Virus record (IMG/VR): IMGVR_UViG_3300050015_000702
Source: a virus
Strand: one strand, 5' to 3'
DNA: 64,000 bases
The position numbers and the translations under genes were made by a program. Below the pieces are notes generated by a model. It saw only the letters and a program-made list of their open reading frames with translations, was not told the DNA's origin and did not search any database. Below are positions 1 through 64,000 of this stretch, piece after piece; the stretch's first letter is position 1, and each line of letters begins with the position of its first letter.

Positions 1-387
1 GGAAGAACTAAACTCTATGGTGGATTAGATTTTCCTTCAATTGCAGAAGTTTCTGCAAACAAAATTTTATATTACGATTCTTCTACTTATCATGTTACCT
101 TTGGAAATGCTCCATTGGCGGTAACTACTCTTTCCGCTTTAACCGATGTTTCGATCTCAGGTTTAGCAGATCAAAATTTATTACAATATGATGTTGCTTC
201 TGGAAAATGGAAAAATATTGCACCTCTTGATGCATCAGCTTATTTCCAGAAAAAAGTAGTTTATAATTCTATTCCTGGAAGTGTTACTACAGGATCGGCC
301 GGAGACGTGGTTTATGATTCTTCATACTTATACGTATGTACGAGTACAAATAAATGGGGAAGAGTATTACTAGATTACGCATTTTAA
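1..387 (+). CDS. Tail fibre-like protein, C-terminal part (5'-truncated by the window)
   Basis: Frame is open from base 1 (GRTKLYGGLDF...). Contains LSALTDVSI..LLQYD...KWKN and the terminal GDVVYDSSYLYVC...KWGRV motifs typical of phage fibre modules. Confidence 0.6.
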   Translation, partial: GRTKLYGGLDFPSIAEVSANKILYYDSSTYHVTFGNAPLAVTTLSALTDVSISGLADQNLLQYDVASGKWKNIAPLDASAYFQKKVVYNSIPGSVTTGSAGDVVYDSSYLYVCTSTNKWGRVLLDYAF

Positions 388-404
388 AAAATAAAATATA
401 AGAT

Positions 405-1949
405 ATGCCTTCAAAGATACTATCTTGGAATAATATACCAATTACCTATAATCATTTTCCAGTTCAATTTTCTATTCCTCGTATTGACGATATTTTAAGT
501 AAATTTGATACGTGGTATAGTTCTTCTGCTCCGGTAGGAAACTTATCTATACATTTGCAAGGATTAAATAATTCATGGCCAACCAGCGGATATTATAATC
601 CAAATATTCAAAATCTTTATGTTACATTTGGATTAGCAGGACAAGATGTATCCATAATTATTAATCTTCAACCTGTTAAATTTAATATTATTATTGATAC
701 TTCAATGTGGGTTAATTTAGGGGATTCCTCTATTGCTTATACAGGAGCATTTACTCCAGCTGATTTAACTTGGGGATTCTGGCCGGGAACAGCAAGATCT
801 ACTCCGGTTTATAATGGCAAATCTTATTGGTCCTGGGACGGCGGAATTTATGCAAGTCCAACTGGAACTATGATCATTGATCTATCAACCCACAATGCTG
901 AATTTTTAGCTAATGGATACAAAGTTATCAATGGGGATTACTATGATGCAAATATCAACTGTATGTCAATGAATATTTCCGATCATGGATTCTTCTCTTC
1001 AATCTGCAGTATTGGAAGTTTAAGATCTTTCTGGAAATATGATATTAGCACTAATACTGGACAAAATTTCAACAAATCCTATCCTTATATAGGTTACCCA
1101 ATTGGAGATGACTATGCTCCTTATCCTGATGGGGTAACTTTGGAACAAGGATGGTATCATGAAGGTGGAAATACTATGTATGTTTTATCATTCTTTAATG
1201 ATTATCCTTCAGAAACAGCTTTACTTCAATACCATTATGATTCAAGTACAATGTATCGATTCGATGAACTTGGATTCAGAAATGCTAGTACTGGTGTTCC
1301 AGTTCAGATAAATGGTATCCCATTACCAGCAGGAACTCCAGAAACCATCTTAAATGAAACACACGGAGGAAGACTATTTTTAACTTTTAACTCGAGTATC
1401 TGGATGTATAACATATCTTCAAGTACTGGATATTTTATGAGTGAAACAGGTTTATTCGATGGTACTTCAACTATTAATTATGATTCTAGTTCTTTAATTC
1501 CTAATTTTTTATCTTCGAATTTATTAAGAAGTCATGACCAATATCTTATTTTCGGAAGCGCAATTGGTAATGAAATTTGGAAATATGACGTTTCAAACAA
1601 TAAATTTATTGAGAAAATAACAATAGGAGAAATTGTAAATGAAGCCAGCATAGCTCATAATTTTTCTGGGGATCCAATTGTAGGGGTTTTAAATGATTTC
1701 GAATATGACGTAATAAATCACAAATTATTCCTTACTACGGATTCTTCTTGGAGAAGCTTCTATATGTTTAATCTTGATGAATGGACAATAACCCAAATCG
1801 ATGCGTCTCATATAAGTAATGGAAATAGTGTAGACTTAATTGCAAATACAGCTCCAATGAGTTTGGATACTATAAATAAGAAAATGGTATTTAGTGCAGG
1901 GGGAAATACGGATCTATCAGATAAGAGCTTATATGAAATTGCTTATTAA
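405..1949 (+). CDS. Putative virion structural protein, probable beta-propeller
   Basis: 514-aa ORF in the structural operon with repeated W-x-Y-D/N-x-S blade-like motifs (FWKYDIS, IWMYNIS, IWKYDVS). Confidence 0.5.
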   Translation: MPSKILSWNNIPITYNHFPVQFSIPRIDDILSKFDTWYSSSAPVGNLSIHLQGLNNSWPTSGYYNPNIQNLYVTFGLAGQDVSIIINLQPVKFNIIIDTSMWVNLGDSSIAYTGAFTPADLTWGFWPGTARSTPVYNGKSYWSWDGGIYASPTGTMIIDLSTHNAEFLANGYKVINGDYYDANINCMSMNISDHGFFSSICSIGSLRSFWKYDISTNTGQNFNKSYPYIGYPIGDDYAPYPDGVTLEQGWYHEGGNTMYVLSFFNDYPSETALLQYHYDSSTMYRFDELGFRNASTGVPVQINGIPLPAGTPETILNETHGGRLFLTFNSSIWMYNISSSTGYFMSETGLFDGTSTINYDSSSLIPNFLSSNLLRSHDQYLIFGSAIGNEIWKYDVSNNKFIEKITIGEIVNEASIAHNFSGDPIVGVLNDFEYDVINHKLFLTTDSSWRSFYMFNLDEWTITQIDASHISNGNSVDLIANTAPMSLDTINKKMVFSAGGNTDLSDKSLYEIAY

Positions 1950-1971
1950 AATCAACACTCTAATTAATTTG

Positions 1972-1988
1972 GAATATATAAAATAAAA
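1972..1988 (+). promoter_or_regulatory. Phage late promoter (ATATATAxATAAA, T4 TATAAATA-like)
   Basis: GAATATATAAAATAAAA lies 10 nt before the ATG at 1999. The same motif recurs at about 18 intergenic sites. Confidence 0.75.
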
Positions 1989-1998
1989 CTATAAAAAT

Positions 1999-3897
1999 AT
2001 GTCAAGAGTAACACCCTTTGTCAAAAGAATGCGAACCAATGGGGGAACTATTTATACTTTTAACTCTGCTGTTGAAGACATTGGTCTTAACATTAATGAG
2101 AGAAATAACGTTGTAAAAATTTCCAATTTTGCGCTCTTAAATATTCCTCGAATTGACTATCCGGAAATCCAGGATCAAAATGGAATTCTCGAGAATAGAT
2201 TCAATCTTAAAGCTATTCCAGGGTCTCTTGAATATTGGAACTACCCAGGTATAAAAGATGGCCGAGTTCTTATTGCAGAAAGTTTTCAGAACTATGCTTT
2301 AAACTTAGAAGCTAATCTTCTGGATTCATCAACTTATGATCAGTCACTTCAGAAAACCGTTGCTGAAAGGGTATTTTGGAAATGGTTAAAAGAAACTGGA
2401 GCTATTCGTTGGTCCCCAGATGGTTCAGGTAACTGGATCGAAGAAACCGAAACTCAAGTAGATAGTTCTGTAGGGTATCAATCAGTTGTAAAATATGTTG
2501 GTCAAGTTACTGCAGGTAACGTTAGATCAGATTCCTTTGGAACTTACAATGAAACTTATATCCTAGTTCCTACGTCTCATGGCGAAGTCGAGGCACACTT
2601 TGAACAAGTTGAGGATACAAACTATGCTCATGGAATGGAAATCGGTAACTTAACCGAAAATATTCTTGGAAGAGAGGGATATACGAAGCCTCATCCCGAT
2701 GGACTTTCTTATTTAGGATATTATGACTTTATAGAAGATCCTTCCACAATTGTTCAAAACAATTATGCTTCTCCCTATCCTGTTTATAATCTTACATATA
2801 AGTATAATATTAATGACCCATCATCAGCATGGTATCCAGGATCATGGTTCACAGCCGAAGGAACAACTCCTATGTCAGCTAAAAACGCTTACTTGATCGA
2901 TACTTCTGCTTACATTACAAATGGAAAATATAAAACACAGTTAAGATATTCTGAAGCTCCTTCAGGATTAGATCCAATTGAATTTCAACGTTCAAACGTG
3001 GATTGTATACAGCTTATCTGGGATTTAAACAAACTAAAAATCATCTATAATGATCCAACTTTAACCTTTGATAAATTAGCTCAGCAAGGTCCAAGCGGAT
3101 ATAGCATTAATGATGCTTTTGAATTTAATGCAGCTTTAATTTATTACACAATTTATAACTCAGTTCAGGATACAGTTTTAGCTGTTAACCTATTAGGAAT
3201 TTTATTTTTAGATGCTCCTTCAGGAAATAGCGCAAATATTGGTCTTGGTGCAGGAATAATTATTCCATCTCTTGAGAAGATTCAGAGTAATGCGGCCGGA
3301 TTTGGAACTTCATATTCATTACGTTTAAACATCAGGACCGATAATATGACCGATGATACTCAAGCGATTATTTATGATGAGTCAACTTCGAGCCAACTAT
3401 ATGCAGAAGATTGGAATGAAGCTTTCTTCCAGCTAGGACAAGCAGTAAATATCCTTACACAAAATAACAGTACAATTAATTATATTTCAAATCAATACAA
3501 TGAACTAGCAAATGCTCAGACTCAAATGGGTAATAGCTTAACAGCTTTGCAGCAACAAGTAAATACCATTAGTAGAGATATAATCGGAACTACAGGTGCA
3601 ATAGCCATGTATACTGACGGAGCGGATCCAATTGGGGATTCCTCAATATTCCAGATAAATGGAAATATTGGGATGTTTACAACGAATCCAACCTGGCCAG
3701 TTCAAATTGATGCAAGTCTTAAAACCAAAGACATCTATGTTGAAAATTCAGTTAGAGATGTTTCCGGAAATATTTTAATTGGACAAGGATCGCCATTCCA
3801 AATGGGTGGTTGGGTTTTTGAACCATCCGGAAACAATCTGATGCTTAAATTTGGAACAACTACATTTACATTCACTACTGATGGCAGCATAATTTAA
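1999..3897 (+). CDS. Putative tail/baseplate structural protein
   Basis: 632 aa with a late promoter, a coiled coil near the C-terminus and a fibre-like 'GNIGMFTTNP' motif. Confidence 0.55.
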   Translation: MSRVTPFVKRMRTNGGTIYTFNSAVEDIGLNINERNNVVKISNFALLNIPRIDYPEIQDQNGILENRFNLKAIPGSLEYWNYPGIKDGRVLIAESFQNYALNLEANLLDSSTYDQSLQKTVAERVFWKWLKETGAIRWSPDGSGNWIEETETQVDSSVGYQSVVKYVGQVTAGNVRSDSFGTYNETYILVPTSHGEVEAHFEQVEDTNYAHGMEIGNLTENILGREGYTKPHPDGLSYLGYYDFIEDPSTIVQNNYASPYPVYNLTYKYNINDPSSAWYPGSWFTAEGTTPMSAKNAYLIDTSAYITNGKYKTQLRYSEAPSGLDPIEFQRSNVDCIQLIWDLNKLKIIYNDPTLTFDKLAQQGPSGYSINDAFEFNAALIYYTIYNSVQDTVLAVNLLGILFLDAPSGNSANIGLGAGIIIPSLEKIQSNAAGFGTSYSLRLNIRTDNMTDDTQAIIYDESTSSQLYAEDWNEAFFQLGQAVNILTQNNSTINYISNQYNELANAQTQMGNSLTALQQQVNTISRDIIGTTGAIAMYTDGADPIGDSSIFQINGNIGMFTTNPTWPVQIDASLKTKDIYVENSVRDVSGNILIGQGSPFQMGGWVFEPSGNNLMLKFGTTTFTFTTDGSII

Positions 3898-3902
3898 ATA
3901 AT

Positions 3903-4538
3903 ATGAATTTCTACGTTTATTTAATTCAAAATAACATTACCAAGAAAAAATATATTGGTAGTAGAATGGCATATAAAGGGGAAGATCCTTTAAATGATAA
4001 GTATATGGGGTCTTCTAAACATTTAAATGAAGACTACAAAGTATATGGTATTGAAAATTTCTCAAAAGAAATCTTACAGTCAAACTATACAGATAAAATT
4101 GAGATGATAAAAGGCGAATCCTTTTATATGAGACAATATAATACTTTTGAACCAAATGGATATAATAGATACGATCCAGCCGACAGAATAGGATTTCATG
4201 TGGGTGGATGTAAAAAAAGCGAACAATCAAAGGAAAAACAAAGCAAATCCTCCGCAGGAAATTCTCCATGGAACAAAGGAAAAAAAGGTTTGCAACATCA
4301 TTCCGAAAAAACTAAAGAACAAATATCTACTAATACTAAAGGAGAAAATAATCACAATTTTGGAAAAACTTTTGCACCAGAGAAAAATCCGATGTTTGGA
4401 AAAACTGGTGAAAATCATCCTTGTTTTGGAACAAAAAGAAAACGAGTAATCTGTGAATATTGTAAAAAAGAAATTCCAACAAATATATATTCTTTATGTC
4501 ACGGAGACAAATGTAAATCTAAAAAAATCGCAATATAA
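3903..4538 (+). CDS. GIY-YIG homing endonuclease (Seg-like) with NUMOD3 repeats and C-terminal Zn finger
   Basis: YVYLIQN..KKYIGS, YMGSS, PNGYN; HSEKTKEQIS and NPMFGK repeats; CEYC..CHGDKC. Confidence 0.85.
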   Translation: MNFYVYLIQNNITKKKYIGSRMAYKGEDPLNDKYMGSSKHLNEDYKVYGIENFSKEILQSNYTDKIEMIKGESFYMRQYNTFEPNGYNRYDPADRIGFHVGGCKKSEQSKEKQSKSSAGNSPWNKGKKGLQHHSEKTKEQISTNTKGENNHNFGKTFAPEKNPMFGKTGENHPCFGTKRKRVICEYCKKEIPTNIYSLCHGDKCKSKKIAI

Positions 4539-6853
4539 TGGCTCAAAACGTAAATTCATTCACCGAAACTGTAAAAACGCTTACCCAAAATGTAAACGTT
4601 GCTTTACAATCCATGGTTCAGATGAATAATTCAATGACTACGCAATCGGATTTTGTAGTTATATCAGTGGTGGGAACCGACCCGATAACTGGCGACGCAT
4701 CCACTTTTACCTATCATATTCCATCTTTCAATTCTCTACTCACTCAAATGAATAGAGTAGTTAATACGGTGGACACTTTTGTATCTGGTAATGGAGTCGT
4801 TTTATTAAAGGATGGAACTTATCGCCAGGTAACTACAATACCCGTAGCAAAATCTCCTGTAGCTATTACAACATTGGCTGCTCCAACAACATTCCAAACT
4901 CGTACAAACTGGTTTTTTGAGAATATGATGTTTCCCGAACTTATTGTTGAATTTGATCTTAAAGGATTAATCGATGATAGGTCAGATAGAGTTACAGTTA
5001 GAAGGGTTCTTTTTGATAACCCGGATGCCGAAGCTACCCAATGGTTTAAAGATAATTTTCTTGGGGTTACTCGCGATTATCAGGAAACAATAGATTTCTT
5101 AAACGTAAATGCAAAAACCTATTTTATTGATGATGAAGTCTTAAATCTTCCTCTAAATCCAACACAGTATACCGGTAGCTTCTTAATTACAAATAGACAA
5201 GTTATAAATAACGTTGAATGGTTTTATCTTGATACACTTAACTATGGTTTAACCTCAGATGGTACCGTTGTAAAGAATATCCAATTAAAAATTAACGATC
5301 AGCTTCGTTACGCTGATAGTTTATATGTAGTTAATTCTATTGATGTTACAGAAAAAAGGGTTCAGCTTACAGCCACAGTTGGTTTTGGAAAGCCTTCTAT
5401 CAATGGTTCTTTCAATATTTACTCAACTCCATTTGCAACTAAGCTAGTTGATATTCCAGTTGGATACGATGAATGCGATATTATTTTCTTCAAAGGAGTT
5501 AATGATGACTTTAATATTATCGCCGATGATTGGGGAAATTCGGTAAACTTCTATACAAATGATTTAGTCCTGGTTGACAGCACAGTTACATTCCAGCAAT
5601 ACTATAATTCATTTGTTCAGGACTTTGGAAGACAGCTTGAAGGACAAGCTAGAGAAGGATTTATTCCAGCATTCTTTGGAGTTAATCCAGACGCTCCTGT
5701 TTTTGCAGCTACAAACTTCAATGTAACTCAGATCAATACTCAACTTAATGCAGCGATAGATGTTGCATCAGTTAAGCAGACACAAGCTCAGATTGAATCT
5801 TTAAAAACCATTATCAATAGTTTAAAGAATACAATCAGCAACCAGAAATCAGAATTGGTTCAATTAACCTCTTCTTCCGAACGTGCTGACTTACAATCAA
5901 AGATCAATAGCAACATTATATCTCTTTCTAATAATACGGTTCAATATCAGTCATTAGTAAGATCTTTAGCAACTATAGCTTATGAAAATAATTCTGTTGC
6001 AGTTAGCCCTAAATATAGAATTCGCGGATTCTTTGATATTCCTTCCCCAAAACCAATCGAGTTAGGAAATAGTCCGCAGACTCAGCAAATTATACAATTT
6101 GAAACTGCTTATAGATATTTAAGACTGGATAATACAGGAAATCCTCTAAATACTATTACTTATGCTGATCCTTCAACTGGTCAGAATATTTCAGGAGTAT
6201 TTTCAGATTGGACACTTAATCTTGGACCAGTTCTTCAGAAAACATTTGACACTAGTACAAACAAATACATCTGGAAACCGGAGACAATTGCTAATGGTGA
6301 TGTAGTAAATATTAACCAGCTAGATGTTCCAATTCAAAAGGGAGAAAACGTTCAAATTAAAATCCGTTCTATCTCTGAAGCAGGATGGCCTTTGAACCCG
6401 CTTAAATCCGATTGGTCTCAGCCAGTTACTGTTACTTTCCCAGCAAATCTTTCAGGAACGGATCAGGTAGCTAATATTCTTACTGAAGCTGCTTCTGAAG
6501 AAGCTGCAATTCAATTGGATCAGACTTTAAGTTCTGCAGGTATTTATACCCACATGGACGACAGCATTCCTAACCCAGCTTCTGGCAGTGGATCTTATTT
6601 TAAACACCAAGCACAATTTTTAGAGTATACTGTTTCAACAAAAGATCAAACAGGAAAAATTACTAAACAAAATTCTGTAGATATTCAGAGTACAATAGAT
6701 AATCTACCAAATAATGCTTATGTTACTCTTACAAAACCCACCGGAGCTACTTCCCCGCAACCTAATATTACGGGGACTTTACAATTATTTTTCCAGGCAA
6801 TTGTAAATATGGATCCATCCATTTATGATGAATTTGATACATTAATCGTATAA
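4538..6853 (+). CDS. Putative virion structural protein (baseplate/tail region)
   Basis: 771 aa, coupled by TAATG. Central coiled coil and an FN3-like segment (VQIKIRSISEAGW...SDWS). Confidence 0.5.
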   Translation: MAQNVNSFTETVKTLTQNVNVALQSMVQMNNSMTTQSDFVVISVVGTDPITGDASTFTYHIPSFNSLLTQMNRVVNTVDTFVSGNGVVLLKDGTYRQVTTIPVAKSPVAITTLAAPTTFQTRTNWFFENMMFPELIVEFDLKGLIDDRSDRVTVRRVLFDNPDAEATQWFKDNFLGVTRDYQETIDFLNVNAKTYFIDDEVLNLPLNPTQYTGSFLITNRQVINNVEWFYLDTLNYGLTSDGTVVKNIQLKINDQLRYADSLYVVNSIDVTEKRVQLTATVGFGKPSINGSFNIYSTPFATKLVDIPVGYDECDIIFFKGVNDDFNIIADDWGNSVNFYTNDLVLVDSTVTFQQYYNSFVQDFGRQLEGQAREGFIPAFFGVNPDAPVFAATNFNVTQINTQLNAAIDVASVKQTQAQIESLKTIINSLKNTISNQKSELVQLTSSSERADLQSKINSNIISLSNNTVQYQSLVRSLATIAYENNSVAVSPKYRIRGFFDIPSPKPIELGNSPQTQQIIQFETAYRYLRLDNTGNPLNTITYADPSTGQNISGVFSDWTLNLGPVLQKTFDTSTNKYIWKPETIANGDVVNINQLDVPIQKGENVQIKIRSISEAGWPLNPLKSDWSQPVTVTFPANLSGTDQVANILTEAASEEAAIQLDQTLSSAGIYTHMDDSIPNPASGSGSYFKHQAQFLEYTVSTKDQTGKITKQNSVDIQSTIDNLPNNAYVTLTKPTGATSPQPNITGTLQLFFQAIVNMDPSIYDEFDTLIV

Positions 6854-6858
6854 TTAAG

Positions 6859-9800
6859 ATGATAAAACAGTTTACTGAAAACGCGATACTAACAACCCAG
6901 AACCCCGAATGCTTTTTAAATTTTGCTTATGAAGCACCAGATCCAAGTTTATGGATTGTTCCAGAAGTTGTTACGGGATTAGGAAAATATCTCGTAAATG
7001 GGATTGATGTACAAAGTGCAAGTGTTGGATATGCTCTTCACTTAAGTGACCAAGATTTTAGAGCATCTTTTCTGATCTACACTTCTCATCTTGAAGACTT
7101 TGATTCAAGCTTGCATTTCAGAATTTATAACAATGCCGCTTGTACCACATTAGTTGACGTTAAATCAGTAAATATTTACAACCGTCAATTTCAAATTACT
7201 TCTGACCAAATTAATTCCTTGGTTAACCAGAATATTTTAATTGATGACGAAGCATCCTATCTTGTTTTAAGAACTAACCCAAAATTTTCAGGAAACATCA
7301 AGCTTATAGTTGATGTTAGTGAGAATCTTTTCCTTGATACATTCCAAATTTCAGATATTCTAAATAATAAGAAATACAGGAAACAGCAAGTATCCGGAAA
7401 TAGCGTTTACTCAGGGGATGTTCGTAATGTATTTAGCAGTCTTCCCAAAGGAGAACTTTATAGAGTATCTGTCAATGATGCTTTAAATATAGCTGTACCA
7501 AAAACAGATTTATTCAATCAGTATGATACAACATACAATTATGGTGCTAGACTTCTTATGGATGATCTTTATACCGAAGATAATGGGGTACTTGCTCCCC
7601 TTTGGATAAATCAAACTCTACCAGATTTCTTTGCTTTATTTAGATTGCCGGGAACTTTTAACCCTGAAACTTATGCAGTTACCCCCGATTTAACTAATCT
7701 TGCTTTCAAATATTTAGAAGAGTCGGAATTAATTAAAAGCTGGTCTTTAAAGAAGGGTTCTACTTTAGGAACTTATTTGGATCATCACTTAAGCGATATA
7801 ACGAGTAATCCGGCCCCTGTATTCCTATCTCTACCAGATACTTCAATTTTATTCGGAGATAGCGACCCAAATACATGGTATGGTGTTGCTATTGATAAGG
7901 GCATTGTTACAGGAAGATCCGAAACCCAATATTTCTTTGAACAAAACCAGCAAAATTTTGCACAGCTTAACCAATTCATATCCAGTGGATTTGAAAGAAA
8001 TAATTTAGTATGTTCTAATCTTATAAATCTTCAATACATTTTTGATGACAATGATGTTAGTTTATATTCAATGAGCCGATATTTTGGATTCTACTTAACA
8101 GAGAACCCATTATACAAGTTTGCTTATTACATGGATACATCTACGTCTGATCTTATGTTTCTTTCATTAGATGGAAAAGATAGCAGCTTATTTATAGATT
8201 CTAGCATTCTTTGGGATGCATCAGGAAATGTGACTGCCGAATTCAGCAATAGAATTTTCACCTTAAATGGAGGAGATAGTCTTATCAGAATTAAGAATAT
8301 AAATCCTTTTATAACTGATGATGAAACTATTCAGGATTTTATTAATAAGCCAGGAGTCAATTTATTCGACGTGGCTGTTAAAAAAGAAAAGATAAATCCT
8401 TTTGCTACAATTAAACTTAATACCCAACTACACGGTGGGGATCACATAAGAGTTCTCAATAAAACTACTGGAAAAATATGGGAAGCTTATGGAGCTCCAA
8501 CAGATCCTTATAAATATGTTGCAAAACATACAACTCCCGAATACCCAATACTTTATCAAACTAGTTTTAATACAGCTTTGGATATAGAAGGTCAGATTCA
8601 TTCATTATACGATGCATTTGATTTGTTCTCAAGTTATCCAGATTGCCCATTCCATGTAGAAACCAGAGGTTCAGATTGGTTTTCAATTATTTTAAATGAT
8701 GATGCAAGTTTTGGAGATGATTGGAAAATACAGAGAATTACATCTCAGACTAGACAGCAGCCAAATGATGAGAACTCAGTATTTAATACTTCCGCATCTC
8801 CATCAGATGTAAATTTCTTTAGATTTTTTACTCCAGATGCAAGCGATTTTTTAACTATTTCTTATGATGCTTCATATGGCCCCATTACATTTGAACTTTA
8901 TGGAGATCGTAGATCAATTGAAGTAAATTTTGTCAACTCAAGCGATAATATTCTTTGGTCTTTTGTAAGTGATGATAAAATCTTACAAAAATTTCAAAAT
9001 TATATGCTTTATCAAGAAACTAATGGAAGATACCGATTAATAAAAAAATTCGATATAAATTCTCATGAGTTTAATCTAGTCAGAGATCCTCTTACCCCCG
9101 ATGATAGAGTTTTAATAATGACTCCGAGCGACATAGCTTTATTTCATGGAAATTGGAACGCCTATGCAGCTTTCCCAATGTATTTTTCACTTATGGGTAT
9201 AAATCCTGTAAAAGATATTGATTACACCGTTTATGATTCAAGTCTTGGAGCAGTAAGTGAATATGTTTATAAAAGAGAAGGAGATGCAAGCACATGGTTT
9301 GTAAATCTTGCTCCTAAAGAGACACATACAATCGACTTTAGAGGATCCTTTGAAGTTCTCAGCGGGGATGGATCCATTTTAACTAATGGACTTTTCATTC
9401 CTTATAATGCTTCAACTAAATTTAATACTTTCAATAATGATAGAACGATTATTGCAAACAATCCAACAGTCCTTGGCTTCACAACTGTTCTTGACGGTTC
9501 GACAGTATTTACTTCATATGATCCATCTGTCAAAGAAGAAAACTTGGAAGACTACTACGTCAATAATAAATTACTCAAATATCCACTTACCACCCCAATA
9601 ATTTCATCTTGGGTAGGATTGGGAACAGATTGCAGAAATAATTTACTTAGATTTATTCTGGACGCTTCCATATTTGCACCGGATCCATCCGGAGTATCTA
9701 ATTTTCTCCCAACAGTTAATAACTACATAGATGAAATCTCATATCCTGTTTATAAATATTTAACCCCAGGAACTAGAAACTGGCAGGATTATGTATTCTA

Positions 9801-11553
9801 TGATATTAATGATGCTGTGTTATCTCAAGACGGGTCAACATATATCACCGTTAAGCAATTGATGTTTAATGAACCCTACTTAGATGTATTTTCCAAGTTG
9901 GTTTATTCAAATGATAATGTGGACGATACAAAAGTTCGTTCGACCATTCTTTATTACAACCAATACAAGAATAGCGTTGATACTATTTTCTTAGGATTAA
10001 ATCTTTCGCTTAAGGTTAGAGATACCGCAAGAAACTCTCTTAATATCAAGAACTATGATAAATACAGGTTTTCATTTATCTCTACTGCTTCTAAAAACAG
10101 AGATAACAGTCGCCCAGTAGAAGTTATCATTAATGAAAATACCCAAACCATTTTAATGATTTGGTACCAGGGAAACGACATATTGAATTACTCGTATAGA
10201 AATTCCTCTATTCTTCCCGGAAAAGCTCTTTTAAATGATTCTTCTGCAAATATCGATATGAAAGCATTTATGACGGGTAAAGATGTTTCCACCTATTCAT
10301 TTGTAAAAACCCCTTTTATTGTTAATAATGCTGCTACTAGTTTAGCTATCTTAAACTTATACAATCAGCATCCAGTAGGTGATTATCCTGCTAGCATGGC
10401 TAATCCGTATTCTCAGTTTAATTATAGCCCAACAATATTTAGTACTGTTTGGAATGCATTTACAGATGGAAATACGATTTTATTTGATGTAATGTCAGTT
10501 CCAAGATCCTACAATACTTTTAATCAAGTAGTTAGCTATGATTATGCCAGAAATGCTTTAACTTATGGTGAACATGTTATGAATTATGGCTATAAATATA
10601 ACACAAATGAAAATTTCTACAGAAACGGAACTTGTACATACGAGGATTTAGTTTATTTCTTATCGGCAAATCACGATAAGGTATTCTACTATATTATTTC
10701 TGGGGATACAGTTCTGAACAATTATGACTTTAGAGTTCCTCCATTTACCGTTTTAATCAATGATCCTAGAAATTATAAGGGTCTTAAAACTTTCAATGGT
10801 TGGTTTAAACCAAAATTTGATAATATTCTTGGATTTACAGTTGATGAACACAAGGATCTTATGGATATTGTTAAGACAGACTTCATGATGTGTAACACAA
10901 ATCTTAGGGTTTCTAATAATATTGATCAACTATGGTATAATAAAGTAGTTACTTCGGTTACCGACGCAGATGTTGTCAACGGAAATGCTATTCAGTTTAA
11001 GCCATCATTCAATACTTTTGAATCTCTTTGGGACGCAGGATATTATACTCTAGGCGATTCAACCCCTATTGATGGTTATAATTCAGGAACAGAACTTCCT
11101 TCATTCTTTGGATCGAAGCTAATTAAACTTCCGAATGAATTTCCAATCGATAGTTGGGATCCAACGGTAGCTTCATATACAGAAACAGATACAGAAATAA
11201 ATTTTTCATTTAATCTAACTGTAGCTCTTCAGAATATGTTCAAAGTTAATTATGATTTCATTCAGAATTGGAGTGCATTTTCAAATGCAGATGATGCTAT
11301 CAATTCTTATGTGAAAAATATTATCTTGCAGTATTACAATATTGGAATTGGAAAACTTGATACAACTTTGTATTCCAAACCATTTGATGGAACACTTTTA
11401 CACTATACTAACAACGGAGATTTTACTCCTGATGAAGCTATAAATGTAGATGCTGTCATGTCAGTAGAGAATAATGAATACATTTATAACATTACAGTTA
11501 AGAAAACGGGAAATCTTTCCTACTATGCAAAATTTATCCTTACGGAAAAGTAA
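6859..11553 (+). CDS. Large putative virion structural protein
   Basis: 1564-aa ORF in the structural operon, N/T/S/F-rich; no catalytic motif recognised. Confidence 0.5.
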   Translation: MIKQFTENAILTTQNPECFLNFAYEAPDPSLWIVPEVVTGLGKYLVNGIDVQSASVGYALHLSDQDFRASFLIYTSHLEDFDSSLHFRIYNNAACTTLVDVKSVNIYNRQFQITSDQINSLVNQNILIDDEASYLVLRTNPKFSGNIKLIVDVSENLFLDTFQISDILNNKKYRKQQVSGNSVYSGDVRNVFSSLPKGELYRVSVNDALNIAVPKTDLFNQYDTTYNYGARLLMDDLYTEDNGVLAPLWINQTLPDFFALFRLPGTFNPETYAVTPDLTNLAFKYLEESELIKSWSLKKGSTLGTYLDHHLSDITSNPAPVFLSLPDTSILFGDSDPNTWYGVAIDKGIVTGRSETQYFFEQNQQNFAQLNQFISSGFERNNLVCSNLINLQYIFDDNDVSLYSMSRYFGFYLTENPLYKFAYYMDTSTSDLMFLSLDGKDSSLFIDSSILWDASGNVTAEFSNRIFTLNGGDSLIRIKNINPFITDDETIQDFINKPGVNLFDVAVKKEKINPFATIKLNTQLHGGDHIRVLNKTTGKIWEAYGAPTDPYKYVAKHTTPEYPILYQTSFNTALDIEGQIHSLYDAFDLFSSYPDCPFHVETRGSDWFSIILNDDASFGDDWKIQRITSQTRQQPNDENSVFNTSASPSDVNFFRFFTPDASDFLTISYDASYGPITFELYGDRRSIEVNFVNSSDNILWSFVSDDKILQKFQNYMLYQETNGRYRLIKKFDINSHEFNLVRDPLTPDDRVLIMTPSDIALFHGNWNAYAAFPMYFSLMGINPVKDIDYTVYDSSLGAVSEYVYKREGDASTWFVNLAPKETHTIDFRGSFEVLSGDGSILTNGLFIPYNASTKFNTFNNDRTIIANNPTVLGFTTVLDGSTVFTSYDPSVKEENLEDYYVNNKLLKYPLTTPIISSWVGLGTDCRNNLLRFILDASIFAPDPSGVSNFLPTVNNYIDEISYPVYKYLTPGTRNWQDYVFYDINDAVLSQDGSTYITVKQLMFNEPYLDVFSKLVYSNDNVDDTKVRSTILYYNQYKNSVDTIFLGLNLSLKVRDTARNSLNIKNYDKYRFSFISTASKNRDNSRPVEVIINENTQTILMIWYQGNDILNYSYRNSSILPGKALLNDSSANIDMKAFMTGKDVSTYSFVKTPFIVNNAATSLAILNLYNQHPVGDYPASMANPYSQFNYSPTIFSTVWNAFTDGNTILFDVMSVPRSYNTFNQVVSYDYARNALTYGEHVMNYGYKYNTNENFYRNGTCTYEDLVYFLSANHDKVFYYIISGDTVLNNYDFRVPPFTVLINDPRNYKGLKTFNGWFKPKFDNILGFTVDEHKDLMDIVKTDFMMCNTNLRVSNNIDQLWYNKVVTSVTDADVVNGNAIQFKPSFNTFESLWDAGYYTLGDSTPIDGYNSGTELPSFFGSKLIKLPNEFPIDSWDPTVASYTETDTEINFSFNLTVALQNMFKVNYDFIQNWSAFSNADDAINSYVKNIILQYYNIGIGKLDTTLYSKPFDGTLLHYTNNGDFTPDEAINVDAVMSVENNEYIYNITVKKTGNLSYYAKFILTEK

Positions 11554-11554
11554 T

Positions 11555-11568
11555 AATATATAAAGAAA
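11555..11568 (+). promoter_or_regulatory. Phage late promoter
   Basis: AATATATAAAGAAA upstream of 11578. Confidence 0.65.
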
Positions 11569-11577
11569 CACGGTTAT

Positions 11578-14520
11578 ATGGACAATTTTAAATACGCACC
11601 CGGTCAATCGGGATATGGAACTACAGGCGTTGATGGATCTTCTGGTCTATCTGGACTTGCTGTTTATTTTACTACTTATGACGGCGATGGAACAGACACA
11701 ACTACGATAAAAAATAAGATCGACAATAACCTTATTCTTTCCCCTGCTGTTCAAAAAATTCCTGGTTACCCAACAAGGGTTTACCAAAATGGTGACATAT
11801 TTATAGACATTAATGGAAAAGCCTATGAAATTGATTTATCAAATCCAAATAGATTTGCTTATACCGGTTACAATTTAAGTGGAACAAGTTTATTCATTCC
11901 TTCGGCTATCCCCGGATCTACAACTGATAGGTATTCCAATGCTTATCCTAACAAAATTATAGATACCGTAAATGCTGCAGTATTATCTTCAGATTTTTAT
12001 ACTGACTATCCATCTATCATTTATGGTATTAGTTCAAAAAAATTCGCGAGAATCGAATATTCCAATACTGACCCAGATAGCGCAGGCAGAAACCCATTTA
12101 CCCTATTCATTGGCGCAGATACAACTCCTGGAGATAATAAAGCTTTAGCTCTTGTTAGAGATATAGCTAGCAATACTTTCCGTTTAGGAAACCTTGATGA
12201 TCTTGGAGCTTTAAGACAAACTAATTTGATATTTGACGTACAATATCTTACTCAAAATAAACACAATAATGATTTTTCTAGAACAGAATCTGATGGAACG
12301 ATCATTACAAATCATGAAGTGGATACAAATCTTTTATTAAGTCCGGTTTTTATTTATAACCCGCCTTCTTTTATATCTTCTTCAAGTACCGGATTTATGC
12401 TAAACTTATCTTGGAATAAACAAGATTTTTTTCCAACAGTTCCTGCTGGAAGTTTACCTACAGCTAATTTATATTTTACTCAAAAACAAGCATCTTATAC
12501 AGGACAAGAATTCCTTTTTAATTATTTAGATCCTTCTACTCGTCCAATGGTTTTTCCCGATATTGATCTTGTTGGAAGTATCGATGTTAGCGGACTTGTA
12601 CATAATATGTTATACGAAGCATATATTTCATTTTTCGATAGAGGATGGCAAAGAAATTCTATAAAATTAGGTCTTTCAACAGGAATAAATCTAATTATTC
12701 ATAATCCAGCACCTGTATGTTATCCTGCAACAATAGATTTAACAAACCCTGCTATTACAGCTGGATCTACACCAGGATTAGTTTATACTTACTGGAATGA
12801 CGCAGGCGATACAAGCCCGGTTGCTAATCCAGCCGCAGTTCCAAACGGAACTTATTATATTAGAGGAACTTCTGGCGGTGCTACGAATCAGGGGCCTGTA
12901 ACAGCTACTGTGGTTGCTTTACCTATTACTGCATTAAACGCTCTTGATCCTACTACATTCTGTCTAGGAACTCTTGTTCACTTCTCAGTTACCGGAGGTG
13001 GTGCAGGTGCAACTTATCAATTTAGAGTAAATGGAAACCCTGTTCAAACTAGTGCTTCCGCATTATTCCAGACTTCTTCTCTTACAAACGGTCAAATAGT
13101 TACTTGTTTAGTAACCAATTCAGCAGGATGTTCAGCTCTTGCAACAGGTTCTTATACAGTTTCAGTTAATGCTATTCCAACAGTTTCGATGACCGGACCT
13201 GCTACAGCATGTGTTAATTCAACAGGAAATGTTTACAGCACTCAGGGAGGTCAATCTAATTATGTTTGGAACGTAACTGGTGGAACAATTACAAGTGGTG
13301 GAAGTACAAGCGATAATACAGTTACAGTTACTTGGGGTTCTATTGGAGCTAAGACTGTTTCAGTTAATTATACAAATGGAAGCGGATGTTCCGCTGTAAG
13401 CCCAACTTCTTACCCAGTATCAGTTGTAGCTTTACCGGTTCCAACAATTAGTGGGCCAGCAGCTCCTTGCGTAGGTGTTGCCGGACAGGTTTACACAACG
13501 GAAGCTGGACAATCAGGTTATACATGGGCAGTTTCTGCTGGTGGAACTATCAATTCGGGTTCTGGAACTAATTCAATATCTGTTACCTGGACTACTACCG
13601 GAGCTAAGAACGTTACTGTTAACTATACTAGCCCAGGCGGATGTACAGCAGCAACTCCATCAATTTACAATCTTACCGTTAATGCTCTTCCAGTTGTAGC
13701 ACTTACAGGAACAACTTCAGTATGCGCAGGTTCAACCGGAAACGTTTATACAACTGATGCAGGTATGAGTAATTATACTTGGGCTATATCTGGAGGTGTT
13801 ATTACTGCCGGAGGTATTTCAGGAAGTAATACAGCTACCGTTACTTGGAATGCTGCAGGAGCTGGATCTATATCAGTTAACTATACTAATGGAAACGGAT
13901 GTACTGCATCTAGTGCAACTTCTCTAGGAGTTACTATTAATGCTATACCAGTTCCAGTAGTTTCTGGAGATACTACAGCAATAATTAATACTGCGGGACA
14001 TGTTTATCTTACAGCACCGGGTCAATATAGTTACGCTTGGTCAATTGTAGGAGGAACCATCGATAGTGGTCAAGGAACAAATTCGGTTTCAGTAACTTGG
14101 ACTAGTCTTGGTGCTCAATCACTTTCAGTTAGTGCTACAAGTGCTTCTGGATGTACTGGAAACTCAGCTTCATATGGAGTTTCAGTGAGCGGAGTACCTG
14201 CAACTTTGGACGTACAATCATTCATAGTATTTACATTAGGGGGAGCAATACACAATCCTCCAACAACAAGCAATGTTGTAAATATTACTAATGTTACCCC
14301 TCCTGGAAACTTCTGGACCGCAACACCTAATGCCAACTGGATGGTTTTATTGCCATTTAGTAATTGTACATCGGGTACTGGTGGAACTGTTGTTTCGACA
14401 ACTGGTGGACCAGGATCATTCCAGGTTTCTGTCGGCGCTACCGGATCTCCTAGAAGCTCCTCTATTACCGTTACATCATTAGCTCCAACTAAAACATGTC
14501 AAGTTAACCAGACAAGCTAA
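11578..14520 (+). CDS. Tail fibre/adhesin with tandem Ig-like (PKD-like) repeats and a C-terminal BACON-like domain
   Basis: About four repeats of 'C.G....YTT..G.S.Y.W...GGTI..G.G.N...VTW...G...V.V.YT...GC'; terminal WTATPNANW...RSSSITVT resembles BACON. Confidence 0.7.
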   Translation: MDNFKYAPGQSGYGTTGVDGSSGLSGLAVYFTTYDGDGTDTTTIKNKIDNNLILSPAVQKIPGYPTRVYQNGDIFIDINGKAYEIDLSNPNRFAYTGYNLSGTSLFIPSAIPGSTTDRYSNAYPNKIIDTVNAAVLSSDFYTDYPSIIYGISSKKFARIEYSNTDPDSAGRNPFTLFIGADTTPGDNKALALVRDIASNTFRLGNLDDLGALRQTNLIFDVQYLTQNKHNNDFSRTESDGTIITNHEVDTNLLLSPVFIYNPPSFISSSSTGFMLNLSWNKQDFFPTVPAGSLPTANLYFTQKQASYTGQEFLFNYLDPSTRPMVFPDIDLVGSIDVSGLVHNMLYEAYISFFDRGWQRNSIKLGLSTGINLIIHNPAPVCYPATIDLTNPAITAGSTPGLVYTYWNDAGDTSPVANPAAVPNGTYYIRGTSGGATNQGPVTATVVALPITALNALDPTTFCLGTLVHFSVTGGGAGATYQFRVNGNPVQTSASALFQTSSLTNGQIVTCLVTNSAGCSALATGSYTVSVNAIPTVSMTGPATACVNSTGNVYSTQGGQSNYVWNVTGGTITSGGSTSDNTVTVTWGSIGAKTVSVNYTNGSGCSAVSPTSYPVSVVALPVPTISGPAAPCVGVAGQVYTTEAGQSGYTWAVSAGGTINSGSGTNSISVTWTTTGAKNVTVNYTSPGGCTAATPSIYNLTVNALPVVALTGTTSVCAGSTGNVYTTDAGMSNYTWAISGGVITAGGISGSNTATVTWNAAGAGSISVNYTNGNGCTASSATSLGVTINAIPVPVVSGDTTAIINTAGHVYLTAPGQYSYAWSIVGGTIDSGQGTNSVSVTWTSLGAQSLSVSATSASGCTGNSASYGVSVSGVPATLDVQSFIVFTLGGAIHNPPTTSNVVNITNVTPPGNFWTATPNANWMVLLPFSNCTSGTGGTVVSTTGGPGSFQVSVGATGSPRSSSITVTSLAPTKTCQVNQTS

Positions 14521-17519
14521 TGGGAGATAAATTAAAATATGCACAATCTTTACCCGGATATGGATTCGGTGGGGCAAATGGCTCCACCGGTCTTCTTGGG
14601 TTCTCAATTTATTTTACATCTTATAATGGGGATATAGATACTACCACTCTTGTGGATTTAATTGATCTGAATGTTCCTCTACTAGTAGGATCTCACTTCC
14701 CTCAATACTTAAATAGACCTTATCAAACGGGGGATGTATTTGTTGATATTGGAGGAAAGGTTTTTCAAATAGATCTCTCTCTTCCTTCAAGATATTCTTA
14801 TACCGGATATATTTTAAGTTCCAAAAATTTATTTGTAAATGCAAATATTCCTGGGATGCTTGGCGCGGAGGAAAGATGGTCAAATCAGTATCCGTTTAAT
14901 ATCATTGATACCGTAAACGCAAACACATTAACATCTTCATATTATACTGATTACCCGGATTCAATTTATGGAATTGATTCCAAACAATTTGCTAGAATAG
15001 AATATTCTAATAAAACAGAAGCAGGTGGAAGAAACGTATTTTCTCTTTATATAGGGGCTGCTGCAGATGCAAGTGATAATTATGCTTTGGGTCTTATCAG
15101 AGATATAGCAAGTAATACATTTAGATTTGGCAATTTAGATGATGCAAATGATCTAAGAGATGTTGCTTTAAATTTTGATGTTAAGTCTTTAAAAGTTAAT
15201 AAATTACCCTTTACAAGAAATTCTGTAGATGGAACCATACTTTCAAATACAGAAATAGATACAAAAAATTTAATATGGCCGTTATTCAAATATGACCCCG
15301 CCTCTTTCACTTATGATTCCCCTCTTTCAACTTATGCTCATATTTATTGGGATAAAAGAGACTTTTTAAATACTAATGATTTAGGAATTGTAAATAGTAT
15401 TCCAGCAACTTTATATTTTTATCAAAAAACAAATGCTTCTTATAATGGAAAAGATTTTAATTTTTTAGATGATTCTTCAATGAGGGAATTTTCTTTTCCA
15501 AATATTGATGTTTCTGGTATTATTAGAATTTCAGGTCTTCCGTCCGGATTTAAATTCGGAGCACATATTGCATTCGATGATAAAGGATGGGAAAGATGCT
15601 CAAAAATATTAAGTATTAATCCAGGAACAGATCCCGTACATTTAATGATTCACAACCCAGCACCTATATGTTTTCCAAATACTGTGGATTTAACTAATCC
15701 TGCTATAACCGCAGGTTCAACTCCCGGCGGAATAACTCTTTCCTATTGGTCAGATTATCCTCCAACTACTCCATTATTGAATCCTACAGCTGTGGGAATA
15801 AACAGTAGCACTTATACAATTCAAGCTACCGATGGAATTTCTATTGATGCTTCAACAGTATTAGTAATCGTTCATTTCGTTACTGCTGGCATTAGTGTAT
15901 TGCCTGTTGGACCTTTCTGTTCGGGAACTTCTGTTACATTTACAGGAACCGGAGGAACTAACTATAATTTCCGAGTCGATAATATTAGTGTTCAAAATGG
16001 AGCTTCCTCAACTTATACAACCACAACACTTACAAGTGGTCAAGTTGTAGATGTTGTAGTTACTGATGCGATCACAGGATGTTCTGCAACTTCAGCAGGA
16101 ATTATAAATACCGTTAGCCCATCTCCAACTGTAGTCATTACGAACCCAACACCTGTTTGCTATCCAAATACCGTTGATTTAACTGCTCCAGCCGTAACAG
16201 CAGGCTCAACTGCCGGATTATCATATTCATATTGGTACGATGCTTTAGCAACCAGCGGAATACCAAATCCAACTGCCGTTACTTCTGGTACTTACTATAT
16301 CAAGGGAGATACCGGAACAGGATGTTTCAGAATTCAACCTGTTGTTGCAGTTCAGAATGCTCTTCCAGTATTTAGTGTAGGAAATAATGGACCTGTATGC
16401 GTAGGTTCCCCATTATCCTTAACCGGACCCGCAGGAATGGTTACTTATTCATGGACTGGACCTTTAGGATTTGTAGCTTCAACACAAAATCCTCTAGTAT
16501 CTGCAGCAGCTACTTTAGGAATGGCAGGAGTTTATACTCTTACAGCTTCAGATATACATGGATGCTCCAATATAGCAACCACAACTCCTGTAGTTAATTC
16601 TATACCATCTATTATAAGTACTATGGATTCTTCAAAATGTGGAATGGGGACAGTAACTCTAGGAGCAACTGCTTCAGCAGGTACGATTAATTGGTATAAT
16701 GCTCCTACTGGCGGAAGTTCTCTTGGAACGGGAACATCCTTTACAACTCCAATTTTATCATCTACAACAACTTACTATGTGGATACAACTAATAATGGAT
16801 GTACTTCTCCAAGATCAGCTGTTGTGGCAACTATAAATTCAGTACCAACTGTGAACATAACTAACCCAGCTCCTGTAGAATTACCAGCAACTGTTAATTT
16901 AACAGCTCCAGCCGTAACTGCAGGTTCAACTCCAGGATTAACATTTACTTACTGGCATGATTCCGGAGCAACAAGTCCTGTTGCAGACCCAGTACATGCA
17001 GCAGCGGGAACTTATTACATCAAGGGAACTGTTCCTGGAACAGGATGCTATAGTATTCACTCTGTTTTAGCAGTTCAGACATTCACCCCAGTAATTGGAT
17101 TTGACGACTTAGGAAATATTAATGTTACTAATCTAGGCGGTAAAACAATTACACTTGATATTAGTTTAAATGCTCACGCATACGTATCAATGATTTCTGG
17201 CGGAAGTGGAAGAAGCTGTTATGCTTCAATTGGTTGCGGCGCAGGATCGGCTACCGCAAGTTGCTCGACCTCTACAGATTGTCAGGATGTTCAAACAGAT
17301 CATGTTATCATTCCCGGAGTAACCAGCGGATCCGTTATTTCTATCGTTTACGATATAAGTAATATCGAATGCGGATATGAATATGATGTAGGCGGAGATT
17401 GTACGGCTACTATGAGTGCTTTTGTAACTAACGGAGGTGGCGGAGTCGCTATCAACTATAATCAATTTCAGGCTTATAGTAACTGTTCCGGAATAGTAAC
17501 CCAAAAAGGAAATGCTTAA
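14520..17519 (+). CDS. Tail fibre/adhesin paralogue with Ig-like repeats (including an Ig_7/CHU_C-associated type)
   Basis: N-terminal ~370 aa clearly paralogous to 11578..14520; contains 'CG.GTVTLGATASAGTINWYNAPTGGSSLGTGTSFTTPILSSTTTYYV'. Confidence 0.7.
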   Translation: MGDKLKYAQSLPGYGFGGANGSTGLLGFSIYFTSYNGDIDTTTLVDLIDLNVPLLVGSHFPQYLNRPYQTGDVFVDIGGKVFQIDLSLPSRYSYTGYILSSKNLFVNANIPGMLGAEERWSNQYPFNIIDTVNANTLTSSYYTDYPDSIYGIDSKQFARIEYSNKTEAGGRNVFSLYIGAAADASDNYALGLIRDIASNTFRFGNLDDANDLRDVALNFDVKSLKVNKLPFTRNSVDGTILSNTEIDTKNLIWPLFKYDPASFTYDSPLSTYAHIYWDKRDFLNTNDLGIVNSIPATLYFYQKTNASYNGKDFNFLDDSSMREFSFPNIDVSGIIRISGLPSGFKFGAHIAFDDKGWERCSKILSINPGTDPVHLMIHNPAPICFPNTVDLTNPAITAGSTPGGITLSYWSDYPPTTPLLNPTAVGINSSTYTIQATDGISIDASTVLVIVHFVTAGISVLPVGPFCSGTSVTFTGTGGTNYNFRVDNISVQNGASSTYTTTTLTSGQVVDVVVTDAITGCSATSAGIINTVSPSPTVVITNPTPVCYPNTVDLTAPAVTAGSTAGLSYSYWYDALATSGIPNPTAVTSGTYYIKGDTGTGCFRIQPVVAVQNALPVFSVGNNGPVCVGSPLSLTGPAGMVTYSWTGPLGFVASTQNPLVSAAATLGMAGVYTLTASDIHGCSNIATTTPVVNSIPSIISTMDSSKCGMGTVTLGATASAGTINWYNAPTGGSSLGTGTSFTTPILSSTTTYYVDTTNNGCTSPRSAVVATINSVPTVNITNPAPVELPATVNLTAPAVTAGSTPGLTFTYWHDSGATSPVADPVHAAAGTYYIKGTVPGTGCYSIHSVLAVQTFTPVIGFDDLGNINVTNLGGKTITLDISLNAHAYVSMISGGSGRSCYASIGCGAGSATASCSTSTDCQDVQTDHVIIPGVTSGSVISIVYDISNIECGYEYDVGGDCTATMSAFVTNGGGGVAINYNQFQAYSNCSGIVTQKGNA

Positions 17520-17534
17520 TACTAAATAAAAAAT

Positions 17535-18365
17535 ATGACAACTTTAACTAAAATTTTAAAGGCTATCTGGGGATTTGTTAATAGCAAATTCCTCGGATAT
17601 GCTGTAGCAATAGTCTTAGTACTTATGCTAGCTCAAACCTGCAAAAAGAATTCTGATCTGAAAAAAGAAAAAGCTCAGCAAGAACAAAATATGGCAGCAA
17701 AAAATGATACGCTTCATCAGCAGAAGCTTAAAACAGGCGAACTCCAATTTACAATTGATGGATATATTGCCAGTGTAAAAGATCTTAAAAATATCAATAA
17801 AGATCTTGCCGACGAAGTTGATAAACAAAAAGGAACCGTAGTTAACTTGAATAAAGTGGTAGTTCTTTTAATGCAGGATACAACTGACTTAAGGAAATAT
17901 ATTAACGAGATAAAATCTGCAAAAGAAAAACCAACAAAAGTAAACGATACAACTTATTCAGTTCCTTGGACATTAGCATATAGTTATGATTCCCTAAATT
18001 ATGATTTATTCAAGGGGAGAACTAAAATTGGATTAACCGTAAGAGATAAATCCCTTGCAAAATTTGATTTTTCAAATGTAAATGTTTTGAACGAAGGAAG
18101 CGAACTTCTAACGAGAATGACCCAGATGGAATTAGTTTATGGTCAGAAATATGTCAAAGGAAAATTGGTTGTATTCGCCAATAGTAAATACCCCGGATTT
18201 CACGTTGTAAACATGGAAGGATTTACTGTCCCTGATCCTCCAAAGAAACATTGGTTTACCGGATGGAATGTTCAGCTTGGAATAACCCCCACCTGGGATT
18301 TTGTTAATAAAAAACCGATTATCGTAGTTGGACCTTCAATTGGATGGTCAATTTACCAGTGGTAA
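17535..18365 (+). CDS. Putative spanin-like membrane protein
   Basis: N-terminal hydrophobic helix followed by Cys (LAQTC), a coiled coil, and C-terminal amphipathic beta-strands ending ...GWSIYQW. Confidence 0.5.
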   Translation: MTTLTKILKAIWGFVNSKFLGYAVAIVLVLMLAQTCKKNSDLKKEKAQQEQNMAAKNDTLHQQKLKTGELQFTIDGYIASVKDLKNINKDLADEVDKQKGTVVNLNKVVVLLMQDTTDLRKYINEIKSAKEKPTKVNDTTYSVPWTLAYSYDSLNYDLFKGRTKIGLTVRDKSLAKFDFSNVNVLNEGSELLTRMTQMELVYGQKYVKGKLVVFANSKYPGFHVVNMEGFTVPDPPKKHWFTGWNVQLGITPTWDFVNKKPIIVVGPSIGWSIYQW

Positions 18366-18390
18366 GATAGATTTCAAAATATGAGCAAGT

Positions 18391-18437
18391 AAAGTTTTTC
18401 TATGAATATATAAATAAAAAATTCATGGAAAAACTTT
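18391..18437 (+). promoter_or_regulatory. Late promoter within a 17-bp hairpin that sequesters the HEG start codon
   Basis: AAAGTTTTTCTATGAAT-atataaataaaaa-ATTCATGGAAAAACTTT (one G-U pair); ATG 18425 lies in the stem. Confidence 0.75.
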
Positions 18438-19075
18438 TTAATTTTGTTTATGTTACAACTAATTTAATAAATGGAATGAAGTATGTTGGCGAATATTCTA
18501 CCAACGATATAAATTCATATGAATCCAGGACTTATCTAGGGAGTGGAAGACCATATTTTAAAAATGCTCTTAAATTTTATGGTAGAAATAATTTTTATAG
18601 GGAAATATTAGAATCTTTTCCTACAAAACAAGAAGCTTTTAATGCTCAAGAAAAATACATTATTCAATTCGATACTTTAAAACCCAATGGATATAATTTA
18701 AATCCAAAGGGGGGCAATCAATGTAAAAATACAGGGCCATGGTTAAATAAGAATTTATCCGAAAAGCATAAAGAAAATATTTCTAAATCCCTTATCGGAA
18801 AAAATACATGGAGTAAGGGATGCCATCAATCAAAAGAAACAAAAAATTTAATAAGTTTATCAGAAATGGGTAAAGAGATTTCGGATCAGACAAAATTATT
18901 AATGTCATTAGCATCCGAGGGGAAACCTAAATCGGAAGATCATGCGAAAAAATGCAGAATAGCTAGATTAGGAAAAACAGTTCCAAAAATATTTTGTAAA
19001 TATTGTCAAAGAGATTACGCCAATTATATGTATACTCTTTATCATGGAGAAAAATGTAAAAAGAAGAATATATAA
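18425..19075 (+). CDS. GIY-YIG homing endonuclease with NUMOD3 repeats and Zn finger
   Basis: FVYVTTNLINGMKYVGE, YLGSG, PNGYNL, SEKHKENISKS, CKYC..HGEKC. Confidence 0.85.
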   Translation: MEKLFNFVYVTTNLINGMKYVGEYSTNDINSYESRTYLGSGRPYFKNALKFYGRNNFYREILESFPTKQEAFNAQEKYIIQFDTLKPNGYNLNPKGGNQCKNTGPWLNKNLSEKHKENISKSLIGKNTWSKGCHQSKETKNLISLSEMGKEISDQTKLLMSLASEGKPKSEDHAKKCRIARLGKTVPKIFCKYCQRDYANYMYTLYHGEKCKKKNI

Positions 19076-19087
19076 AATAAATCGAAT

Positions 19088-20881
19088 ATGACAAATATCA
19101 GTAAATACGTTCAACTTAATGACTTCCTCTTATTAGAGTATGAATTTAATAAGGATCAGTTTAATGTTACCCCATTAACTAACATTGGTTCTCTTTGCAT
19201 TTCGACAAACATTGGAAGCTTCCAATATATTAATACGGGTGCTGATAGAGCTGTAACAAATAACGACTTTGGTTTAAACTCTCTTCCCGAAAATCCATCA
19301 AGAACTACTTGGTATTGTTATCCTCCGGATATTTCTACAAATTATTCCAATTACTTTGCCCATTGCGATAGTTCGACTTTGGTTAACGTTCCTTCTTATG
19401 CTTTGGATACCATTAAGGTTCATATTATTTCAGGGTATAACTTTGATGATGTTGCTGGGTTCTTACTTCAAATTAGAGCAAAAAACACAGGAGGAAACTT
19501 TGTTGACCTTGCAAACTTTACCTGGATCAATCAGATTCTTGAAGCTGGAAGTAATGTTATTAATTTTTCTACAAATGCTTTATATTTAGCAAATAGATTT
19601 TATGACAAATATGTTCAGTTTAGGATTCCTTCTATTCAAGTTCTTGGAGGGGATACTGTTACTCCGCTTGGTCTAGCTTTAAATATTAAACAGCTATCTG
19701 ATGTTTTCATCACATATAGTACTATTCCTAATATTAATGTTGACACGTATCTTATTCAGGAGCAAATTTCAGTTCAACTTCCTGTAACAAGTGTTGCAGA
19801 TAATTTCAATTGCTTTATTGCTGAATCAACTGGTGGGGACTATATCGAATTCTATGCTACTTGGAACCAAATAATTATTGGGGAGTACATGGGAGACATT
19901 GAAAGCGGAAAAATCCGTTTATTCACTTCTAACAACCCCAATGATAATGCAATGGATTTTGCCGATACTTATGGTGCCGGAGCAGTGAAATGGGTAATTA
20001 TGCATGAATTAGAAGTTTACGAATTAATTCCAGGAGGAACAACACTTCTAACTCAGAAGTATGTATTTACTCAGGAAGATAACTTTATGAATGCTAACTT
20101 CTTCCGTCCGGTTCTTAGGAATGCCGATATTGATTCAGCTTATCAAATAGATTATACTTGCCGATTAGTTAACCGAATGGACGGAACCCAGGTTATCAGA
20201 AAAGCTTCTTTCGCTTCAACAGATCCTAAAAAATATGGTTTGCAGTTTGATCGTTTAAATGTTGACAATTATATTCCTTACAAAGTTTTTAATAGAATTG
20301 AAGGGGAAGCTTTTGTTCAAAACATTACATCGGGAACCCAACAATCCAAATTTGTCAAAGTATTTTACGATACAACGACTGTAGGTATGAATATGAATAA
20401 TGAAATTCTTCCCCAGGGAACAGGTCCTTTATTCTTAAAAAGAGGAGATGGCGCTTATCTATTCCATTTTCAAAAAATCGATACAGCAAATGGGGATCAA
20501 GTTAATAATGTGGATCTTTCGGGAGCTTATAATTACGGTCTTTTGTTTATCATGGATGATCAGTCAAAGTTGGAAATATCCCCAACCTACAGCACCAATA
20601 TGAATACTGTACTTGGACAACTTGAATTCAAAATTATGGAAGGACAAGTTTCGAAACTTTTACAGCAAACAAATAACGCTTACTCGATTGTAGTTAAAAA
20701 TCCGGATGGATCCCAATACACTTTCTATGAAGGAGTATTCTTTAGCTATAGTAATATGGATCAGGTAATCACTCAATTTAATAATCTGGTGAATGTATCT
20801 GCTCTAAATACCCAAATAGCTTCATTACAAGAACAAGTTAAAACCTTAACTGATCAAAATACAGCTCTCAAAGCTAAGTAG
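19088..20881 (+). CDS. Putative virion structural protein
   Basis: 597 aa with its own late promoter (19066-19081) and a C-terminal coiled coil; last gene of the + strand module. Confidence 0.5.
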   Translation: MTNISKYVQLNDFLLLEYEFNKDQFNVTPLTNIGSLCISTNIGSFQYINTGADRAVTNNDFGLNSLPENPSRTTWYCYPPDISTNYSNYFAHCDSSTLVNVPSYALDTIKVHIISGYNFDDVAGFLLQIRAKNTGGNFVDLANFTWINQILEAGSNVINFSTNALYLANRFYDKYVQFRIPSIQVLGGDTVTPLGLALNIKQLSDVFITYSTIPNINVDTYLIQEQISVQLPVTSVADNFNCFIAESTGGDYIEFYATWNQIIIGEYMGDIESGKIRLFTSNNPNDNAMDFADTYGAGAVKWVIMHELEVYELIPGGTTLLTQKYVFTQEDNFMNANFFRPVLRNADIDSAYQIDYTCRLVNRMDGTQVIRKASFASTDPKKYGLQFDRLNVDNYIPYKVFNRIEGEAFVQNITSGTQQSKFVKVFYDTTTVGMNMNNEILPQGTGPLFLKRGDGAYLFHFQKIDTANGDQVNNVDLSGAYNYGLLFIMDDQSKLEISPTYSTNMNTVLGQLEFKIMEGQVSKLLQQTNNAYSIVVKNPDGSQYTFYEGVFFSYSNMDQVITQFNNLVNVSALNTQIASLQEQVKTLTDQNTALKAK

Positions 20882-20890
20882 GCATAAAGA

Positions 20891-20928
20891 CTTAAAGTAC
20901 GACGTTAATCTTCAAGTACGACGTTAAC
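20891..20928. repeat. 19-bp tandem duplication
   Basis: CTTAAAGTACGACGTTAAT / CTTCAAGTACGACGTTAAC. Confidence 0.85.
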
Positions 20929-20935
20929 TTTCACA

Positions 20936-20965
20936 AAAAACCTTCTAATTTCTTAGAAGGTTTTT
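20936..20965. terminator. Bidirectional intrinsic terminator between convergent modules
   Basis: AAAAA-CCTTCTAA-tttc-TTAGAAGG-TTTTT. Confidence 0.85.
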
Positions 20966-21077
20966 GCTGGAGGTTGGTCCAAACATATGCTAGGGCATTT
21001 GTATTTCCCTTTAATAGTTACACTAAGCTTTTAAATAAAAATTGAGCAGCGAGCTCCTAACGCGGCCTAGCGTGAAG

Positions 21078-21596
21078 TTAAAATAGGCCCTTGATGGCTG
21101 CGAATAAATGCTGAATAATATCATATTTCAACACTATCCAAGAAAGACCAGCAACTAAAATTCCTCTGGTAATAACATACTGAAGATTCAGTCTATCAAA
21201 GGCAAATCTATAGATTGCTCCATAAGTTAAAGTTGGTTCGTCTTCGTCATCAAAGAACTGATTAAATTCGGGAATTATGTTACCAGCAAATCCTAATTCT
21301 TCATCAAGATACTGGTGAACAGGAGCAAGAAGCTCCATAAGTCGAAGTCGCTTAATATTCTCGGGCAAATTATAATCGGATTCAGGAAGAGATACAGGAG
21401 TATAAAGAACATAAAAATAATTATAGTCTATTTTATACTTGTTCAATTTAGACTGAGGATTAGCTGCTTCCGCTTTAATTGTACGAATCCAGCTACGATA
21501 ATTCTCAATGTCCCTCCAAACCCTAACAAAGGGGATTTTGGTCCATAAAGGCTGATGTCTAGCCTTCTTTTTAGTCATTCTCTGATTCTTCATCAT
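21078..21596 (-). CDS. Hypothetical protein with C-terminal membrane helix
   Basis: 172-aa ORF (start may be 21578) with a hydrophobic C-terminus. Confidence 0.6.
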   Translation of the reverse strand: MMKNQRMTKKKARHQPLWTKIPFVRVWRDIENYRSWIRTIKAEAANPQSKLNKYKIDYNYFYVLYTPVSLPESDYNLPENIKRLRLMELLAPVHQYLDEELGFAGNIIPEFNQFFDDEDEPTLTYGAIYRFAFDRLNLQYVITRGILVAGLSWIVLKYDIIQHLFAAIKGLF

Positions 21597-22203
21597 AATA
21601 TGCTTCGATAAGGTCTGGATGCCTTTCTTTTAATGTGTCAGCGACATCCTTTCTGGCTTTTCTTAATCTGGTTTTAACGGTATTAAGGTTCCAGTTAAGA
21701 TCGGCTGCAATATCTTGCAGTCTTTTATTGTTAATCTCTCTTTCGAAGATAACAGTTCTATAAGGTTCTTCTAAGTTATCAATTGCTTCAATAACTTTAT
21801 TATACAAGTTAGTCTTGAGTTCTTCACCGCTAGGTCCTATTACTTCGAGGTTAATTGAAACCATCGGAGTATAAAATTTAAGAACTTTTGAATGATTCTC
21901 ATCAAGTCTTTCTCTGGAGACAGTTTTTGAACGAGATCTAAGTTGTCCGAGGGCTTCATTTTTTGCTATCGCATAAACCCAAGTTGAGAAGTTAAAATCT
22001 CTGTTATACTGGTCCATTTTCTCCCATACAGCTATAAAAGTCTTGGAAACGACTTCTTTTGCTAAATCAGAATCCTTTACGTAACGATATACGAAAGAGT
22101 TTAGTCCGGGTTTTATCCTGTTAATAAGATATGTGAATGTTTTGTTGTCTTTTTGTTCCAAAAAATCTATTGCTAGATTTTGAATTGAGATTTCTTTGTC
22201 CAT
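21571..22203 (-). CDS. ECF-type sigma-70 RNA polymerase factor
   Basis: Region 2 (AKEVVSKTFIAVWEKMDQY...FSTWVYAIAKN) and region 4 HTH (LQDIAADLNWNLNTVKTRLRKAR). Start moved to MDKEISI, just after the HEG stop. Confidence 0.9.
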   Translation of the reverse strand: MDKEISIQNLAIDFLEQKDNKTFTYLINRIKPGLNSFVYRYVKDSDLAKEVVSKTFIAVWEKMDQYNRDFNFSTWVYAIAKNEALGQLRSRSKTVSRERLDENHSKVLKFYTPMVSINLEVIGPSGEELKTNLYNKVIEAIDNLEEPYRTVIFEREINNKRLQDIAADLNWNLNTVKTRLRKARKDVADTLKERHPDLIEAYYDEESEND

Positions 22204-22204
22204 A

Positions 22205-22900
22205 TTAAGTATAGTGTCCATTAATAAATTTTTTACCTTTATTCCATGGGGTTGTTCCCCTTTTGGATTCACTCATATGAGTTTTAGCCTCCTTTGACTT
22301 CGGCTTTCTCATATGTTTTTTATGTTCTTCAGTTTTTGGTTTTCTCATTAATTCTTTGGTTTCTTCTGATAAAGAAACCCCATTACGAGAATTAAATAAT
22401 GCTAACTTATGTTCCTCTGTTAATTCTTTTCCCCATCGATGATTTTTTTCACCCATGTGAGCATTGCTCATTTGCTGCCTTGTTTTTTCCGATGGGTGCT
22501 TTCCCCAGCTAGGATTTTTTTCTCCTTTTTTTGAATAAGCTATTTTTTCTTTTGTTTTTTCTGATCGGGTATAATGACATCCGCCTGTATGAAATCCTCT
22601 GTTTTTATTTGGCAGAAATCGATTATATCCATTTGGGGATAGGGTATTGTATTTTAAAATGTAATGGGTTTCCCCATCTAACAGATCCTCTACATTTTTA
22701 TAATTATCTTGAAGTATCTGTTTTTTGAAATTTTCAATACCATATATTTCATAATCTAGATCAAGATATTTAGAAGACCCCATATACCCATCTGTATTGG
22801 GGTCTTCTTTATAACATATTCGACTACCTACATATTGTTTATTCAAAACCAAATTGGTTATTAAATAAACATAGTAAAATCGAGGAGTTCTTAAAGACAT
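22205..22900 (-). CDS. GIY-YIG homing endonuclease with NUMOD3 repeats
   Basis: YVYLITNL..KQYVGSR, YMGSS, PNGYN, SEKTKEKIA repeats; late promoter/hairpin at 22895-22920. Confidence 0.85.
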   Translation of the reverse strand: MSLRTPRFYYVYLITNLVLNKQYVGSRICYKEDPNTDGYMGSSKYLDLDYEIYGIENFKKQILQDNYKNVEDLLDGETHYILKYNTLSPNGYNRFLPNKNRGFHTGGCHYTRSEKTKEKIAYSKKGEKNPSWGKHPSEKTRQQMSNAHMGEKNHRWGKELTEEHKLALFNSRNGVSLSEETKELMRKPKTEEHKKHMRKPKSKEAKTHMSESKRGTTPWNKGKKFINGHYT

Positions 22901-22956
22901 ATAGTTTATTCTATATATCCAATTGAAATCTCTTTTTTTTGCGATAGTGAGGAATC

Positions 22957-23295
22957 TTATTCCTCAACTATCTGCTCAACATACTGATTGATGTTCTGAA
23001 GGATTCCGGCAACGACCTGATATGGGAAATTCCCAAGGACGTTTACAATCTGCTGGAATGTGTTGTGGTCAACAACATCTACCTGAATTGCATTCATGAT
23101 ACCTGCAATCTGGTTAAATGGGTACTGACCAATAGCTTTAAGAATAGCGGCTTTAAATTCAGGTTTGAGACGATAAGTGGGCACATACGGTGCAGTCTCG
23201 ATTTTCTGATTTGGATCTACAGCTGCTTTTGGTGCTTCTGCTGTTTTTGCTTCTGGTATTAACTGAGCTTCAGTTGGTTGTGTGTTTTCTTCCAT
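22957..23295 (-). CDS. Hypothetical protein with an internal repeat (GQYPFNQIAGI / GNFPYQVVAGI)
   Basis: 112 aa with a late promoter at 23320-23333. Confidence 0.65.
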   Translation of the reverse strand: MEENTQPTEAQLIPEAKTAEAPKAAVDPNQKIETAPYVPTYRLKPEFKAAILKAIGQYPFNQIAGIMNAIQVDVVDHNTFQQIVNVLGNFPYQVVAGILQNINQYVEQIVEE

Positions 23296-23405
23296 GACTT
23301 AATTGGTTTAAATAATTATTTTTTTATATATTCACTGGTTTGTAAGATTCTTATCAATATAATGTAAAAATTGCGTTCTGATTTGTCAAAATTGTCAGAT
23401 TTCGG

Positions 23406-23669
23406 TTAATTTTTTACATATCCATCATTAGTATAGATTTCAATGAATCTTTTTAGATCGGGTTCAATGACCATTGATTCATGAACAATCTCTCCCGATT
23501 TGGTCTTATACTGAACTAGAGTAATAAGATAGCCATCCGGCGGTTCAGGATAAAATGCTACTGTCAACGGGGATTTTGGTTTACTCATTACCAGCATGCA
23601 TTCTCTATTTTTGAATAGAGAAATATTCTCTGGAGCTTTTTTTGCGGGAACGTAAGGTTTATATGCCAT
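23406..23669 (-). CDS. Hypothetical protein
   Basis: 87-aa ORF in a tightly packed operon. Confidence 0.6.
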   Translation of the reverse strand: MAYKPYVPAKKAPENISLFKNRECMLVMSKPKSPLTVAFYPEPPDGYLITLVQYKTKSGEIVHESMVIEPDLKRFIEIYTNDGYVKN

Positions 23670-23671
23670 TT

Positions 23672-24085
23672 TTATTCTTTTACTGCGTGATATTTAGCGT
23701 ATCGAGCTATAAAATCCTTAGTGGATTCTCTAGGGACATCTATGTCGTGTTCATCTACTTTATCTGCAATTTGATTAATAACTTTTGCCTGAGATTCCAT
23801 CCACTCTAAAACTACATCTTCATTTTTTGGAGTTATAGCTAAGGGATCTATGGGTCTTGTTAGATGACAATGTCTGCAAAATTCTTCGCTCTTATCCAAT
23901 TCATTGACATAAGTGTTTGGATCAATCCATTCATGTTCACAATTTGCTTGTTGAAGCAAAGGTTCGAGCATATCACGAATACGATATTTTGTATTGTAAT
24001 CGAGAGATAGTAAAAAACTATCTACTTTTTTCTGAGATTGAGTTACTTCTTCGGGGGATAGGATTCTCATAAAATTAGCATTCAT
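23672..24085 (-). CDS. Hypothetical protein (CEHEW...CRHC Zn ribbon)
   Basis: 137 aa, coupled to tmk by TAATG. Confidence 0.6.
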   Translation of the reverse strand: MNANFMRILSPEEVTQSQKKVDSFLLSLDYNTKYRIRDMLEPLLQQANCEHEWIDPNTYVNELDKSEEFCRHCHLTRPIDPLAITPKNEDVVLEWMESQAKVINQIADKVDEHDIDVPRESTKDFIARYAKYHAVKE

Positions 24086-24819
24086 TATTCAGGTTTATTA
24101 AGTAAAAGAGGTCTGTCAAATAAAATATAATCAATAAGAGGCTGATATGAGTCAAAAAGCTCTTCAGGGGTAAAAACTATCCATTCATTAGTTGGGCCAA
24201 CAGGAATTGCACATTTAATAATTTTGCAATTGAGAGCTTCCGACATTGAATCAATATAGTTAAAGTTTACTCTTTTTTGAAATTCAAAATCAGCTTCATG
24301 AATATCTTGTTTACCTTGAAGATAACTTCTGTCTTCGCCTTCTCGATTAGCTGTAATTCTCTTTTGAGAAACTTCCGAAGGGACATCAAAAAATATATTT
24401 AAATCGGGATACGGTAGATTTAAGAAATCAAATTCAAAATCTAATATCCATTTTTTTATATTAAAGGACTCTACAGATCCGGTAGGATATTTAGCTGCTT
24501 GATAAGCTACATTAGAATAAACATATCGATCCAAAAGAACAACATCATTTTCATCTAATGCTTCCTGAAGTTCCGGCTTAAACATAAATCTGTCCATTCC
24601 ATAGATATTGGCTACAAAATAAGGTGAAACCTCATCAATGCCACCGAATTCTCCACGAAGAAATTTAGCAATTACATTACTAAATTCATTGTGTTCATAC
24701 ATTGGAAAGTGAAAGAAGGCAAACTTGAGACCTTTGTCTTCGAAATATTTTTTTATAAGTTTTACTTGCGTACTTTTACCTGCACCATCTGCGCCCTCTA
24801 TACAAATTAATTTACCCAT
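24085..24819 (-). CDS. tmk: Thymidylate kinase
   Basis: LICIEGADGAGKSTQ P-loop, LLDRYVYSNVAYQ, PDLNIFFDV, DIHE. Confidence 0.92.
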   Translation of the reverse strand: MGKLICIEGADGAGKSTQVKLIKKYFEDKGLKFAFFHFPMYEHNEFSNVIAKFLRGEFGGIDEVSPYFVANIYGMDRFMFKPELQEALDENDVVLLDRYVYSNVAYQAAKYPTGSVESFNIKKWILDFEFDFLNLPYPDLNIFFDVPSEVSQKRITANREGEDRSYLQGKQDIHEADFEFQKRVNFNYIDSMSEALNCKIIKCAIPVGPTNEWIVFTPEELFDSYQPLIDYILFDRPLLLNKPE

Positions 24820-25700
24820 ATATTGAATTTTTCTTTATATCTTTCTGTGAATTGAAGACATTTATTATCAACTAATCTTTTTATGTCTAAATATGACAAA
24901 AGTTTTGAGGAATAGGTTAATTTATAAATGAATCCATTTTTCTTACAAAATTCCATAGCAGCTTCTTTTTTTAATTGAACGATTTTGGATTTGTGTAATT
25001 TTTTTGGTTTTATTTCAACTAGATATTTTTCATTTATAATAAAATCCGCAACATAAGTACGCTTTTCTTTATTAAATCCAATATATGGAATTTTTAGTTC
25101 CTTTTTTTCAGCACTTTCCCATTTAAACCCAAATCTTTCAATAGCATTTATCATATATGAAAGTTCGTGTAAACTTCGAAAATACCATCCTTTATACCAT
25201 CCGGACCATCCATTACCCGAACCTATTGGTGATGGTTTTCCATACATTGGATTATTTTCTCCTGAAGAATGAATGGATATTTTGTCTTTTATTTTTTGGG
25301 ATTTTTCTTTTCCATATCTTTTATCAAAAGATAAACCTTTCCCATCAATAGCATATTGAATTATTCCAGAGCATTGATTGTTTCTTCCATACATAGGGTT
25401 GTCCGAACCAGATAAAGAAACGGATATATTATTTCGTATTTTATTTCCCTTCTCATTCCCAAATATTTCTTCATATGTTTTTCCTTGAGTTCTTTTTATG
25501 GATGATTTCCCCGCATTAATGTATTGTTTTTGACGTCGGCAGGACAAACATAAATCTATACCATATTTTTCTTTACCTTCTGCATAAGTATAATATCTAG
25601 GAAAAATATGATCTAAATGACATTGATCACAATTAATAATTACTTTTTGACGAATAATTGGAAATCCCGTTTTGTTCAATTTAATAGTAGATAATATCAT
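24807..25700 (-). CDS. Homing endonuclease: NUMOD3-like repeats plus TnsA-like PD-(D/E)XK domain
   Basis: SGSDNPMYG/SGENNPMYG, FRSLHEL, YVADF..LVEIKP. ATG 25700 follows the late motif GGATATATAG. Confidence 0.75.
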   Translation of the reverse strand: MILSTIKLNKTGFPIIRQKVIINCDQCHLDHIFPRYYTYAEGKEKYGIDLCLSCRRQKQYINAGKSSIKRTQGKTYEEIFGNEKGNKIRNNISVSLSGSDNPMYGRNNQCSGIIQYAIDGKGLSFDKRYGKEKSQKIKDKISIHSSGENNPMYGKPSPIGSGNGWSGWYKGWYFRSLHELSYMINAIERFGFKWESAEKKELKIPYIGFNKEKRTYVADFIINEKYLVEIKPKKLHKSKIVQLKKEAAMEFCKKNGFIYKLTYSSKLLSYLDIKRLVDNKCLQFTERYKEKFNIWVN

Positions 25701-25756
25701 ATAACTATATATCCGGAAAATAATTCCGGATATGTCGGTTCCTTCAAAAACAGGGA

Positions 25757-26098
25757 TCAATTGAAAAGTTTTGAGTTCTTAATAAGATTAAGAACTTCAT
25801 ATACCATAACGCCAACTCCGAGGATTCCCCAGAATTTCCATTGTGTAGAAAATATAGCTTTTAAGCCTACGCCGAATAGCATAGACATTCCTAGAGTTTC
25901 GATTGTATTCAATAGACTACCAACAAAAACCATGCCCGGACGAGGTTGATACTCAATTTCTTGAGTTAAAGTTTCGTCAATCTTTGGTTCCTCTTTTTTA
26001 AAATATACCTCCTCAATGGGTGGTGTAGGAATTGCCGCCCCCTCCTTAACCGCATTGAGTCTATTTGCTAATGCGTCGTCCTTGATCATTTTATCCAT
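25757..26098 (-). CDS. Hypothetical membrane protein
   Basis: 113 aa with two C-terminal hydrophobic segments. Confidence 0.6.
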   Translation of the reverse strand: MDKMIKDDALANRLNAVKEGAAIPTPPIEEVYFKKEEPKIDETLTQEIEYQPRPGMVFVGSLLNTIETLGMSMLFGVGLKAIFSTQWKFWGILGVGVMVYEVLNLIKNSKLFN

Positions 26099-26386
26099 TT
26101 AAATTAATTCAGCAATGTAGTGTGCATCATTATGTCCATCGGGTCTTACTAAGAAAGTAGCCGTCTCATCTTCTTCTACTTTACCAACGAAAAAGGTTTT
26201 GCTAAGAGAAAAATCATTTCCCCAATCGCTCAACATATCCTCGTAAAGTGGGAAAGTAACAACTGGTAATAAGTTTAAAATGGATTCAAGCATTGGGTTA
26301 ACCTCGATATGCTTGATATAATTGAGTTCGTTCAATGCAGGTTTGCTACTCATAGGAAGATTTGAAAGGTATTTAATACCATCCAT
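26099..26386 (-). CDS. Hypothetical protein
   Basis: 95-aa ORF abutting the next gene. Confidence 0.55.
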   Translation of the reverse strand: MDGIKYLSNLPMSSKPALNELNYIKHIEVNPMLESILNLLPVVTFPLYEDMLSDWGNDFSLSKTFFVGKVEEDETATFLVRPDGHNDAHYIAELI

Positions 26387-26406
26387 ATTTAAAGTAGCAC
26401 TTTCAT

Positions 26407-27066
26407 TTACAGACTCTTTAAGTTTTTTTTGAATTTGTCTTCCTTTTTGAAGTCATTTCCTTTTCCGGCAGCAGGTTTAAATCCTTTTTTAGCTTTTGCT
26501 TCCATCTTATCTTCTTCTTCGTCTTCGTCTCCTTTTTCATTAACCTCAACATCAGTTACAACAGCAGGCTCTTTCTTTCCAAATTTCTTTTTTGGAGCTT
26601 CTGATTCGCCATTTTTATCTGGTGCTGTATCAATTGGTCCTTTTCCTGGCTTTGCTGCAGATCCTTGAGCAACAGAGCCACCATCAGTTCCGGGTTCTAC
26701 TTTAGAACCTTTGCCTTCATTGTCACCGGTTTTAACATCGCCAAACATACCTGGTTTGAAATCTTTAACAGATTTAAGATCGGTCTGAAGATCATATCCT
26801 GGGGTGAATTTGGATCCCCCCATTTTCATTTCGACTTTTACTTCAGTCTTACCTTTGACGTACTCTTTCTTGAGCCATCCGAATACTTTTTTATTCTCTT
26901 CTGGTATAATAAGACCTTCGCCTGGTCCACCTGCAGCTTTTGTTACAGGAGCACCTTTACCGCCTTTTTCCTTAGCACCTTTTTCAGAAGTTTCTTGTTC
27001 TTTTGCTTCTGCAGCTTCGGTAAGTCTTTCGATATAGTCATTAAAGTTAAAAGATCCAGCTTTCAT
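26407..27066 (-). CDS. Low-complexity K/E/G-rich late protein (possible head internal protein)
   Basis: Late promoter at 27076-27092; N-terminal ERLTEA resembles an L-x-E protease site. Confidence 0.6.
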   Translation of the reverse strand: MKAGSFNFNDYIERLTEAAEAKEQETSEKGAKEKGGKGAPVTKAAGGPGEGLIIPEENKKVFGWLKKEYVKGKTEVKVEMKMGGSKFTPGYDLQTDLKSVKDFKPGMFGDVKTGDNEGKGSKVEPGTDGGSVAQGSAAKPGKGPIDTAPDKNGESEAPKKKFGKKEPAVVTDVEVNEKGDEDEEEDKMEAKAKKGFKPAAGKGNDFKKEDKFKKNLKSL

Positions 27067-27101
27067 ATGTTATGGTTTTATTTTATATATCCGCGTTAAA
27101 A

Positions 27102-27374
27102 TTAATTGTTCATCTCTCTATTTATCCAAATCTGCATTTCGTTCCAATCAGGATTATCCCAATGATATGATTCAACATCGTTATTCCTTGCAATGTTATT
27201 TCCAAGTTCTTCATCGGAATCTTTGGGTTCCCATACAATTTCGGAAACATGTTCAAAATTATTGGAATAGTAAGTATCCTGCAATATTTTGTTGTCTAAA
27301 ATCTGTCGACCAACGCCCATTGTTCTAATAGGATCTCCGCTTCTTTCGAAATTTATTTTTTCGGATACTATCAT
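27102..27374 (-). CDS. Hypothetical protein with N-terminal FER-motif module
   Basis: MIVSEKINFERSGDPIRTMGVG. Confidence 0.65.
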   Translation of the reverse strand: MIVSEKINFERSGDPIRTMGVGRQILDNKILQDTYYSNNFEHVSEIVWEPKDSDEELGNNIARNNDVESYHWDNPDWNEMQIWINREMNN

Positions 27375-28609
27375 TTTATTCTTCTATCATTTCTTTCAAT
27401 ATCATTCACGATATTTTTATATCTGTAAATATGTTTTCCGATGAATCCTTTTACTTCACCAGAAACCCCTTCTTCCTCCCAAATTTCCTTTTTAATTTCT
27501 TCCAAATCCTCTAAAGCTTCCTTTAAAGGTTTACGAATTTTATCACACCATTTTGGATCAATTAAATTATCTCTTTTAAAATTAACTGTATAAGGGCTAA
27601 AGTCTTTCATGAATGCCCATCCAATTCTAAAAGGACCCTCCTTTTTAGTTTGAAAATTAGGATCCCCTTCTCCATCTATAGTCCAGAAACACGAAGCAAC
27701 ACCGCCCCAATGATCAGCTAATCTGTAAATAGCTTTATCTGAAATCCAGTATTGGCTTCCGCCGCGGCTCTTAAAATTAGTTCCTTTGTCAGATAAAGTG
27801 CTCCATAGATGATGTATGTTTTCAAAATGACTTGTGAGATGAATTTCTTTATAATCTGCCTGAGTTGAAATATGAAAATTATTTCGGGTAACCTCTTTTA
27901 CAACCGAACGAAAGGGAACCATTGGAACAGGATTAATTTTATTATCTATAGGATCTGTTATTTTCCTAAGTTGTTTCATAATAACTTGATCCGATGATAA
28001 AGATTTAGAAACAGGTTTTTCTTTTAAAGAAACAAAAATAGTTTCATCTAAATCTGGAACCCCATCATTTTGAATTTCTAGCCCCATCGAATTTACCAGA
28101 GGTTTATATTTAGGCCAAGTTGTAACTAATTCATGGAATCCATCAAAAAGTCTATCACTTGTGATAATATCTTGTCCAACATTCATAAATCCGGGATCTA
28201 TTAGTAAGTTTGAATTCTCAATAACTTTTAAAAAATCAATTACAAGGGGTTTAAATCTATTTTCCCCAATACCCAATTTATCTAGTGGGGTTCCCTCTCG
28301 TTCGAAATGCTGTTTTTCCGTTAAGGAAACATCTTTATGTTTAAATGCTGCTCCAAGATCTGTTTTAAGGGAAGGAACATAGTGATAATCAGGATTTTGT
28401 TCTTTGATATACTTCATTAGTTTGGATCCATATCCCAATCTTCTAAATTCAGGACGAACAAAGATATGACTTATGGAGAGTTCATCTTCAAATAAAACAT
28501 ATTGAACTAGGCCGACAATCTCATCATTAGCATAAACCCCCGCTTCACAATTAGTTTGGCCTGAGTATGAATCGACAACTTCATTTGTATAAGTAATCTT
28601 CTTATCCAT
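27371..28609 (-). CDS. GNAT acetyltransferase domain + internal FER-motif module + unknown domains
   Basis: ISHIFVRPEFRRLGYGSKLM (GNAT motif A), followed by SLTEKQHFEREGTPLDKLGIG. Confidence 0.7.
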   Translation of the reverse strand: MDKKITYTNEVVDSYSGQTNCEAGVYANDEIVGLVQYVLFEDELSISHIFVRPEFRRLGYGSKLMKYIKEQNPDYHYVPSLKTDLGAAFKHKDVSLTEKQHFEREGTPLDKLGIGENRFKPLVIDFLKVIENSNLLIDPGFMNVGQDIITSDRLFDGFHELVTTWPKYKPLVNSMGLEIQNDGVPDLDETIFVSLKEKPVSKSLSSDQVIMKQLRKITDPIDNKINPVPMVPFRSVVKEVTRNNFHISTQADYKEIHLTSHFENIHHLWSTLSDKGTNFKSRGGSQYWISDKAIYRLADHWGGVASCFWTIDGEGDPNFQTKKEGPFRIGWAFMKDFSPYTVNFKRDNLIDPKWCDKIRKPLKEALEDLEEIKKEIWEEEGVSGEVKGFIGKHIYRYKNIVNDIERNDRRIK

Positions 28610-28626
28610 TTCTTTATTTATCCCAC

Positions 28627-28652
28627 AAAAAAACCCACACTTTCGCTGTGGG
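28627..28652 (-). terminator. Intrinsic terminator ending the tmRNA coding piece
   Basis: CCCACAGC-GAAA-GTGTGGG-TTTTTTT on the minus strand. Confidence 0.8.
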
Positions 28653-28885
28653 TAAGTCTCGTGAAAAATGGTGCTTCTTAAGCTGCCATTCTCATTTCGT
28701 TAACAGTTTCGCCGTTTACTTGCGTTACTGGAATAATCGTTATCTCCCTCAATATGCAGTCAAAGCCAGGTCAGCCCCGATTTGTGCGGATCGAAAATAA
28801 GTTTGTCTAAACTCACCGCACTTAGTTTAAGATAATCGGCAATCGATTGTGGAGCTGCCGCGAATCGAACGCGGGTGTTGCATAT
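28627..28885 (-). ncRNA. ssrA: tmRNA, circularly permuted (two-piece) gene; tag (A)GETVNEMRMAA*
   Basis: Minus-strand order: acceptor piece ATATGCA-ACAC-CCGCG-TTCGATT-CGCGG-CAGCTCC-A (28885-28850); 71-nt spacer; GGGGCTGACCTGGCTTTGAC-TGCATAT starting at 28778; tag ORF 28713-28678 ending AA-TAA; terminator. Acceptor stem is 7 bp with G3-U70. Confidence 0.9.
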
Positions 28886-29644
28886 CTACTCTATAATTAG
28901 CTCTTTCGAGCACTCCCAATATCTTTTTCCTATTTTAATAATAGGACTTGTATCTTCAAAAAATAATTTTTCAATTTGATTAAAATCAATAAATTCCCTT
29001 TCATCTATTCTAATTAATCTGTATCCATTCTCGATACACCACTCTTCAAGCAATTTATCTTTGAATCGTTTTGTTTCTAATTGATGATGTATATCCTTAA
29101 AATGCCAAATACCATCATATTCAAAACAAATTTTTAAAATATCCGAATATAAATCCCTTCCTATCCCCGTTTCCTTATATCTTAAATTCCCTCCTGATTT
29201 CCAATTATATTGAGGATAATGAGCTTTAAAATATTTAACAATTTCCCTTTCTTTTGATGAAGAAAATTTTATATTTGTACTCTGTTTTTGTTGATAAGTT
29301 TCGGTATAATATATTCCATTTTTCCAGGCTTCTTTTATAGCATTGCTGCTTCGAATTTTTCCTTCTTCTGTATGAATTATTTTTGTATTAGCACAGGATT
29401 TACAACAAAATCTCCTTTTAATACCTCCTTTTCGATATTTGATGTGAATTATATTATTGCATAATTCTGCTTCACATTTAATATCCTCTTCTATATATTT
29501 TCCGAATCTTTTTTCGTTCGTTTTTAAGGCTTCTTTTGAAAGTTTTTCACCTAATTTTGAATTATCTCTATGCTGCCATCTTACATGATTTGCCTTCGCT
29601 TGAAAGGTTCCAAATTCTTCTTTACATTCTCCGCAGACATACAT
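28886..29644 (-). CDS. Homing-type endonuclease: Zn fingers + Vsr/DUF559-like PD-(D/E)XK domain
   Basis: CGEC..HVRWQH, FCCKSCA, DLYSDILKICFEYDGIWH, KDK...GYRLIRI; own late promoter at 29647-29663. Confidence 0.75.
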   Translation of the reverse strand: MYVCGECKEEFGTFQAKANHVRWQHRDNSKLGEKLSKEALKTNEKRFGKYIEEDIKCEAELCNNIIHIKYRKGGIKRRFCCKSCANTKIIHTEEGKIRSSNAIKEAWKNGIYYTETYQQKQSTNIKFSSSKEREIVKYFKAHYPQYNWKSGGNLRYKETGIGRDLYSDILKICFEYDGIWHFKDIHHQLETKRFKDKLLEEWCIENGYRLIRIDEREFIDFNQIEKLFFEDTSPIIKIGKRYWECSKELIIE

Positions 29645-29702
29645 AGTTTTATTCTATATATCCGTATGGAGCTGGTAAGTTTCGAACTCTACCGTTAAAG
29701 TT

Positions 29703-30107
29703 TTAATACTGGCTTCTTTGCAGTGGTTCAAAATACCATTCCCATTTATCTAAAGTTCCCCAAGTATGAAAATTAGAAGGTGATTTTCCATTACTCAATT
29801 GAACAATAGCTGTTCCATTTTGCAGCTCTTTTGCATGTTCTAAACTCCCCGCTCTTTCTAAATGCATTCCTATAGGATTCGACATAATAACATTATAAGC
29901 CCAGAAGTAAGTATCTGCTGGATAATGATCTCCAAGAACATAATCGGGTCCTATTTCTCCATTAATCTTTTTAACACTAAAATCTATTTTAGACTTAATT
30001 ATATCCCCAGACTTAACACTAGCCATGGTTTTTAAGCCAATATCTAGAGCTTTATAGGGTTCCTGATGTTGTTTAAATATTTTTTCGTTTACAAATTCAG
30101 CTTTCAT
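29703..30107 (-). CDS. Hypothetical protein with FER-motif variant; paralogous to both halves of 30110..30952
   Basis: MKAEFVNEKIFKQHQEPYKALDIG, then VKSGDIIK...W..YFE. Confidence 0.65.
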   Translation of the reverse strand: MKAEFVNEKIFKQHQEPYKALDIGLKTMASVKSGDIIKSKIDFSVKKINGEIGPDYVLGDHYPADTYFWAYNVIMSNPIGMHLERAGSLEHAKELQNGTAIVQLSNGKSPSNFHTWGTLDKWEWYFEPLQRSQY

Positions 30108-30109
30108 GC

Positions 30110-30952
30110 TTATGTAGTTTCATATTCTTCATCATATTCACTTGGCTGAATGATCTTAAACCATTCATTCCATGCTTCAATAGGTTTAACAGACCAACAA
30201 GTTCTTATATTTGGGAGAATTCCTTCTTTTACTTCATTTGAAATATTCCAGGCACGTCTAAATACAGAGCCGCTTTGATACAAAGTAATGGACCAATCGT
30301 CATCTATTTTTGAGGATTCTTTAACTATAAAATATCTTCCTGGATTGTCATCATCGGTCATATCTTCATTATCTGAAAAATATAATCTCTGATCTGTTGA
30401 GGAAGCTCTATAAACTCTTTTTATATTTCTTATTATATCTCCGGGTTTTAATTTCTCCCAAGTAGTAATACCGATGTCCAATTTCTTAAGTGGACTTCCA
30501 CCGCGATCAAAAGCTAATGATTCTCTCAAATTTTTAGGACTAACTACTTTAAAAAATTCCATCCATACACTAGGACTTTTTATTCCAGTTACTGTAGCAA
30601 ATATTTTTCCAAAATCGGGATTTTTTTGAATCTTTTCTGCTGTTTCTTCAATATCTTTATCCAAATTTTCCATTCCTATTAATTCAATAGACAATTTGTT
30701 ATCTTGAAGAATCGCATCTCTCTTGAGTATTCCAAAATCTCCAACTCTCCAATAATACCCAAAGCTCCTATTTTCGGGAGTATAAAAAATTAGGTCTTCT
30801 TTTTCACTTACCCAAGCTTCTTTAATACACCTAAGAACATCACCCCTTTTAAGATCATCAAAGCCACGCATACCAACATCCATTCTACGTAAAGGTTTTC
30901 CTCCACGTTCAAAATGTTGTTGTATCGCTTCTCTAATTAAAAGTGCTTTCAT
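30110..30952 (-). CDS. Hypothetical protein of two tandem FER-motif + domain units
   Basis: IREAIQQHFERGGKPLRRMDVG..LKRGDVLR and LRESLAFDRGGSPLKKLDIG..LKPGDIIR. ATG 30952 preferred over TTG 30958. Confidence 0.7.
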   Translation of the reverse strand: MKALLIREAIQQHFERGGKPLRRMDVGMRGFDDLKRGDVLRCIKEAWVSEKEDLIFYTPENRSFGYYWRVGDFGILKRDAILQDNKLSIELIGMENLDKDIEETAEKIQKNPDFGKIFATVTGIKSPSVWMEFFKVVSPKNLRESLAFDRGGSPLKKLDIGITTWEKLKPGDIIRNIKRVYRASSTDQRLYFSDNEDMTDDDNPGRYFIVKESSKIDDDWSITLYQSGSVFRRAWNISNEVKEGILPNIRTCWSVKPIEAWNEWFKIIQPSEYDEEYETT

Positions 30953-30955
30953 CCG

Positions 30956-30963
30956 CAAATATA
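30956..30963 (-). promoter_or_regulatory. Possible Bacteroidota-type -7 promoter element (TAnnTTTG)
   Basis: TATATTTG lies directly after the terminator and 3 nt before ATG 30952; no clear -33 TTTG. Confidence 0.3.
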
Positions 30964-30964
30964 C

Positions 30965-31005
30965 AAAAAATTCCTGATATAGAATATCTATTCAGGAATT
31001 TTTTT
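30965..31005. terminator. Intrinsic terminator hairpin
   Basis: AAAAAATTCCTGA...TCAGGAATTTTTTT inverted repeat. Confidence 0.75.
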
Positions 31006-31021
31006 CAAGGTATTTTTTAAT

Positions 31022-31276
31022 TTAGGCAATCGGAGGGGTTATGGTTTTTTGAGGGAATAGTTTTTCCAAACCAAATAGTTTCCAAAAAATGTAGTAAACT
31101 AGAAGACAAAATAACCAAAGACCTACGATAGTCTGAACAAATGGCTTTGCATCCAAAGCATTATAACCAATGAATACAACAAGTATATTCACAATCTGCA
31201 TCCAACTCTTTTTGAGCCAAGGTAGAGCAGTTTTTACAGCCCATGCCTTAATTTTTTCAATCAATTTTTTCCACAT
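31022..31276 (-). CDS. Small two-TM membrane protein (holin-like possible)
   Basis: 84 aa with an amphipathic N-terminus and two hydrophobic helices. Confidence 0.55.
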   Translation of the reverse strand: MWKKLIEKIKAWAVKTALPWLKKSWMQIVNILVVFIGYNALDAKPFVQTIVGLWLFCLLVYYIFWKLFGLEKLFPQKTITPPIA

Positions 31277-31395
31277 AATTTTTATTTATTTAATTTTTTC
31301 TCTGGTAATGCCAGGGTAACGATAATAGCACCTATGATCAATAATATTGGCCATATTTGCTGTGCAACTTCTCCCAACTGTTTTAAAAGTTCCAT
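31261..31395 (-). CDS. Small single-TM protein (44 aa, not in the ORF track)
   Basis: MELLKQLGEVAQQIWPILLIIGAIIVTLALPEKKLINKKLCGKN*, filling the gap between 31411 and 31276. Confidence 0.5.
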
Positions 31396-31410
31396 AGTAT
31401 TGATTTTTAA

Positions 31411-31686
31411 TTAAAGTATCTCTTGTGTAACTAATATTCCATCATCTGTAAGAGGTTCTCCGTCCCATCTATCCCCTTCTCCAATCTCTTCAATTATTTG
31501 TCCGATTAATTCAGCTTGTTCTTCGTCATCGGCTTGTATAACCATAAAATTAGAATAAGCATCAAATTTAAAATGAATTTTATTCTTTCTTAATTCGGGA
31601 ATAATAGTTTGAAGCATATCCAAACCATTGGCCATGGTATAATATCCAAAACCGTTTCCTTCTAAACTTTCTTTCACTAATTTCAT
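31411..31686 (-). CDS. Hypothetical protein downstream of portal (N-terminal MKLVKESL propeptide-like)
   Basis: 91 aa, starting 4 nt after the portal stop. Confidence 0.6.
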   Translation of the reverse strand: MKLVKESLEGNGFGYYTMANGLDMLQTIIPELRKNKIHFKFDAYSNFMVIQADDEEQAELIGQIIEEIGEGDRWDGEPLTDDGILVTQEIL

Positions 31687-31690
31687 ATTG

Positions 31691-33517
31691 TTATACTCCT
31701 AATTCTTCTTCACCCCCTGCTGCTGGTTCTTCTGCTCCGCCTTCACCACCAAGTTCTCCACCACCGCCTAAGTCTCCAAGTCCCCCACCAAGTTCTCCAC
31801 CGCCGCCTAAGCCGCCGCCACCTTCACCGCCGAAACCACCTCCGCCGCCAAGTTCTCCACCGCCACCTTCACCACCAGGCTGTTGACCTGTTGCTGCGTT
31901 GAGACGTGCATAAGCTTGAGCAAGTTTACGAACTTCTTCTTCTCTTTCTTTCTTATATTTAGCGTTGAGCTTAATATCTGCTTCTGTAAATTCCATGAAC
32001 TTCTCAACCAAAAATTTAGGGTCAAAATAGTTCTTTTCTCCTGGAGTTCCATCTGGATTAACAGTAGGTTCTTTAATTCCAGCAATACTTGTAATTGTAG
32101 CGGATCCCTTTTCTGCAAGAGATCTTTCTTTCATTTTCTTGAATAAGTTTTCTTCAATGAAATCAAGACCAACAGATCCCTGAAGTACTCTGTCTTCTTT
32201 AAATTCTGGATGTTTTAAAAGGAATTGAATCCAAAGAGGTTTAAGAAGGATTTCCTGGAAAGTAGAACGAATTCTAATAATGAAATTAGAAAATCTCATT
32301 TCCTCTCTAGCAACACCTTCACCGCCATCACCCCAACTTCCGCCATTACCGCCTTCTGAAGATTCAGCGGAATTATTAAATCGGGAACTAGGTACTTTGG
32401 TTTCGATAATGAATCTCTGCCAGAAATATTTAAGAGATTCTGTATTAGATAAGTCGTATCCTTGTGGTTGGAATCCATCGATTTCTGTCTGAGCTCCATC
32501 ACGGGTAGGAATAACGAATGTCTTGGCGAAATTGAACTGAGCGGAACCATTGTAGGTTACTTCTCCGGATTCATCCGAGATGTTTAACTCTTCCTTGTAC
32601 ATACCACGTAATTCTGATAGTCTTGTACGAGCTTTAGCATCTGATTGGGATCCAATCGGAACTAAGATTTTAACCCTCATCTGAGCGTTCCAAACGTTCC
32701 AAATAATACGTGAGTTTTCAAGTGTTCTCATCATGTTAAATGAACGAACTAATCTCTCAACATATGAAAGTCTTCCAATAAAGTTACCTCGTGCCCAGGA
32801 TATGTAAATAAGGTTAGAGTCAACTAATTCTCTTTGTTTTCTTGCATCACCACGATACTGAATCCAAACACGATATTCCTCGCCATCATTATTAATACGA
32901 ACTTCTGGTTCAAGTGATATTGGGTCAAGTTCCTTTAGAGCAATAATGTTCTTAGCATTCTCTTCGCCTTCACCATCATAAATGATTTCAAATGCGAGGA
33001 ATCCATCAATAAGGAATTTCTTTAAATAATGCCAGCCATCGTGACCCTGATTGAATTTGAAAGCAAAATAGATTTTTCTGAAGCATTCATTTAAATCTTC
33101 TACAATTTCTTTTGCTTTATCTTGTTTTAAGACAGATTTAAGGTTCTTTGTTGCTGGGTAAGCAAAATAGTTCTGATCGTCATAGATGATCGTTTCGTCT
33201 GCAATAATTTCAATAACGTTTTCTATTTCACCATTCATTGCAAACTTACGAAGGAAGTCTCTACGTGTAGGATATTCCTTATCATAGAATGCGATAAATT
33301 CTTTTTGACCATAGTCAGTGCCAGCATAGTTTCCCTGGTAGTAGAGTCCATACATGGAATCTAACTGAGCTTCAGCTATACCAACGGACTTAGACTGTTT
33401 TATAACTTTTTCGTCCCATTTCATGCCCAGGGAACTCAAATTGCGTATATTTCTCTGAAGTTGTCCGACAAGACCCATTCGTCTGCCGTCCACATTTTTC
33501 ATTGTGAATCCAGCCAT
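31691..33517 (-). CDS. Portal vertex protein (T4 gp20-like) with Gly/Glu-rich C-terminal tail
   Basis: EIENVIEIIADE, FLIDGFLAFE, KELDP, LSYVERL..FNMMRTLE.SRIIW, KVPSSR, REEMRFSNFI.R.R; late promoter at 33528-33543. Confidence 0.88.
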   Translation of the reverse strand: MAGFTMKNVDGRRMGLVGQLQRNIRNLSSLGMKWDEKVIKQSKSVGIAEAQLDSMYGLYYQGNYAGTDYGQKEFIAFYDKEYPTRRDFLRKFAMNGEIENVIEIIADETIIYDDQNYFAYPATKNLKSVLKQDKAKEIVEDLNECFRKIYFAFKFNQGHDGWHYLKKFLIDGFLAFEIIYDGEGEENAKNIIALKELDPISLEPEVRINNDGEEYRVWIQYRGDARKQRELVDSNLIYISWARGNFIGRLSYVERLVRSFNMMRTLENSRIIWNVWNAQMRVKILVPIGSQSDAKARTRLSELRGMYKEELNISDESGEVTYNGSAQFNFAKTFVIPTRDGAQTEIDGFQPQGYDLSNTESLKYFWQRFIIETKVPSSRFNNSAESSEGGNGGSWGDGGEGVAREEMRFSNFIIRIRSTFQEILLKPLWIQFLLKHPEFKEDRVLQGSVGLDFIEENLFKKMKERSLAEKGSATITSIAGIKEPTVNPDGTPGEKNYFDPKFLVEKFMEFTEADIKLNAKYKKEREEEVRKLAQAYARLNAATGQQPGGEGGGGELGGGGGFGGEGGGGLGGGGELGGGLGDLGGGGELGGEGGAEEPAAGGEEELGV

Positions 33518-33533
33518 AGTTGTTTTCTTTTAT

Positions 33534-34331
33534 TTATATATTCTCTTTACATTTATCCCCATGCCATCTATTATAATTCCCAGGATCCATCATTTTATGA
33601 CAATGGGGACATTCTTTTTTGTCATATATTTGACCCATTCTGCCTTTGCTGATATTTTTGCATGTGGTTTCGCTAGCTTTTTTGCCGACTCGAGTTTTGC
33701 TCATTTTATCTTTCATTAATGAAAGTTTTTTATCAGCTTCTTCTTTACCAAATTTTTCTTCCCATATCTCAAAAACAGTTTTTTGAAACATTGGATTTTC
33801 TTCTCCAACTCTTTCACTAGCACGTTTACTCATTTTTTCAATGGTCTCTTTAGAAAATATTCCGGTTTTCCCTTTACACCAACAATTCTGCCCAATATGA
33901 GATTTGCTTATATTTTGACAATGCTCATTTGTAAATTTCCTTCCACTTAATCCTTTACTAATGTTCGTTTTCCATTCTGCTGTTCGAGGAACTTTACTGA
34001 ATGATTCTCGAAATTTATCGATGGATGCTTTTGTCCTTCTTCCTGGTATTTCTCCATTTCCCCCATTTGGATGAATGTTATACCCAATCGGAATAAGTGT
34101 TTTATATTTTATTATATTGGGTTCTTCGAGTTTTCTAGCTTCATGTAAGGTTTCGCATTTCTGTAATATTTCCTTTTTAAAAGATTCCTTACCATATTTC
34201 TTTATGGATCTTCTAATTAAATTACCACTGCCTAAATATCCATCGTCTATATTATTGGTAGTATGAGCTCCGACATATTGTTTTCCATTGACGATATTAG
34301 TTGTTAAATAAACATAGTGAATATTTCCCAT
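33534..34331 (-). CDS. GIY-YIG homing endonuclease with NUMOD3 repeats and Zn finger
   Basis: YVYLTTNIVNGKQYVGAH, YLGSG, GYNI, CPHC..WHGDKC. Confidence 0.85.
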   Translation of the reverse strand: MGNIHYVYLTTNIVNGKQYVGAHTTNNIDDGYLGSGNLIRRSIKKYGKESFKKEILQKCETLHEARKLEEPNIIKYKTLIPIGYNIHPNGGNGEIPGRRTKASIDKFRESFSKVPRTAEWKTNISKGLSGRKFTNEHCQNISKSHIGQNCWCKGKTGIFSKETIEKMSKRASERVGEENPMFQKTVFEIWEEKFGKEEADKKLSLMKDKMSKTRVGKKASETTCKNISKGRMGQIYDKKECPHCHKMMDPGNYNRWHGDKCKENI

Positions 34332-34380
34332 AAATCCCTTTTATTTATATATTCGGAATTTATCCCACTTAATTGCTTAT

Positions 34381-35085
34381 TTAAGTTTTGTCTCCTATTG
34401 ATACGATTCCTTTTGAACCCAGGTCATAAATCTTATATAATTGAGCCTGATTCATCTTTCGGAATGCATTTTTAGGTTCATAAAATGGTATAAATTTCCA
34501 TTCTGAATATTCCACCATTCTGAATTTGGTTACTTTTGGGAAAGAATATTTTCTATAAGCGAAATTAAAATTGGCGGCATTCTTACTATTGAATAATTTG
34601 ATCATTGTCTGACCCCCGCCGCTCTTCATGTAATCTACAAATCGTTTATTTATGGCTTCCTTATTATTCTCTGTAAGATTTTCTACCTTGTCAAAAAAGT
34701 CTTTAAAAGTAAGAAAGAATGAATCCAAAAATTTAAGACGAACATCTGGAGGAAGTAAATTTAGATTGATACCGGAAAATGTTCCTCTGTCCTGATTCAT
34801 ACAAAAAGTTAAGGGAACAAAGTCTGTATATTCCTTGTTTCCTTTTTGTAATTCAATTAGAACATTTGGGCCTTGGTAAATGAAAGTATAAACAAATCCG
34901 GGAATAGGATACCCGCCATTCTTAGAACCAATAACACTTTCCTGATCCGTTGAATCGATTTCAGTGAGTTTAGCATCCCCTTTTAGATTTTGGACAATAT
35001 ATTTTTCGAATAAGATTGAGTATGCCTGGTCAGAGATTCCATTGACCCTTTGCATAATCTTATATTCATCGGCAGGAGCTAACAT
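34381..35085 (-). CDS. DNA end protector protein (T4 gp2-like)
   Basis: PGFVYTFIY, DFVPL, GINLNLLPPDVR, AYRKY; located beside gp4 and the portal. Confidence 0.65.
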   Translation of the reverse strand: MLAPADEYKIMQRVNGISDQAYSILFEKYIVQNLKGDAKLTEIDSTDQESVIGSKNGGYPIPGFVYTFIYQGPNVLIELQKGNKEYTDFVPLTFCMNQDRGTFSGINLNLLPPDVRLKFLDSFFLTFKDFFDKVENLTENNKEAINKRFVDYMKSGGGQTMIKLFNSKNAANFNFAYRKYSFPKVTKFRMVEYSEWKFIPFYEPKNAFRKMNQAQLYKIYDLGSKGIVSIGDKT

Positions 35086-35660
35086 TTTACTAAATTTTTT
35101 GTTCGATTATTATTTCCCATTCTAGATTTGCTCATATTTCGCTTAGTTTGTTCAGACATCGGAGGCCTATTTTTGGCGGCTTCCTGCATATTCTTTTTAT
35201 GCTCTTCCGAAAAATCCCCATTTCCATTATTTCTCCTTGTGTCCCAAATTGCTTTTTTACTTTCAGCGGTATGTTTGGGCTTACTCATTTTTTGTTTAGT
35301 TATTTCGGATCTTTTTATACCCAATAAACTATTTTTAATTTTTTCTTTACTTTCTTCAGAAAAACATTCAACAACTCCAACCCCTCCTTTTGGACTTAAA
35401 TTATATCCATTTGGTTTTAATGTATTATGCTCTTTAATATATTTTTCTTGAGCATCAAAGGAAGATTGTTTAGATGGAAAAAACTTTAGAATTTCCTTTT
35501 TGAAATTCTCCTTTCCGTATTTCTTTTTAGCATTATTAAAATAAGGGCGTCCACTACCAATATAATGATCATCCAAATTATTGGTTGAGTGATCTCCGAC
35601 ATATTTTTTGCCATTGATTAAATTTGTCGTCAAATAAACATAATTGAACTCTTTTTCCAT
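35079..35660 (-). CDS. GIY-YIG homing endonuclease
   Basis: YVYLTTNLINGKKYVGDH, YIGSG, PNGYNL, NUMOD3 repeats. Confidence 0.85.
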   Translation of the reverse strand: MEKEFNYVYLTTNLINGKKYVGDHSTNNLDDHYIGSGRPYFNNAKKKYGKENFKKEILKFFPSKQSSFDAQEKYIKEHNTLKPNGYNLSPKGGVGVVECFSEESKEKIKNSLLGIKRSEITKQKMSKPKHTAESKKAIWDTRRNNGNGDFSEEHKKNMQEAAKNRPPMSEQTKRNMSKSRMGNNNRTKNLVKC

Positions 35661-36062
35661 CTAGAGTTTTAATCCATATATCTTTTCAACATTTGCTATA
35701 CTTAATACTGTCTCGCTAGAGAAAAGTTCTTTGGGAGCTAACTGATTACCCATAAATGGGATTCTTGTCCACTTCCAAAATACCCAAGGTTTCCAGAATC
35801 CGTGTGTAAATACTCTTACCGAATCCTTTGGAACATTTGGATGCTGAACAAATCGAATCTGAAATCTTTTAGTGAATGTTTCATAACGAAAACACTCTTC
35901 AATTTTAAAACGATGATTGAATTCTCTAAAAGTATTTGAGCCATCTTCAGCAGAAGGAACCCAGTTCTTATTATACTTAACAATCTGGGTGTTATCTAAT
36001 TCGATAACTGTTTGATACGAATTTATTTTTTCCATGATATTGAGTTTAAAATCTTCCACCAA
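35661..36062 (-). CDS. Hypothetical protein (start may be ATG 36035)
   Basis: ORF fills the space between the gp4-like gene and the HEG. Confidence 0.55.
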   Translation of the reverse strand: MVEDFKLNIMEKINSYQTVIELDNTQIVKYNKNWVPSAEDGSNTFREFNHRFKIEECFRYETFTKRFQIRFVQHPNVPKDSVRVFTHGFWKPWVFWKWTRIPFMGNQLAPKELFSSETVLSIANVEKIYGLKL

Positions 36063-36663
36063 TTATGCCAAATTTTCTCATTTGGTCTTCGGTGAAGATA
36101 TAGAATTTGCTATTGTGACGTACTGCCCATTCATTCATGGCAGCAAACTTTGCTTCATTAATAAGATATTCCTTGACCTGGATATTATATCTTTTTATAT
36201 CTTTTAGGGGTGCATCGGGAGGAAGCATTTTAGGCTTTCCTAATTTATGGGATGGCTTAATTTCGATGAACCATTTTTCAATAACTCCATCAGCTTTCTT
36301 AACTTCAACCCAGAAGTCTACATTATAGAATTTAGTAATCCAGTTCTTTGGGTTGTTAGGATCCAATCCTAGTTTCTTATTGGCGTCAAGTTTAGAAACC
36401 CTATCATAATAAGGAACTCGAATAGGTTCGGAACTCCATCGAACTATGGAAGGAGAACAATCGCACCATTTGCAGAACGATAATTCCCATCCACTACGGT
36501 AGATGATTAATTTTGGATTGCCAATATATTTCTGCGGAGCATTTAAAGTATATTTTTCATGAAGATAACCCTGGCGAGTTGTCCCTTTCTTCAAGTTCCC
36601 TTCAGCAGTAAGTACCTCTTTTTGAGGTTTATGCCAAATCTTATACTTTTCATTATTAGCCAT
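36046..36663 (-). CDS. Head completion nuclease (T4 gp4-like)
   Basis: PQKYIG..IIYRSGWE..FCKWCD....RWSSEPI.VPY, YNVDF, IEIKP, NEAKF.A..EW, F.IFTE. Confidence 0.85.
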   Translation of the reverse strand: MANNEKYKIWHKPQKEVLTAEGNLKKGTTRQGYLHEKYTLNAPQKYIGNPKLIIYRSGWELSFCKWCDCSPSIVRWSSEPIRVPYYDRVSKLDANKKLGLDPNNPKNWITKFYNVDFWVEVKKADGVIEKWFIEIKPSHKLGKPKMLPPDAPLKDIKRYNIQVKEYLINEAKFAAMNEWAVRHNSKFYIFTEDQMRKFGIIGGRF

Positions 36664-37010
36664 TAGATTGAATATATTTTATTCTGACTAATTGAAATCT
36701 TTTTACTCTTGGGCATGTTACCATAAAGTTTACGCCATCCTTTTGCAAAGCCATTCTTTATTATCTGGGTAACATAAGCGAATGCATTTGCACTCTTTTC
36801 TGGGTTATATCCTCTCCAATATTGGAAACAGTCCATTATTGCAAACGAAATACAATCCTCTCGGTCCTCATTATAGACGTATTTAAACTTCGTTGAGAAC
36901 TTATTAGCCATTAAAATAAACATGTCCAAACATTCTTTGGTGAGTTTATCCTGTGCTTTAGATTTGATTAGTTCTTCTCTAAGATCTTTATTTTTAACGT
37001 GGATGGCCAT
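36663..37010 (-). CDS. Late-transcription sigma factor (T4 gp55-like)
   Basis: HVKNKDL, DCISFA..DC, YNPEKSANAFAYVTQIIKN.F. Confidence 0.8.
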   Translation of the reverse strand: MAIHVKNKDLREELIKSKAQDKLTKECLDMFILMANKFSTKFKYVYNEDREDCISFAIMDCFQYWRGYNPEKSANAFAYVTQIIKNGFAKGWRKLYGNMPKSKKISISQNKIYSI

Positions 37011-37109
37011 AATTAACAGTTATTTAACGTTTAGATTAAAAAATTTTTATTAAATTTGGGGTGAACCACAAGCCCCCACACCCTCAAATTTAACGGGTTA
37101 TTAACTTCT

Positions 37110-37148
37110 ATTATACAAAAAAAGGCACAACAAGTTTTCGTTGTACCT
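37110..37148 (-). promoter_or_regulatory. Composite terminator + AAACTT-N16-TATAAT promoter upstream of the gp55-like gene
   Basis: AGGTACAAC-gAAAACTT-GTTGTGCCT-TTTTTT-G-TATAAT; the -35 lies in the hairpin loop. Confidence 0.6.
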
Positions 37149-37168
37149 ATGGAGATATAGAGAGGAAA

Positions 37169-37456
37169 TTACTTGGGAATTGTAGTAGCTTTTGATAGAG
37201 AAACTTTCAAACTATCAATATCCTGAGTTTGATTGTTTATCTGATTGGCTTGTATCTTTAGGGTCGAATCGATCTCTGGAATTTTCCTATCTAGGAATTT
37301 AGATAATTGTCTATATTCGGTCTTTACACTATCCACCTGAACTTTAATTTCGGGATTAGTTTTGAACGAATCTATTCCCATATAAAGAAATAGAACAAAG
37401 ATAATCGCCATAATGAGCAATGCTTGCGGATTTCTCCACTTCTTTTTATTTTCCAT
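37169..37456 (-). CDS. Small membrane-anchored coiled-coil protein
   Basis: N-terminal TM helix; DSV, DST and DSL motifs. Confidence 0.6.
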   Translation of the reverse strand: MENKKKWRNPQALLIMAIIFVLFLYMGIDSFKTNPEIKVQVDSVKTEYRQLSKFLDRKIPEIDSTLKIQANQINNQTQDIDSLKVSLSKATTIPK

Positions 37457-37466
37457 TTTGCTACTT

Positions 37467-37973
37467 TTAATGTTGCGTTGTATCGTTTACCCTTTTAACT
37501 ACGATACGGGGGATAGGGTCTCTCATTTTATCACCATTTAAATTTGGTGCTTCAATGTCTGTCTTGTATGCTTTCTGTAATTTTTCAAAAGATTCATTTA
37601 AAAGCATTATCTTTTCGATAACTTGATTTGCATTTTTACCTCCTGCACTAAGAATCATGTCTAATTTTCGATTTGTGTTGACATTTAATTCCTGAACTAG
37701 AGAATGTAAGTTATTTAAATAAGTAAGAATTTCTTTATTATAAGCATCCTGTTCCCTTCTAAAATCTTCAAAATTACCAATAAGAGTATAAGTAGCATCG
37801 ATGCCCTTTTTCATTGTAGCAATTTCCCTAATACTGTTATCCTTTGCATTTTTAGACACTAAGAAATAAGAGACTGTTAAGAATATTACAAAGACAAGAA
37901 CATATTTAAGAGCGGTTGGCGTTTTTTCCCAAAACTTATTAATATCTACAGGTTTTGTCTGAACTGCTGGCAT
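37467..37973 (-). CDS. Membrane-anchored coiled-coil protein (possible lysis accessory)
   Basis: TM helix YVLVFVIFLTVSYFLV followed by a coiled coil. Confidence 0.55.
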   Translation of the reverse strand: MPAVQTKPVDINKFWEKTPTALKYVLVFVIFLTVSYFLVSKNAKDNSIREIATMKKGIDATYTLIGNFEDFRREQDAYNKEILTYLNNLHSLVQELNVNTNRKLDMILSAGGKNANQVIEKIMLLNESFEKLQKAYKTDIEAPNLNGDKMRDPIPRIVVKRVNDTTQH

Positions 37974-37988
37974 AAAATTTGTTTTATG

Positions 37989-38795
37989 TTAAACTGAGAG
38001 AGTTCTCACTCTGCTTCTTGGTAGTGTTTCCATTCTTGGTTCCTGATTCTCCGATCCAAAAATACATCTGCATGAATCAGCATCTCCTACGGCCTGTGAA
38101 TAATCTCCTGCATGTACAAGGCAATTACCTGTGGCTTCTTCTGTTTCTTCGTCAACTGTAACTCCAGGAACATAATCTTGCGGATTAGCAAAGTCATTAG
38201 GATTTTCAAATAACCTAATCTGTTCTTTTGGAAGAATCTGCATATCTCCTTCAACTAAAACATTTACAGTTGGAGAATCGGCAAGCATATCTGAATATTT
38301 GACGTAGCAATGAGTAGTTTTTATAGGTACAGTGTTATAGAATATTCCGCAATGAACATATTGTTCAAAAAGAAGTTTCTGAGTTTTATCATCAAACTTC
38401 ATAGGAGGTTTCATTGCACCTTTTTGAGCAAGTCCTTTAAGAACTTTTAATTGGCTGTCTTTAGCTACTTTAGTGGAATATTGAATCTGAACAATCCAAG
38501 AACCATCTGACATTTGGCCAATAACATATCCTTGCTCTTTTCCAAAAGCTACCTTGTCCCCTATTTGAGCTTCATTTAGAGGTTTTAATTCTGATTCTTT
38601 TTTTGATTCTTTCATAACCGGAAATTCTTTATTAATTAAATCTGCAACTAAATACATGAGAGTGTCCCTCTCTGAAGGATTCAACGGAGTTGTTCCGATC
38701 TCGCGATTAGCTTTGATCAGAACGTTTCCATTGTTATCACATATTTGTCCGCTTATAACTTGGACTGGAAGCTTGAGACTTTTAATTGAAGTCAT
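37989..38795 (-). CDS. Hypothetical late protein
   Basis: 268 aa, coupled by TAATG; internal PLNEA possible protease site. Confidence 0.6.
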   Translation of the reverse strand: MTSIKSLKLPVQVISGQICDNNGNVLIKANREIGTTPLNPSERDTLMYLVADLINKEFPVMKESKKESELKPLNEAQIGDKVAFGKEQGYVIGQMSDGSWIVQIQYSTKVAKDSQLKVLKGLAQKGAMKPPMKFDDKTQKLLFEQYVHCGIFYNTVPIKTTHCYVKYSDMLADSPTVNVLVEGDMQILPKEQIRLFENPNDFANPQDYVPGVTVDEETEEATGNCLVHAGDYSQAVGDADSCRCIFGSENQEPRMETLPRSRVRTLSV

Positions 38796-40840
38796 TATGC
38801 AATGGTTTTCTTTTTCTTTAGAAATACCCTACGTTTCTTAGGAGCTTCTGGTTCTAATTCTGTTTGAGCATCAGTAGCTTCATCCTTTGGTTTTTCTTCG
38901 TCTTCTTCCTCTGGTTTCTTTTCGGGTTTTTCTTCAACGTTAACATCGTCAGTTGGTTCATCAACATCGGCTTCGGTGTTAGTTTCGATCTTGTCTTCTT
39001 CACCACCTGCAAGGTCTGGAGATTCGGTACCATCACCGTTTTCTTCTTCTCCATCTTCAGTTCCAGCTTCTGCTTCTGCCTCTTTATCGGCTTCTGCTTT
39101 GTCTGCTTCTGCACCAACTTCATCTGAACCCATAGATACACTATCAGTAGAAATTGTTGGGGTATCACCTAACATTTCGGTTTTGTCATCGTCAAAAGTT
39201 ACTGCTGAAGCAGGCTCTTTTTCCATATCTTCTTTACCAACTTCTGATCCGGCTTCGCCTTCTGCACTGCCCTGACCACCATCGGCTGGAATAGGTACAG
39301 TAAATTTCTTTCCATCAACATCTACAGTGATTGTAATAGATTCGCCAAGTGGACGAACGTATTTTTCAGCAACGTTTAGATAGTCTTTGTAATCATTTCT
39401 AACTTCGGTAAGTTCTTCATCCAAAGCTTCAAGAACTTTAACAACGGTTGGGGTTGCATATTCGCCTTTGAACTGAGATATTTTAGTTTCAAGAGCTGCA
39501 ATATAGTCAGTATATTCTTTTTTAGTATCAGCTATTTCTTCAAGGATTTTTTCCTGTTCTGGAAGTAAACCTTCGAATAGACGAGAAACGTCATATCTTA
39601 GGTGTTCCATCATGATGCCCTTAGCTTGAATAGGGTTAACGTTACGATAGAAAGTACTCTTGCCATCTGTAGCATTATGGGTGGCAATGAAAATGTTGCC
39701 ACGGAGTTTAAACACATCAGCAGCGTGATTTAAATCCTCTTTTAGGAATACCCGTTTTGCAAAGTCAATTTCTGCGATTTCGTCGAAGTTCTTTTTGAAC
39801 ATTTCAACTAAACCAAGCAATTTACCTTTACCAGTCCACTGTGCTATTGATGCACTTTCAGCGAATGCTTTTGAATCCAATTCCTTTTCATTAAGGATAA
39901 CTTTATCAGCTGTGATAATAGCTTTGTCGTTTCCTTCATAAATGGTAATATTCTTACCGTTGATAATAACGTTTGGATTGTTAATAGCTTCACAAAGCTG
40001 AACGAAGTCTCTATCGAGTCTTGCAACTTCTTTTTCGCCAATACGAGCCACAATATTACCTTTCTTAACATAGAACATTCCACGAACTCCGAATACGGCT
40101 TCGTTTTCGCCTAAGTATATGATTGGAGAATATATTTTCTCAATATCGCAAGTAGCATTTGCATGTTCAAGCTGAAGTTCGGTAGCGTCTAAGGTTACCA
40201 AATTGATAATATCACGGATGAAAGGATCGTATGACCATTTCATAAGAGATTCTTTAAGGATATGTTTTGTCTGCTCGTTTTTGTTCTCAAGATAATTATT
40301 AAGAACGTCTTCGATATACTCAACAAGATAGCGGCTCTTTGTTTCTTTCATTGTCTCAACAATTTTCTTGAGATCAACATCACTTTTATAGCTGGCTACA
40401 TTGTCCTGAATATCTTTGATTGCATTTCCTATTCTTGGGAAATAGTTAAATGCTTGCATAGCAGTCAAGTAAGATTCATATATCGTTACTTCTGGTACCC
40501 CATGTTCAAGATGATCCCTATAATATAGAAGAGTTTGCTTTAGACCTTCGTTCTCATTGGCTTCTTCTCTCATAAGATTCTGAATCGATTCTCTTACTCC
40601 AAGATATTTAACAGCCCATGCTCTCTTTTGGTTAGAAAGCCATGTCTGAACTTCTGGGTCATTTATTTTAGCTAATCCTTCGAATAGGTTTTTAACCTGT
40701 ACTTTTTCAATTTCATGCTGTGCTTCTGCGGGTACAGAATTATACATAGCTGAACTTAAGCCAGATATTGCATTTTCGCAAAGGGCTACTACTGCCGCTG
40801 ATTTGGACTTAGCTTTTAATTGGTTGATTTTTTCTATCAT
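38795..40840 (-). CDS. Putative head core/scaffold-like protein with acidic C-terminus
   Basis: 681 aa, helical/coiled-coil with an E/D-rich tail; late promoter at 40869-40885. Confidence 0.5.
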   Translation of the reverse strand: MIEKINQLKAKSKSAAVVALCENAISGLSSAMYNSVPAEAQHEIEKVQVKNLFEGLAKINDPEVQTWLSNQKRAWAVKYLGVRESIQNLMREEANENEGLKQTLLYYRDHLEHGVPEVTIYESYLTAMQAFNYFPRIGNAIKDIQDNVASYKSDVDLKKIVETMKETKSRYLVEYIEDVLNNYLENKNEQTKHILKESLMKWSYDPFIRDIINLVTLDATELQLEHANATCDIEKIYSPIIYLGENEAVFGVRGMFYVKKGNIVARIGEKEVARLDRDFVQLCEAINNPNVIINGKNITIYEGNDKAIITADKVILNEKELDSKAFAESASIAQWTGKGKLLGLVEMFKKNFDEIAEIDFAKRVFLKEDLNHAADVFKLRGNIFIATHNATDGKSTFYRNVNPIQAKGIMMEHLRYDVSRLFEGLLPEQEKILEEIADTKKEYTDYIAALETKISQFKGEYATPTVVKVLEALDEELTEVRNDYKDYLNVAEKYVRPLGESITITVDVDGKKFTVPIPADGGQGSAEGEAGSEVGKEDMEKEPASAVTFDDDKTEMLGDTPTISTDSVSMGSDEVGAEADKAEADKEAEAEAGTEDGEEENGDGTESPDLAGGEEDKIETNTEADVDEPTDDVNVEEKPEKKPEEEDEEKPKDEATDAQTELEPEAPKKRRVFLKKKKTIA

Positions 40841-40919
40841 TGCGTTTAGTTATTTGATAAAAACTATGTTTTTCTTTATATATTTAACGAAATCTTAAAA
40901 TTTTTTCTATTTTTCAAGG

Positions 40920-41489
40920 CTACCAATCAGCCCAGTAATGAACATTCGGGGAACCTAATATTTCAACTCCTGCTGGTATATCTTTTTCTGTAAGACCCGA
41001 TTTATTATTACAAGCAAAATCCCCTCCAATAAATTTGGCTATGCCGTCAAAAGATTCAATATGAGGATTTAAACTGCAAGCATAATGGCTCTTAACAAAT
41101 TCAGGACCTCCTACCAAATTCTTTAAATTGTTTCGGGAACAGCCAAATTCACCATTAACTATTCTGGGGCATCCTCTTAATGAAGTCATTTGGTTTTTAT
41201 CACCGGTATTCCTTCTAACATCTCCCATAATATTGAAGTTACAGTTAGCTTCATTAAATTGAATATAATCTGGAAAATTTCCCGGCCAATCTGTAGTAAA
41301 AAATCCCTCAAGAATATCAATAGTAAGATCATCATTAATTCTAAAGAGACTAGATTTTGTAGCATTTGAAATATTGAACCAATATTCCATCAACCATTCT
41401 CGAATTTTTACTCTCATTCCAACCCCCAGGGTCTTTTTAGGGTCTCCGCCTCTTTCAAAATTTACTGCTATGGATTCTCGAACAATCAT
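40920..41489 (-). CDS. FER-motif protein with short LRR-like repeats
   Basis: MIVRESIAVNFERGGDPKKTLGVG; SLRGCPRIVNGEFGCSRN / NLVGGPEFVKSHYACSLN repeats. Confidence 0.7.
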   Translation of the reverse strand: MIVRESIAVNFERGGDPKKTLGVGMRVKIREWLMEYWFNISNATKSSLFRINDDLTIDILEGFFTTDWPGNFPDYIQFNEANCNFNIMGDVRRNTGDKNQMTSLRGCPRIVNGEFGCSRNNLKNLVGGPEFVKSHYACSLNPHIESFDGIAKFIGGDFACNNKSGLTEKDIPAGVEILGSPNVHYWADW

Positions 41490-42826
41490 TAGACAATAGT
41501 TAGATGATTTACAATTCCAAAGTTTCTTTCTGGAAAATTACTATTGGCAACGTGAATATCAATAATTTTGGATTCGATAGGTCCGCCTGGGAATACAATT
41601 CCCGCAGAGGTATGAATAGAAGGATCCAAATAGTTATTCGTAATAGTTGCCCATATACTTCCATCTCCGGTATAAGTAATTTGACCAGTTAAACGATTCT
41701 TCATTTCCAGCTGCAAATTAATAGAAGCATTTATTTGCGAATAGAAATAGCCAGGATCCAATACTTTAAAAGAAGAACTGCTTATAATATTTGTAGATAA
41801 GTCGGGAATAATCTTAATAAAAGGAGGTCTCGAAACAGCCACATTATCATTAAATTCGGGTTTTTCTCTGTTTTCCCAGATTATAGTGGGTTCTTGATAA
41901 GTAGTAAAGTCCTCAGGAATATTCCAAATATAATATTCGTGATTAGGTTGAAGTTTATCAATAGAAAAACGTTCGTTGGTATTTGTATAAAGCCAGAATA
42001 TATCTACTTTTGGAATAACATAAAGCTCTCTTGTAAAATCCCATTGAACCCAAAGCGGAATTCCCTTAGGAATAACTGCACCTTCAAGCGGAGTTGTAAT
42101 TACAATATTGCCTGGCTCCTTTGGAACTCCGCCTTTTTGAATATCATAATTTATACCTTTGATCTTTGTGGTTGCTTTCATCTCAGTTGTTTTGTCAAAA
42201 ACTGGCTGATAAGTTTCGATCTCAAGTTCAAAATTAAGTTTGATTGGGTTGTTTACTTCAAATGAATACTGAATATTCTTTTCAATAGCAAGATCTTCCG
42301 GAAATCCAACAGTACAACCAACACGCATTCCTTTGTAATAAGTATAGTAGGTAAGAGTTTTGTAGAATGTTTCTCTAATTTCCTGTTCGATTTTTAAAGC
42401 ACTTATTTGACGATCGATCCACATTTCACATGCTATTCGAACTTTAAGTGGCATTGAATACAAGAATGAAACATAACTTTCCAATTTACCATCTACTTCT
42501 TTTACATATCGTCCCTGTACATAACGGGAAGTAATACGTTGAGCATCAATGGTGGAACCTGTATAAGTTACAATGCCTCTAGGAATCATGTCGAAATTAC
42601 CATCAACTGGTCGAGGTGCAAGACAATCTCCATAGTGGGTATAGAAATCCTGCATGAAACGTTCGTCTCCAGATTGATTGTAATACCATGGAACATTTAT
42701 TTGTTCTACATCATCATTTGACCAAACTTGGTTATATTGAATATGATTAGTAAGAACGTCAAGAAGACCCGCGATCACACCACGAATTAATATGTCTTCT
42801 GAGTTATACTTCTGATACAATGCCAT
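41489..42826 (-). CDS. Tail terminator / sheath completion protein (T4 gp15-like) with C-terminal extension
   Basis: NVPWYY, MIPRGIV, MPLKVRI.CEMW....SALKIEQEIRETF, LNFELEIETY. Confidence 0.6.
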   Translation of the reverse strand: MALYQKYNSEDILIRGVIAGLLDVLTNHIQYNQVWSNDDVEQINVPWYYNQSGDERFMQDFYTHYGDCLAPRPVDGNFDMIPRGIVTYTGSTIDAQRITSRYVQGRYVKEVDGKLESYVSFLYSMPLKVRIACEMWIDRQISALKIEQEIRETFYKTLTYYTYYKGMRVGCTVGFPEDLAIEKNIQYSFEVNNPIKLNFELEIETYQPVFDKTTEMKATTKIKGINYDIQKGGVPKEPGNIVITTPLEGAVIPKGIPLWVQWDFTRELYVIPKVDIFWLYTNTNERFSIDKLQPNHEYYIWNIPEDFTTYQEPTIIWENREKPEFNDNVAVSRPPFIKIIPDLSTNIISSSSFKVLDPGYFYSQINASINLQLEMKNRLTGQITYTGDGSIWATITNNYLDPSIHTSAGIVFPGGPIESKIIDIHVANSNFPERNFGIVNHLTIV

Positions 42827-43790
42827 TTTGCAGAATATTATAATTTTTATCTATAATTATAGTATATTTATATCCATTATTTAAAACAGCTTTTTCTTTT
42901 TCTAAAATCATATTTTTATCTCGTTTTAAATAGTAAGAACTTTTTATTTCAATAATTAAATTTAGAGAAGGTATAAAAAAATCAGAAAGATAGATTCTTT
43001 CTTTACCCAAATAATTATATTTAAATGATAACCCTCTTTGAATATCTGGAAATTTATCATAATATTTTTCTAAAAAATCAAGTTCATAAGAACCCTGATA
43101 CCAGATGTTTGAATCTCTAAATGGTTTTATTTTTATTTGAGTTTTAAAGATTTTTTCTGATAATTCCTTACTTTGCATGCTATATTTAACATCATATCTT
43201 TTTAGCATTGTTTTTATAGCTTTTTCATGCACGGTATCATTTTGCAAACTGCATGGAAATCCATATCTTTCCGTATTTGTATTTCTTTTTTTATTTGATA
43301 TTTCATTTTTTTCTTCTTTGGAGAAACCCTTCCATAAATGAACCATGTCCTTTTTATGATTTACTGACCCCATATAGCTAGAAGCCCCATATCTTTCTTT
43401 ACATGTTTTTTCAACTTTAATACTATTTAAGCCATGAGCGGAATTCTTATGTCCATATTTTTTTAATCTAATAGCTTCACTTTTAGTAATTATACTTTCT
43501 CTATTGATAATTATTTCATCCCCGTATTTTTCTTTAAAGACTTCTTTAATTCTATCAAATCTGAAAATATTAGCACATTCTTTTTTACATGTATCCCTAT
43601 ATCCCCTTTGAAAACTATAAAATTCAGTTTTCCCTCCACATATTTTACAAATATCTTCCCCCTCCTTTTTTATCCATTTATCATAATAATCTTTTATGCA
43701 CAATTGATGCTTATGCAAAATATGATTGTTTAATCCTTTTAATGACGGGATTTCTTGATGGCATTCTTTGCATATAATTTTAGCTTCCAT
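42804..43790 (-). CDS. Homing-type endonuclease: Zn fingers, (K/E)RYG repeats, PD-(D/E)XK
   Basis: CKEC..H..KH, CKICG, ERYG repeats, GSYELDFL, YLSDFFIPSLNLIIEIKS; paralogue of 61759..62700. Confidence 0.75.
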   Translation of the reverse strand: MEAKIICKECHQEIPSLKGLNNHILHKHQLCIKDYYDKWIKKEGEDICKICGGKTEFYSFQRGYRDTCKKECANIFRFDRIKEVFKEKYGDEIIINRESIITKSEAIRLKKYGHKNSAHGLNSIKVEKTCKERYGASSYMGSVNHKKDMVHLWKGFSKEEKNEISNKKRNTNTERYGFPCSLQNDTVHEKAIKTMLKRYDVKYSMQSKELSEKIFKTQIKIKPFRDSNIWYQGSYELDFLEKYYDKFPDIQRGLSFKYNYLGKERIYLSDFFIPSLNLIIEIKSSYYLKRDKNMILEKEKAVLNNGYKYTIIIDKNYNILQNGIVSEV

Positions 43791-43794
43791 AAAA

Positions 43795-43822
43795 ATGAGA
43801 TATATTTATCTATATATCTCAT
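43795..43822 (-). promoter_or_regulatory. Late promoter within a perfect 11-bp hairpin 4 nt from the HEG start
   Basis: ATGAGATATAT-agataa-ATATATCTCAT-tttt-ATG. Confidence 0.7.
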
Positions 43823-43851
43823 AAAATATCTTCATTATTGTATTTTTGATT

Positions 43852-44199
43852 TTAATTTTTGGTTTCATAAAAATATAATAAAATCTCATTTTTTCCATCC
43901 CACTCTGTTATTTGAAAAATTTTGCTAAATTGAAAAAAATTTGAAATAAATTTATATAAAAATAAATTTAAATTATTATCTCTCAAAATTATCTTAAATG
44001 AATTCTCCTCAAATAAAACTTTAACAAGGGGGTCTTTTATAATTTTAAAAAGTTCTTCTCTATCATCTTCATCTCCCTCTTTTGATAATATATCAATCAA
44101 TTTCTTCTTAAATCTTTCGTAACCAATCTGAAGTTTATCAAAAGGATCTCCTTCACGAGTAAACTGATTTAATTCTTCTTTGATGAGTTTGGCCTTCAT
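43852..44199 (-). CDS. Hypothetical protein with N-terminal FER-motif module
   Basis: MKAKLIKEELNQFTREGDPFDKLQIG; late promoter at 44206-44224. Confidence 0.65.
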   Translation of the reverse strand: MKAKLIKEELNQFTREGDPFDKLQIGYERFKKKLIDILSKEGDEDDREELFKIIKDPLVKVLFEENSFKIILRDNNLNLFLYKFISNFFQFSKIFQITEWDGKNEILLYFYETKN

Positions 44200-44212
44200 G
44201 GAGACTTTTATT

Positions 44213-44581
44213 TTATATATTCCATGAGATACCCATAGTGCATTTATTCCACATCTTCATATCCCAACCCAGTTTAGTTTTGGCATAATGTTTTGTGTAA
44301 AAGTGTTTATAAAGATAAAATCCGAGAGATACCATTCCAAGACCAAAAGCACCAAAGAAAAGATATTTGGCAAGATCAAAAAGATTTGCATCAGTTGCAG
44401 CAACAATAATTACAACAACAATAGCTGCTACGATTAATAGAAATATAGCAGGACTTAATATCTTTTTGTACAGCTTGTAAAAAGTTGCATAAGATTTTGG
44501 AGGGTTAGCTATGAACCAGTCAATAGCGGCAATTTGTTCGGGGGTTAAATCAATAACTTCCCCATTAATAAATTTAGGCAT
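44213..44581 (-). CDS. Two-TM membrane protein
   Basis: 122 aa with two strong hydrophobic helices. Confidence 0.65.
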   Translation of the reverse strand: MPKFINGEVIDLTPEQIAAIDWFIANPPKSYATFYKLYKKILSPAIFLLIVAAIVVVIIVAATDANLFDLAKYLFFGAFGLGMVSLGFYLYKHFYTKHYAKTKLGWDMKMWNKCTMGISWNI

Positions 44582-44582
44582 A

Positions 44583-44966
44583 TTATAAGCTTAAAATATA
44601 AAATGTAATTTTATTTGGTTGAGTACTTTTCCAACGCAAATTTTTTGGACTATGATTATTAATTATCTGTCGAAGAGATTGAAACATAAAAAAGTTGAGA
44701 GGGTTTTCGGGTAAAGTAATTGAAACAAGAGGCGAATCCCCTATTGCATCGTTCTTTGGAAATCCTTTGAACTCAATTGTACAAGATGGATCGTTTAGAA
44801 TTTTCTTCATTTTGTCCCAATTTTCCCAATATTCGCTACTCTTATTATTAGGTGAATTGGGCATCAAATCATAAAATCGATTCTTGACCCCAATGCCTAA
44901 TGACTTCAAAGGTTCTTGACTCCTTTCGAAATTATGCAATTTTTCTGAGACCAAGTAAGCTTTCAT
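44583..44966 (-). CDS. Hypothetical protein with N-terminal FER-motif module
   Basis: Start reassigned to ATG 44966: MKAYLVSEKLHNFERSQEPLKSLGIG. Confidence 0.65.
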   Translation of the reverse strand: MKAYLVSEKLHNFERSQEPLKSLGIGVKNRFYDLMPNSPNNKSSEYWENWDKMKKILNDPSCTIEFKGFPKNDAIGDSPLVSITLPENPLNFFMFQSLRQIINNHSPKNLRWKSTQPNKITFYILSL

Positions 44967-44993
44967 TGCTTCGGTTATTTTTAAAAATAGAAA

Positions 44994-45058
44994 GAGGTGT
45001 TGCGGAACTTCAATCCGCACTTCTCATTACGAGTGTTCTGTCATTAAACTATTCACCT
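44994..45058 (-). ncRNA. tRNA-like element with truncated anticodon arm (pseudo-tRNA or tRNA mimic)
   Basis: AGGTGaa-TA-GTTT aatgaca GAAC-A-CTC gtaat GAG-AAGT-GCGGA ttgaagt TCCGC-aaCACCT-C. Confidence 0.45.
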
Positions 45059-45102
45059 GATTCCAAGCGAATAGTTTCACGTGCACCAGTTAGCCATTCA
45101 TG

Positions 45103-45870
45103 TTATTTATCCAAATAAATCCAATCAGAAAATTTTTTATTTATTAATCTATTTCGAATAGTCATCAAAGGAATTTCTAAGATCCTTGATGCTTCGTGTA
45201 AACTTTCATATTCTTTATTTTCTATCGAGATATTTTTACCTGGGATTTTTCTACCAGTGCTTGCTTTTCCTATATTTTTTCGATGGTCTTCTGTAAATGC
45301 AGGTTTTTTCTTTCCTTTCATTAATTTAGAAATTGTTTCTTTCCCTTCTTTGGATTTGTTATAATCAGATAGTCTTTTAGCATTTAATTTATGAGCATCT
45401 ATTTCTTTTTCAGAAAACCCAATTTCTTTTATTCTTTTAACTCTAGATTTTATAGCTTTTTCGCAACCTTTCTTTCTTATTTTAGGATCTACATTAAGAG
45501 CAATTCGTTGGGCATTTTGACAAAATTCTATACTTCTTTTCTGCCCTTTATTTTTAAGTCGAATTTTTTCAACAATTTCTTTTTTATTGGGATGGTTTCC
45601 AAGAATATTTCCACCATTACCCCCTAGTGAAATATTATATCCTTTTGGATATAATGATTCTTGCTTTCGTATCCAGAATTTTTCTTTATTGCATAGTTCT
45701 ACGGGGGATTCGCAATAATCTAAAATTTCTTTTTTGAAATTCTGTTTGCCATATTTTTTTATTGCTTGTTTGATTATTAGCCCCGAACCAAAATATTGAG
45801 GCTGGTCTTTTTCATCCTTCCCGATATAAATTTTATCGTTGATTAAATTTGTAATCTGATAAATTTGCAT
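45103..45870 (-). CDS. GIY-YIG homing endonuclease with NUMOD3 repeats and NUMOD1-like HTH
   Basis: IYQITNLINDKIYIGK, YFGSG, GYNISLGG, YESLHEASRIL. Confidence 0.85.
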   Translation of the reverse strand: MQIYQITNLINDKIYIGKDEKDQPQYFGSGLIIKQAIKKYGKQNFKKEILDYCESPVELCNKEKFWIRKQESLYPKGYNISLGGNGGNILGNHPNKKEIVEKIRLKNKGQKRSIEFCQNAQRIALNVDPKIRKKGCEKAIKSRVKRIKEIGFSEKEIDAHKLNAKRLSDYNKSKEGKETISKLMKGKKKPAFTEDHRKNIGKASTGRKIPGKNISIENKEYESLHEASRILEIPLMTIRNRLINKKFSDWIYLDK

Positions 45871-45899
45871 GAATATTCTTTTTTATTTATATATTCATG
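45868..45899 (-). promoter_or_regulatory. Late promoter in a 9-bp hairpin sequestering the HEG AUG
   Basis: CATGAATAT-ataaataaaaaaga-ATATTCATG. Confidence 0.7.
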
Positions 45900-45917
45900 A
45901 TTGCTTTTCAAATATAC

Positions 45918-47648
45918 CTATTTATCAATAATTTTAATTCGGGAAAGAAATTCTTTTGGAAAGGATTTTCGGGAATGATGAATTAAATCAGAAAGACAAG
46001 CATCCAAAATATAAGTCGTAGCATAATCGGTTTCACTTCTTACGCTTCTTCCTGTCCCCTGTAAAATTCCTATAATACATTTCCATTGGTACCACGCGGG
46101 ATTTATGCCTAATTTTGCTTTTACGAAACGATCGCCAAGCGACAAATATGGAACCTTGGCAAATATTTGGAACCTGCTCCATTCATCTTTCAGATCAAGG
46201 CCTTCAAGCAGTGATGGGCCAATAAGAACCATTCCTTTTGAAGTCTTCAAAGTTTCGAGAACATTTCGTTTCTCTTCAGTTCCGTTATACTTTAATATTC
46301 TACCTTGGTTGCGGCGATTCAATCCTTGAAATATCTTCATAGTTAAATCATAGGAAGCAGAATGAATAATTCCGCTTTCTCCGGGATGTTTATCAAGTAT
46401 TTCATTTATTGTTGAACATAGCCAGGGCATATTTTCAGCAACCTTATTATAAGACATTTTATGTCCACTATAATAATAGATTGGTGATTTGGTAAAGTCA
46501 AAAGCACTTTCAACTTTGATATACTTAGCACCTGATAAAGAAATACTTTGTAGATAGTCAGAAGGATCTGCGAATGTAGCAGACATTAATACTCGGAATC
46601 CTGTCCATCTGTGGAAATATTTGTGCATTAAATAGGATTCCTTTAGACAATTGAATATCAAAGTATCTTCTCCTTGCGGATTTTTTACAAGATTACGAGT
46701 AGAAGTTTGCTGGATAATCTTAATATAATCATCAATCTTATATTCTAAGTCTGTAAGCCAATCCGAAATATACAAAGCTTCACGCCATTCTTTTGGTGGT
46801 TTATCATGCGGATAATCTTCTTTAACTCGATCTTTTAATCTTCCTGCACTTCCTAAATAGAATTTAAGGATGATTTGTATTTCGCAGAGCATAGTCCATA
46901 ACTTATCCTGATCCTCTTCTTGCCAAAGTTTACCAATAAGTTCTTTTAGCTTATAAAAGTCTTTTGTATGGTTATTTACATGATAAGTGCTAAAGAAATG
47001 TGTAAGTTTCTCCACTTTCTCCAATGTCTTTTCGTCAAACCTTGGCGAATAGTTGTTTTGGATTATGTCAAGTATCTTATGACCTTCGTCACATATTGTG
47101 AAATCTCTTGGTAGAAATAGCTGTTTTTCTTTCTCCATATTTGCATTGACATAATTCTGGTGAATTAGCCAATACGCATAATTAAGCAGGCTTGTTTGTG
47201 ATGCCGAAGCAAAATCTCTGGCGGAATAATATGGGCAGGACTCATAACAATCCATTGCTCGAGCATTTAAATTCCTTATTCTACAAGTTCCTAGGGAATT
47301 TTTTTCCATATTATCAACGCAAATATAGTTATCCACTCCTTTAATGCTACCCCAATTCAAATTAAAGATAGCAAAGTCTTTTTCGTATTGTTCTTGTAAT
47401 GCAATATCTGAAGCGAGAATATATCCTTTCTTTCCTTCTTGGTTTAGAATCCAAGCGGTACACATAGCTATGATGGATTTGCCACTGCCGACGGGAGCAT
47501 CGAGAATAACTGTATCATATTTCTTTTCAAAATATGCATCAACTATTCCAGCTATGGCTTCTTTTTGTCCTTTTCTCCAAACGAATTTTTTGGGAAGGAA
47601 TGTATCTTTAAAAGTTGAGAAGTATTGTTCTAATTTGAATTGTTTCAT
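45918..47648 (-). CDS. DinG/XPD(Rad3)-family helicase with Fe-S cluster
   Basis: Q motif (WRKGQ), DAPVGSGKS, NYIC..GTC..DC..SCPYY, ICDEGH, MSAT, LLEGLD, QGTGRSVRSETD. Confidence 0.9.
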   Translation of the reverse strand: MKQFKLEQYFSTFKDTFLPKKFVWRKGQKEAIAGIVDAYFEKKYDTVILDAPVGSGKSIIAMCTAWILNQEGKKGYILASDIALQEQYEKDFAIFNLNWGSIKGVDNYICVDNMEKNSLGTCRIRNLNARAMDCYESCPYYSARDFASASQTSLLNYAYWLIHQNYVNANMEKEKQLFLPRDFTICDEGHKILDIIQNNYSPRFDEKTLEKVEKLTHFFSTYHVNNHTKDFYKLKELIGKLWQEEDQDKLWTMLCEIQIILKFYLGSAGRLKDRVKEDYPHDKPPKEWREALYISDWLTDLEYKIDDYIKIIQQTSTRNLVKNPQGEDTLIFNCLKESYLMHKYFHRWTGFRVLMSATFADPSDYLQSISLSGAKYIKVESAFDFTKSPIYYYSGHKMSYNKVAENMPWLCSTINEILDKHPGESGIIHSASYDLTMKIFQGLNRRNQGRILKYNGTEEKRNVLETLKTSKGMVLIGPSLLEGLDLKDEWSRFQIFAKVPYLSLGDRFVKAKLGINPAWYQWKCIIGILQGTGRSVRSETDYATTYILDACLSDLIHHSRKSFPKEFLSRIKIIDK

Positions 47649-47652
47649 GGAT

Positions 47653-47692
47653 CTTCTACGACAAAAATGGTGCTAAGTTCTTTAGCACCATG
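47653..47692 (-). promoter_or_regulatory. Composite terminator + GAACTT-N16-TAGAAG promoter candidate
   Basis: ATGGTGCTAA-agaac-TTAGCACCAT-TTTT hairpin; the -35 overlaps the loop. Confidence 0.5.
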
Positions 47693-47696
47693 AATA

Positions 47697-47816
47697 TTAT
47701 TGGAATAATAACGTTGGTGGTTTTGTATAGACTAGAAATCCCCCGCTGCAAACTTCCATACCTGGAAAATTATATTGGCATCCAATAGGAACCGTTATTA
47801 AATAAGTTGTTATCAT
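47697..47816 (-). CDS. Small hypothetical protein (39 aa, not in the ORF track)
   Basis: MITTYLITVPIGCQYNFPGMEVCSGGFLVYTKPPTLLFQ*, TAATG-coupled to the upstream gene and ending just before a terminator. Confidence 0.4.
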   Translation of the reverse strand: MITTYLITVPIGCQYNFPGMEVCSGGFLVYTKPPTLLFQ

Positions 47817-49699
47817 TAGTATTCGTATTCTTTACCGGGTTCTTGCATGTGTTGAGCTGAAGTACCTGTTGGTTCATTTTCATCTCCAAAGTCAGATTGA
47901 TAAGCAGGATCTAATTTAGCTAGTTTTTCTAGAGCTTCTTCATTAGTATAAACCAATGCAGCAGCTTCTTCTGGCATTAATCCATCCTCAAAAGCAGCTT
48001 TTAATTCATCATGAACAATAGTAATAAAATCGCCAGCTTCCTCTTCATCCATTTCAAATTCCGTAACTAATTCAGAATAAACTCCTTCGAAAAAACGAAC
48101 TATTTCTGGGCTAACTCCTTCATCAATATCTTCTTCGTCGGTTTTTTCATCTGTATTATCTAATAATGCAACATTCTGGTGCATTAATACGCTTTCATTT
48201 GTTTCCATCTTAGCCTCCCTGAGTAATTCGGCTACCGGTTCTTTTAACGATTCCGGAAGATATTTCTGTAGCCTTTTCAACTTTTCTATATCTCCAGCAT
48301 CGAGAGCTTGATCAATCTCTTTCTGTATTTCGAACTTATCCATTTTGGAATAGTCCTTAACTGTAATTTCTGGTTCTTCTTCTCTGTGTCTCATCTGAGG
48401 CGCATTACGATTTACCATTTCTTCATATTCGGTATTAGCACTTTCCTCTTTGCCCATTTCTTCGGCAGCTTTTGTAAGAAGTGCTTTATTATTCGCAAAT
48501 TCATTGGCAATAGAAATAGGACTCATACCTGCTCTCCAGAACTGATCTAGTTTAGGAGCGGCAACGATCATAGCATAACGAGCAAGAAGACCATCTACTT
48601 TGTAGAGGTTTTCCATTTTTTCTACTATTTCATTTAACCAATCAGCAACTTTATCTTCATTCTCTGGATTCCAGGCTGAATTGCTTTCATAAGCTTCATT
48701 AGTCTTTTTAGGACCAAAGCCTAATTTCTTTAATTGATCAAGAATTTCTTTAGGCTTAATATCACGATATTGATTGCTTATAATTTCATAACCGGCTTGG
48801 AAACGTTTAAGACCATTTAAATCTACCCCTCCTAAAAGTTTTTCTCCAATACTTTTGGCATCGATAGAGCCATATCCCTTTCTCATTTGCTGAAGAATAT
48901 CTTCCATTGCCTTATCAAAGTTGGCAAGAATCTGTTCTTTGAATTTCTCTATTTCAATATCAACTTTTTTATCGATTTGAGCTCTTTTCTTTTCTTCAAA
49001 TTTTTCGAATCTTTTCCTAGCTGCTGGAGAAACCCCTCTGTCATAATTGTTTCCTTCTTTTCTTTCAAGCGGGTCAACAGGAGCATTTCTTCTAATTTGA
49101 CCTTTCTTTTCTCTTGCAACATCTTTAAAAATGTTTAGAAGCTCAACCTTTTTACCGGCATCAACTAATTTCTTAATGAAATCTAAAAGACCCGCAGTAT
49201 TATATTCACCAATTAAAGCAGGATCATGCCATTCCCCTCTTCTTCGCTCGTTTAATACTTCGTTAGATTTTAGAGGATTTGAAATAGATTCCGTTGTAGG
49301 TTTTGGATTCGCAGCAGCATATCGAGCTGCTCTTTCATCTTCTTGTCTTTTCCATTCAGCATCTCTTGCTTCTTGTTCCCTTTTTCTACGAGGAGCTCTT
49401 ATAGAATGCTCTTCATCCGCATCCATTACCTCAAACTTTTGTGGAGATTTTTTCTCTATATAGTATTTGGTTTTGCCATCCACTTTTAGAATAGTAGCAA
49501 TCTTACCTTCATCTTTTAAGAATTTAGTTAACTTTGCAGGAGTTTCAGAAGCATCCATAGTGTTTACTTCAGAATTTTCACCAGCACGATAATTCTGGAT
49601 AAGTTTAGTCTTCCATTCCTTAGGCATATCAGCAATCTGCTTAAGAGTGCCCATATCCTCATTTAAGAAGTTTTTTAAAGTTGTGGATGCGTATGACAT
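47816..49699 (-). CDS. Putative head internal/core protein
   Basis: 627 aa, charged and helical; FLNED, VLNE, TNEA and TNES protease-like sites. Confidence 0.5.
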   Translation of the reverse strand: MSYASTTLKNFLNEDMGTLKQIADMPKEWKTKLIQNYRAGENSEVNTMDASETPAKLTKFLKDEGKIATILKVDGKTKYYIEKKSPQKFEVMDADEEHSIRAPRRKREQEARDAEWKRQEDERAARYAAANPKPTTESISNPLKSNEVLNERRRGEWHDPALIGEYNTAGLLDFIKKLVDAGKKVELLNIFKDVAREKKGQIRRNAPVDPLERKEGNNYDRGVSPAARKRFEKFEEKKRAQIDKKVDIEIEKFKEQILANFDKAMEDILQQMRKGYGSIDAKSIGEKLLGGVDLNGLKRFQAGYEIISNQYRDIKPKEILDQLKKLGFGPKKTNEAYESNSAWNPENEDKVADWLNEIVEKMENLYKVDGLLARYAMIVAAPKLDQFWRAGMSPISIANEFANNKALLTKAAEEMGKEESANTEYEEMVNRNAPQMRHREEEPEITVKDYSKMDKFEIQKEIDQALDAGDIEKLKRLQKYLPESLKEPVAELLREAKMETNESVLMHQNVALLDNTDEKTDEEDIDEGVSPEIVRFFEGVYSELVTEFEMDEEEAGDFITIVHDELKAAFEDGLMPEEAAALVYTNEEALEKLAKLDPAYQSDFGDENEPTGTSAQHMQEPGKEYEY

Positions 49700-49714
49700 T
49701 ATAAATATCTTATT

Positions 49715-50353
49715 TTATTCTTCGTCTTCGTCTTCTTCCTCGATCAGTAGTATTTCCTTGACAATATCATGAGAAACATCTTCTGCAGGAACTTCCTGAA
49801 GGAATTTACCTTTTAAATCCCAAAGATCCTGATTTCTTTCAAGCCAGATTATAAGTTCGGGCTCATTTCCTTCTTCCGGACTAAGTAATACTTCCCAATC
49901 AGGAATTTCTGATTTGATAAGTGCATCAATGTCTTTTAAATAATCGTCGAAAGAATACCCATTAGCATCAGCATCTTCATTTATATCTTCCTCTTCTTCC
50001 GGCAATTCAACATCGGCAATCTCATCTATTTTAACTTTGGTATTGCTATTTTGATATTTTACAACAAAAGTATTCCCAGAAGGAAATTCAGCCATAGGAA
50101 CGGCTTCGAATTTATCCCCATTTTTCATGAGGAACAATAATGTTTCACGAGAAAACTCGGGAACTAGAAGTTCGTTTCTTAATACAATTCGAATCTTATC
50201 TTTCCTGTCTTCAATATCCACTTCATCCTCTTCCATATCGGGCATGCCAGATGTGTCCATGATTTCATCATCGGGATTTACTTCATCTCCGATTTCAGGT
50301 TCTAGTTCTTCTTTTATAAAATCGCCAAAATCCTCAGAAACAAGTCGCTTCAT
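49715..50353 (-). CDS. Highly acidic hypothetical protein (MKRLVSED propeptide-like start)
   Basis: 212 aa, D/E-rich. Confidence 0.55.
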   Translation of the reverse strand: MKRLVSEDFGDFIKEELEPEIGDEVNPDDEIMDTSGMPDMEEDEVDIEDRKDKIRIVLRNELLVPEFSRETLLFLMKNGDKFEAVPMAEFPSGNTFVVKYQNSNTKVKIDEIADVELPEEEEDINEDADANGYSFDDYLKDIDALIKSEIPDWEVLLSPEEGNEPELIIWLERNQDLWDLKGKFLQEVPAEDVSHDIVKEILLIEEEDEDEE

Positions 50354-50365
50354 AGCTTTTCGTTT

Positions 50366-51169
50366 TTAGTATTCCATTTCTTCGTTAGCACCTTCGATGC
50401 CAGCGAATTCATCTTCATCGTCTTCGTCAGGAGTTTCGGTTTCAGCATTCATCTGATCCAAATCAGCATCAGTCATTTCATCTTCTTCACCTTTTCTCTG
50501 ATTCATAAGATCCATTGGAGGAATTTCTTCTTCATCACCTTCTGGACCCATGTCTTCTGGACCTACTTCTGCATCGCCGCCACCAACTAATTGAGCTCTT
50601 GTACTTGGGCCTTCTTCAGGTTCTTCCATTGGTTCTTCTTCAACCTCTTCTTCACCTTCTTCGGGTTCTTCCATTGGTTCTTCTTCAACTTCTTCTTCCC
50701 CTTCTTCAGGTTCTTCAACTGGCTCTTCAACTGGTTCTTCAACTTCGGGACCTACCATTTCTGGACCTTCTGGACCGGGACCTTCTTCAGCTCCCATAGG
50801 TTCTGCAGTTAATTCGGTTGCAGGTTCTTGACTAGGTTCTGCCATCATTTCAGGATGGAAGTCATTAATCGAAGGCATAAGTGGTTCGTTAGCCATTCCG
50901 CCAGGTAGCTGGGGAGCTGATCCACCAGGAGTTTGTTCCTGAGGAGTTAAAGTTGTCTCTCTTCCGTAGGTTACATATTTCTTAATAGCCTCGAGATAAT
51001 CCTCAGATTTAGTTAAGTAACTTTGAACCCATGCATCAAGTCCTTCTTCAAAGACTTCAACCTGATCCAAAAGTGACTGAGCATTAGCGATGATACTTTT
51101 TAGTTGAATCATTGCCTGATGAGATTCCTCTTTTTCAAATAGACGTTTCTTGGTATTCATATTATTCAT
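50366..51169 (-). CDS. Acidic P/E-rich late protein (prohead core-like)
   Basis: AMIQL..I...A..L...LDAWVQSYLTKSEDYL helical domain plus a low-complexity tail; late promoter at 51170-51184. Confidence 0.55.
   Translation of the reverse strand: MNNMNTKKRLFEKEESHQAMIQLKSIIANAQSLLDQVEVFEEGLDAWVQSYLTKSEDYLEAIKKYVTYGRETTLTPQEQTPGGSAPQLPGGMANEPLMPSINDFHPEMMAEPSQEPATELTAEPMGAEEGPGPEGPEMVGPEVEEPVEEPVEEPEEGEEEVEEEPMEEPEEGEEEVEEEPMEEPEEGPSTRAQLVGGGDAEVGPEDMGPEGDEEEIPPMDLMNQRKGEEDEMTDADLDQMNAETETPDEDDEDEFAGIEGANEEMEY
50610..50745 (-). repeat. Coding tandem repeats (45-nt EEPEEGEEEVEEEPM and 12-nt VEEP units)
   Basis: Visible in both DNA and protein. Confidence 0.8.
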
Positions 51170-51207
51170 TTTATTTTATATATTAAAGCACAAAAAAGGG
51201 GAATATT

Positions 51208-52911
51208 CTAGTATTCCCCTTCATCTAACTTTTCTAGCACCAAATCTGAGAAACCTGCGTTTTTCTGTATCTCTATTCGATAAGAGAAGTATTCGACAGG
51301 CAATGCAGAGTGGTTGATAATGAAGATGTTCATCGAAAGCTCCTTTGCAGTCTTTTGAAGCATTCCAATAATATCATAAATACCATCGCCATCAATGGAA
51401 GAAAGAACTTCATCAAGCATAAATATGTTCAGGGAAGGATACTTTCGTTTAAGCATACGTATGATCGATATTAGGACCGCTAGATCAACTCTTTTCTTTT
51501 CTCCAGTGGATAATGTCTCCACGTTGACATCGATGCCTAATTGCTCTATTTTTGGCTCAAAATCAGAATTAAATCTGAGGTCATAAGGAAAGTGAAGTTC
51601 ATGTAAGGTGAATTCAATCTCCTTGTTCAAAGTTGGAAGATAAGATTCCATAATTCTTTTCTTAACTCCGCTATCCGAATAAAGATCAGAAAGAATAGCC
51701 ATATACTTGAATTTATCATCCAATTCTACCTTTTCATCTTCCTTAGTTTTGATAGATGCCGTATTTTTAGAGATAATATTTTCAATACTCTGAAATTCTT
51801 TAGGCTTATCCTTCTTAAGATTACCGTATTCTTTTTTAAGCGAGTTTGCTAGAGATATTACTTGGATAATATAGTCGTTTATTTTTCCAAGAGCTTCATC
51901 CACTTTAGCCAATAATTCCCCATATTTGTTTTCACCAGTTAATAAAGTAGCTAGTTCATCATTCTTAGCTCTAAGTTTCTCAGTTAAATCTCCCTTGAGA
52001 AGTTCAAAGCTTTTATCATTGAACGGAGTTTCGCAAGTTGGGCATTTGTCTTGATTAAACAGCTCAATCTTCTTATTGAGCTGTTTAATTGAAGTCTGTA
52101 CGGCTGTTTTTTGATCATTAAAAGCATTTTGAGCTCTTCGAATGTCATCCTGTTTATCGGAGTATAGTTTTTGTTTGGCATAAGCATTATCTAGCTTGGG
52201 TTTGAGTTCGACAAGGATTTTTGTAATTTCATCTATTCGTTTTGTATTATCCTCGGCAACTTCCTTCTTAAGCTTTTCAAGTTCTTTTTCAGCTCCTTGA
52301 ATTGAAGCCTGTAATGAAGCTATCTCTCTATTGAATAAATCAATATTAATTTTAGCATCCCGAAGATCCTTCTTAACCAAATCATTCATGCGGTTAATAA
52401 CTTCCATCGCAAATAGTTTATCAATAATGATACGCTTATCACTTGGAGACATTGATATGAATGATTTGAAGTCATTTACCGAAAGGGAAATAATGTTACT
52501 AAAGATATGATACGGGAGTCCCGTAACTTCAAGATCGATGTAGTCCTGATAGTTCTTTATGCCTGCTTTACCAATATCATTATCCTCGTTTGGTTCTTCA
52601 CCAGGCATATATTTGAAAACTTTTAATTCGGATGGGGAAACATTACGCTCAATAGTTACAAGAGTTCCGGGAGAAGTTTCGACCTCACCACGAATCCAAC
52701 CATGAGCATTCATCCTATTTGCTATATTTTCTTTTTTAAATTTTTCCAATCTTCCATAAAAGAGAATTTTTGGTAAGTTAACTAGAAAACTCTTACCTGC
52801 ACCATTTCTACCTAATACCATCCAGAGTCCGCCATTAGTCGAAAAATCGAGCTTTTGTAATTTATTTCCAAACGGGCCTATATTTCTAAATTCAATGGAA
52901 TTGATATGCAT
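51208..52911 (-). CDS. SbcC/Rad50-like recombination ATPase (T4 gp46-like)
   Basis: GRNGAGKS, CPTC zinc hook, LSTGE signature, FMLDE, IINH. Confidence 0.92.
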   Translation of the reverse strand: MHINSIEFRNIGPFGNKLQKLDFSTNGGLWMVLGRNGAGKSFLVNLPKILFYGRLEKFKKENIANRMNAHGWIRGEVETSPGTLVTIERNVSPSELKVFKYMPGEEPNEDNDIGKAGIKNYQDYIDLEVTGLPYHIFSNIISLSVNDFKSFISMSPSDKRIIIDKLFAMEVINRMNDLVKKDLRDAKINIDLFNREIASLQASIQGAEKELEKLKKEVAEDNTKRIDEITKILVELKPKLDNAYAKQKLYSDKQDDIRRAQNAFNDQKTAVQTSIKQLNKKIELFNQDKCPTCETPFNDKSFELLKGDLTEKLRAKNDELATLLTGENKYGELLAKVDEALGKINDYIIQVISLANSLKKEYGNLKKDKPKEFQSIENIISKNTASIKTKEDEKVELDDKFKYMAILSDLYSDSGVKKRIMESYLPTLNKEIEFTLHELHFPYDLRFNSDFEPKIEQLGIDVNVETLSTGEKKRVDLAVLISIIRMLKRKYPSLNIFMLDEVLSSIDGDGIYDIIGMLQKTAKELSMNIFIINHSALPVEYFSYRIEIQKNAGFSDLVLEKLDEGEY

Positions 52912-52976
52912 TATTTATGATTTTAAATGTATATATTTTATAACAAAATGATTAAAAGTTTTAAGAATATATAAAT

Positions 52977-53036
52977 AAAGCAGTAAGCTTATCGCGAAAT
53001 AAGCCACCGAAGAGGGATCAACGGCTGTCCTGCTTT
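52977..53036 (+). other. Structured 5' leader between a late promoter and the HNH gene
   Basis: AAAGCAG/CTGCTTT closing stem with an internal GCTTAT-cgcgaa-ATAAGC hairpin; GC-rich patch. Confidence 0.45.
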
Positions 53037-53068
53037 TAATATTTATTCTAAAATAATAGGGGGAAATA

Positions 53069-53668
53069 ATGAATCATCTGAGAATTTATGAAAGCATTAT
53101 TGCTAATGCTAAATTAGAAAATCGTGAAAAATTAGCAAAAACTAGTGAAAATTATGTTTATTATGAAAATCACCATATAATTCCAAGGTGTGTGGGCGGA
53201 GGGGAAGAAAAAGAAAATAAAGTATTATTAACTGCAAAAGAACACTTTGTTTGTCATAAATTATTAATTTATATTTATCCTAAAAGCCGAGGTTTAGCAC
53301 TAGCTTTGCGAAGATTCTTATATTCAAGAAAAAACGGCATGACATTTTCTTCTAAAGATTATGCATTTGTAAAAAATGCTATTTCATTAATACCTGTTAG
53401 TAAGGAAACTTGTGAAAAACTATCTAAAGCAAAAATGGGAAAACATCCTACTGATGTTACAAGGAAAAAACAGAGTGATGCAAAAATAGGAAAGCCTTCA
53501 GGGAAAAAAGGAAAATCCTTATCGCAAGAAACAAAAAATTTAATATCTGCATCTTGTTTAGGGTATCAGCATACAGAAAAAACAAAAGAAAAATTCAGGG
53601 GAAGAATTCCTTGGAATAAGGGGCTAAGAAAAGAAAAGTGTTATTCTAAAGATATATTGTTTATTTGA
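53069..53668 (+). CDS. HNH homing endonuclease with NUMOD3 repeats (opposite strand)
   Basis: YYENHHIIPRCVGG..N.VLLTAKEHFVCHKLL; late promoter at 52965-52980. Confidence 0.85.
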   Translation: MNHLRIYESIIANAKLENREKLAKTSENYVYYENHHIIPRCVGGGEEKENKVLLTAKEHFVCHKLLIYIYPKSRGLALALRRFLYSRKNGMTFSSKDYAFVKNAISLIPVSKETCEKLSKAKMGKHPTDVTRKKQSDAKIGKPSGKKGKSLSQETKNLISASCLGYQHTEKTKEKFRGRIPWNKGLRKEKCYSKDILFI

Positions 53669-54207
53669 GCCCATTTTTTAAATGCTGCCAAATGCTTATT
53701 TAAACCCATTATTCCATATTTTATTGGAGCGGGGGATTCGTATCCTCCTTTGCCATCCTGAGCGTAAATAATAAAGGATTTTCCTCTTTTTTCTATTTGA
53801 CTTCCATTACTAAGTTTTCCAGAAATATCATCTGATTCTGATTTATATTTTTCCAGAAAATTCAAGGTTTGAGTTAAAAATTTATAGCATTCTTTGGGAT
53901 TTCCATAAAATAAAGTAATCATTTGTTCCAAACTAGACCATCTGCCATCCGTACATGCCATGTGAAGCATGGGTTCCTTATCTCCTTCTCTAGAAGAAGT
54001 TAAACCCGGGGATATGGTCTCTCTTTTAGTTCTAGTTATCCCTATCTCAGTATTTTGTGAATCCGAATTTTGGGATTGAGAATATGCTGGGGTTCCCATC
54101 ATTCCTCCAACAAAAGCTGCACCTACAATTCCTTTAGCCAACTTGCTTCTCCAATCTTCATTAAGATTAAAATTAAATTCATCTAAAGATTCATAAACTA
54201 ATTTCAT
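53641..54207 (-). CDS. Late protein with propeptide-like N-terminus followed by a signal-peptide-like segment
   Basis: MKLVYESLDEFNFNLNE-DWRSKLAKGIVGAAFVGGMMGTPAYSQ; late promoter at 54214-54230. Confidence 0.6.
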   Translation of the reverse strand: MKLVYESLDEFNFNLNEDWRSKLAKGIVGAAFVGGMMGTPAYSQSQNSDSQNTEIGITRTKRETISPGLTSSREGDKEPMLHMACTDGRWSSLEQMITLFYGNPKECYKFLTQTLNFLEKYKSESDDISGKLSNGSQIEKRGKSFIIYAQDGKGGYESPAPIKYGIMGLNKHLAAFKKWAQINNISLE

Positions 54208-54249
54208 TGTTTGTTTTTCTTTATATATTTTAAAAACAAATAATGAAAT

Positions 54250-54717
54250 TCAGAATTTAATTATTTTAGCTATTAATTCATATCTTTCATCATCATATTT
54301 ATGATGATGAAAAACCGCTCTTGATTTATCCTGATCAAAATAAACATAAATATCGCCGGTCATTATTGTATCAGGATCCCCAACTTTTATAGTTTCCATT
54401 CCATCCAAAATTCGTATAATTCTGTCTTGATCTTCTTTATTGAATGAATCTATTACTTTAAGTATTTGATTTATTTCCTGAAAAGCCTGACTCATTTTTA
54501 AACGGGTCAAAAGAGTTAATTCGCTAAAAGCTACTAGTGCTACCTTGAATCCTTCTATTTTTTGAAATAGAGGGGGTGGAGGGGGTTGAAGTTTACGAAT
54601 ACTTTCCATAGCGACTTTAACAATTTCAACAGTTTTTGCTAAATCGCTTTTTATCAAATATGAATTTTTAAATCTTTTTGCTTCTTCTGATAGTTTTATC
54701 TTGCTCATATTAGTCAA
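54250..54717 (-). CDS. Hypothetical protein (start possibly ATG 54708)
   Basis: 155-aa ORF preceded by AAACTT-N15-TATAAA. Confidence 0.55.
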   Translation of the reverse strand: MTNMSKIKLSEEAKRFKNSYLIKSDLAKTVEIVKVAMESIRKLQPPPPPLFQKIEGFKVALVAFSELTLLTRLKMSQAFQEINQILKVIDSFNKEDQDRIIRILDGMETIKVGDPDTIMTGDIYVYFDQDKSRAVFHHHKYDDERYELIAKIIKF

Positions 54718-54758
54718 TTTAGTTATTAAGTTTATAGGGGGTTTCTTAAAAAAGTTTC

Positions 54759-54781
54759 AAAAAAAGGGCGCTTTAACGCCC
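54759..54781 (-). terminator. Intrinsic terminator
   Basis: GGGCG-ttaaag-CGCCC-TTTTTTT. Confidence 0.75.
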
Positions 54782-54812
54782 CCTGATATAACCTTGTGGA
54801 TTAAATACTTAA

Positions 54813-55700
54813 TTAAAATTTAGTTCCGCATTTTGAACAAAATGCATCGCTGGATTTTCTCCTTCTTTTACCGCAACCAGTACAGAAAACTTTCACATCT
54901 TCTATAACAATTGGTCTTTGAGAATCTGGTTTGATATTCCAGGTGGTTTTCCATGAGTAATAGGAATTGAACTGAGTTGAATCAGTTGTAAATCCCTGAT
55001 AAGACTGGCTTCCCTTTTCTACTCTACCTGTTTCCAGAGGTTGAGGACTTGCGGGCATTTCCAAATCTGAATGTAATGAACATGAACAGAGAAACATTTG
55101 ACTAGTTTCCATGCTATCCATTACTGGGGATCTCCGGGATTTTGGTCCGGAAAAAGATTTAGTTTCATAAAGAGCATCGTTTGCACTTCTTTCAAAGTTC
55201 ATTCCCTTAACATGAGATGAATTGCCAGAAGTTAATGTGGATCCACCCCAACCACCTGAACCATTATAATTGGTCCACGAAGGGTTCCATGATGGATTGC
55301 TCCAAGTTATTGAAGATCCCTGGTAAACATTGTGTGTTACCATTTCGTCGAAGAATTCTACATCGACTCTTCCGTTTAATCTGATGGCTTCTTTAACATT
55401 ACTGTCAGCACCATCTACGACATAAGTCTCGAAAAGAAACTTACGAGCTTCTTCCAAATATCTTTCAAGAAATACTCGTTCGCCTGGACGCAAAACGATA
55501 CCTGAACCGAGAGATTTCCCGTTCAAATTGATTTTGGCTAAAACTTTGTTGTTTGTTGGATTGAATAGTTCGAGTTCGAACTCGTCTCCGTTATTGAGAT
55601 ACACTGTATCACCGAACTGTTTTACTCGTTGTCTACCTTTGGTGACAAATGCTGCGGGTACAGTACTGTTTACCCTTTGGGCACTTAAATTTATTGTCAT
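54813..55700 (-). CDS. Hypothetical protein with N-terminal beta-sandwich-like domain and C-terminal Zn ribbon
   Basis: YL.NGDEFELELFNP, GIVLRPGERVFLER, ETGRVEKGS, FCTGCG..FCSKCGTKF. Confidence 0.7.
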   Translation of the reverse strand: MTINLSAQRVNSTVPAAFVTKGRQRVKQFGDTVYLNNGDEFELELFNPTNNKVLAKINLNGKSLGSGIVLRPGERVFLERYLEEARKFLFETYVVDGADSNVKEAIRLNGRVDVEFFDEMVTHNVYQGSSITWSNPSWNPSWTNYNGSGGWGGSTLTSGNSSHVKGMNFERSANDALYETKSFSGPKSRRSPVMDSMETSQMFLCSCSLHSDLEMPASPQPLETGRVEKGSQSYQGFTTDSTQFNSYYSWKTTWNIKPDSQRPIVIEDVKVFCTGCGKRRRKSSDAFCSKCGTKF

Positions 55701-55824
55701 TCCTTACGTTATTTTTATATGAGTGTTTATTTGTTGGAGTGACCCAACTCAAATGCTACGTGAGCACTAAACCCTCAATCACAAGGTTATTCATCTTATA
55801 TATCAAAGAAGCAAAAAAGTTTTG

Positions 55825-55980
55825 CTAAACCCACTTTTGTTCCTGGTAGTATCGTAAAATTATTTCAGCACCAAGACCATCTGCTTTACTTTCGCATTCT
55901 TCATTCTCAATTTCGAATGGGAGTTCACAGACAACTGTCCATCCGTGTTCTTTTAAGAGATCAATATCAATTTGTCTCAT
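55825..55980 (-). CDS. Small hypothetical protein (51 aa, not in the ORF track)
   Basis: MRQIDIDLLKEHGWTVVCELPFEIENEECESKADGLGAEIILRYYQEQKWV*. Confidence 0.5.
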   Translation of the reverse strand: MRQIDIDLLKEHGWTVVCELPFEIENEECESKADGLGAEIILRYYQEQKWV

Positions 55981-56079
55981 TTTTCTCAATTATATCCAAA
56001 TCACATAATTTACAATCCATACAAAGAACGATGCTCCAACATACCATGCATTCTTTTTTGCATATTCTAGTAGATAGTT

Positions 56080-56460
56080 TCATCTTATACGACCTTCTTT
56101 TAAGTTCTTTTTAATTTTTTCCATATCTTTAAACATAGTTCCACATTTATTGCAGACAAAATATTCATCTATAACCCAAGAAGAATATCCAGGACCAATT
56201 ATCCCATTATCATTTCTCTTAACAATATGATTTTTACTCGTGGATTTACAAGAAGGACATTTGATCTTTTTGATTCGAGTTTCCTCTGCTTTGCGAGCTT
56301 CTTCCTCTGCTGCAGCTTTTGCACGAAGATGTTTGCCATACCAATCGGGATCTATATCTACTGGTTTAGATACAACCCCACTTTCTTTAAGTTTTTCCAT
56401 AGCAGATTTTATGTATATGGACTGTCTTGTTTGGAGTTTATCCCCCGCTTTCTTTACCAT
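56080..56460 (-). CDS. Zn-ribbon hypothetical protein
   Basis: CPSC...CNKCG. Confidence 0.65.
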   Translation of the reverse strand: MVKKAGDKLQTRQSIYIKSAMEKLKESGVVSKPVDIDPDWYGKHLRAKAAAEEEARKAEETRIKKIKCPSCKSTSKNHIVKRNDNGIIGPGYSSWVIDEYFVCNKCGTMFKDMEKIKKNLKEGRIR

Positions 56461-56924
56461 TCTATGGGTCTTAAAATTTCAGAAGCATCACAAATTAAAT
56501 CATCCAGATCATTATAGATTTGGATATTGGGTCTTGCCAATTTGGTTTGAATAATTACGTCTTGAGTTCTTTCATAACCTTTTTCGCATCCGATAAGTAT
56601 TGGAATTTCAGGTCTTGAATTTCCCCACATACCAAGTTCATAAAGAACTATAGGATTTATGGATCCCCTGCTAAACCAAAATAAAATCACATCAGCATTC
56701 ATAAGGTGAATAAATTCCCAAGTTATTTGGGCTTCTTCATTATTGGGATCATAAAAGGGTCTTCGGGGATTATAAATTGTAACCCCATACATATCTTTTA
56801 ATCCATCAATAACCACACTTTGCCAATCTGGGCAATTAGTAATTCCTCCGGCTAAGAAGATAGATTTGTTATTAAGATTTTCTGGAGAATAAATCTCGCC
56901 TGGTGCTGTAATAATTAGTGCCAT
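56454..56924 (-). CDS. Nucleoside 2-deoxyribosyltransferase-like protein
   Basis: SIFLAGGITNCPDWQ, YNPRR, QITWE, ADVILFWF, PIVLYELG. Confidence 0.85.
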   Translation of the reverse strand: MALIITAPGEIYSPENLNNKSIFLAGGITNCPDWQSVVIDGLKDMYGVTIYNPRRPFYDPNNEEAQITWEFIHLMNADVILFWFSRGSINPIVLYELGMWGNSRPEIPILIGCEKGYERTQDVIIQTKLARPNIQIYNDLDDLICDASEILRPIEW

Positions 56925-56925
56925 A

Positions 56926-57240
56926 TTATTCTATCCCCATGTCTTTAACTACGTTTTTAGCTTCTTCCATTTCAATTTCTTCAATCTTCTTAGCATCTGG
57001 TGCAGATACGGTGAATTTACCAAGATCATCAAATACTTTCTGTAGAAACTCTGATTTTTCTTCATCAGTTCCTTCAAAAGCTTCAATAAAATTCTTTGTG
57101 AAGATAAGAGTTTTATAGCAGTGATAACGAATTGCATTAAATTCTGCTTCGTCTCGTATTCCACCGCCTAATGAGTGTTCATCAATTAAAATTTGAGAAC
57201 AGTAGTTCTCATGGTAGTCTGATAATTTTACTTTTTCCAT
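56926..57240 (-). CDS. Hypothetical protein
   Basis: 104 aa in a coupled small-gene cluster. Confidence 0.6.
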   Translation of the reverse strand: MEKVKLSDYHENYCSQILIDEHSLGGGIRDEAEFNAIRYHCYKTLIFTKNFIEAFEGTDEEKSEFLQKVFDDLGKFTVSAPDAKKIEEIEMEEAKNVVKDMGIE

Positions 57241-57590
57241 TATGCTTTTCTACTTAATTTTATTTCTTTGCCACATACCGGGCATTTGTATTCCAATTTT
57301 CTTGCACATTCTTCACAAAACTGAGTGTCATTCACCATCCAACAATCCCATAATTCCCTTAAGTGACGGGTAACTTTTAAAAGTTTGCCATAACATTCGA
57401 TAATATATTCGGGTGTAGGCGGTTCTGTATTATATTGGGTAGTTTTTCCAAAATGATAATGCTCTATTTTCTTCCAAACTTTTCCAGTACATTGATATTC
57501 ATCTTTATACTGCATGTTATCCCCGAATCCAGACCAGAAAGCTAAATTCTTTCCGCATTTTTTACAATATACGTCGTGTGTGCTGTGCAT
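57240..57590 (-). CDS. Cys-rich (Zn-finger) hypothetical protein
   Basis: CKKCG, FCEEC, CPVCG. Confidence 0.6.
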   Translation of the reverse strand: MHSTHDVYCKKCGKNLAFWSGFGDNMQYKDEYQCTGKVWKKIEHYHFGKTTQYNTEPPTPEYIIECYGKLLKVTRHLRELWDCWMVNDTQFCEECARKLEYKCPVCGKEIKLSRKA

Positions 57591-57820
57591 TATCTACTGT
57601 CTTTATCGTAAACATATCCAGAATGAGGATTTCCCCAGAATCCATGACCTGATTCTCTTTCAATGGATCCAATTGATGGCGAATAACAAGTGGGGACATC
57701 TTCTTCCATAGCTTTTAACCATTTAGTATCCTTGTCTTCTTGCATTATATCGGCAACAGTTTTGCCACATTTTATGCAAGGACCCCCATCTAATTCAAAT
57801 TTATGTTTGTGTCTTCTCAT
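57590..57820 (-). CDS. Hypothetical protein
   Basis: 76 aa, HKH..CIKCG; coupled to its neighbours. Confidence 0.55.
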   Translation of the reverse strand: MRRHKHKFELDGGPCIKCGKTVADIMQEDKDTKWLKAMEEDVPTCYSPSIGSIERESGHGFWGNPHSGYVYDKDSR

Positions 57821-58182
57821 GGTTCAATTACCTTAACAGCTTTTGCCTGATAGAATTTAAAGTCCTGATCTTCGTTTTCAAAACGAGCATCCATTTCACG
57901 TAAAATATAAAGGGGTTCCTTCAAAGCCGCAGCAACTATCTTCAACTTTTCCTCATCAAGAGTAAGGTCCAGATCGCCAAACCATACTTTGCCTCGAGAT
58001 TTTGTAACAATATTAGCATTGAATATTGCCAAATTACCTTTATGATTTTCCATGTATCCACTTTTGGAACCAGAAATCATTCTTCCCATCATAAACCCAT
58101 TGTCTCCAAAGAGTTTATACATATCGCCATCTGACATAAATTCAGACGGGAATACTTCGTTAACTAATTCTACTACTCCCAT
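57817..58182 (-). CDS. Hypothetical phage protein
   Basis: GRMISGSKS.Y, FNANI, VWFGDLDL, LYILREMD.RF. Confidence 0.65.
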   Translation of the reverse strand: MGVVELVNEVFPSEFMSDGDMYKLFGDNGFMMGRMISGSKSGYMENHKGNLAIFNANIVTKSRGKVWFGDLDLTLDEEKLKIVAAALKEPLYILREMDARFENEDQDFKFYQAKAVKVIEP

Positions 58183-58514
58183 TTTGATTTAAGTGTTTCG
58201 GTTTTTCTAACTTCCCTAAGAAAGTCTTCTTCAATTTTTCCTTTATAAATCCAACAAACAAAATATCTCTTGTCTGCTTTTCTCTTAAAAACATACCATT
58301 GTTCCATTTTGTCCCCATCCCCTCGTTCTTCCTGTAGATCCCAATATTCATAGGGGCAAGCTTCATCAACGGAAATCTCTTCATTAGCCCAATACATTAT
58401 AGCTTTTGCCATACCGGGTCTTGGGAACTCGGTTGAAGCACATACTTCAGTAAATTCTGGACTGAACTGTTTTATTGTATCAATAAATTCAAATAAATCA
58501 ATAAGTTCTTTCAT
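58173..58514 (-). CDS. Hypothetical protein
   Basis: 113-aa ORF directly after the gp47-like gene. Confidence 0.6.
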   Translation of the reverse strand: MKELIDLFEFIDTIKQFSPEFTEVCASTEFPRPGMAKAIMYWANEEISVDEACPYEYWDLQEERGDGDKMEQWYVFKRKADKRYFVCWIYKGKIEEDFLREVRKTETLKSKWE

Positions 58515-58518
58515 GATT

Positions 58519-59643
58519 TTAATTTAAAATATCTTCATCAGTTCCTTTACCTGCTTTTTCATAATATTCTTTGTTCATTAATTTTAGTCTAACAAGCATT
58601 TCCATCATGTGACCTAAATTATCAATAGAACTCTCAAGTAAAGACATAATATCTTTTATTTCTTCCCCATCGAGAAGTTCTCCGAAAGTTTCGTCAAGCT
58701 TCTTCTTTTCCCCTATGGTTTCTACCTTCTTATAGTTACACCCTTCTAAAAGTTCTGTAAATCTCGTTAAATTAAATAAATGGATGTATTTATCTGGTAC
58801 AATGATGTCGGTATAGTTGTTCTCCAATATTTTATGAGCCCTTTCAAGGGTCCATTCCATAAGATCTTCAAGCAATATTCTCTGAAAAACAGGGGACGTT
58901 TTGTTTGTAATAAACTCCGTTTTGTTATTTTGGGGATCAAAAATATAGAATCCTTTCTTGTTTCCAATATCACTTCTTTTTGTAGAATACGGTGAACCTA
59001 TGTACATAGCGTCCTTGTGCTCCTGGCGCTTATGTACGTGTCCGCTAAATAATCTTTTAACTCCTTTGATCCCACGTAGCCTAGCACCCTTTAGAATCTG
59101 TCTACCGTTATCGTAGTGTAGTCCAGATATATCAGCGTGTGCAAAGATATAATCAGCTGGATTTGCTTTAGCAACTAACTCTTCCTTCTCACTGTTTCCA
59201 ATCCAAGGAATAACAAGTATTTTGTTTTTACCGTTTGTTATTAAAACGGGTTTCTCATAAATCCTGACGTTTGGAATAAAACGAAACGCAGCCAATGAGT
59301 TTACATCGGTATCGTTTTTCTTATAAATGTCGTGGTTTCCTGTAAGAAAGTAAACAGGCAAAATATCCGCCAAATCAAAGATAGTATCAATTGATTTGTT
59401 CATAACATTAATATCCAGCAACTGTCTATTGTCAAACCAGTCGCCAAGAATAAAAAGAATATCGCCTTGCTTTACGTTTTCTTTTAGATAAGGTATGTAA
59501 ATTTTATAGAAGAAATCTAGCTGGTTCTTTAACCATTCCAGCGAATTAGCTCTAACCCCAAAGTGAAGGTCAGAAATAAGAAAGATCCTTTGATAATTGA
59601 TTTGTTCTATAATAGCTTCGTGCTCAAAGAGTTCAACATCCAT
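58519..59643 (-). CDS. SbcD/Mre11-like nuclease (T4 gp47-like)
   Basis: SDLHFG, LGDWFD, GNHD, FAH, SGHVH, YIGSP metallophosphoesterase motifs. Confidence 0.92.
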   Translation of the reverse strand: MDVELFEHEAIIEQINYQRIFLISDLHFGVRANSLEWLKNQLDFFYKIYIPYLKENVKQGDILFILGDWFDNRQLLDINVMNKSIDTIFDLADILPVYFLTGNHDIYKKNDTDVNSLAAFRFIPNVRIYEKPVLITNGKNKILVIPWIGNSEKEELVAKANPADYIFAHADISGLHYDNGRQILKGARLRGIKGVKRLFSGHVHKRQEHKDAMYIGSPYSTKRSDIGNKKGFYIFDPQNNKTEFITNKTSPVFQRILLEDLMEWTLERAHKILENNYTDIIVPDKYIHLFNLTRFTELLEGCNYKKVETIGEKKKLDETFGELLDGEEIKDIMSLLESSIDNLGHMMEMLVRLKLMNKEYYEKAGKGTDEDILN

Positions 59644-59666
59644 CTGTATAGAAATTTCATGTGATT

Positions 59667-59710
59667 GTTATATCAATAGAAAAGCCAAGAGTTTTAAAGT
59701 CTTGGCTTTT
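59667..59710 (-). promoter_or_regulatory. Composite terminator + AAACTC-N16-TATAAC promoter candidate
   Basis: AAAAGCCAAGA-ctttaaaac-TCTTGGCTTTT hairpin overlapping the -35. Confidence 0.55.
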
Positions 59711-59715
59711 AATGT

Positions 59716-60198
59716 TTAAAAAAGTTTTTTCGTCTTTATTCGACTTTGTATTTGACCTTTGTCAGTTAATTCCTTAAGTAATGATTCTTTGTCCAAAACT
59801 CCCACCTCAGCATAGAGTTGGTCATAGTTAATTTGAAAGAACTCAGCAAACCCTATAAAGATCTGCATACTGGAATAAGTTTTACATTCAGAGAGAACTT
59901 CTTTGAAGTAATAATACATCTTAGACATATCTCCCTTATCCACTCTACGCGGATTTTTATACTTAGCATAAAAGGGGGAATTCTGAAAGAACTTATATAG
60001 ATCTTCGTCTAATCGTTTCTCAACCCTCTTCTCCACTAAATTATCTGACAACTGATCTTCATACTGGGAAAAGATTCGATCATCGATCTTCATCAGTCCC
60101 GAAAATGCTTCATACTCAATCTCACCCGTATTATACGAGTTATTAAGAATTTTATCTTCTTTCATTGGTGTCCCTTCTTCTAGTTCAAAATCATTCAT
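59716..60198 (-). CDS. Hypothetical protein
   Basis: 160-aa ORF between the DnaB and gp47-like genes. Confidence 0.65.
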   Translation of the reverse strand: MNDFELEEGTPMKEDKILNNSYNTGEIEYEAFSGLMKIDDRIFSQYEDQLSDNLVEKRVEKRLDEDLYKFFQNSPFYAKYKNPRRVDKGDMSKMYYYFKEVLSECKTYSSMQIFIGFAEFFQINYDQLYAEVGVLDKESLLKELTDKGQIQSRIKTKKLF

Positions 60199-60225
60199 AT
60201 AAAAATATCGTTTTGGTACTATTTA

Positions 60226-61731
60226 TCAAAATAGTCCCATCGCGGTTTGTACAGTATCTTCTGGCTCCCCAGTTAAGCTTACTTCTTGGTTTGGATTTGG
60301 ATAATTACTTATTTTGGCAGCAATTGCACTTTCCCCAGATGGAAAATTATCTGGTCCATTTCCTTTAAAGTTGCTGGTTGATCCTCTCTTTTGATATTTG
60401 TTATTAACAGTATGAGCCATAATGTATTCCATGTCTTCAATTTGGCTGTTAGGATCTTCTTCAATACGAGAGAATTTACGATCAAATGTAAATAACTTTC
60501 GAGTATTTTCCAAACCGGAAACCCTATCCGCTAAGTATTTAAGGTAATTTAATCCTTGAGCTTTCATTTCCGGATTGGTTATGATACCAAATAGACCATC
60601 AACGGTGTGTAATAAAGCAGCAGATTCTGATACGTTTGCAATAGATAGATCCGATGTATCCCAGCCACCACGGTTTGTCTGAGTAGCTGTAATGATAGCC
60701 CAGTTTTCTTCTTGAGCAATAGCACGTAAGTCTTCACTGATTTGTTTAATCTTCATGTAAAGATTCTCAGTGTTTGGGTTACGCCAGTTCTTCATAATGT
60801 TAATGTAATCAACAAAAACATTCTCAAATTTGTAACCTAATATTTCCTGAGCTTTTACAAGATAGGCACGAAGGTCGGTGGTTCCCATTGTTGAAGAAGG
60901 GAATTCTTGGATGTGGAATTTTCCAAGTGGTTTAAAAGCGGTTGATTGAAGCTGGTTAAGCTTTGTTCTCATTAAGTCCGTGTCCTTACTTGCGGCTTTG
61001 TATTCATCCATAGGAATTGAAAGCATATTACTTCCAATACGCATGGCTATAATTTCTTTTTGAAGTTCAACTGTTATGTAAGCAGTATTGAATCCATTAT
61101 AAACGGAATGAGCTGCTAAATTACCAAGCCAGGTTGACTTACCGCATTTTGGCCCAGATAAGAATACAAATAAAGCTCCTTTCCACCATCCTCCATCAAG
61201 ACATTTGTCTATAAATGGATAACCTGTTGGTGTTGTAGCTAATCGATCCTGCTTATGAGACATTGGATCAAAGAAGTCATTACCAATTTTGAAAGAAAAA
61301 TCAATAGCAGTTTCCGTAGAAAACATGTGACGAATCTGCTCAACTACTTCTGCTGCATTCTCTGCTCCAACATTAGCAGTCTTCATGAATGCAATGGATT
61401 TCCTCATAACAAATTCGAGGTTTCTCATTCGTATCCAAGGACCCACATTATCATCTAACCATTTCTCCCCATACTGCTCCATTTGTTTTTTGGAGTTGTA
61501 TAAAGCAGCAATGACTTCATCTTGAATAGTAAGTCCTTTGATTCTTGCCAGTTCAGCGAGTTGTTCTTTTTCCGGGGGCTCTTTATAGTTAATTGTATGA
61601 TCTCTTGCTATATTGAAGAGATCCTTAAGAGTTGGGTTCGAAAAGAATTCCGGCTTCGCTGTATTAAGGAAGATTGGATTCTGTAAGATGTAGTGAAAAA
61701 ATACGGATTCTTGGTAAGAATTGACCCCCAT
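60226..61731 (-). CDS. Replicative DnaB-like helicase (T4 gp41-like)
   Basis: PTGYPFIDKCLDGG, SGPKCGKS, YITVEL, IQEFP, VFVDYINIM, ITATQTNRGG, SESAAL. Confidence 0.92.
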   Translation of the reverse strand: MGVNSYQESVFFHYILQNPIFLNTAKPEFFSNPTLKDLFNIARDHTINYKEPPEKEQLAELARIKGLTIQDEVIAALYNSKKQMEQYGEKWLDDNVGPWIRMRNLEFVMRKSIAFMKTANVGAENAAEVVEQIRHMFSTETAIDFSFKIGNDFFDPMSHKQDRLATTPTGYPFIDKCLDGGWWKGALFVFLSGPKCGKSTWLGNLAAHSVYNGFNTAYITVELQKEIIAMRIGSNMLSIPMDEYKAASKDTDLMRTKLNQLQSTAFKPLGKFHIQEFPSSTMGTTDLRAYLVKAQEILGYKFENVFVDYINIMKNWRNPNTENLYMKIKQISEDLRAIAQEENWAIITATQTNRGGWDTSDLSIANVSESAALLHTVDGLFGIITNPEMKAQGLNYLKYLADRVSGLENTRKLFTFDRKFSRIEEDPNSQIEDMEYIMAHTVNNKYQKRGSTSNFKGNGPDNFPSGESAIAAKISNYPNPNQEVSLTGEPEDTVQTAMGLF

Positions 61732-61758
61732 GTTTAGATATATATAATAAATGCTGTT

Positions 61759-62700
61759 ATGAAAATTATATGTAAAGAATGCAATAAAGTTCTTAATTCA
61801 TTTAAAGGTTTAACGACTCATATTCAGTTCAATCATAATAAGAAAGACTATTATGATAAGTATATGAAAAAAGAAGGAGAAGGTTTTTGCAAAATTTGTA
61901 ATAAGCCTACTGAATTTGATTCAGTAGGAAAAGGCTATCATATATTTTGTTCCAAAGAATGCCAAATTATTGATATTGGTAAAAATAATACCGAAATGTT
62001 TAAATTAATAGGGGAACAAATTACTCAGAAAAAGGAGCAGACAAATATGGAAAGATATGGGGTAAAAAATAATACACAAAGAAAAGAAATAATGGATCAA
62101 ATTAAGAAGACAAATTTAATATTATATAATGTTGAAAATGTTATTAATAATCAAGAGATATTTAATAAAGCTAAAAAGAAAAGAGAGGAAACCTGTTTTA
62201 ATCAGAATGGAGTAAAACACTATTTTCAAGTTGATTCGGTAAAAGAAAAAATTAGGAAAACTTGTATAAAAGTATATGGGGTAGGATCTGCATCTCAAAA
62301 TAAAGAGGTTCATGATAAACAACAAAAAAATTCCTGCTGGTCCAGAAAATATAAAAATACAAATATAAATTATCGAGCATCCTATGAATTAGATTTCTTA
62401 GAAAAATACTATAACGTATATCCAAATATTAAAAATGGTCCGAGAATCAAATATCTATTAGAAAATAAAGAACATTACTATTTTCCTGATTTTTATATTC
62501 CTTCTTTAAATTTAATTATAGAAATAAAAAATTCATATCTTGCTAAAAAACATAAAGAAACAATAGAAGCAAAAAGAAAAGCCACTATTTCTAATGGCTT
62601 TAATTATATTATGATTGTTGATAAAAATTATTCAGAAATAAGAAATGCTTATCCCCATGTTTTTCCACAATCTAAACATTCATCAATTTGTCCTCCTTGA
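61759..62700 (+). CDS. Homing-type endonuclease (paralogue of 42804..43790), opposite strand
   Basis: CKEC..H...H, CKIC, ERYGV repeats, SYELDFL, YFPDFYIPSLNLIIEIK; late motif at 61737-61752. Confidence 0.75.
   Translation: MKIICKECNKVLNSFKGLTTHIQFNHNKKDYYDKYMKKEGEGFCKICNKPTEFDSVGKGYHIFCSKECQIIDIGKNNTEMFKLIGEQITQKKEQTNMERYGVKNNTQRKEIMDQIKKTNLILYNVENVINNQEIFNKAKKKREETCFNQNGVKHYFQVDSVKEKIRKTCIKVYGVGSASQNKEVHDKQQKNSCWSRKYKNTNINYRASYELDFLEKYYNVYPNIKNGPRIKYLLENKEHYYFPDFYIPSLNLIIEIKNSYLAKKHKETIEAKRKATISNGFNYIMIVDKNYSEIRNAYPHVFPQSKHSSICPP
61765..61792 (-). promoter_or_regulatory. GAACTT-N16-TATAAT promoter candidate for the helicase, embedded antisense in the endonuclease ORF
   Basis: Exact match to the motif seen before gp55, DinG and gp47; 33 nt upstream of the helicase ATG. 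Confidence 0.55.
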
Positions 62701-63560
62701 TGAGAAGTAATTCTTGTGTGCTTACACTGGGGTTTTTCTAAATCCTCGTCTTCAAATTGTTTAAAAGCATCGGTTTCTCTTGGAACTAAATCAAATGAGA
62801 AAACTTTAAAGTTTTCAACTTCATTCTTTTCGTTAATATTCCCCGTTCCTCGAGATCTAAAAACAAATGGGGATTTTTCTCCTTGGTCCAGTGCTTCCTT
62901 AATCATCTTTCGAGCCTTTTCCCCCATCGGAGTTTGTAGAAGTTCAGCAGTTCCGATCAAAGTTTTTGTACTTGGGTCGTAATGAATTTCGGTTATTCGA
63001 TGAGATACTTGAGCAAGAGGGGTTTCACCATCAATACGATCTGGATAACCTAAACATCCGAGAGCATTGCTGTCATGAATAACTCTTTTAAAATCTTCAA
63101 AAGCACTTAAACATTTGGAAGAATACATTCTTCCATTGGCATTAATACGATCGAAATACATAAAAGTTCCGGTAAGAACTTTAGGATCGTTACTTTTTTT
63201 CTCTTTGTGGTGAGTATATGAAGAAGGGGTACGAACAACGGAGCGATCAGGGTGATTTAATTCCCCTATTTGATCGGTTAACACAATGCGTTCACCTCCG
63301 TGAGATAAATCATGGTATCCATCAAAACGTTCAACTTCATATCCTGTTTTGATAATTCTTACGGTATTTTCAAAAAGAAAAAGATCAAGGGATTCGCAGT
63401 CAATATCAGCGAATCTTAAATAAAGTTTAAGACCATGTTCTCCTGTTTCTTTCCAAATTGCTTGTTCGATATGATCTATGATCAAATTACCGGTATAAAG
63501 AGGATCCTTGGGTATTTGTCCAAGGATCCATTCTTCAAATGATTGGTAGTTTATTGCCAT
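62649..63560 (-). CDS. Prohead protease (T4 gp21-like) paralogue, apparently catalytically inactive
   Basis: NANGRMY, LGCLGYP (vs LGELNHP), VSHRI, L.TPMG, VFRSRGTG (vs VSSRG.G), FDLV. Confidence 0.7.
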   Translation of the reverse strand: MAINYQSFEEWILGQIPKDPLYTGNLIIDHIEQAIWKETGEHGLKLYLRFADIDCESLDLFLFENTVRIIKTGYEVERFDGYHDLSHGGERIVLTDQIGELNHPDRSVVRTPSSYTHHKEKKSNDPKVLTGTFMYFDRINANGRMYSSKCLSAFEDFKRVIHDSNALGCLGYPDRIDGETPLAQVSHRITEIHYDPSTKTLIGTAELLQTPMGEKARKMIKEALDQGEKSPFVFRSRGTGNINEKNEVENFKVFSFDLVPRETDAFKQFEDEDLEKPQCKHTRITSHQGGQIDECLDCGKTWG

Positions 63561-63823
63561 GGGTGTTTAAGTAAATGATATTTGGTCCATCCTTTGTGTT
63601 CGATGAATCCAAGTTCTTTAAGTTTATCCAGATCTTGCTCAAGGGTTTCAGCAATTCGGCATCTGGTTTTGAGACTTACCTCGTACTTGATAAAATCTTC
63701 TTCAAGTCGGGATTCCTTTTCGAGAAAGGATACAATTTCAAATAGTAAATCTTCAATGGTAGGGTCGTCAACAATGCCCAGAAGATTTTTAATCTTTATC
63801 TTCTTTCGATTTATCCCTTTCAT
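63551..63823 (-). CDS. Hypothetical protein (winged-helix-like C-terminus)
   Basis: 90 aa, LDKLKELGFIE...Y.L. Confidence 0.55.
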   Translation of the reverse strand: MKGINRKKIKIKNLLGIVDDPTIEDLLFEIVSFLEKESRLEEDFIKYEVSLKTRCRIAETLEQDLDKLKELGFIEHKGWTKYHLLKHPWQ

Positions 63824-64000
63824 ACTTTTTCTGTAGCTGTGGCAAGAATATCTGCTTCTTCCTCTTCTTCCTTAGTTGACATTTCCTGAGTAATCTCAGC
63901 TAAATCTTCAAGTGAAGTAATATCAGGAAGCATAAAGGTAGGCTTGATAGCTTTTTCATCAAGTTCTTCGAGAACTGCCTGGGTGAACACCTTGTCTGTA
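63820..64000 (-). CDS. C-terminal end of a gene running off the window (possibly a UvsX/RecA-like recombinase)
   Basis: Open frame TDKVFTQAVLEELDEKAIKPTFMLPD...EKV*, ATGA-coupled. Identity is inferred only from position near the helicase. Confidence 0.35.
   Translation of the reverse strand, partial: TDKVFTQAVLEELDEKAIKPTFMLPDITSLEDLAEITQEMSTKEEEEEADILATATEKV

Follow-up and report, generated by a model that had tools for sequence, protein, structure and literature searches.

Results

Eight copies of a short peptide in seven phage genes

The window, the whole 64,000-nucleotide stretch of DNA that was analysed, belongs to a huge T4-like phage, uncultured and originating from peat. Seven minus-strand genes between 27.1 and 45.0 kb contain eight copies of the motif [VLI]-x-E-[S/K]-x-x-F-E-R-G-x-D-P-x-x-x-[LM]-x-[IV]-G, such that a 20-residue tag lies directly behind a candidate head-protease site and ahead of many unrelated small modules. 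The eight copies listed in a preliminary description were all recovered at their positions, each within a minus-strand open reading frame (ORF), when an HMM built from them was searched against all six-frame ORFs (E 4e-14 to 3e-12 each). The best non-tag ORF scored E 0.3, and the copy number in the window is therefore exactly eight. As a degenerate DNA pattern, F-E-R-G-x-x-P had two matches, with 0.04 expected by chance. The tagged genes and the three further genes considered below are as follows.

Gene A, 27102-27374, minus strand: 90 aa; N-terminal tag (tag DNA 27309-27368)
Gene B, 27371-28609, minus strand: 412 aa; GNAT domain at residues 1-95, tag at residues 96-115 (tag DNA 28265-28324)
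Gene C, 29703-30107, minus strand: 134 aa; degenerate N-terminal tag FKQHQEP...DIG (tag DNA 30036-30092; E 3e-12)
Gene D, 30110-30952, minus strand: 280 aa; tags at residues 6-27 and 141-160 (tag DNA 30872-30937 and 30470-30529)
Acidic protein, 31411-31686, minus strand: 91 aa; directly after the portal gene; starts MKLVKE↓S (arrow, cut position or its equivalent), the prefix of the tagged proteins without the FERG core
T4 gp20-type portal, 31691-33517, minus strand: PF07230, E 2e-53; carries a late-promoter-like box
Gene E, 40920-41489, minus strand: 189 aa; N-terminal tag (tag DNA 41418-41483) on an LRR-like solenoid
Gene F, 43852-44199, minus strand: 115 aa; N-terminal tag (tag DNA 44122-44184)
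Gene G, 44583-44966, minus strand: 127 aa; N-terminal tag (tag DNA 44889-44951)
Prohead protease homologue (Peptidase_S77, T4 gp21 family), 62649-63560, minus strand: phrog_207, E 6e-19; PF03420, 34.3 bits against a cut-off of 27

A leader of five to eight residues ending in [VLI]-x-E opens six of the seven tagged proteins. Because the family prefix is MKAxLVxE, translation of genes D and G was assigned to ATG 30952 rather than TTG 30958 and to ATG 44966 rather than GTG 45020, respectively. In gene B the small GNAT domain (E 3e-8) precedes the internal tag, which is followed by 297 aa of cargo. Both cargo domains of gene D are beta-rich and SH3-like and resemble one another (E 1e-4, 22% identity); all remaining cargo pairs in the window gave E >0.02. 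At the sequence level this bears out the earlier view that the cargo is mostly unrelated, the two modules of gene D excepted. The eight copies share only 56% DNA identity, and of 196 pairs of identical tag residues, 80 share a codon; such scrambled codon choice indicates that conservation acts on the peptide and not on the DNA.

A large, phage-restricted tag family

Beyond the window, the tag proved to be part of a large family. It comprises at least 865 tag-carrying protein clusters, with up to 11 copies per protein, and the metagenome or IMG/VR stretches that contain it number more than 190. In phages with an estimated genome size of ~400 kb, fragments of 66-137 kb hold 18-35 tag copies each, which corresponds to on the order of 100 tags per genome. 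The distribution is phage-only: prokaryote genomes (596 Gb) yielded a single true match, on a 2.9-kb MAG contig. No library model in Pfam, PHROGs or NCBIfam covers the tag, GenBank phage records gave no tag match by tblastn, and a literature search with peptide strings returned nothing relevant. Among 78 tag-rich proteins, no library family matches more than six members and none matches at the tag. The tag family is thus large, phage-restricted and undescribed.

Conservation was tallied from 684 tag instances in 194 proteins, of which 645 were anchored and counted. Phenylalanine (98%), arginine (94%), proline (100%) and the final glycine (99%) dominate the core, while Glu occupies position -10 in 91% and V/L/I position -12 in 74%. 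The family consensus, [VLI]-x-E↓S-x-N-F-E-R-G-x-D-P-K-x-x-M-G-I-G, stands before each ~100-aa module. A tag lies no more than 12 residues from the start in 163 of the 194 proteins; 27 of the 194 have a single tag. The presumed P1 residue is Glu in 94% of internal and 84% of N-terminal tags. Internal junctions have L/I/V/M/T at P3 in 90% and Ser at P1' in 75%; P1' is relaxed at N-terminal tags (Asn 33%, Ser 20%). The stricter internal junctions suggest an extra constraint where two modules need separating.

The tag is portable and lies outside the modelled cargo folds

The modules are narrowly distributed in size (median 103 aa, 5-95% range 76-230), are spaced ~120 aa apart in chains, and mostly have an acidic to neutral pI (median 5.8). 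They occur as lone genes, as tandem genes or fused in chains of up to 11. By sequence, their cargo forms over 200 clusters (ankyrin, LRR-like, SH3-like, GNAT and orphans), the largest with 75, 68 and 50 members. Pfam searches of 148 tagged proteins identified ankyrin repeats in 14, GNAT in two and a few single matches, and no peptidase, methylase or nuclease arrays. The proposal that the cargo is anti-defence is weakened by these results, since recognisable cargo consists mostly of binding repeats and includes no known anti-defence enzymes.

Modules are gained, lost and shuffled with breakpoints exactly at the tag. Residues 1-34 of gene A are 85% identical to module 1 of a seven-module relative (P0001) and the remainder is 32% identical to its module 7; from this alignment, gene A looks like a deletion chimera of that relative. 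A second relative (P0008) has both ends of gene B with two additional tagged modules between them, and a third locus (L036) encodes an 831-aa chain at the place where the window has A plus B. This interchange of fused and unfused forms at one genomic place fits products that end up separated. The second module of gene D is the first module in P0010-P0014. Gene E, whose start overlaps the stop codon of a conserved 445-aa gene upstream, has an orthologue at the equivalent place in L081, and another huge phage (LR756501) has LRR-like paralogues without the tag. The preliminary picture of a portable label on varied cargo, with internal copies marking multi-module chains, is thus upheld by modules swapped at the tag and by relatives that reach 11 modules.

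In AlphaFold models, pLDDT for gene D ranged from 65 to 90 across the cargo but fell under 50 over residues 1-28 and 143-161. For gene E, the blocks covering residues 1-20 averaged 44 and 53 (residues 1-11 were below 50), and most of the solenoid scored 80-96, with a dip to 55-59 at residues 81-100. As modelled, the tag is a flexible, portable peptide that stays outside both cargo folds, at odds with the possibility, raised beforehand, that it is an integral part of one shared fold.

A candidate protease and the genomic setting of tagged genes

The gp20-type portal gene identifies the element as a T4-like phage. The 91-aa acidic protein is encoded at the place of the T4 core-protein genes 67 and 68 (T4 order 20-67-68-21) and, by this analogy, may have a core-protein-like role. 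Peptidases of the S77 family act as prohead proteases inside the prohead, and the S77 protein in the window is a candidate enzyme for the [VLI]-x-E junctions. T4 gp21 cleaves after L/I-x-E and removes propeptides of 7-65 residues (PMC9026906); the [VLI]-x-E flank matches this specificity, as had been noted in advance. A tag-rich IMG/VR contig (G001) encodes both an S77 protein (55.5 bits) and a capsid protein of gp23 type; in the latter, the end of the propeptide reads HALNE↓AEMGG (L-N-E↓AEMGG), compared with FLTE↓AEIGG (L-T-E↓AEIGG) in T4 gp23. Given this conserved capsid cut site, L-x-E specificity has probably been kept in tag-bearing phages. The N-terminus of T4 gp24 reads MAKINELLRE↓STT.

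Tagged genes had been described as scattered among late head and tail genes. In relatives they lie in variable regions beside homing endonucleases, endolysin, RNA ligase, gp32 and baseplate genes, which weakens that description because these neighbours are not specifically head or tail. Late-promoter-like boxes precede 13 of 238 tagged genes and 72 of 693 other genes, and are thus rarer ahead of the tagged set. Within the window, gene F is the sole tagged gene with such a box (ATATATAAAATAAAA) immediately upstream; a hairpin precedes each of genes B, D and G, which lack a late-promoter-like box, and only the hairpin before B was called terminator-like. Gene G, which is flanked by a GIY-YIG gene and a membrane-protein gene, belongs to a variable region, and at its position relatives have either different tagged genes (L063) or none (L081).

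Discussion

Comparison with known systems

The tag is probably a loading-and-cutting label for head-carried proteins in a clade of uncultured T4-like huge phages. We assign a probability of about 0.45 to a system analogous to the T4 internal proteins, in which the tag would load cargo into the head, the cargo would be cut and the tag would be kept on the product. Tagged proteins would enter the assembling prohead core, where a T4 gp21-type prohead protease would cleave after the Glu, either stripping a leader of five to eight residues (MIVRE or MKAxLVxE) or splitting the beads of a chain. The retained core (F, R, P and the final G) could then be a dock for a scaffold or capsid partner, or a protease exosite. 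In the manner of T4 IPI-III, the small modules would accompany the DNA into the next host and serve there as effectors that bind or inhibit. Cutting, packaging and ejection are steps that we infer.

The T4 internal proteins are a diverse set with only a conserved targeting sequence in common (PMC3012670). IPI-III are 8-20 kDa, a size comparable to that of the tagged modules, and the T4 model places gp21 activity inside the prohead. As in the tag family, the diverse small cargo of IPI, IPII, IPIII and Alt shares only a short N-terminal signal, this signal ends in hydrophobic-x-Glu as gp21 cut sites do and as the tag leader does, and the cargo loci are hypervariable between related phages. The phages themselves are alike in having T4-type portal and protease genes and, in a relative, the capsid gene. 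The systems differ in that the T4 targeting sequence precedes the cut and is removed, whereas the tag core F-E-R-G-x-D-P...I-G follows the Glu and would be retained if cleavage occurred there. In the tag system a short leader of 5-8 residues precedes the Glu and 17 strongly conserved residues follow the presumed cut; chains reach 11 units, and genomes carry ~100 copies, compared with three to four in T4. Tagged modules are mostly not basic, unlike the T4 internal proteins. Searches of the tagged proteins against PHROG and Pfam detected no homology to the T4 targeting signal or internal proteins, the only matches being to GNAT.

In the giant phages SPN3US and phiKZ, head ejection proteins and other prohead-protease substrates have a short cleavage motif with a terminal Glu and, to our knowledge, share no 20-residue tag. 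Large phages pack dozens of proteins into the head, many of them trimmed after Glu by the prohead protease (PMC5694885, PMC7411985, PMC10052503). In having Glu-cut head cargo, they resemble the proposed tag system. Encapsulin cargo-loading peptides and scaffold-to-coat peptides are short, flexible, conserved peptides that dock unrelated cargo inside an HK97-fold shell and stay on the cargo; unlike the tag, they sit at the C-terminus in single copy, have an unrelated sequence and lack an adjoining protease site. The polyvalent proteins of phages and conjugative elements, reportedly described by Iyer, Aravind and colleagues in 2017, are multi-domain chains presumed to be co-delivered with DNA and processed into separate effectors. 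They contain recognisable enzymatic anti-defence domains and their own peptidase domains, whereas Pfam detects almost nothing but ankyrin and a small GNAT in the tagged chains (148 proteins), and we know of no repeated-junction motif described for them.

Alternative explanations

Several observations argue against a head label. The best-conserved residues lie after the presumed cut, such that a protease site alone provides no explanation, and ~100 copies per genome is a lot for head cargo. Tagged genes occupy variable regions beside early-type functions and homing endonucleases, late-promoter-like boxes are rarer before them, and their modules are mostly acidic to neutral while T4 internal proteins are basic. 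The [VLI]-x-E flank may be nothing more than a segment of an amphipathic tag helix. The tag could instead be a docking motif for a common non-capsid hub, either a host machine or a phage protein, with modules that bind targets and with cutting optional; the modules could form an adaptor library bringing host proteins to one effector, such as a protease, or could all sit on one host complex. We consider this unlikely, if the foremost of the alternatives. Conservation peaking in F-E-R-G-x-D-P...I-G rather than at the presumed cut site favours it, as do a tag that is disordered by itself when modelled, as docking motifs are, cargo recognisable almost exclusively as protein-binding repeats (a small GNAT being the sole enzyme), the very high copy number and the scattered, partly non-late contexts. 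No such partner of the tag is known, though, the strict h-x-E-S internal flank and T4-like N-terminal leader would be superfluous for docking, and ten tags per chain would crowd one hub. Also unlikely, and to the same degree, is a system in which ~100 fast-evolving binder modules (ankyrin, LRR-like, SH3-like and orphan) are tethered by the tag to one cellular hub or, in a variant, all modules are head-loaded and about a hundred effectors injected. The hub may be, for instance, a protease, a ribosome-associated factor or a phage-built compartment, and the arrangement would parallel adaptor-plus-substrate-receptor systems such as F-box or PRANC proteins.

Tandem arrays, the two related modules of gene D, the chimeric appearance of gene A and the large cargo clusters are all compatible with birth-and-death evolution of one fast-evolving multigene family, of which the motif would be an inherited N-terminal cap or linker, maintained through shared ancestry and paralogue recombination, with no role in targeting or cleavage. 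This is quite improbable, because the folds among the numerous cargo clusters are in part clearly unrelated (ankyrin, LRR-like solenoid, SH3-like, GNAT-linked helical) and the tag is not packed on the cargo in models; a nearly invariant tag on diverged cargo, with synonymous sites scrambled, points to strong selection on the peptide itself. We are marginally more sceptical of a mere polyprotein-processing junction, cut in the cytoplasm by S77 or another protease without capsid targeting, to yield many small proteins from one ORF. The bead-on-a-string layout with its ~120-aa spacing, the interchangeable fused and split forms and the tighter P1 and P1' at internal copies favour it, but most of the proteins have a tag close to the N-terminus, single-tag proteins have nothing to separate, twenty conserved residues far exceed the L/I-x-E that known phage head proteases need, and gp21 in the T4 model is active within the prohead. 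Module exchange at the motif could also reflect a translated DNA or RNA signal, such as a recombination box or regulatory element; the motif is invariably in one reading frame within ORFs, and the nucleotide and codon divergence of the window copies largely refutes this very improbable explanation.

Implications

If the tag loads cargo and marks it for cutting, roughly a tenth of G001 (a rough estimate, from ~35 tags in 133 kb) would be a swappable kit of injected proteins, and huge T4-like phages of soils, sediments and sludge would possess a kit much larger than the T4 set of three or four internal proteins. The tag would then be a sequence handle for listing effectors in metagenomes, where almost all of the clusters are without an assigned function, and a candidate 20-residue peptide for loading foreign proteins into phage heads. 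Should the tag prove to dock to a cellular hub instead, it would represent a new kind of phage adaptor system.

Phage context of the tagged genes

The window (G+C ~34%) comes from a T4-like phage that has not been cultured; its DNA occurs in peat metagenomes. Besides the genes below it encodes a gp2-like DNA end protector, a gp4-like head-closure protein, SbcCD-like nuclease subunits, a DnaB-like helicase and several GIY-YIG homing endonucleases.

27102-27374, minus strand, tagged gene A
27371-28609, minus strand, tagged gene B (N-terminal GNAT, internal tag, then cargo)
29703-30107, minus strand, tagged gene C
30110-30952, minus strand, tagged gene D (two tagged modules, D1 and D2)
40920-41489, minus strand, tagged gene E
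43852-44199, minus strand, tagged gene F
44583-44966, minus strand, tagged gene G
31691-33517, gp20-type portal (PF07230, E 2e-53)
36663-37010, gp55-like late sigma factor (90% identity in the related locus L081)
62649-63560, Peptidase_S77 (S77) prohead protease

The window's portal shares 39% identity with its counterparts in Lak megaphages and in LR756500 (a 462-kb record). Its last ~70 codons form a long acidic Gly-rich low-complexity tail (GGEGGGGELGGGGGFGGEGGGG...EEELGV), whereas T4 gp20 has no such C-terminal tail. The 681-aa protein encoded between E and a 268-aa gene (38795-40840) has a very acidic, low-complexity C-terminal third; it matches no family, is 62% identical to its L081 counterpart and is a possible scaffold or core protein. 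Homing-endonuclease-like genes (GIY-YIG; zinc-finger or HNH-like) are numerous and interspersed with core late genes (3903-4538, 22205-22900, 28886-29644, 33534-34331, 35079-35660, 42804-43790 and 45103-45870). They sit elsewhere in the relatives L081 and L063, which points to unusually active mobile endonucleases adjoining tagged-gene loci in this phage group.

A conserved peptide defines a large family

The tag occurs eight times between 27.1 and 45.0 kb, on seven genes of the minus strand. A profile built from them recovered each copy at E < 1e-11, the next best hit in the window being at E 0.3; the eight copies listed in the preliminary description are real and correctly positioned, and the window holds no others that the profile finds. 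Searched against 1.84 billion representative proteins, the profile matched 865 clusters at E <= 0.001, a family larger than could be seen from this one stretch. Among 194 retrieved proteins there were 684 tag instances, of which the 645 that could be anchored gave the consensus [VLI]-x-E-S-[ILV]-N-F-E-R-G-x-D-P-K-x-[AS]-[ML]-G-I-G, with F conserved at 98%, R at 94%, P at 100% and the last G at 99%; the remaining figures refer to all 194 proteins. The tag begins no more than 12 residues from the start in 163 of these, most commonly behind the leaders MIVRE or MKAxLVxE. Spacing from copy to copy has a median of 120 residues. In the search that gave the 865 clusters, a single protein had at most 11 copies (P0050, 1511 aa).

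Synonymous positions are scrambled among the copies, indicating that selection acts on the peptide; that the tag is instead a signal at the DNA level is largely excluded by the same observation. Cleavage at Asp-Pro, acid-labile or autocatalytic in the manner of GDPH sites, was rejected because conservation of the Asp reaches only 72% and the His that would follow is absent.

The tag is not covered by any model in Pfam, NCBIfam or PHROGs, the protein atlas offered no informative neighbour, and a paper search with peptide strings of the tag returned nothing relevant. A degenerate DNA pattern, which catches ~1/5 of tag copies, matched more than 120 stretches in JGI, ENA and GenBank metagenome contigs, with names including groundwater and activated sludge. 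In IMG/VR a pattern requiring Asn before Phe had no match, and the degenerate one matched 76 stretches. In prokaryote genomes (596 Gb; 185,579 species genomes) the degenerate pattern yielded one real match, a 2.9-kb contig of a 'Candidatus Diapherotrites archaeon' MAG (MWBV01000048.1). This contig encodes a genuine tagged LRR-like gene and is probably a mis-binned phage fragment. Lak-A2, LR756500 and LR756501 had 0 tag matches by HMM or by pattern, the same pattern matching the window twice as a positive control, and tblastn of GenBank phages with two polyproteins and a 27-aa tag gave none, a single tag being near the detection limit. Whole IMG/VR records carry 18-35 tags per 66-137 kb at a CheckV completeness of 16-34%, which suggests genomes of ~400 kb with on the order of 100 tags.

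The tag is a flexible, portable peptide at which modules are shuffled

AlphaFold2 modelled D as two SH3-like beta domains and E as an LRR-like solenoid. Block-mean pLDDT in the cargo of D and E was mostly 65-96, with two interior E blocks dropping to 55-59, and was under about 55 for all three of their tags. A PDB fold search with both models found nothing at E <= 0.001, with weak SH3-like, LRR or beta-solenoid rows. Stripped of the tag, the cargo modules, mostly acidic to neutral, group at E 1e-5 into about 200 sequence clusters, 126 of which have a single member; in the window the sole likeness is that of D1 to D2. Pfam recognized ankyrin repeats in 14 of 148 tagged proteins, a small N-terminal GNAT and a few single matches. 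Its low pLDDT ahead of two folds shows the tag as flexible in the models, and the proposal that it is a portable label on varied cargo is supported by the number of cargo clusters. LR756501 has untagged LRR-like paralogues of E.

The tag is the exact point at which modules are shuffled. The second module of D stands first in P0010-P0014, B corresponds to P0008 less two tagged modules, and A combines the start of module 1 with part of module 7 of the seven-module P0001. At the syntenic locus L036, a single 831-aa chain replaces A and B. L081 keeps E in place. The spot of F and G is variable: L063 has different tagged genes there, and L081 has none. The neighbours of tagged genes in relatives are mixed: homing endonucleases, endolysin, RNA ligase, gp32 and baseplate genes.

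Expression signals

A conserved box, ATATATA[AG]A[ATG]AAA, lies 10-20 nt upstream of start codons in the window and looks like an extended T4 late promoter (TATAAATA). It precedes 22205-22900, 26407-27066, 28886-29644, the portal gene, 33534-34331, 38795-40840, F, 45103-45870, 50366-51169 and 53641-54207. The form ATATATAAAWAAAA is found ahead of the portal gene and several others, F being the only tagged gene among them. E is coupled to an upstream conserved 445-aa gene; B, D and G are each preceded by a hairpin without the box, and only that of B was called terminator-like. Across loci ATATATA[AG]A was not enriched before tagged genes and was rarer there than before others, a weak test since many tagged genes sit within arrays and only this window served to define the box. 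A sigma-70 scan found sites no more numerous than in shuffled sequence. No RNA data set is listed as containing the window.

A candidate head-protease site

T4 gp21 cleaves after L/I-x-E, removing propeptides of 7-65 residues (PMC9026906), as at FLTE/AEIGG in gp23 and MAKINELLRE/STT in gp24 of the T4 record (slash, position after Glu). In the tag-rich IMG/VR contig G001, the propeptide of a gp23-type capsid protein ends HALNE/AEMGG. With the S77 domain of the same contig, this makes it very likely that the L-x-E cut is kept in these phages. That domain opens an 849-aa reading frame, the rest of which is scaffold-like, coiled and Lys/Glu-rich; the capsid gene follows directly, and the region as a whole (loci L204/L202) spans about 60.7-65.1 kb of G001.

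A head-protease site at the tag is plausible. In internal tags the presumed P3 is L/I/V/M/T in 90%, P1 is Glu in 94% and P1' is Ser in 75%; in N-terminal tags the presumed P1' is relaxed. This pattern hints at a further constraint on junctions at which two modules have to be separated. Two further small window proteins begin MKLVKE/S (31411-31686) and MKLVYE/S (53641-54207) without the FERG core. The first directly follows the portal gene, the place of core genes 67 and 68 in T4. The second, a 188-aa protein starting MKLVYESLDEFNFNLNED..., has a late-promoter-like box ahead, and its start is possibly a decayed tag.

A phmmer search of PDB sequences with the window protease did not reach T4 gp21, and modelling the S77 domain in complex with the junction peptide from D yielded 'no answer' (score 0.00), which counts neither for nor against a cut. 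The protease differs from the 99%-identical P0196 in its Cys-rich last ~30 residues, and at 61759-63560 both the S77 gene and a divergent DUF7487/YacG-like zinc-finger gene are missing from the syntenic locus L055.

Role of the tag

The internal proteins of T4 are diverse and have only a targeting signal in common (PMC3012670); in IPIII a 10-residue capsid targeting sequence suffices for packaging (PMC9026906). The T4 signal is not retained, whereas the most conserved residues of the tag lie after the presumed cut and would stay on the product. These residues are not accounted for by a cut site alone. Some features do not fit neatly with head cargo: the very high copy number, the mixed neighbours, the rarity of the box before tagged genes and the acidic-to-neutral modules. 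Docking of the tag to a non-capsid hub ranks second and appears unlikely; an inherited cap or linker without a role comes third and is more doubtful still, closely followed by a pure processing junction. The most likely reading, to which we assign a probability of about 0.45, is a variant of T4 internal-protein loading in which the tag would be retained on the product and polyproteins would be packaged.
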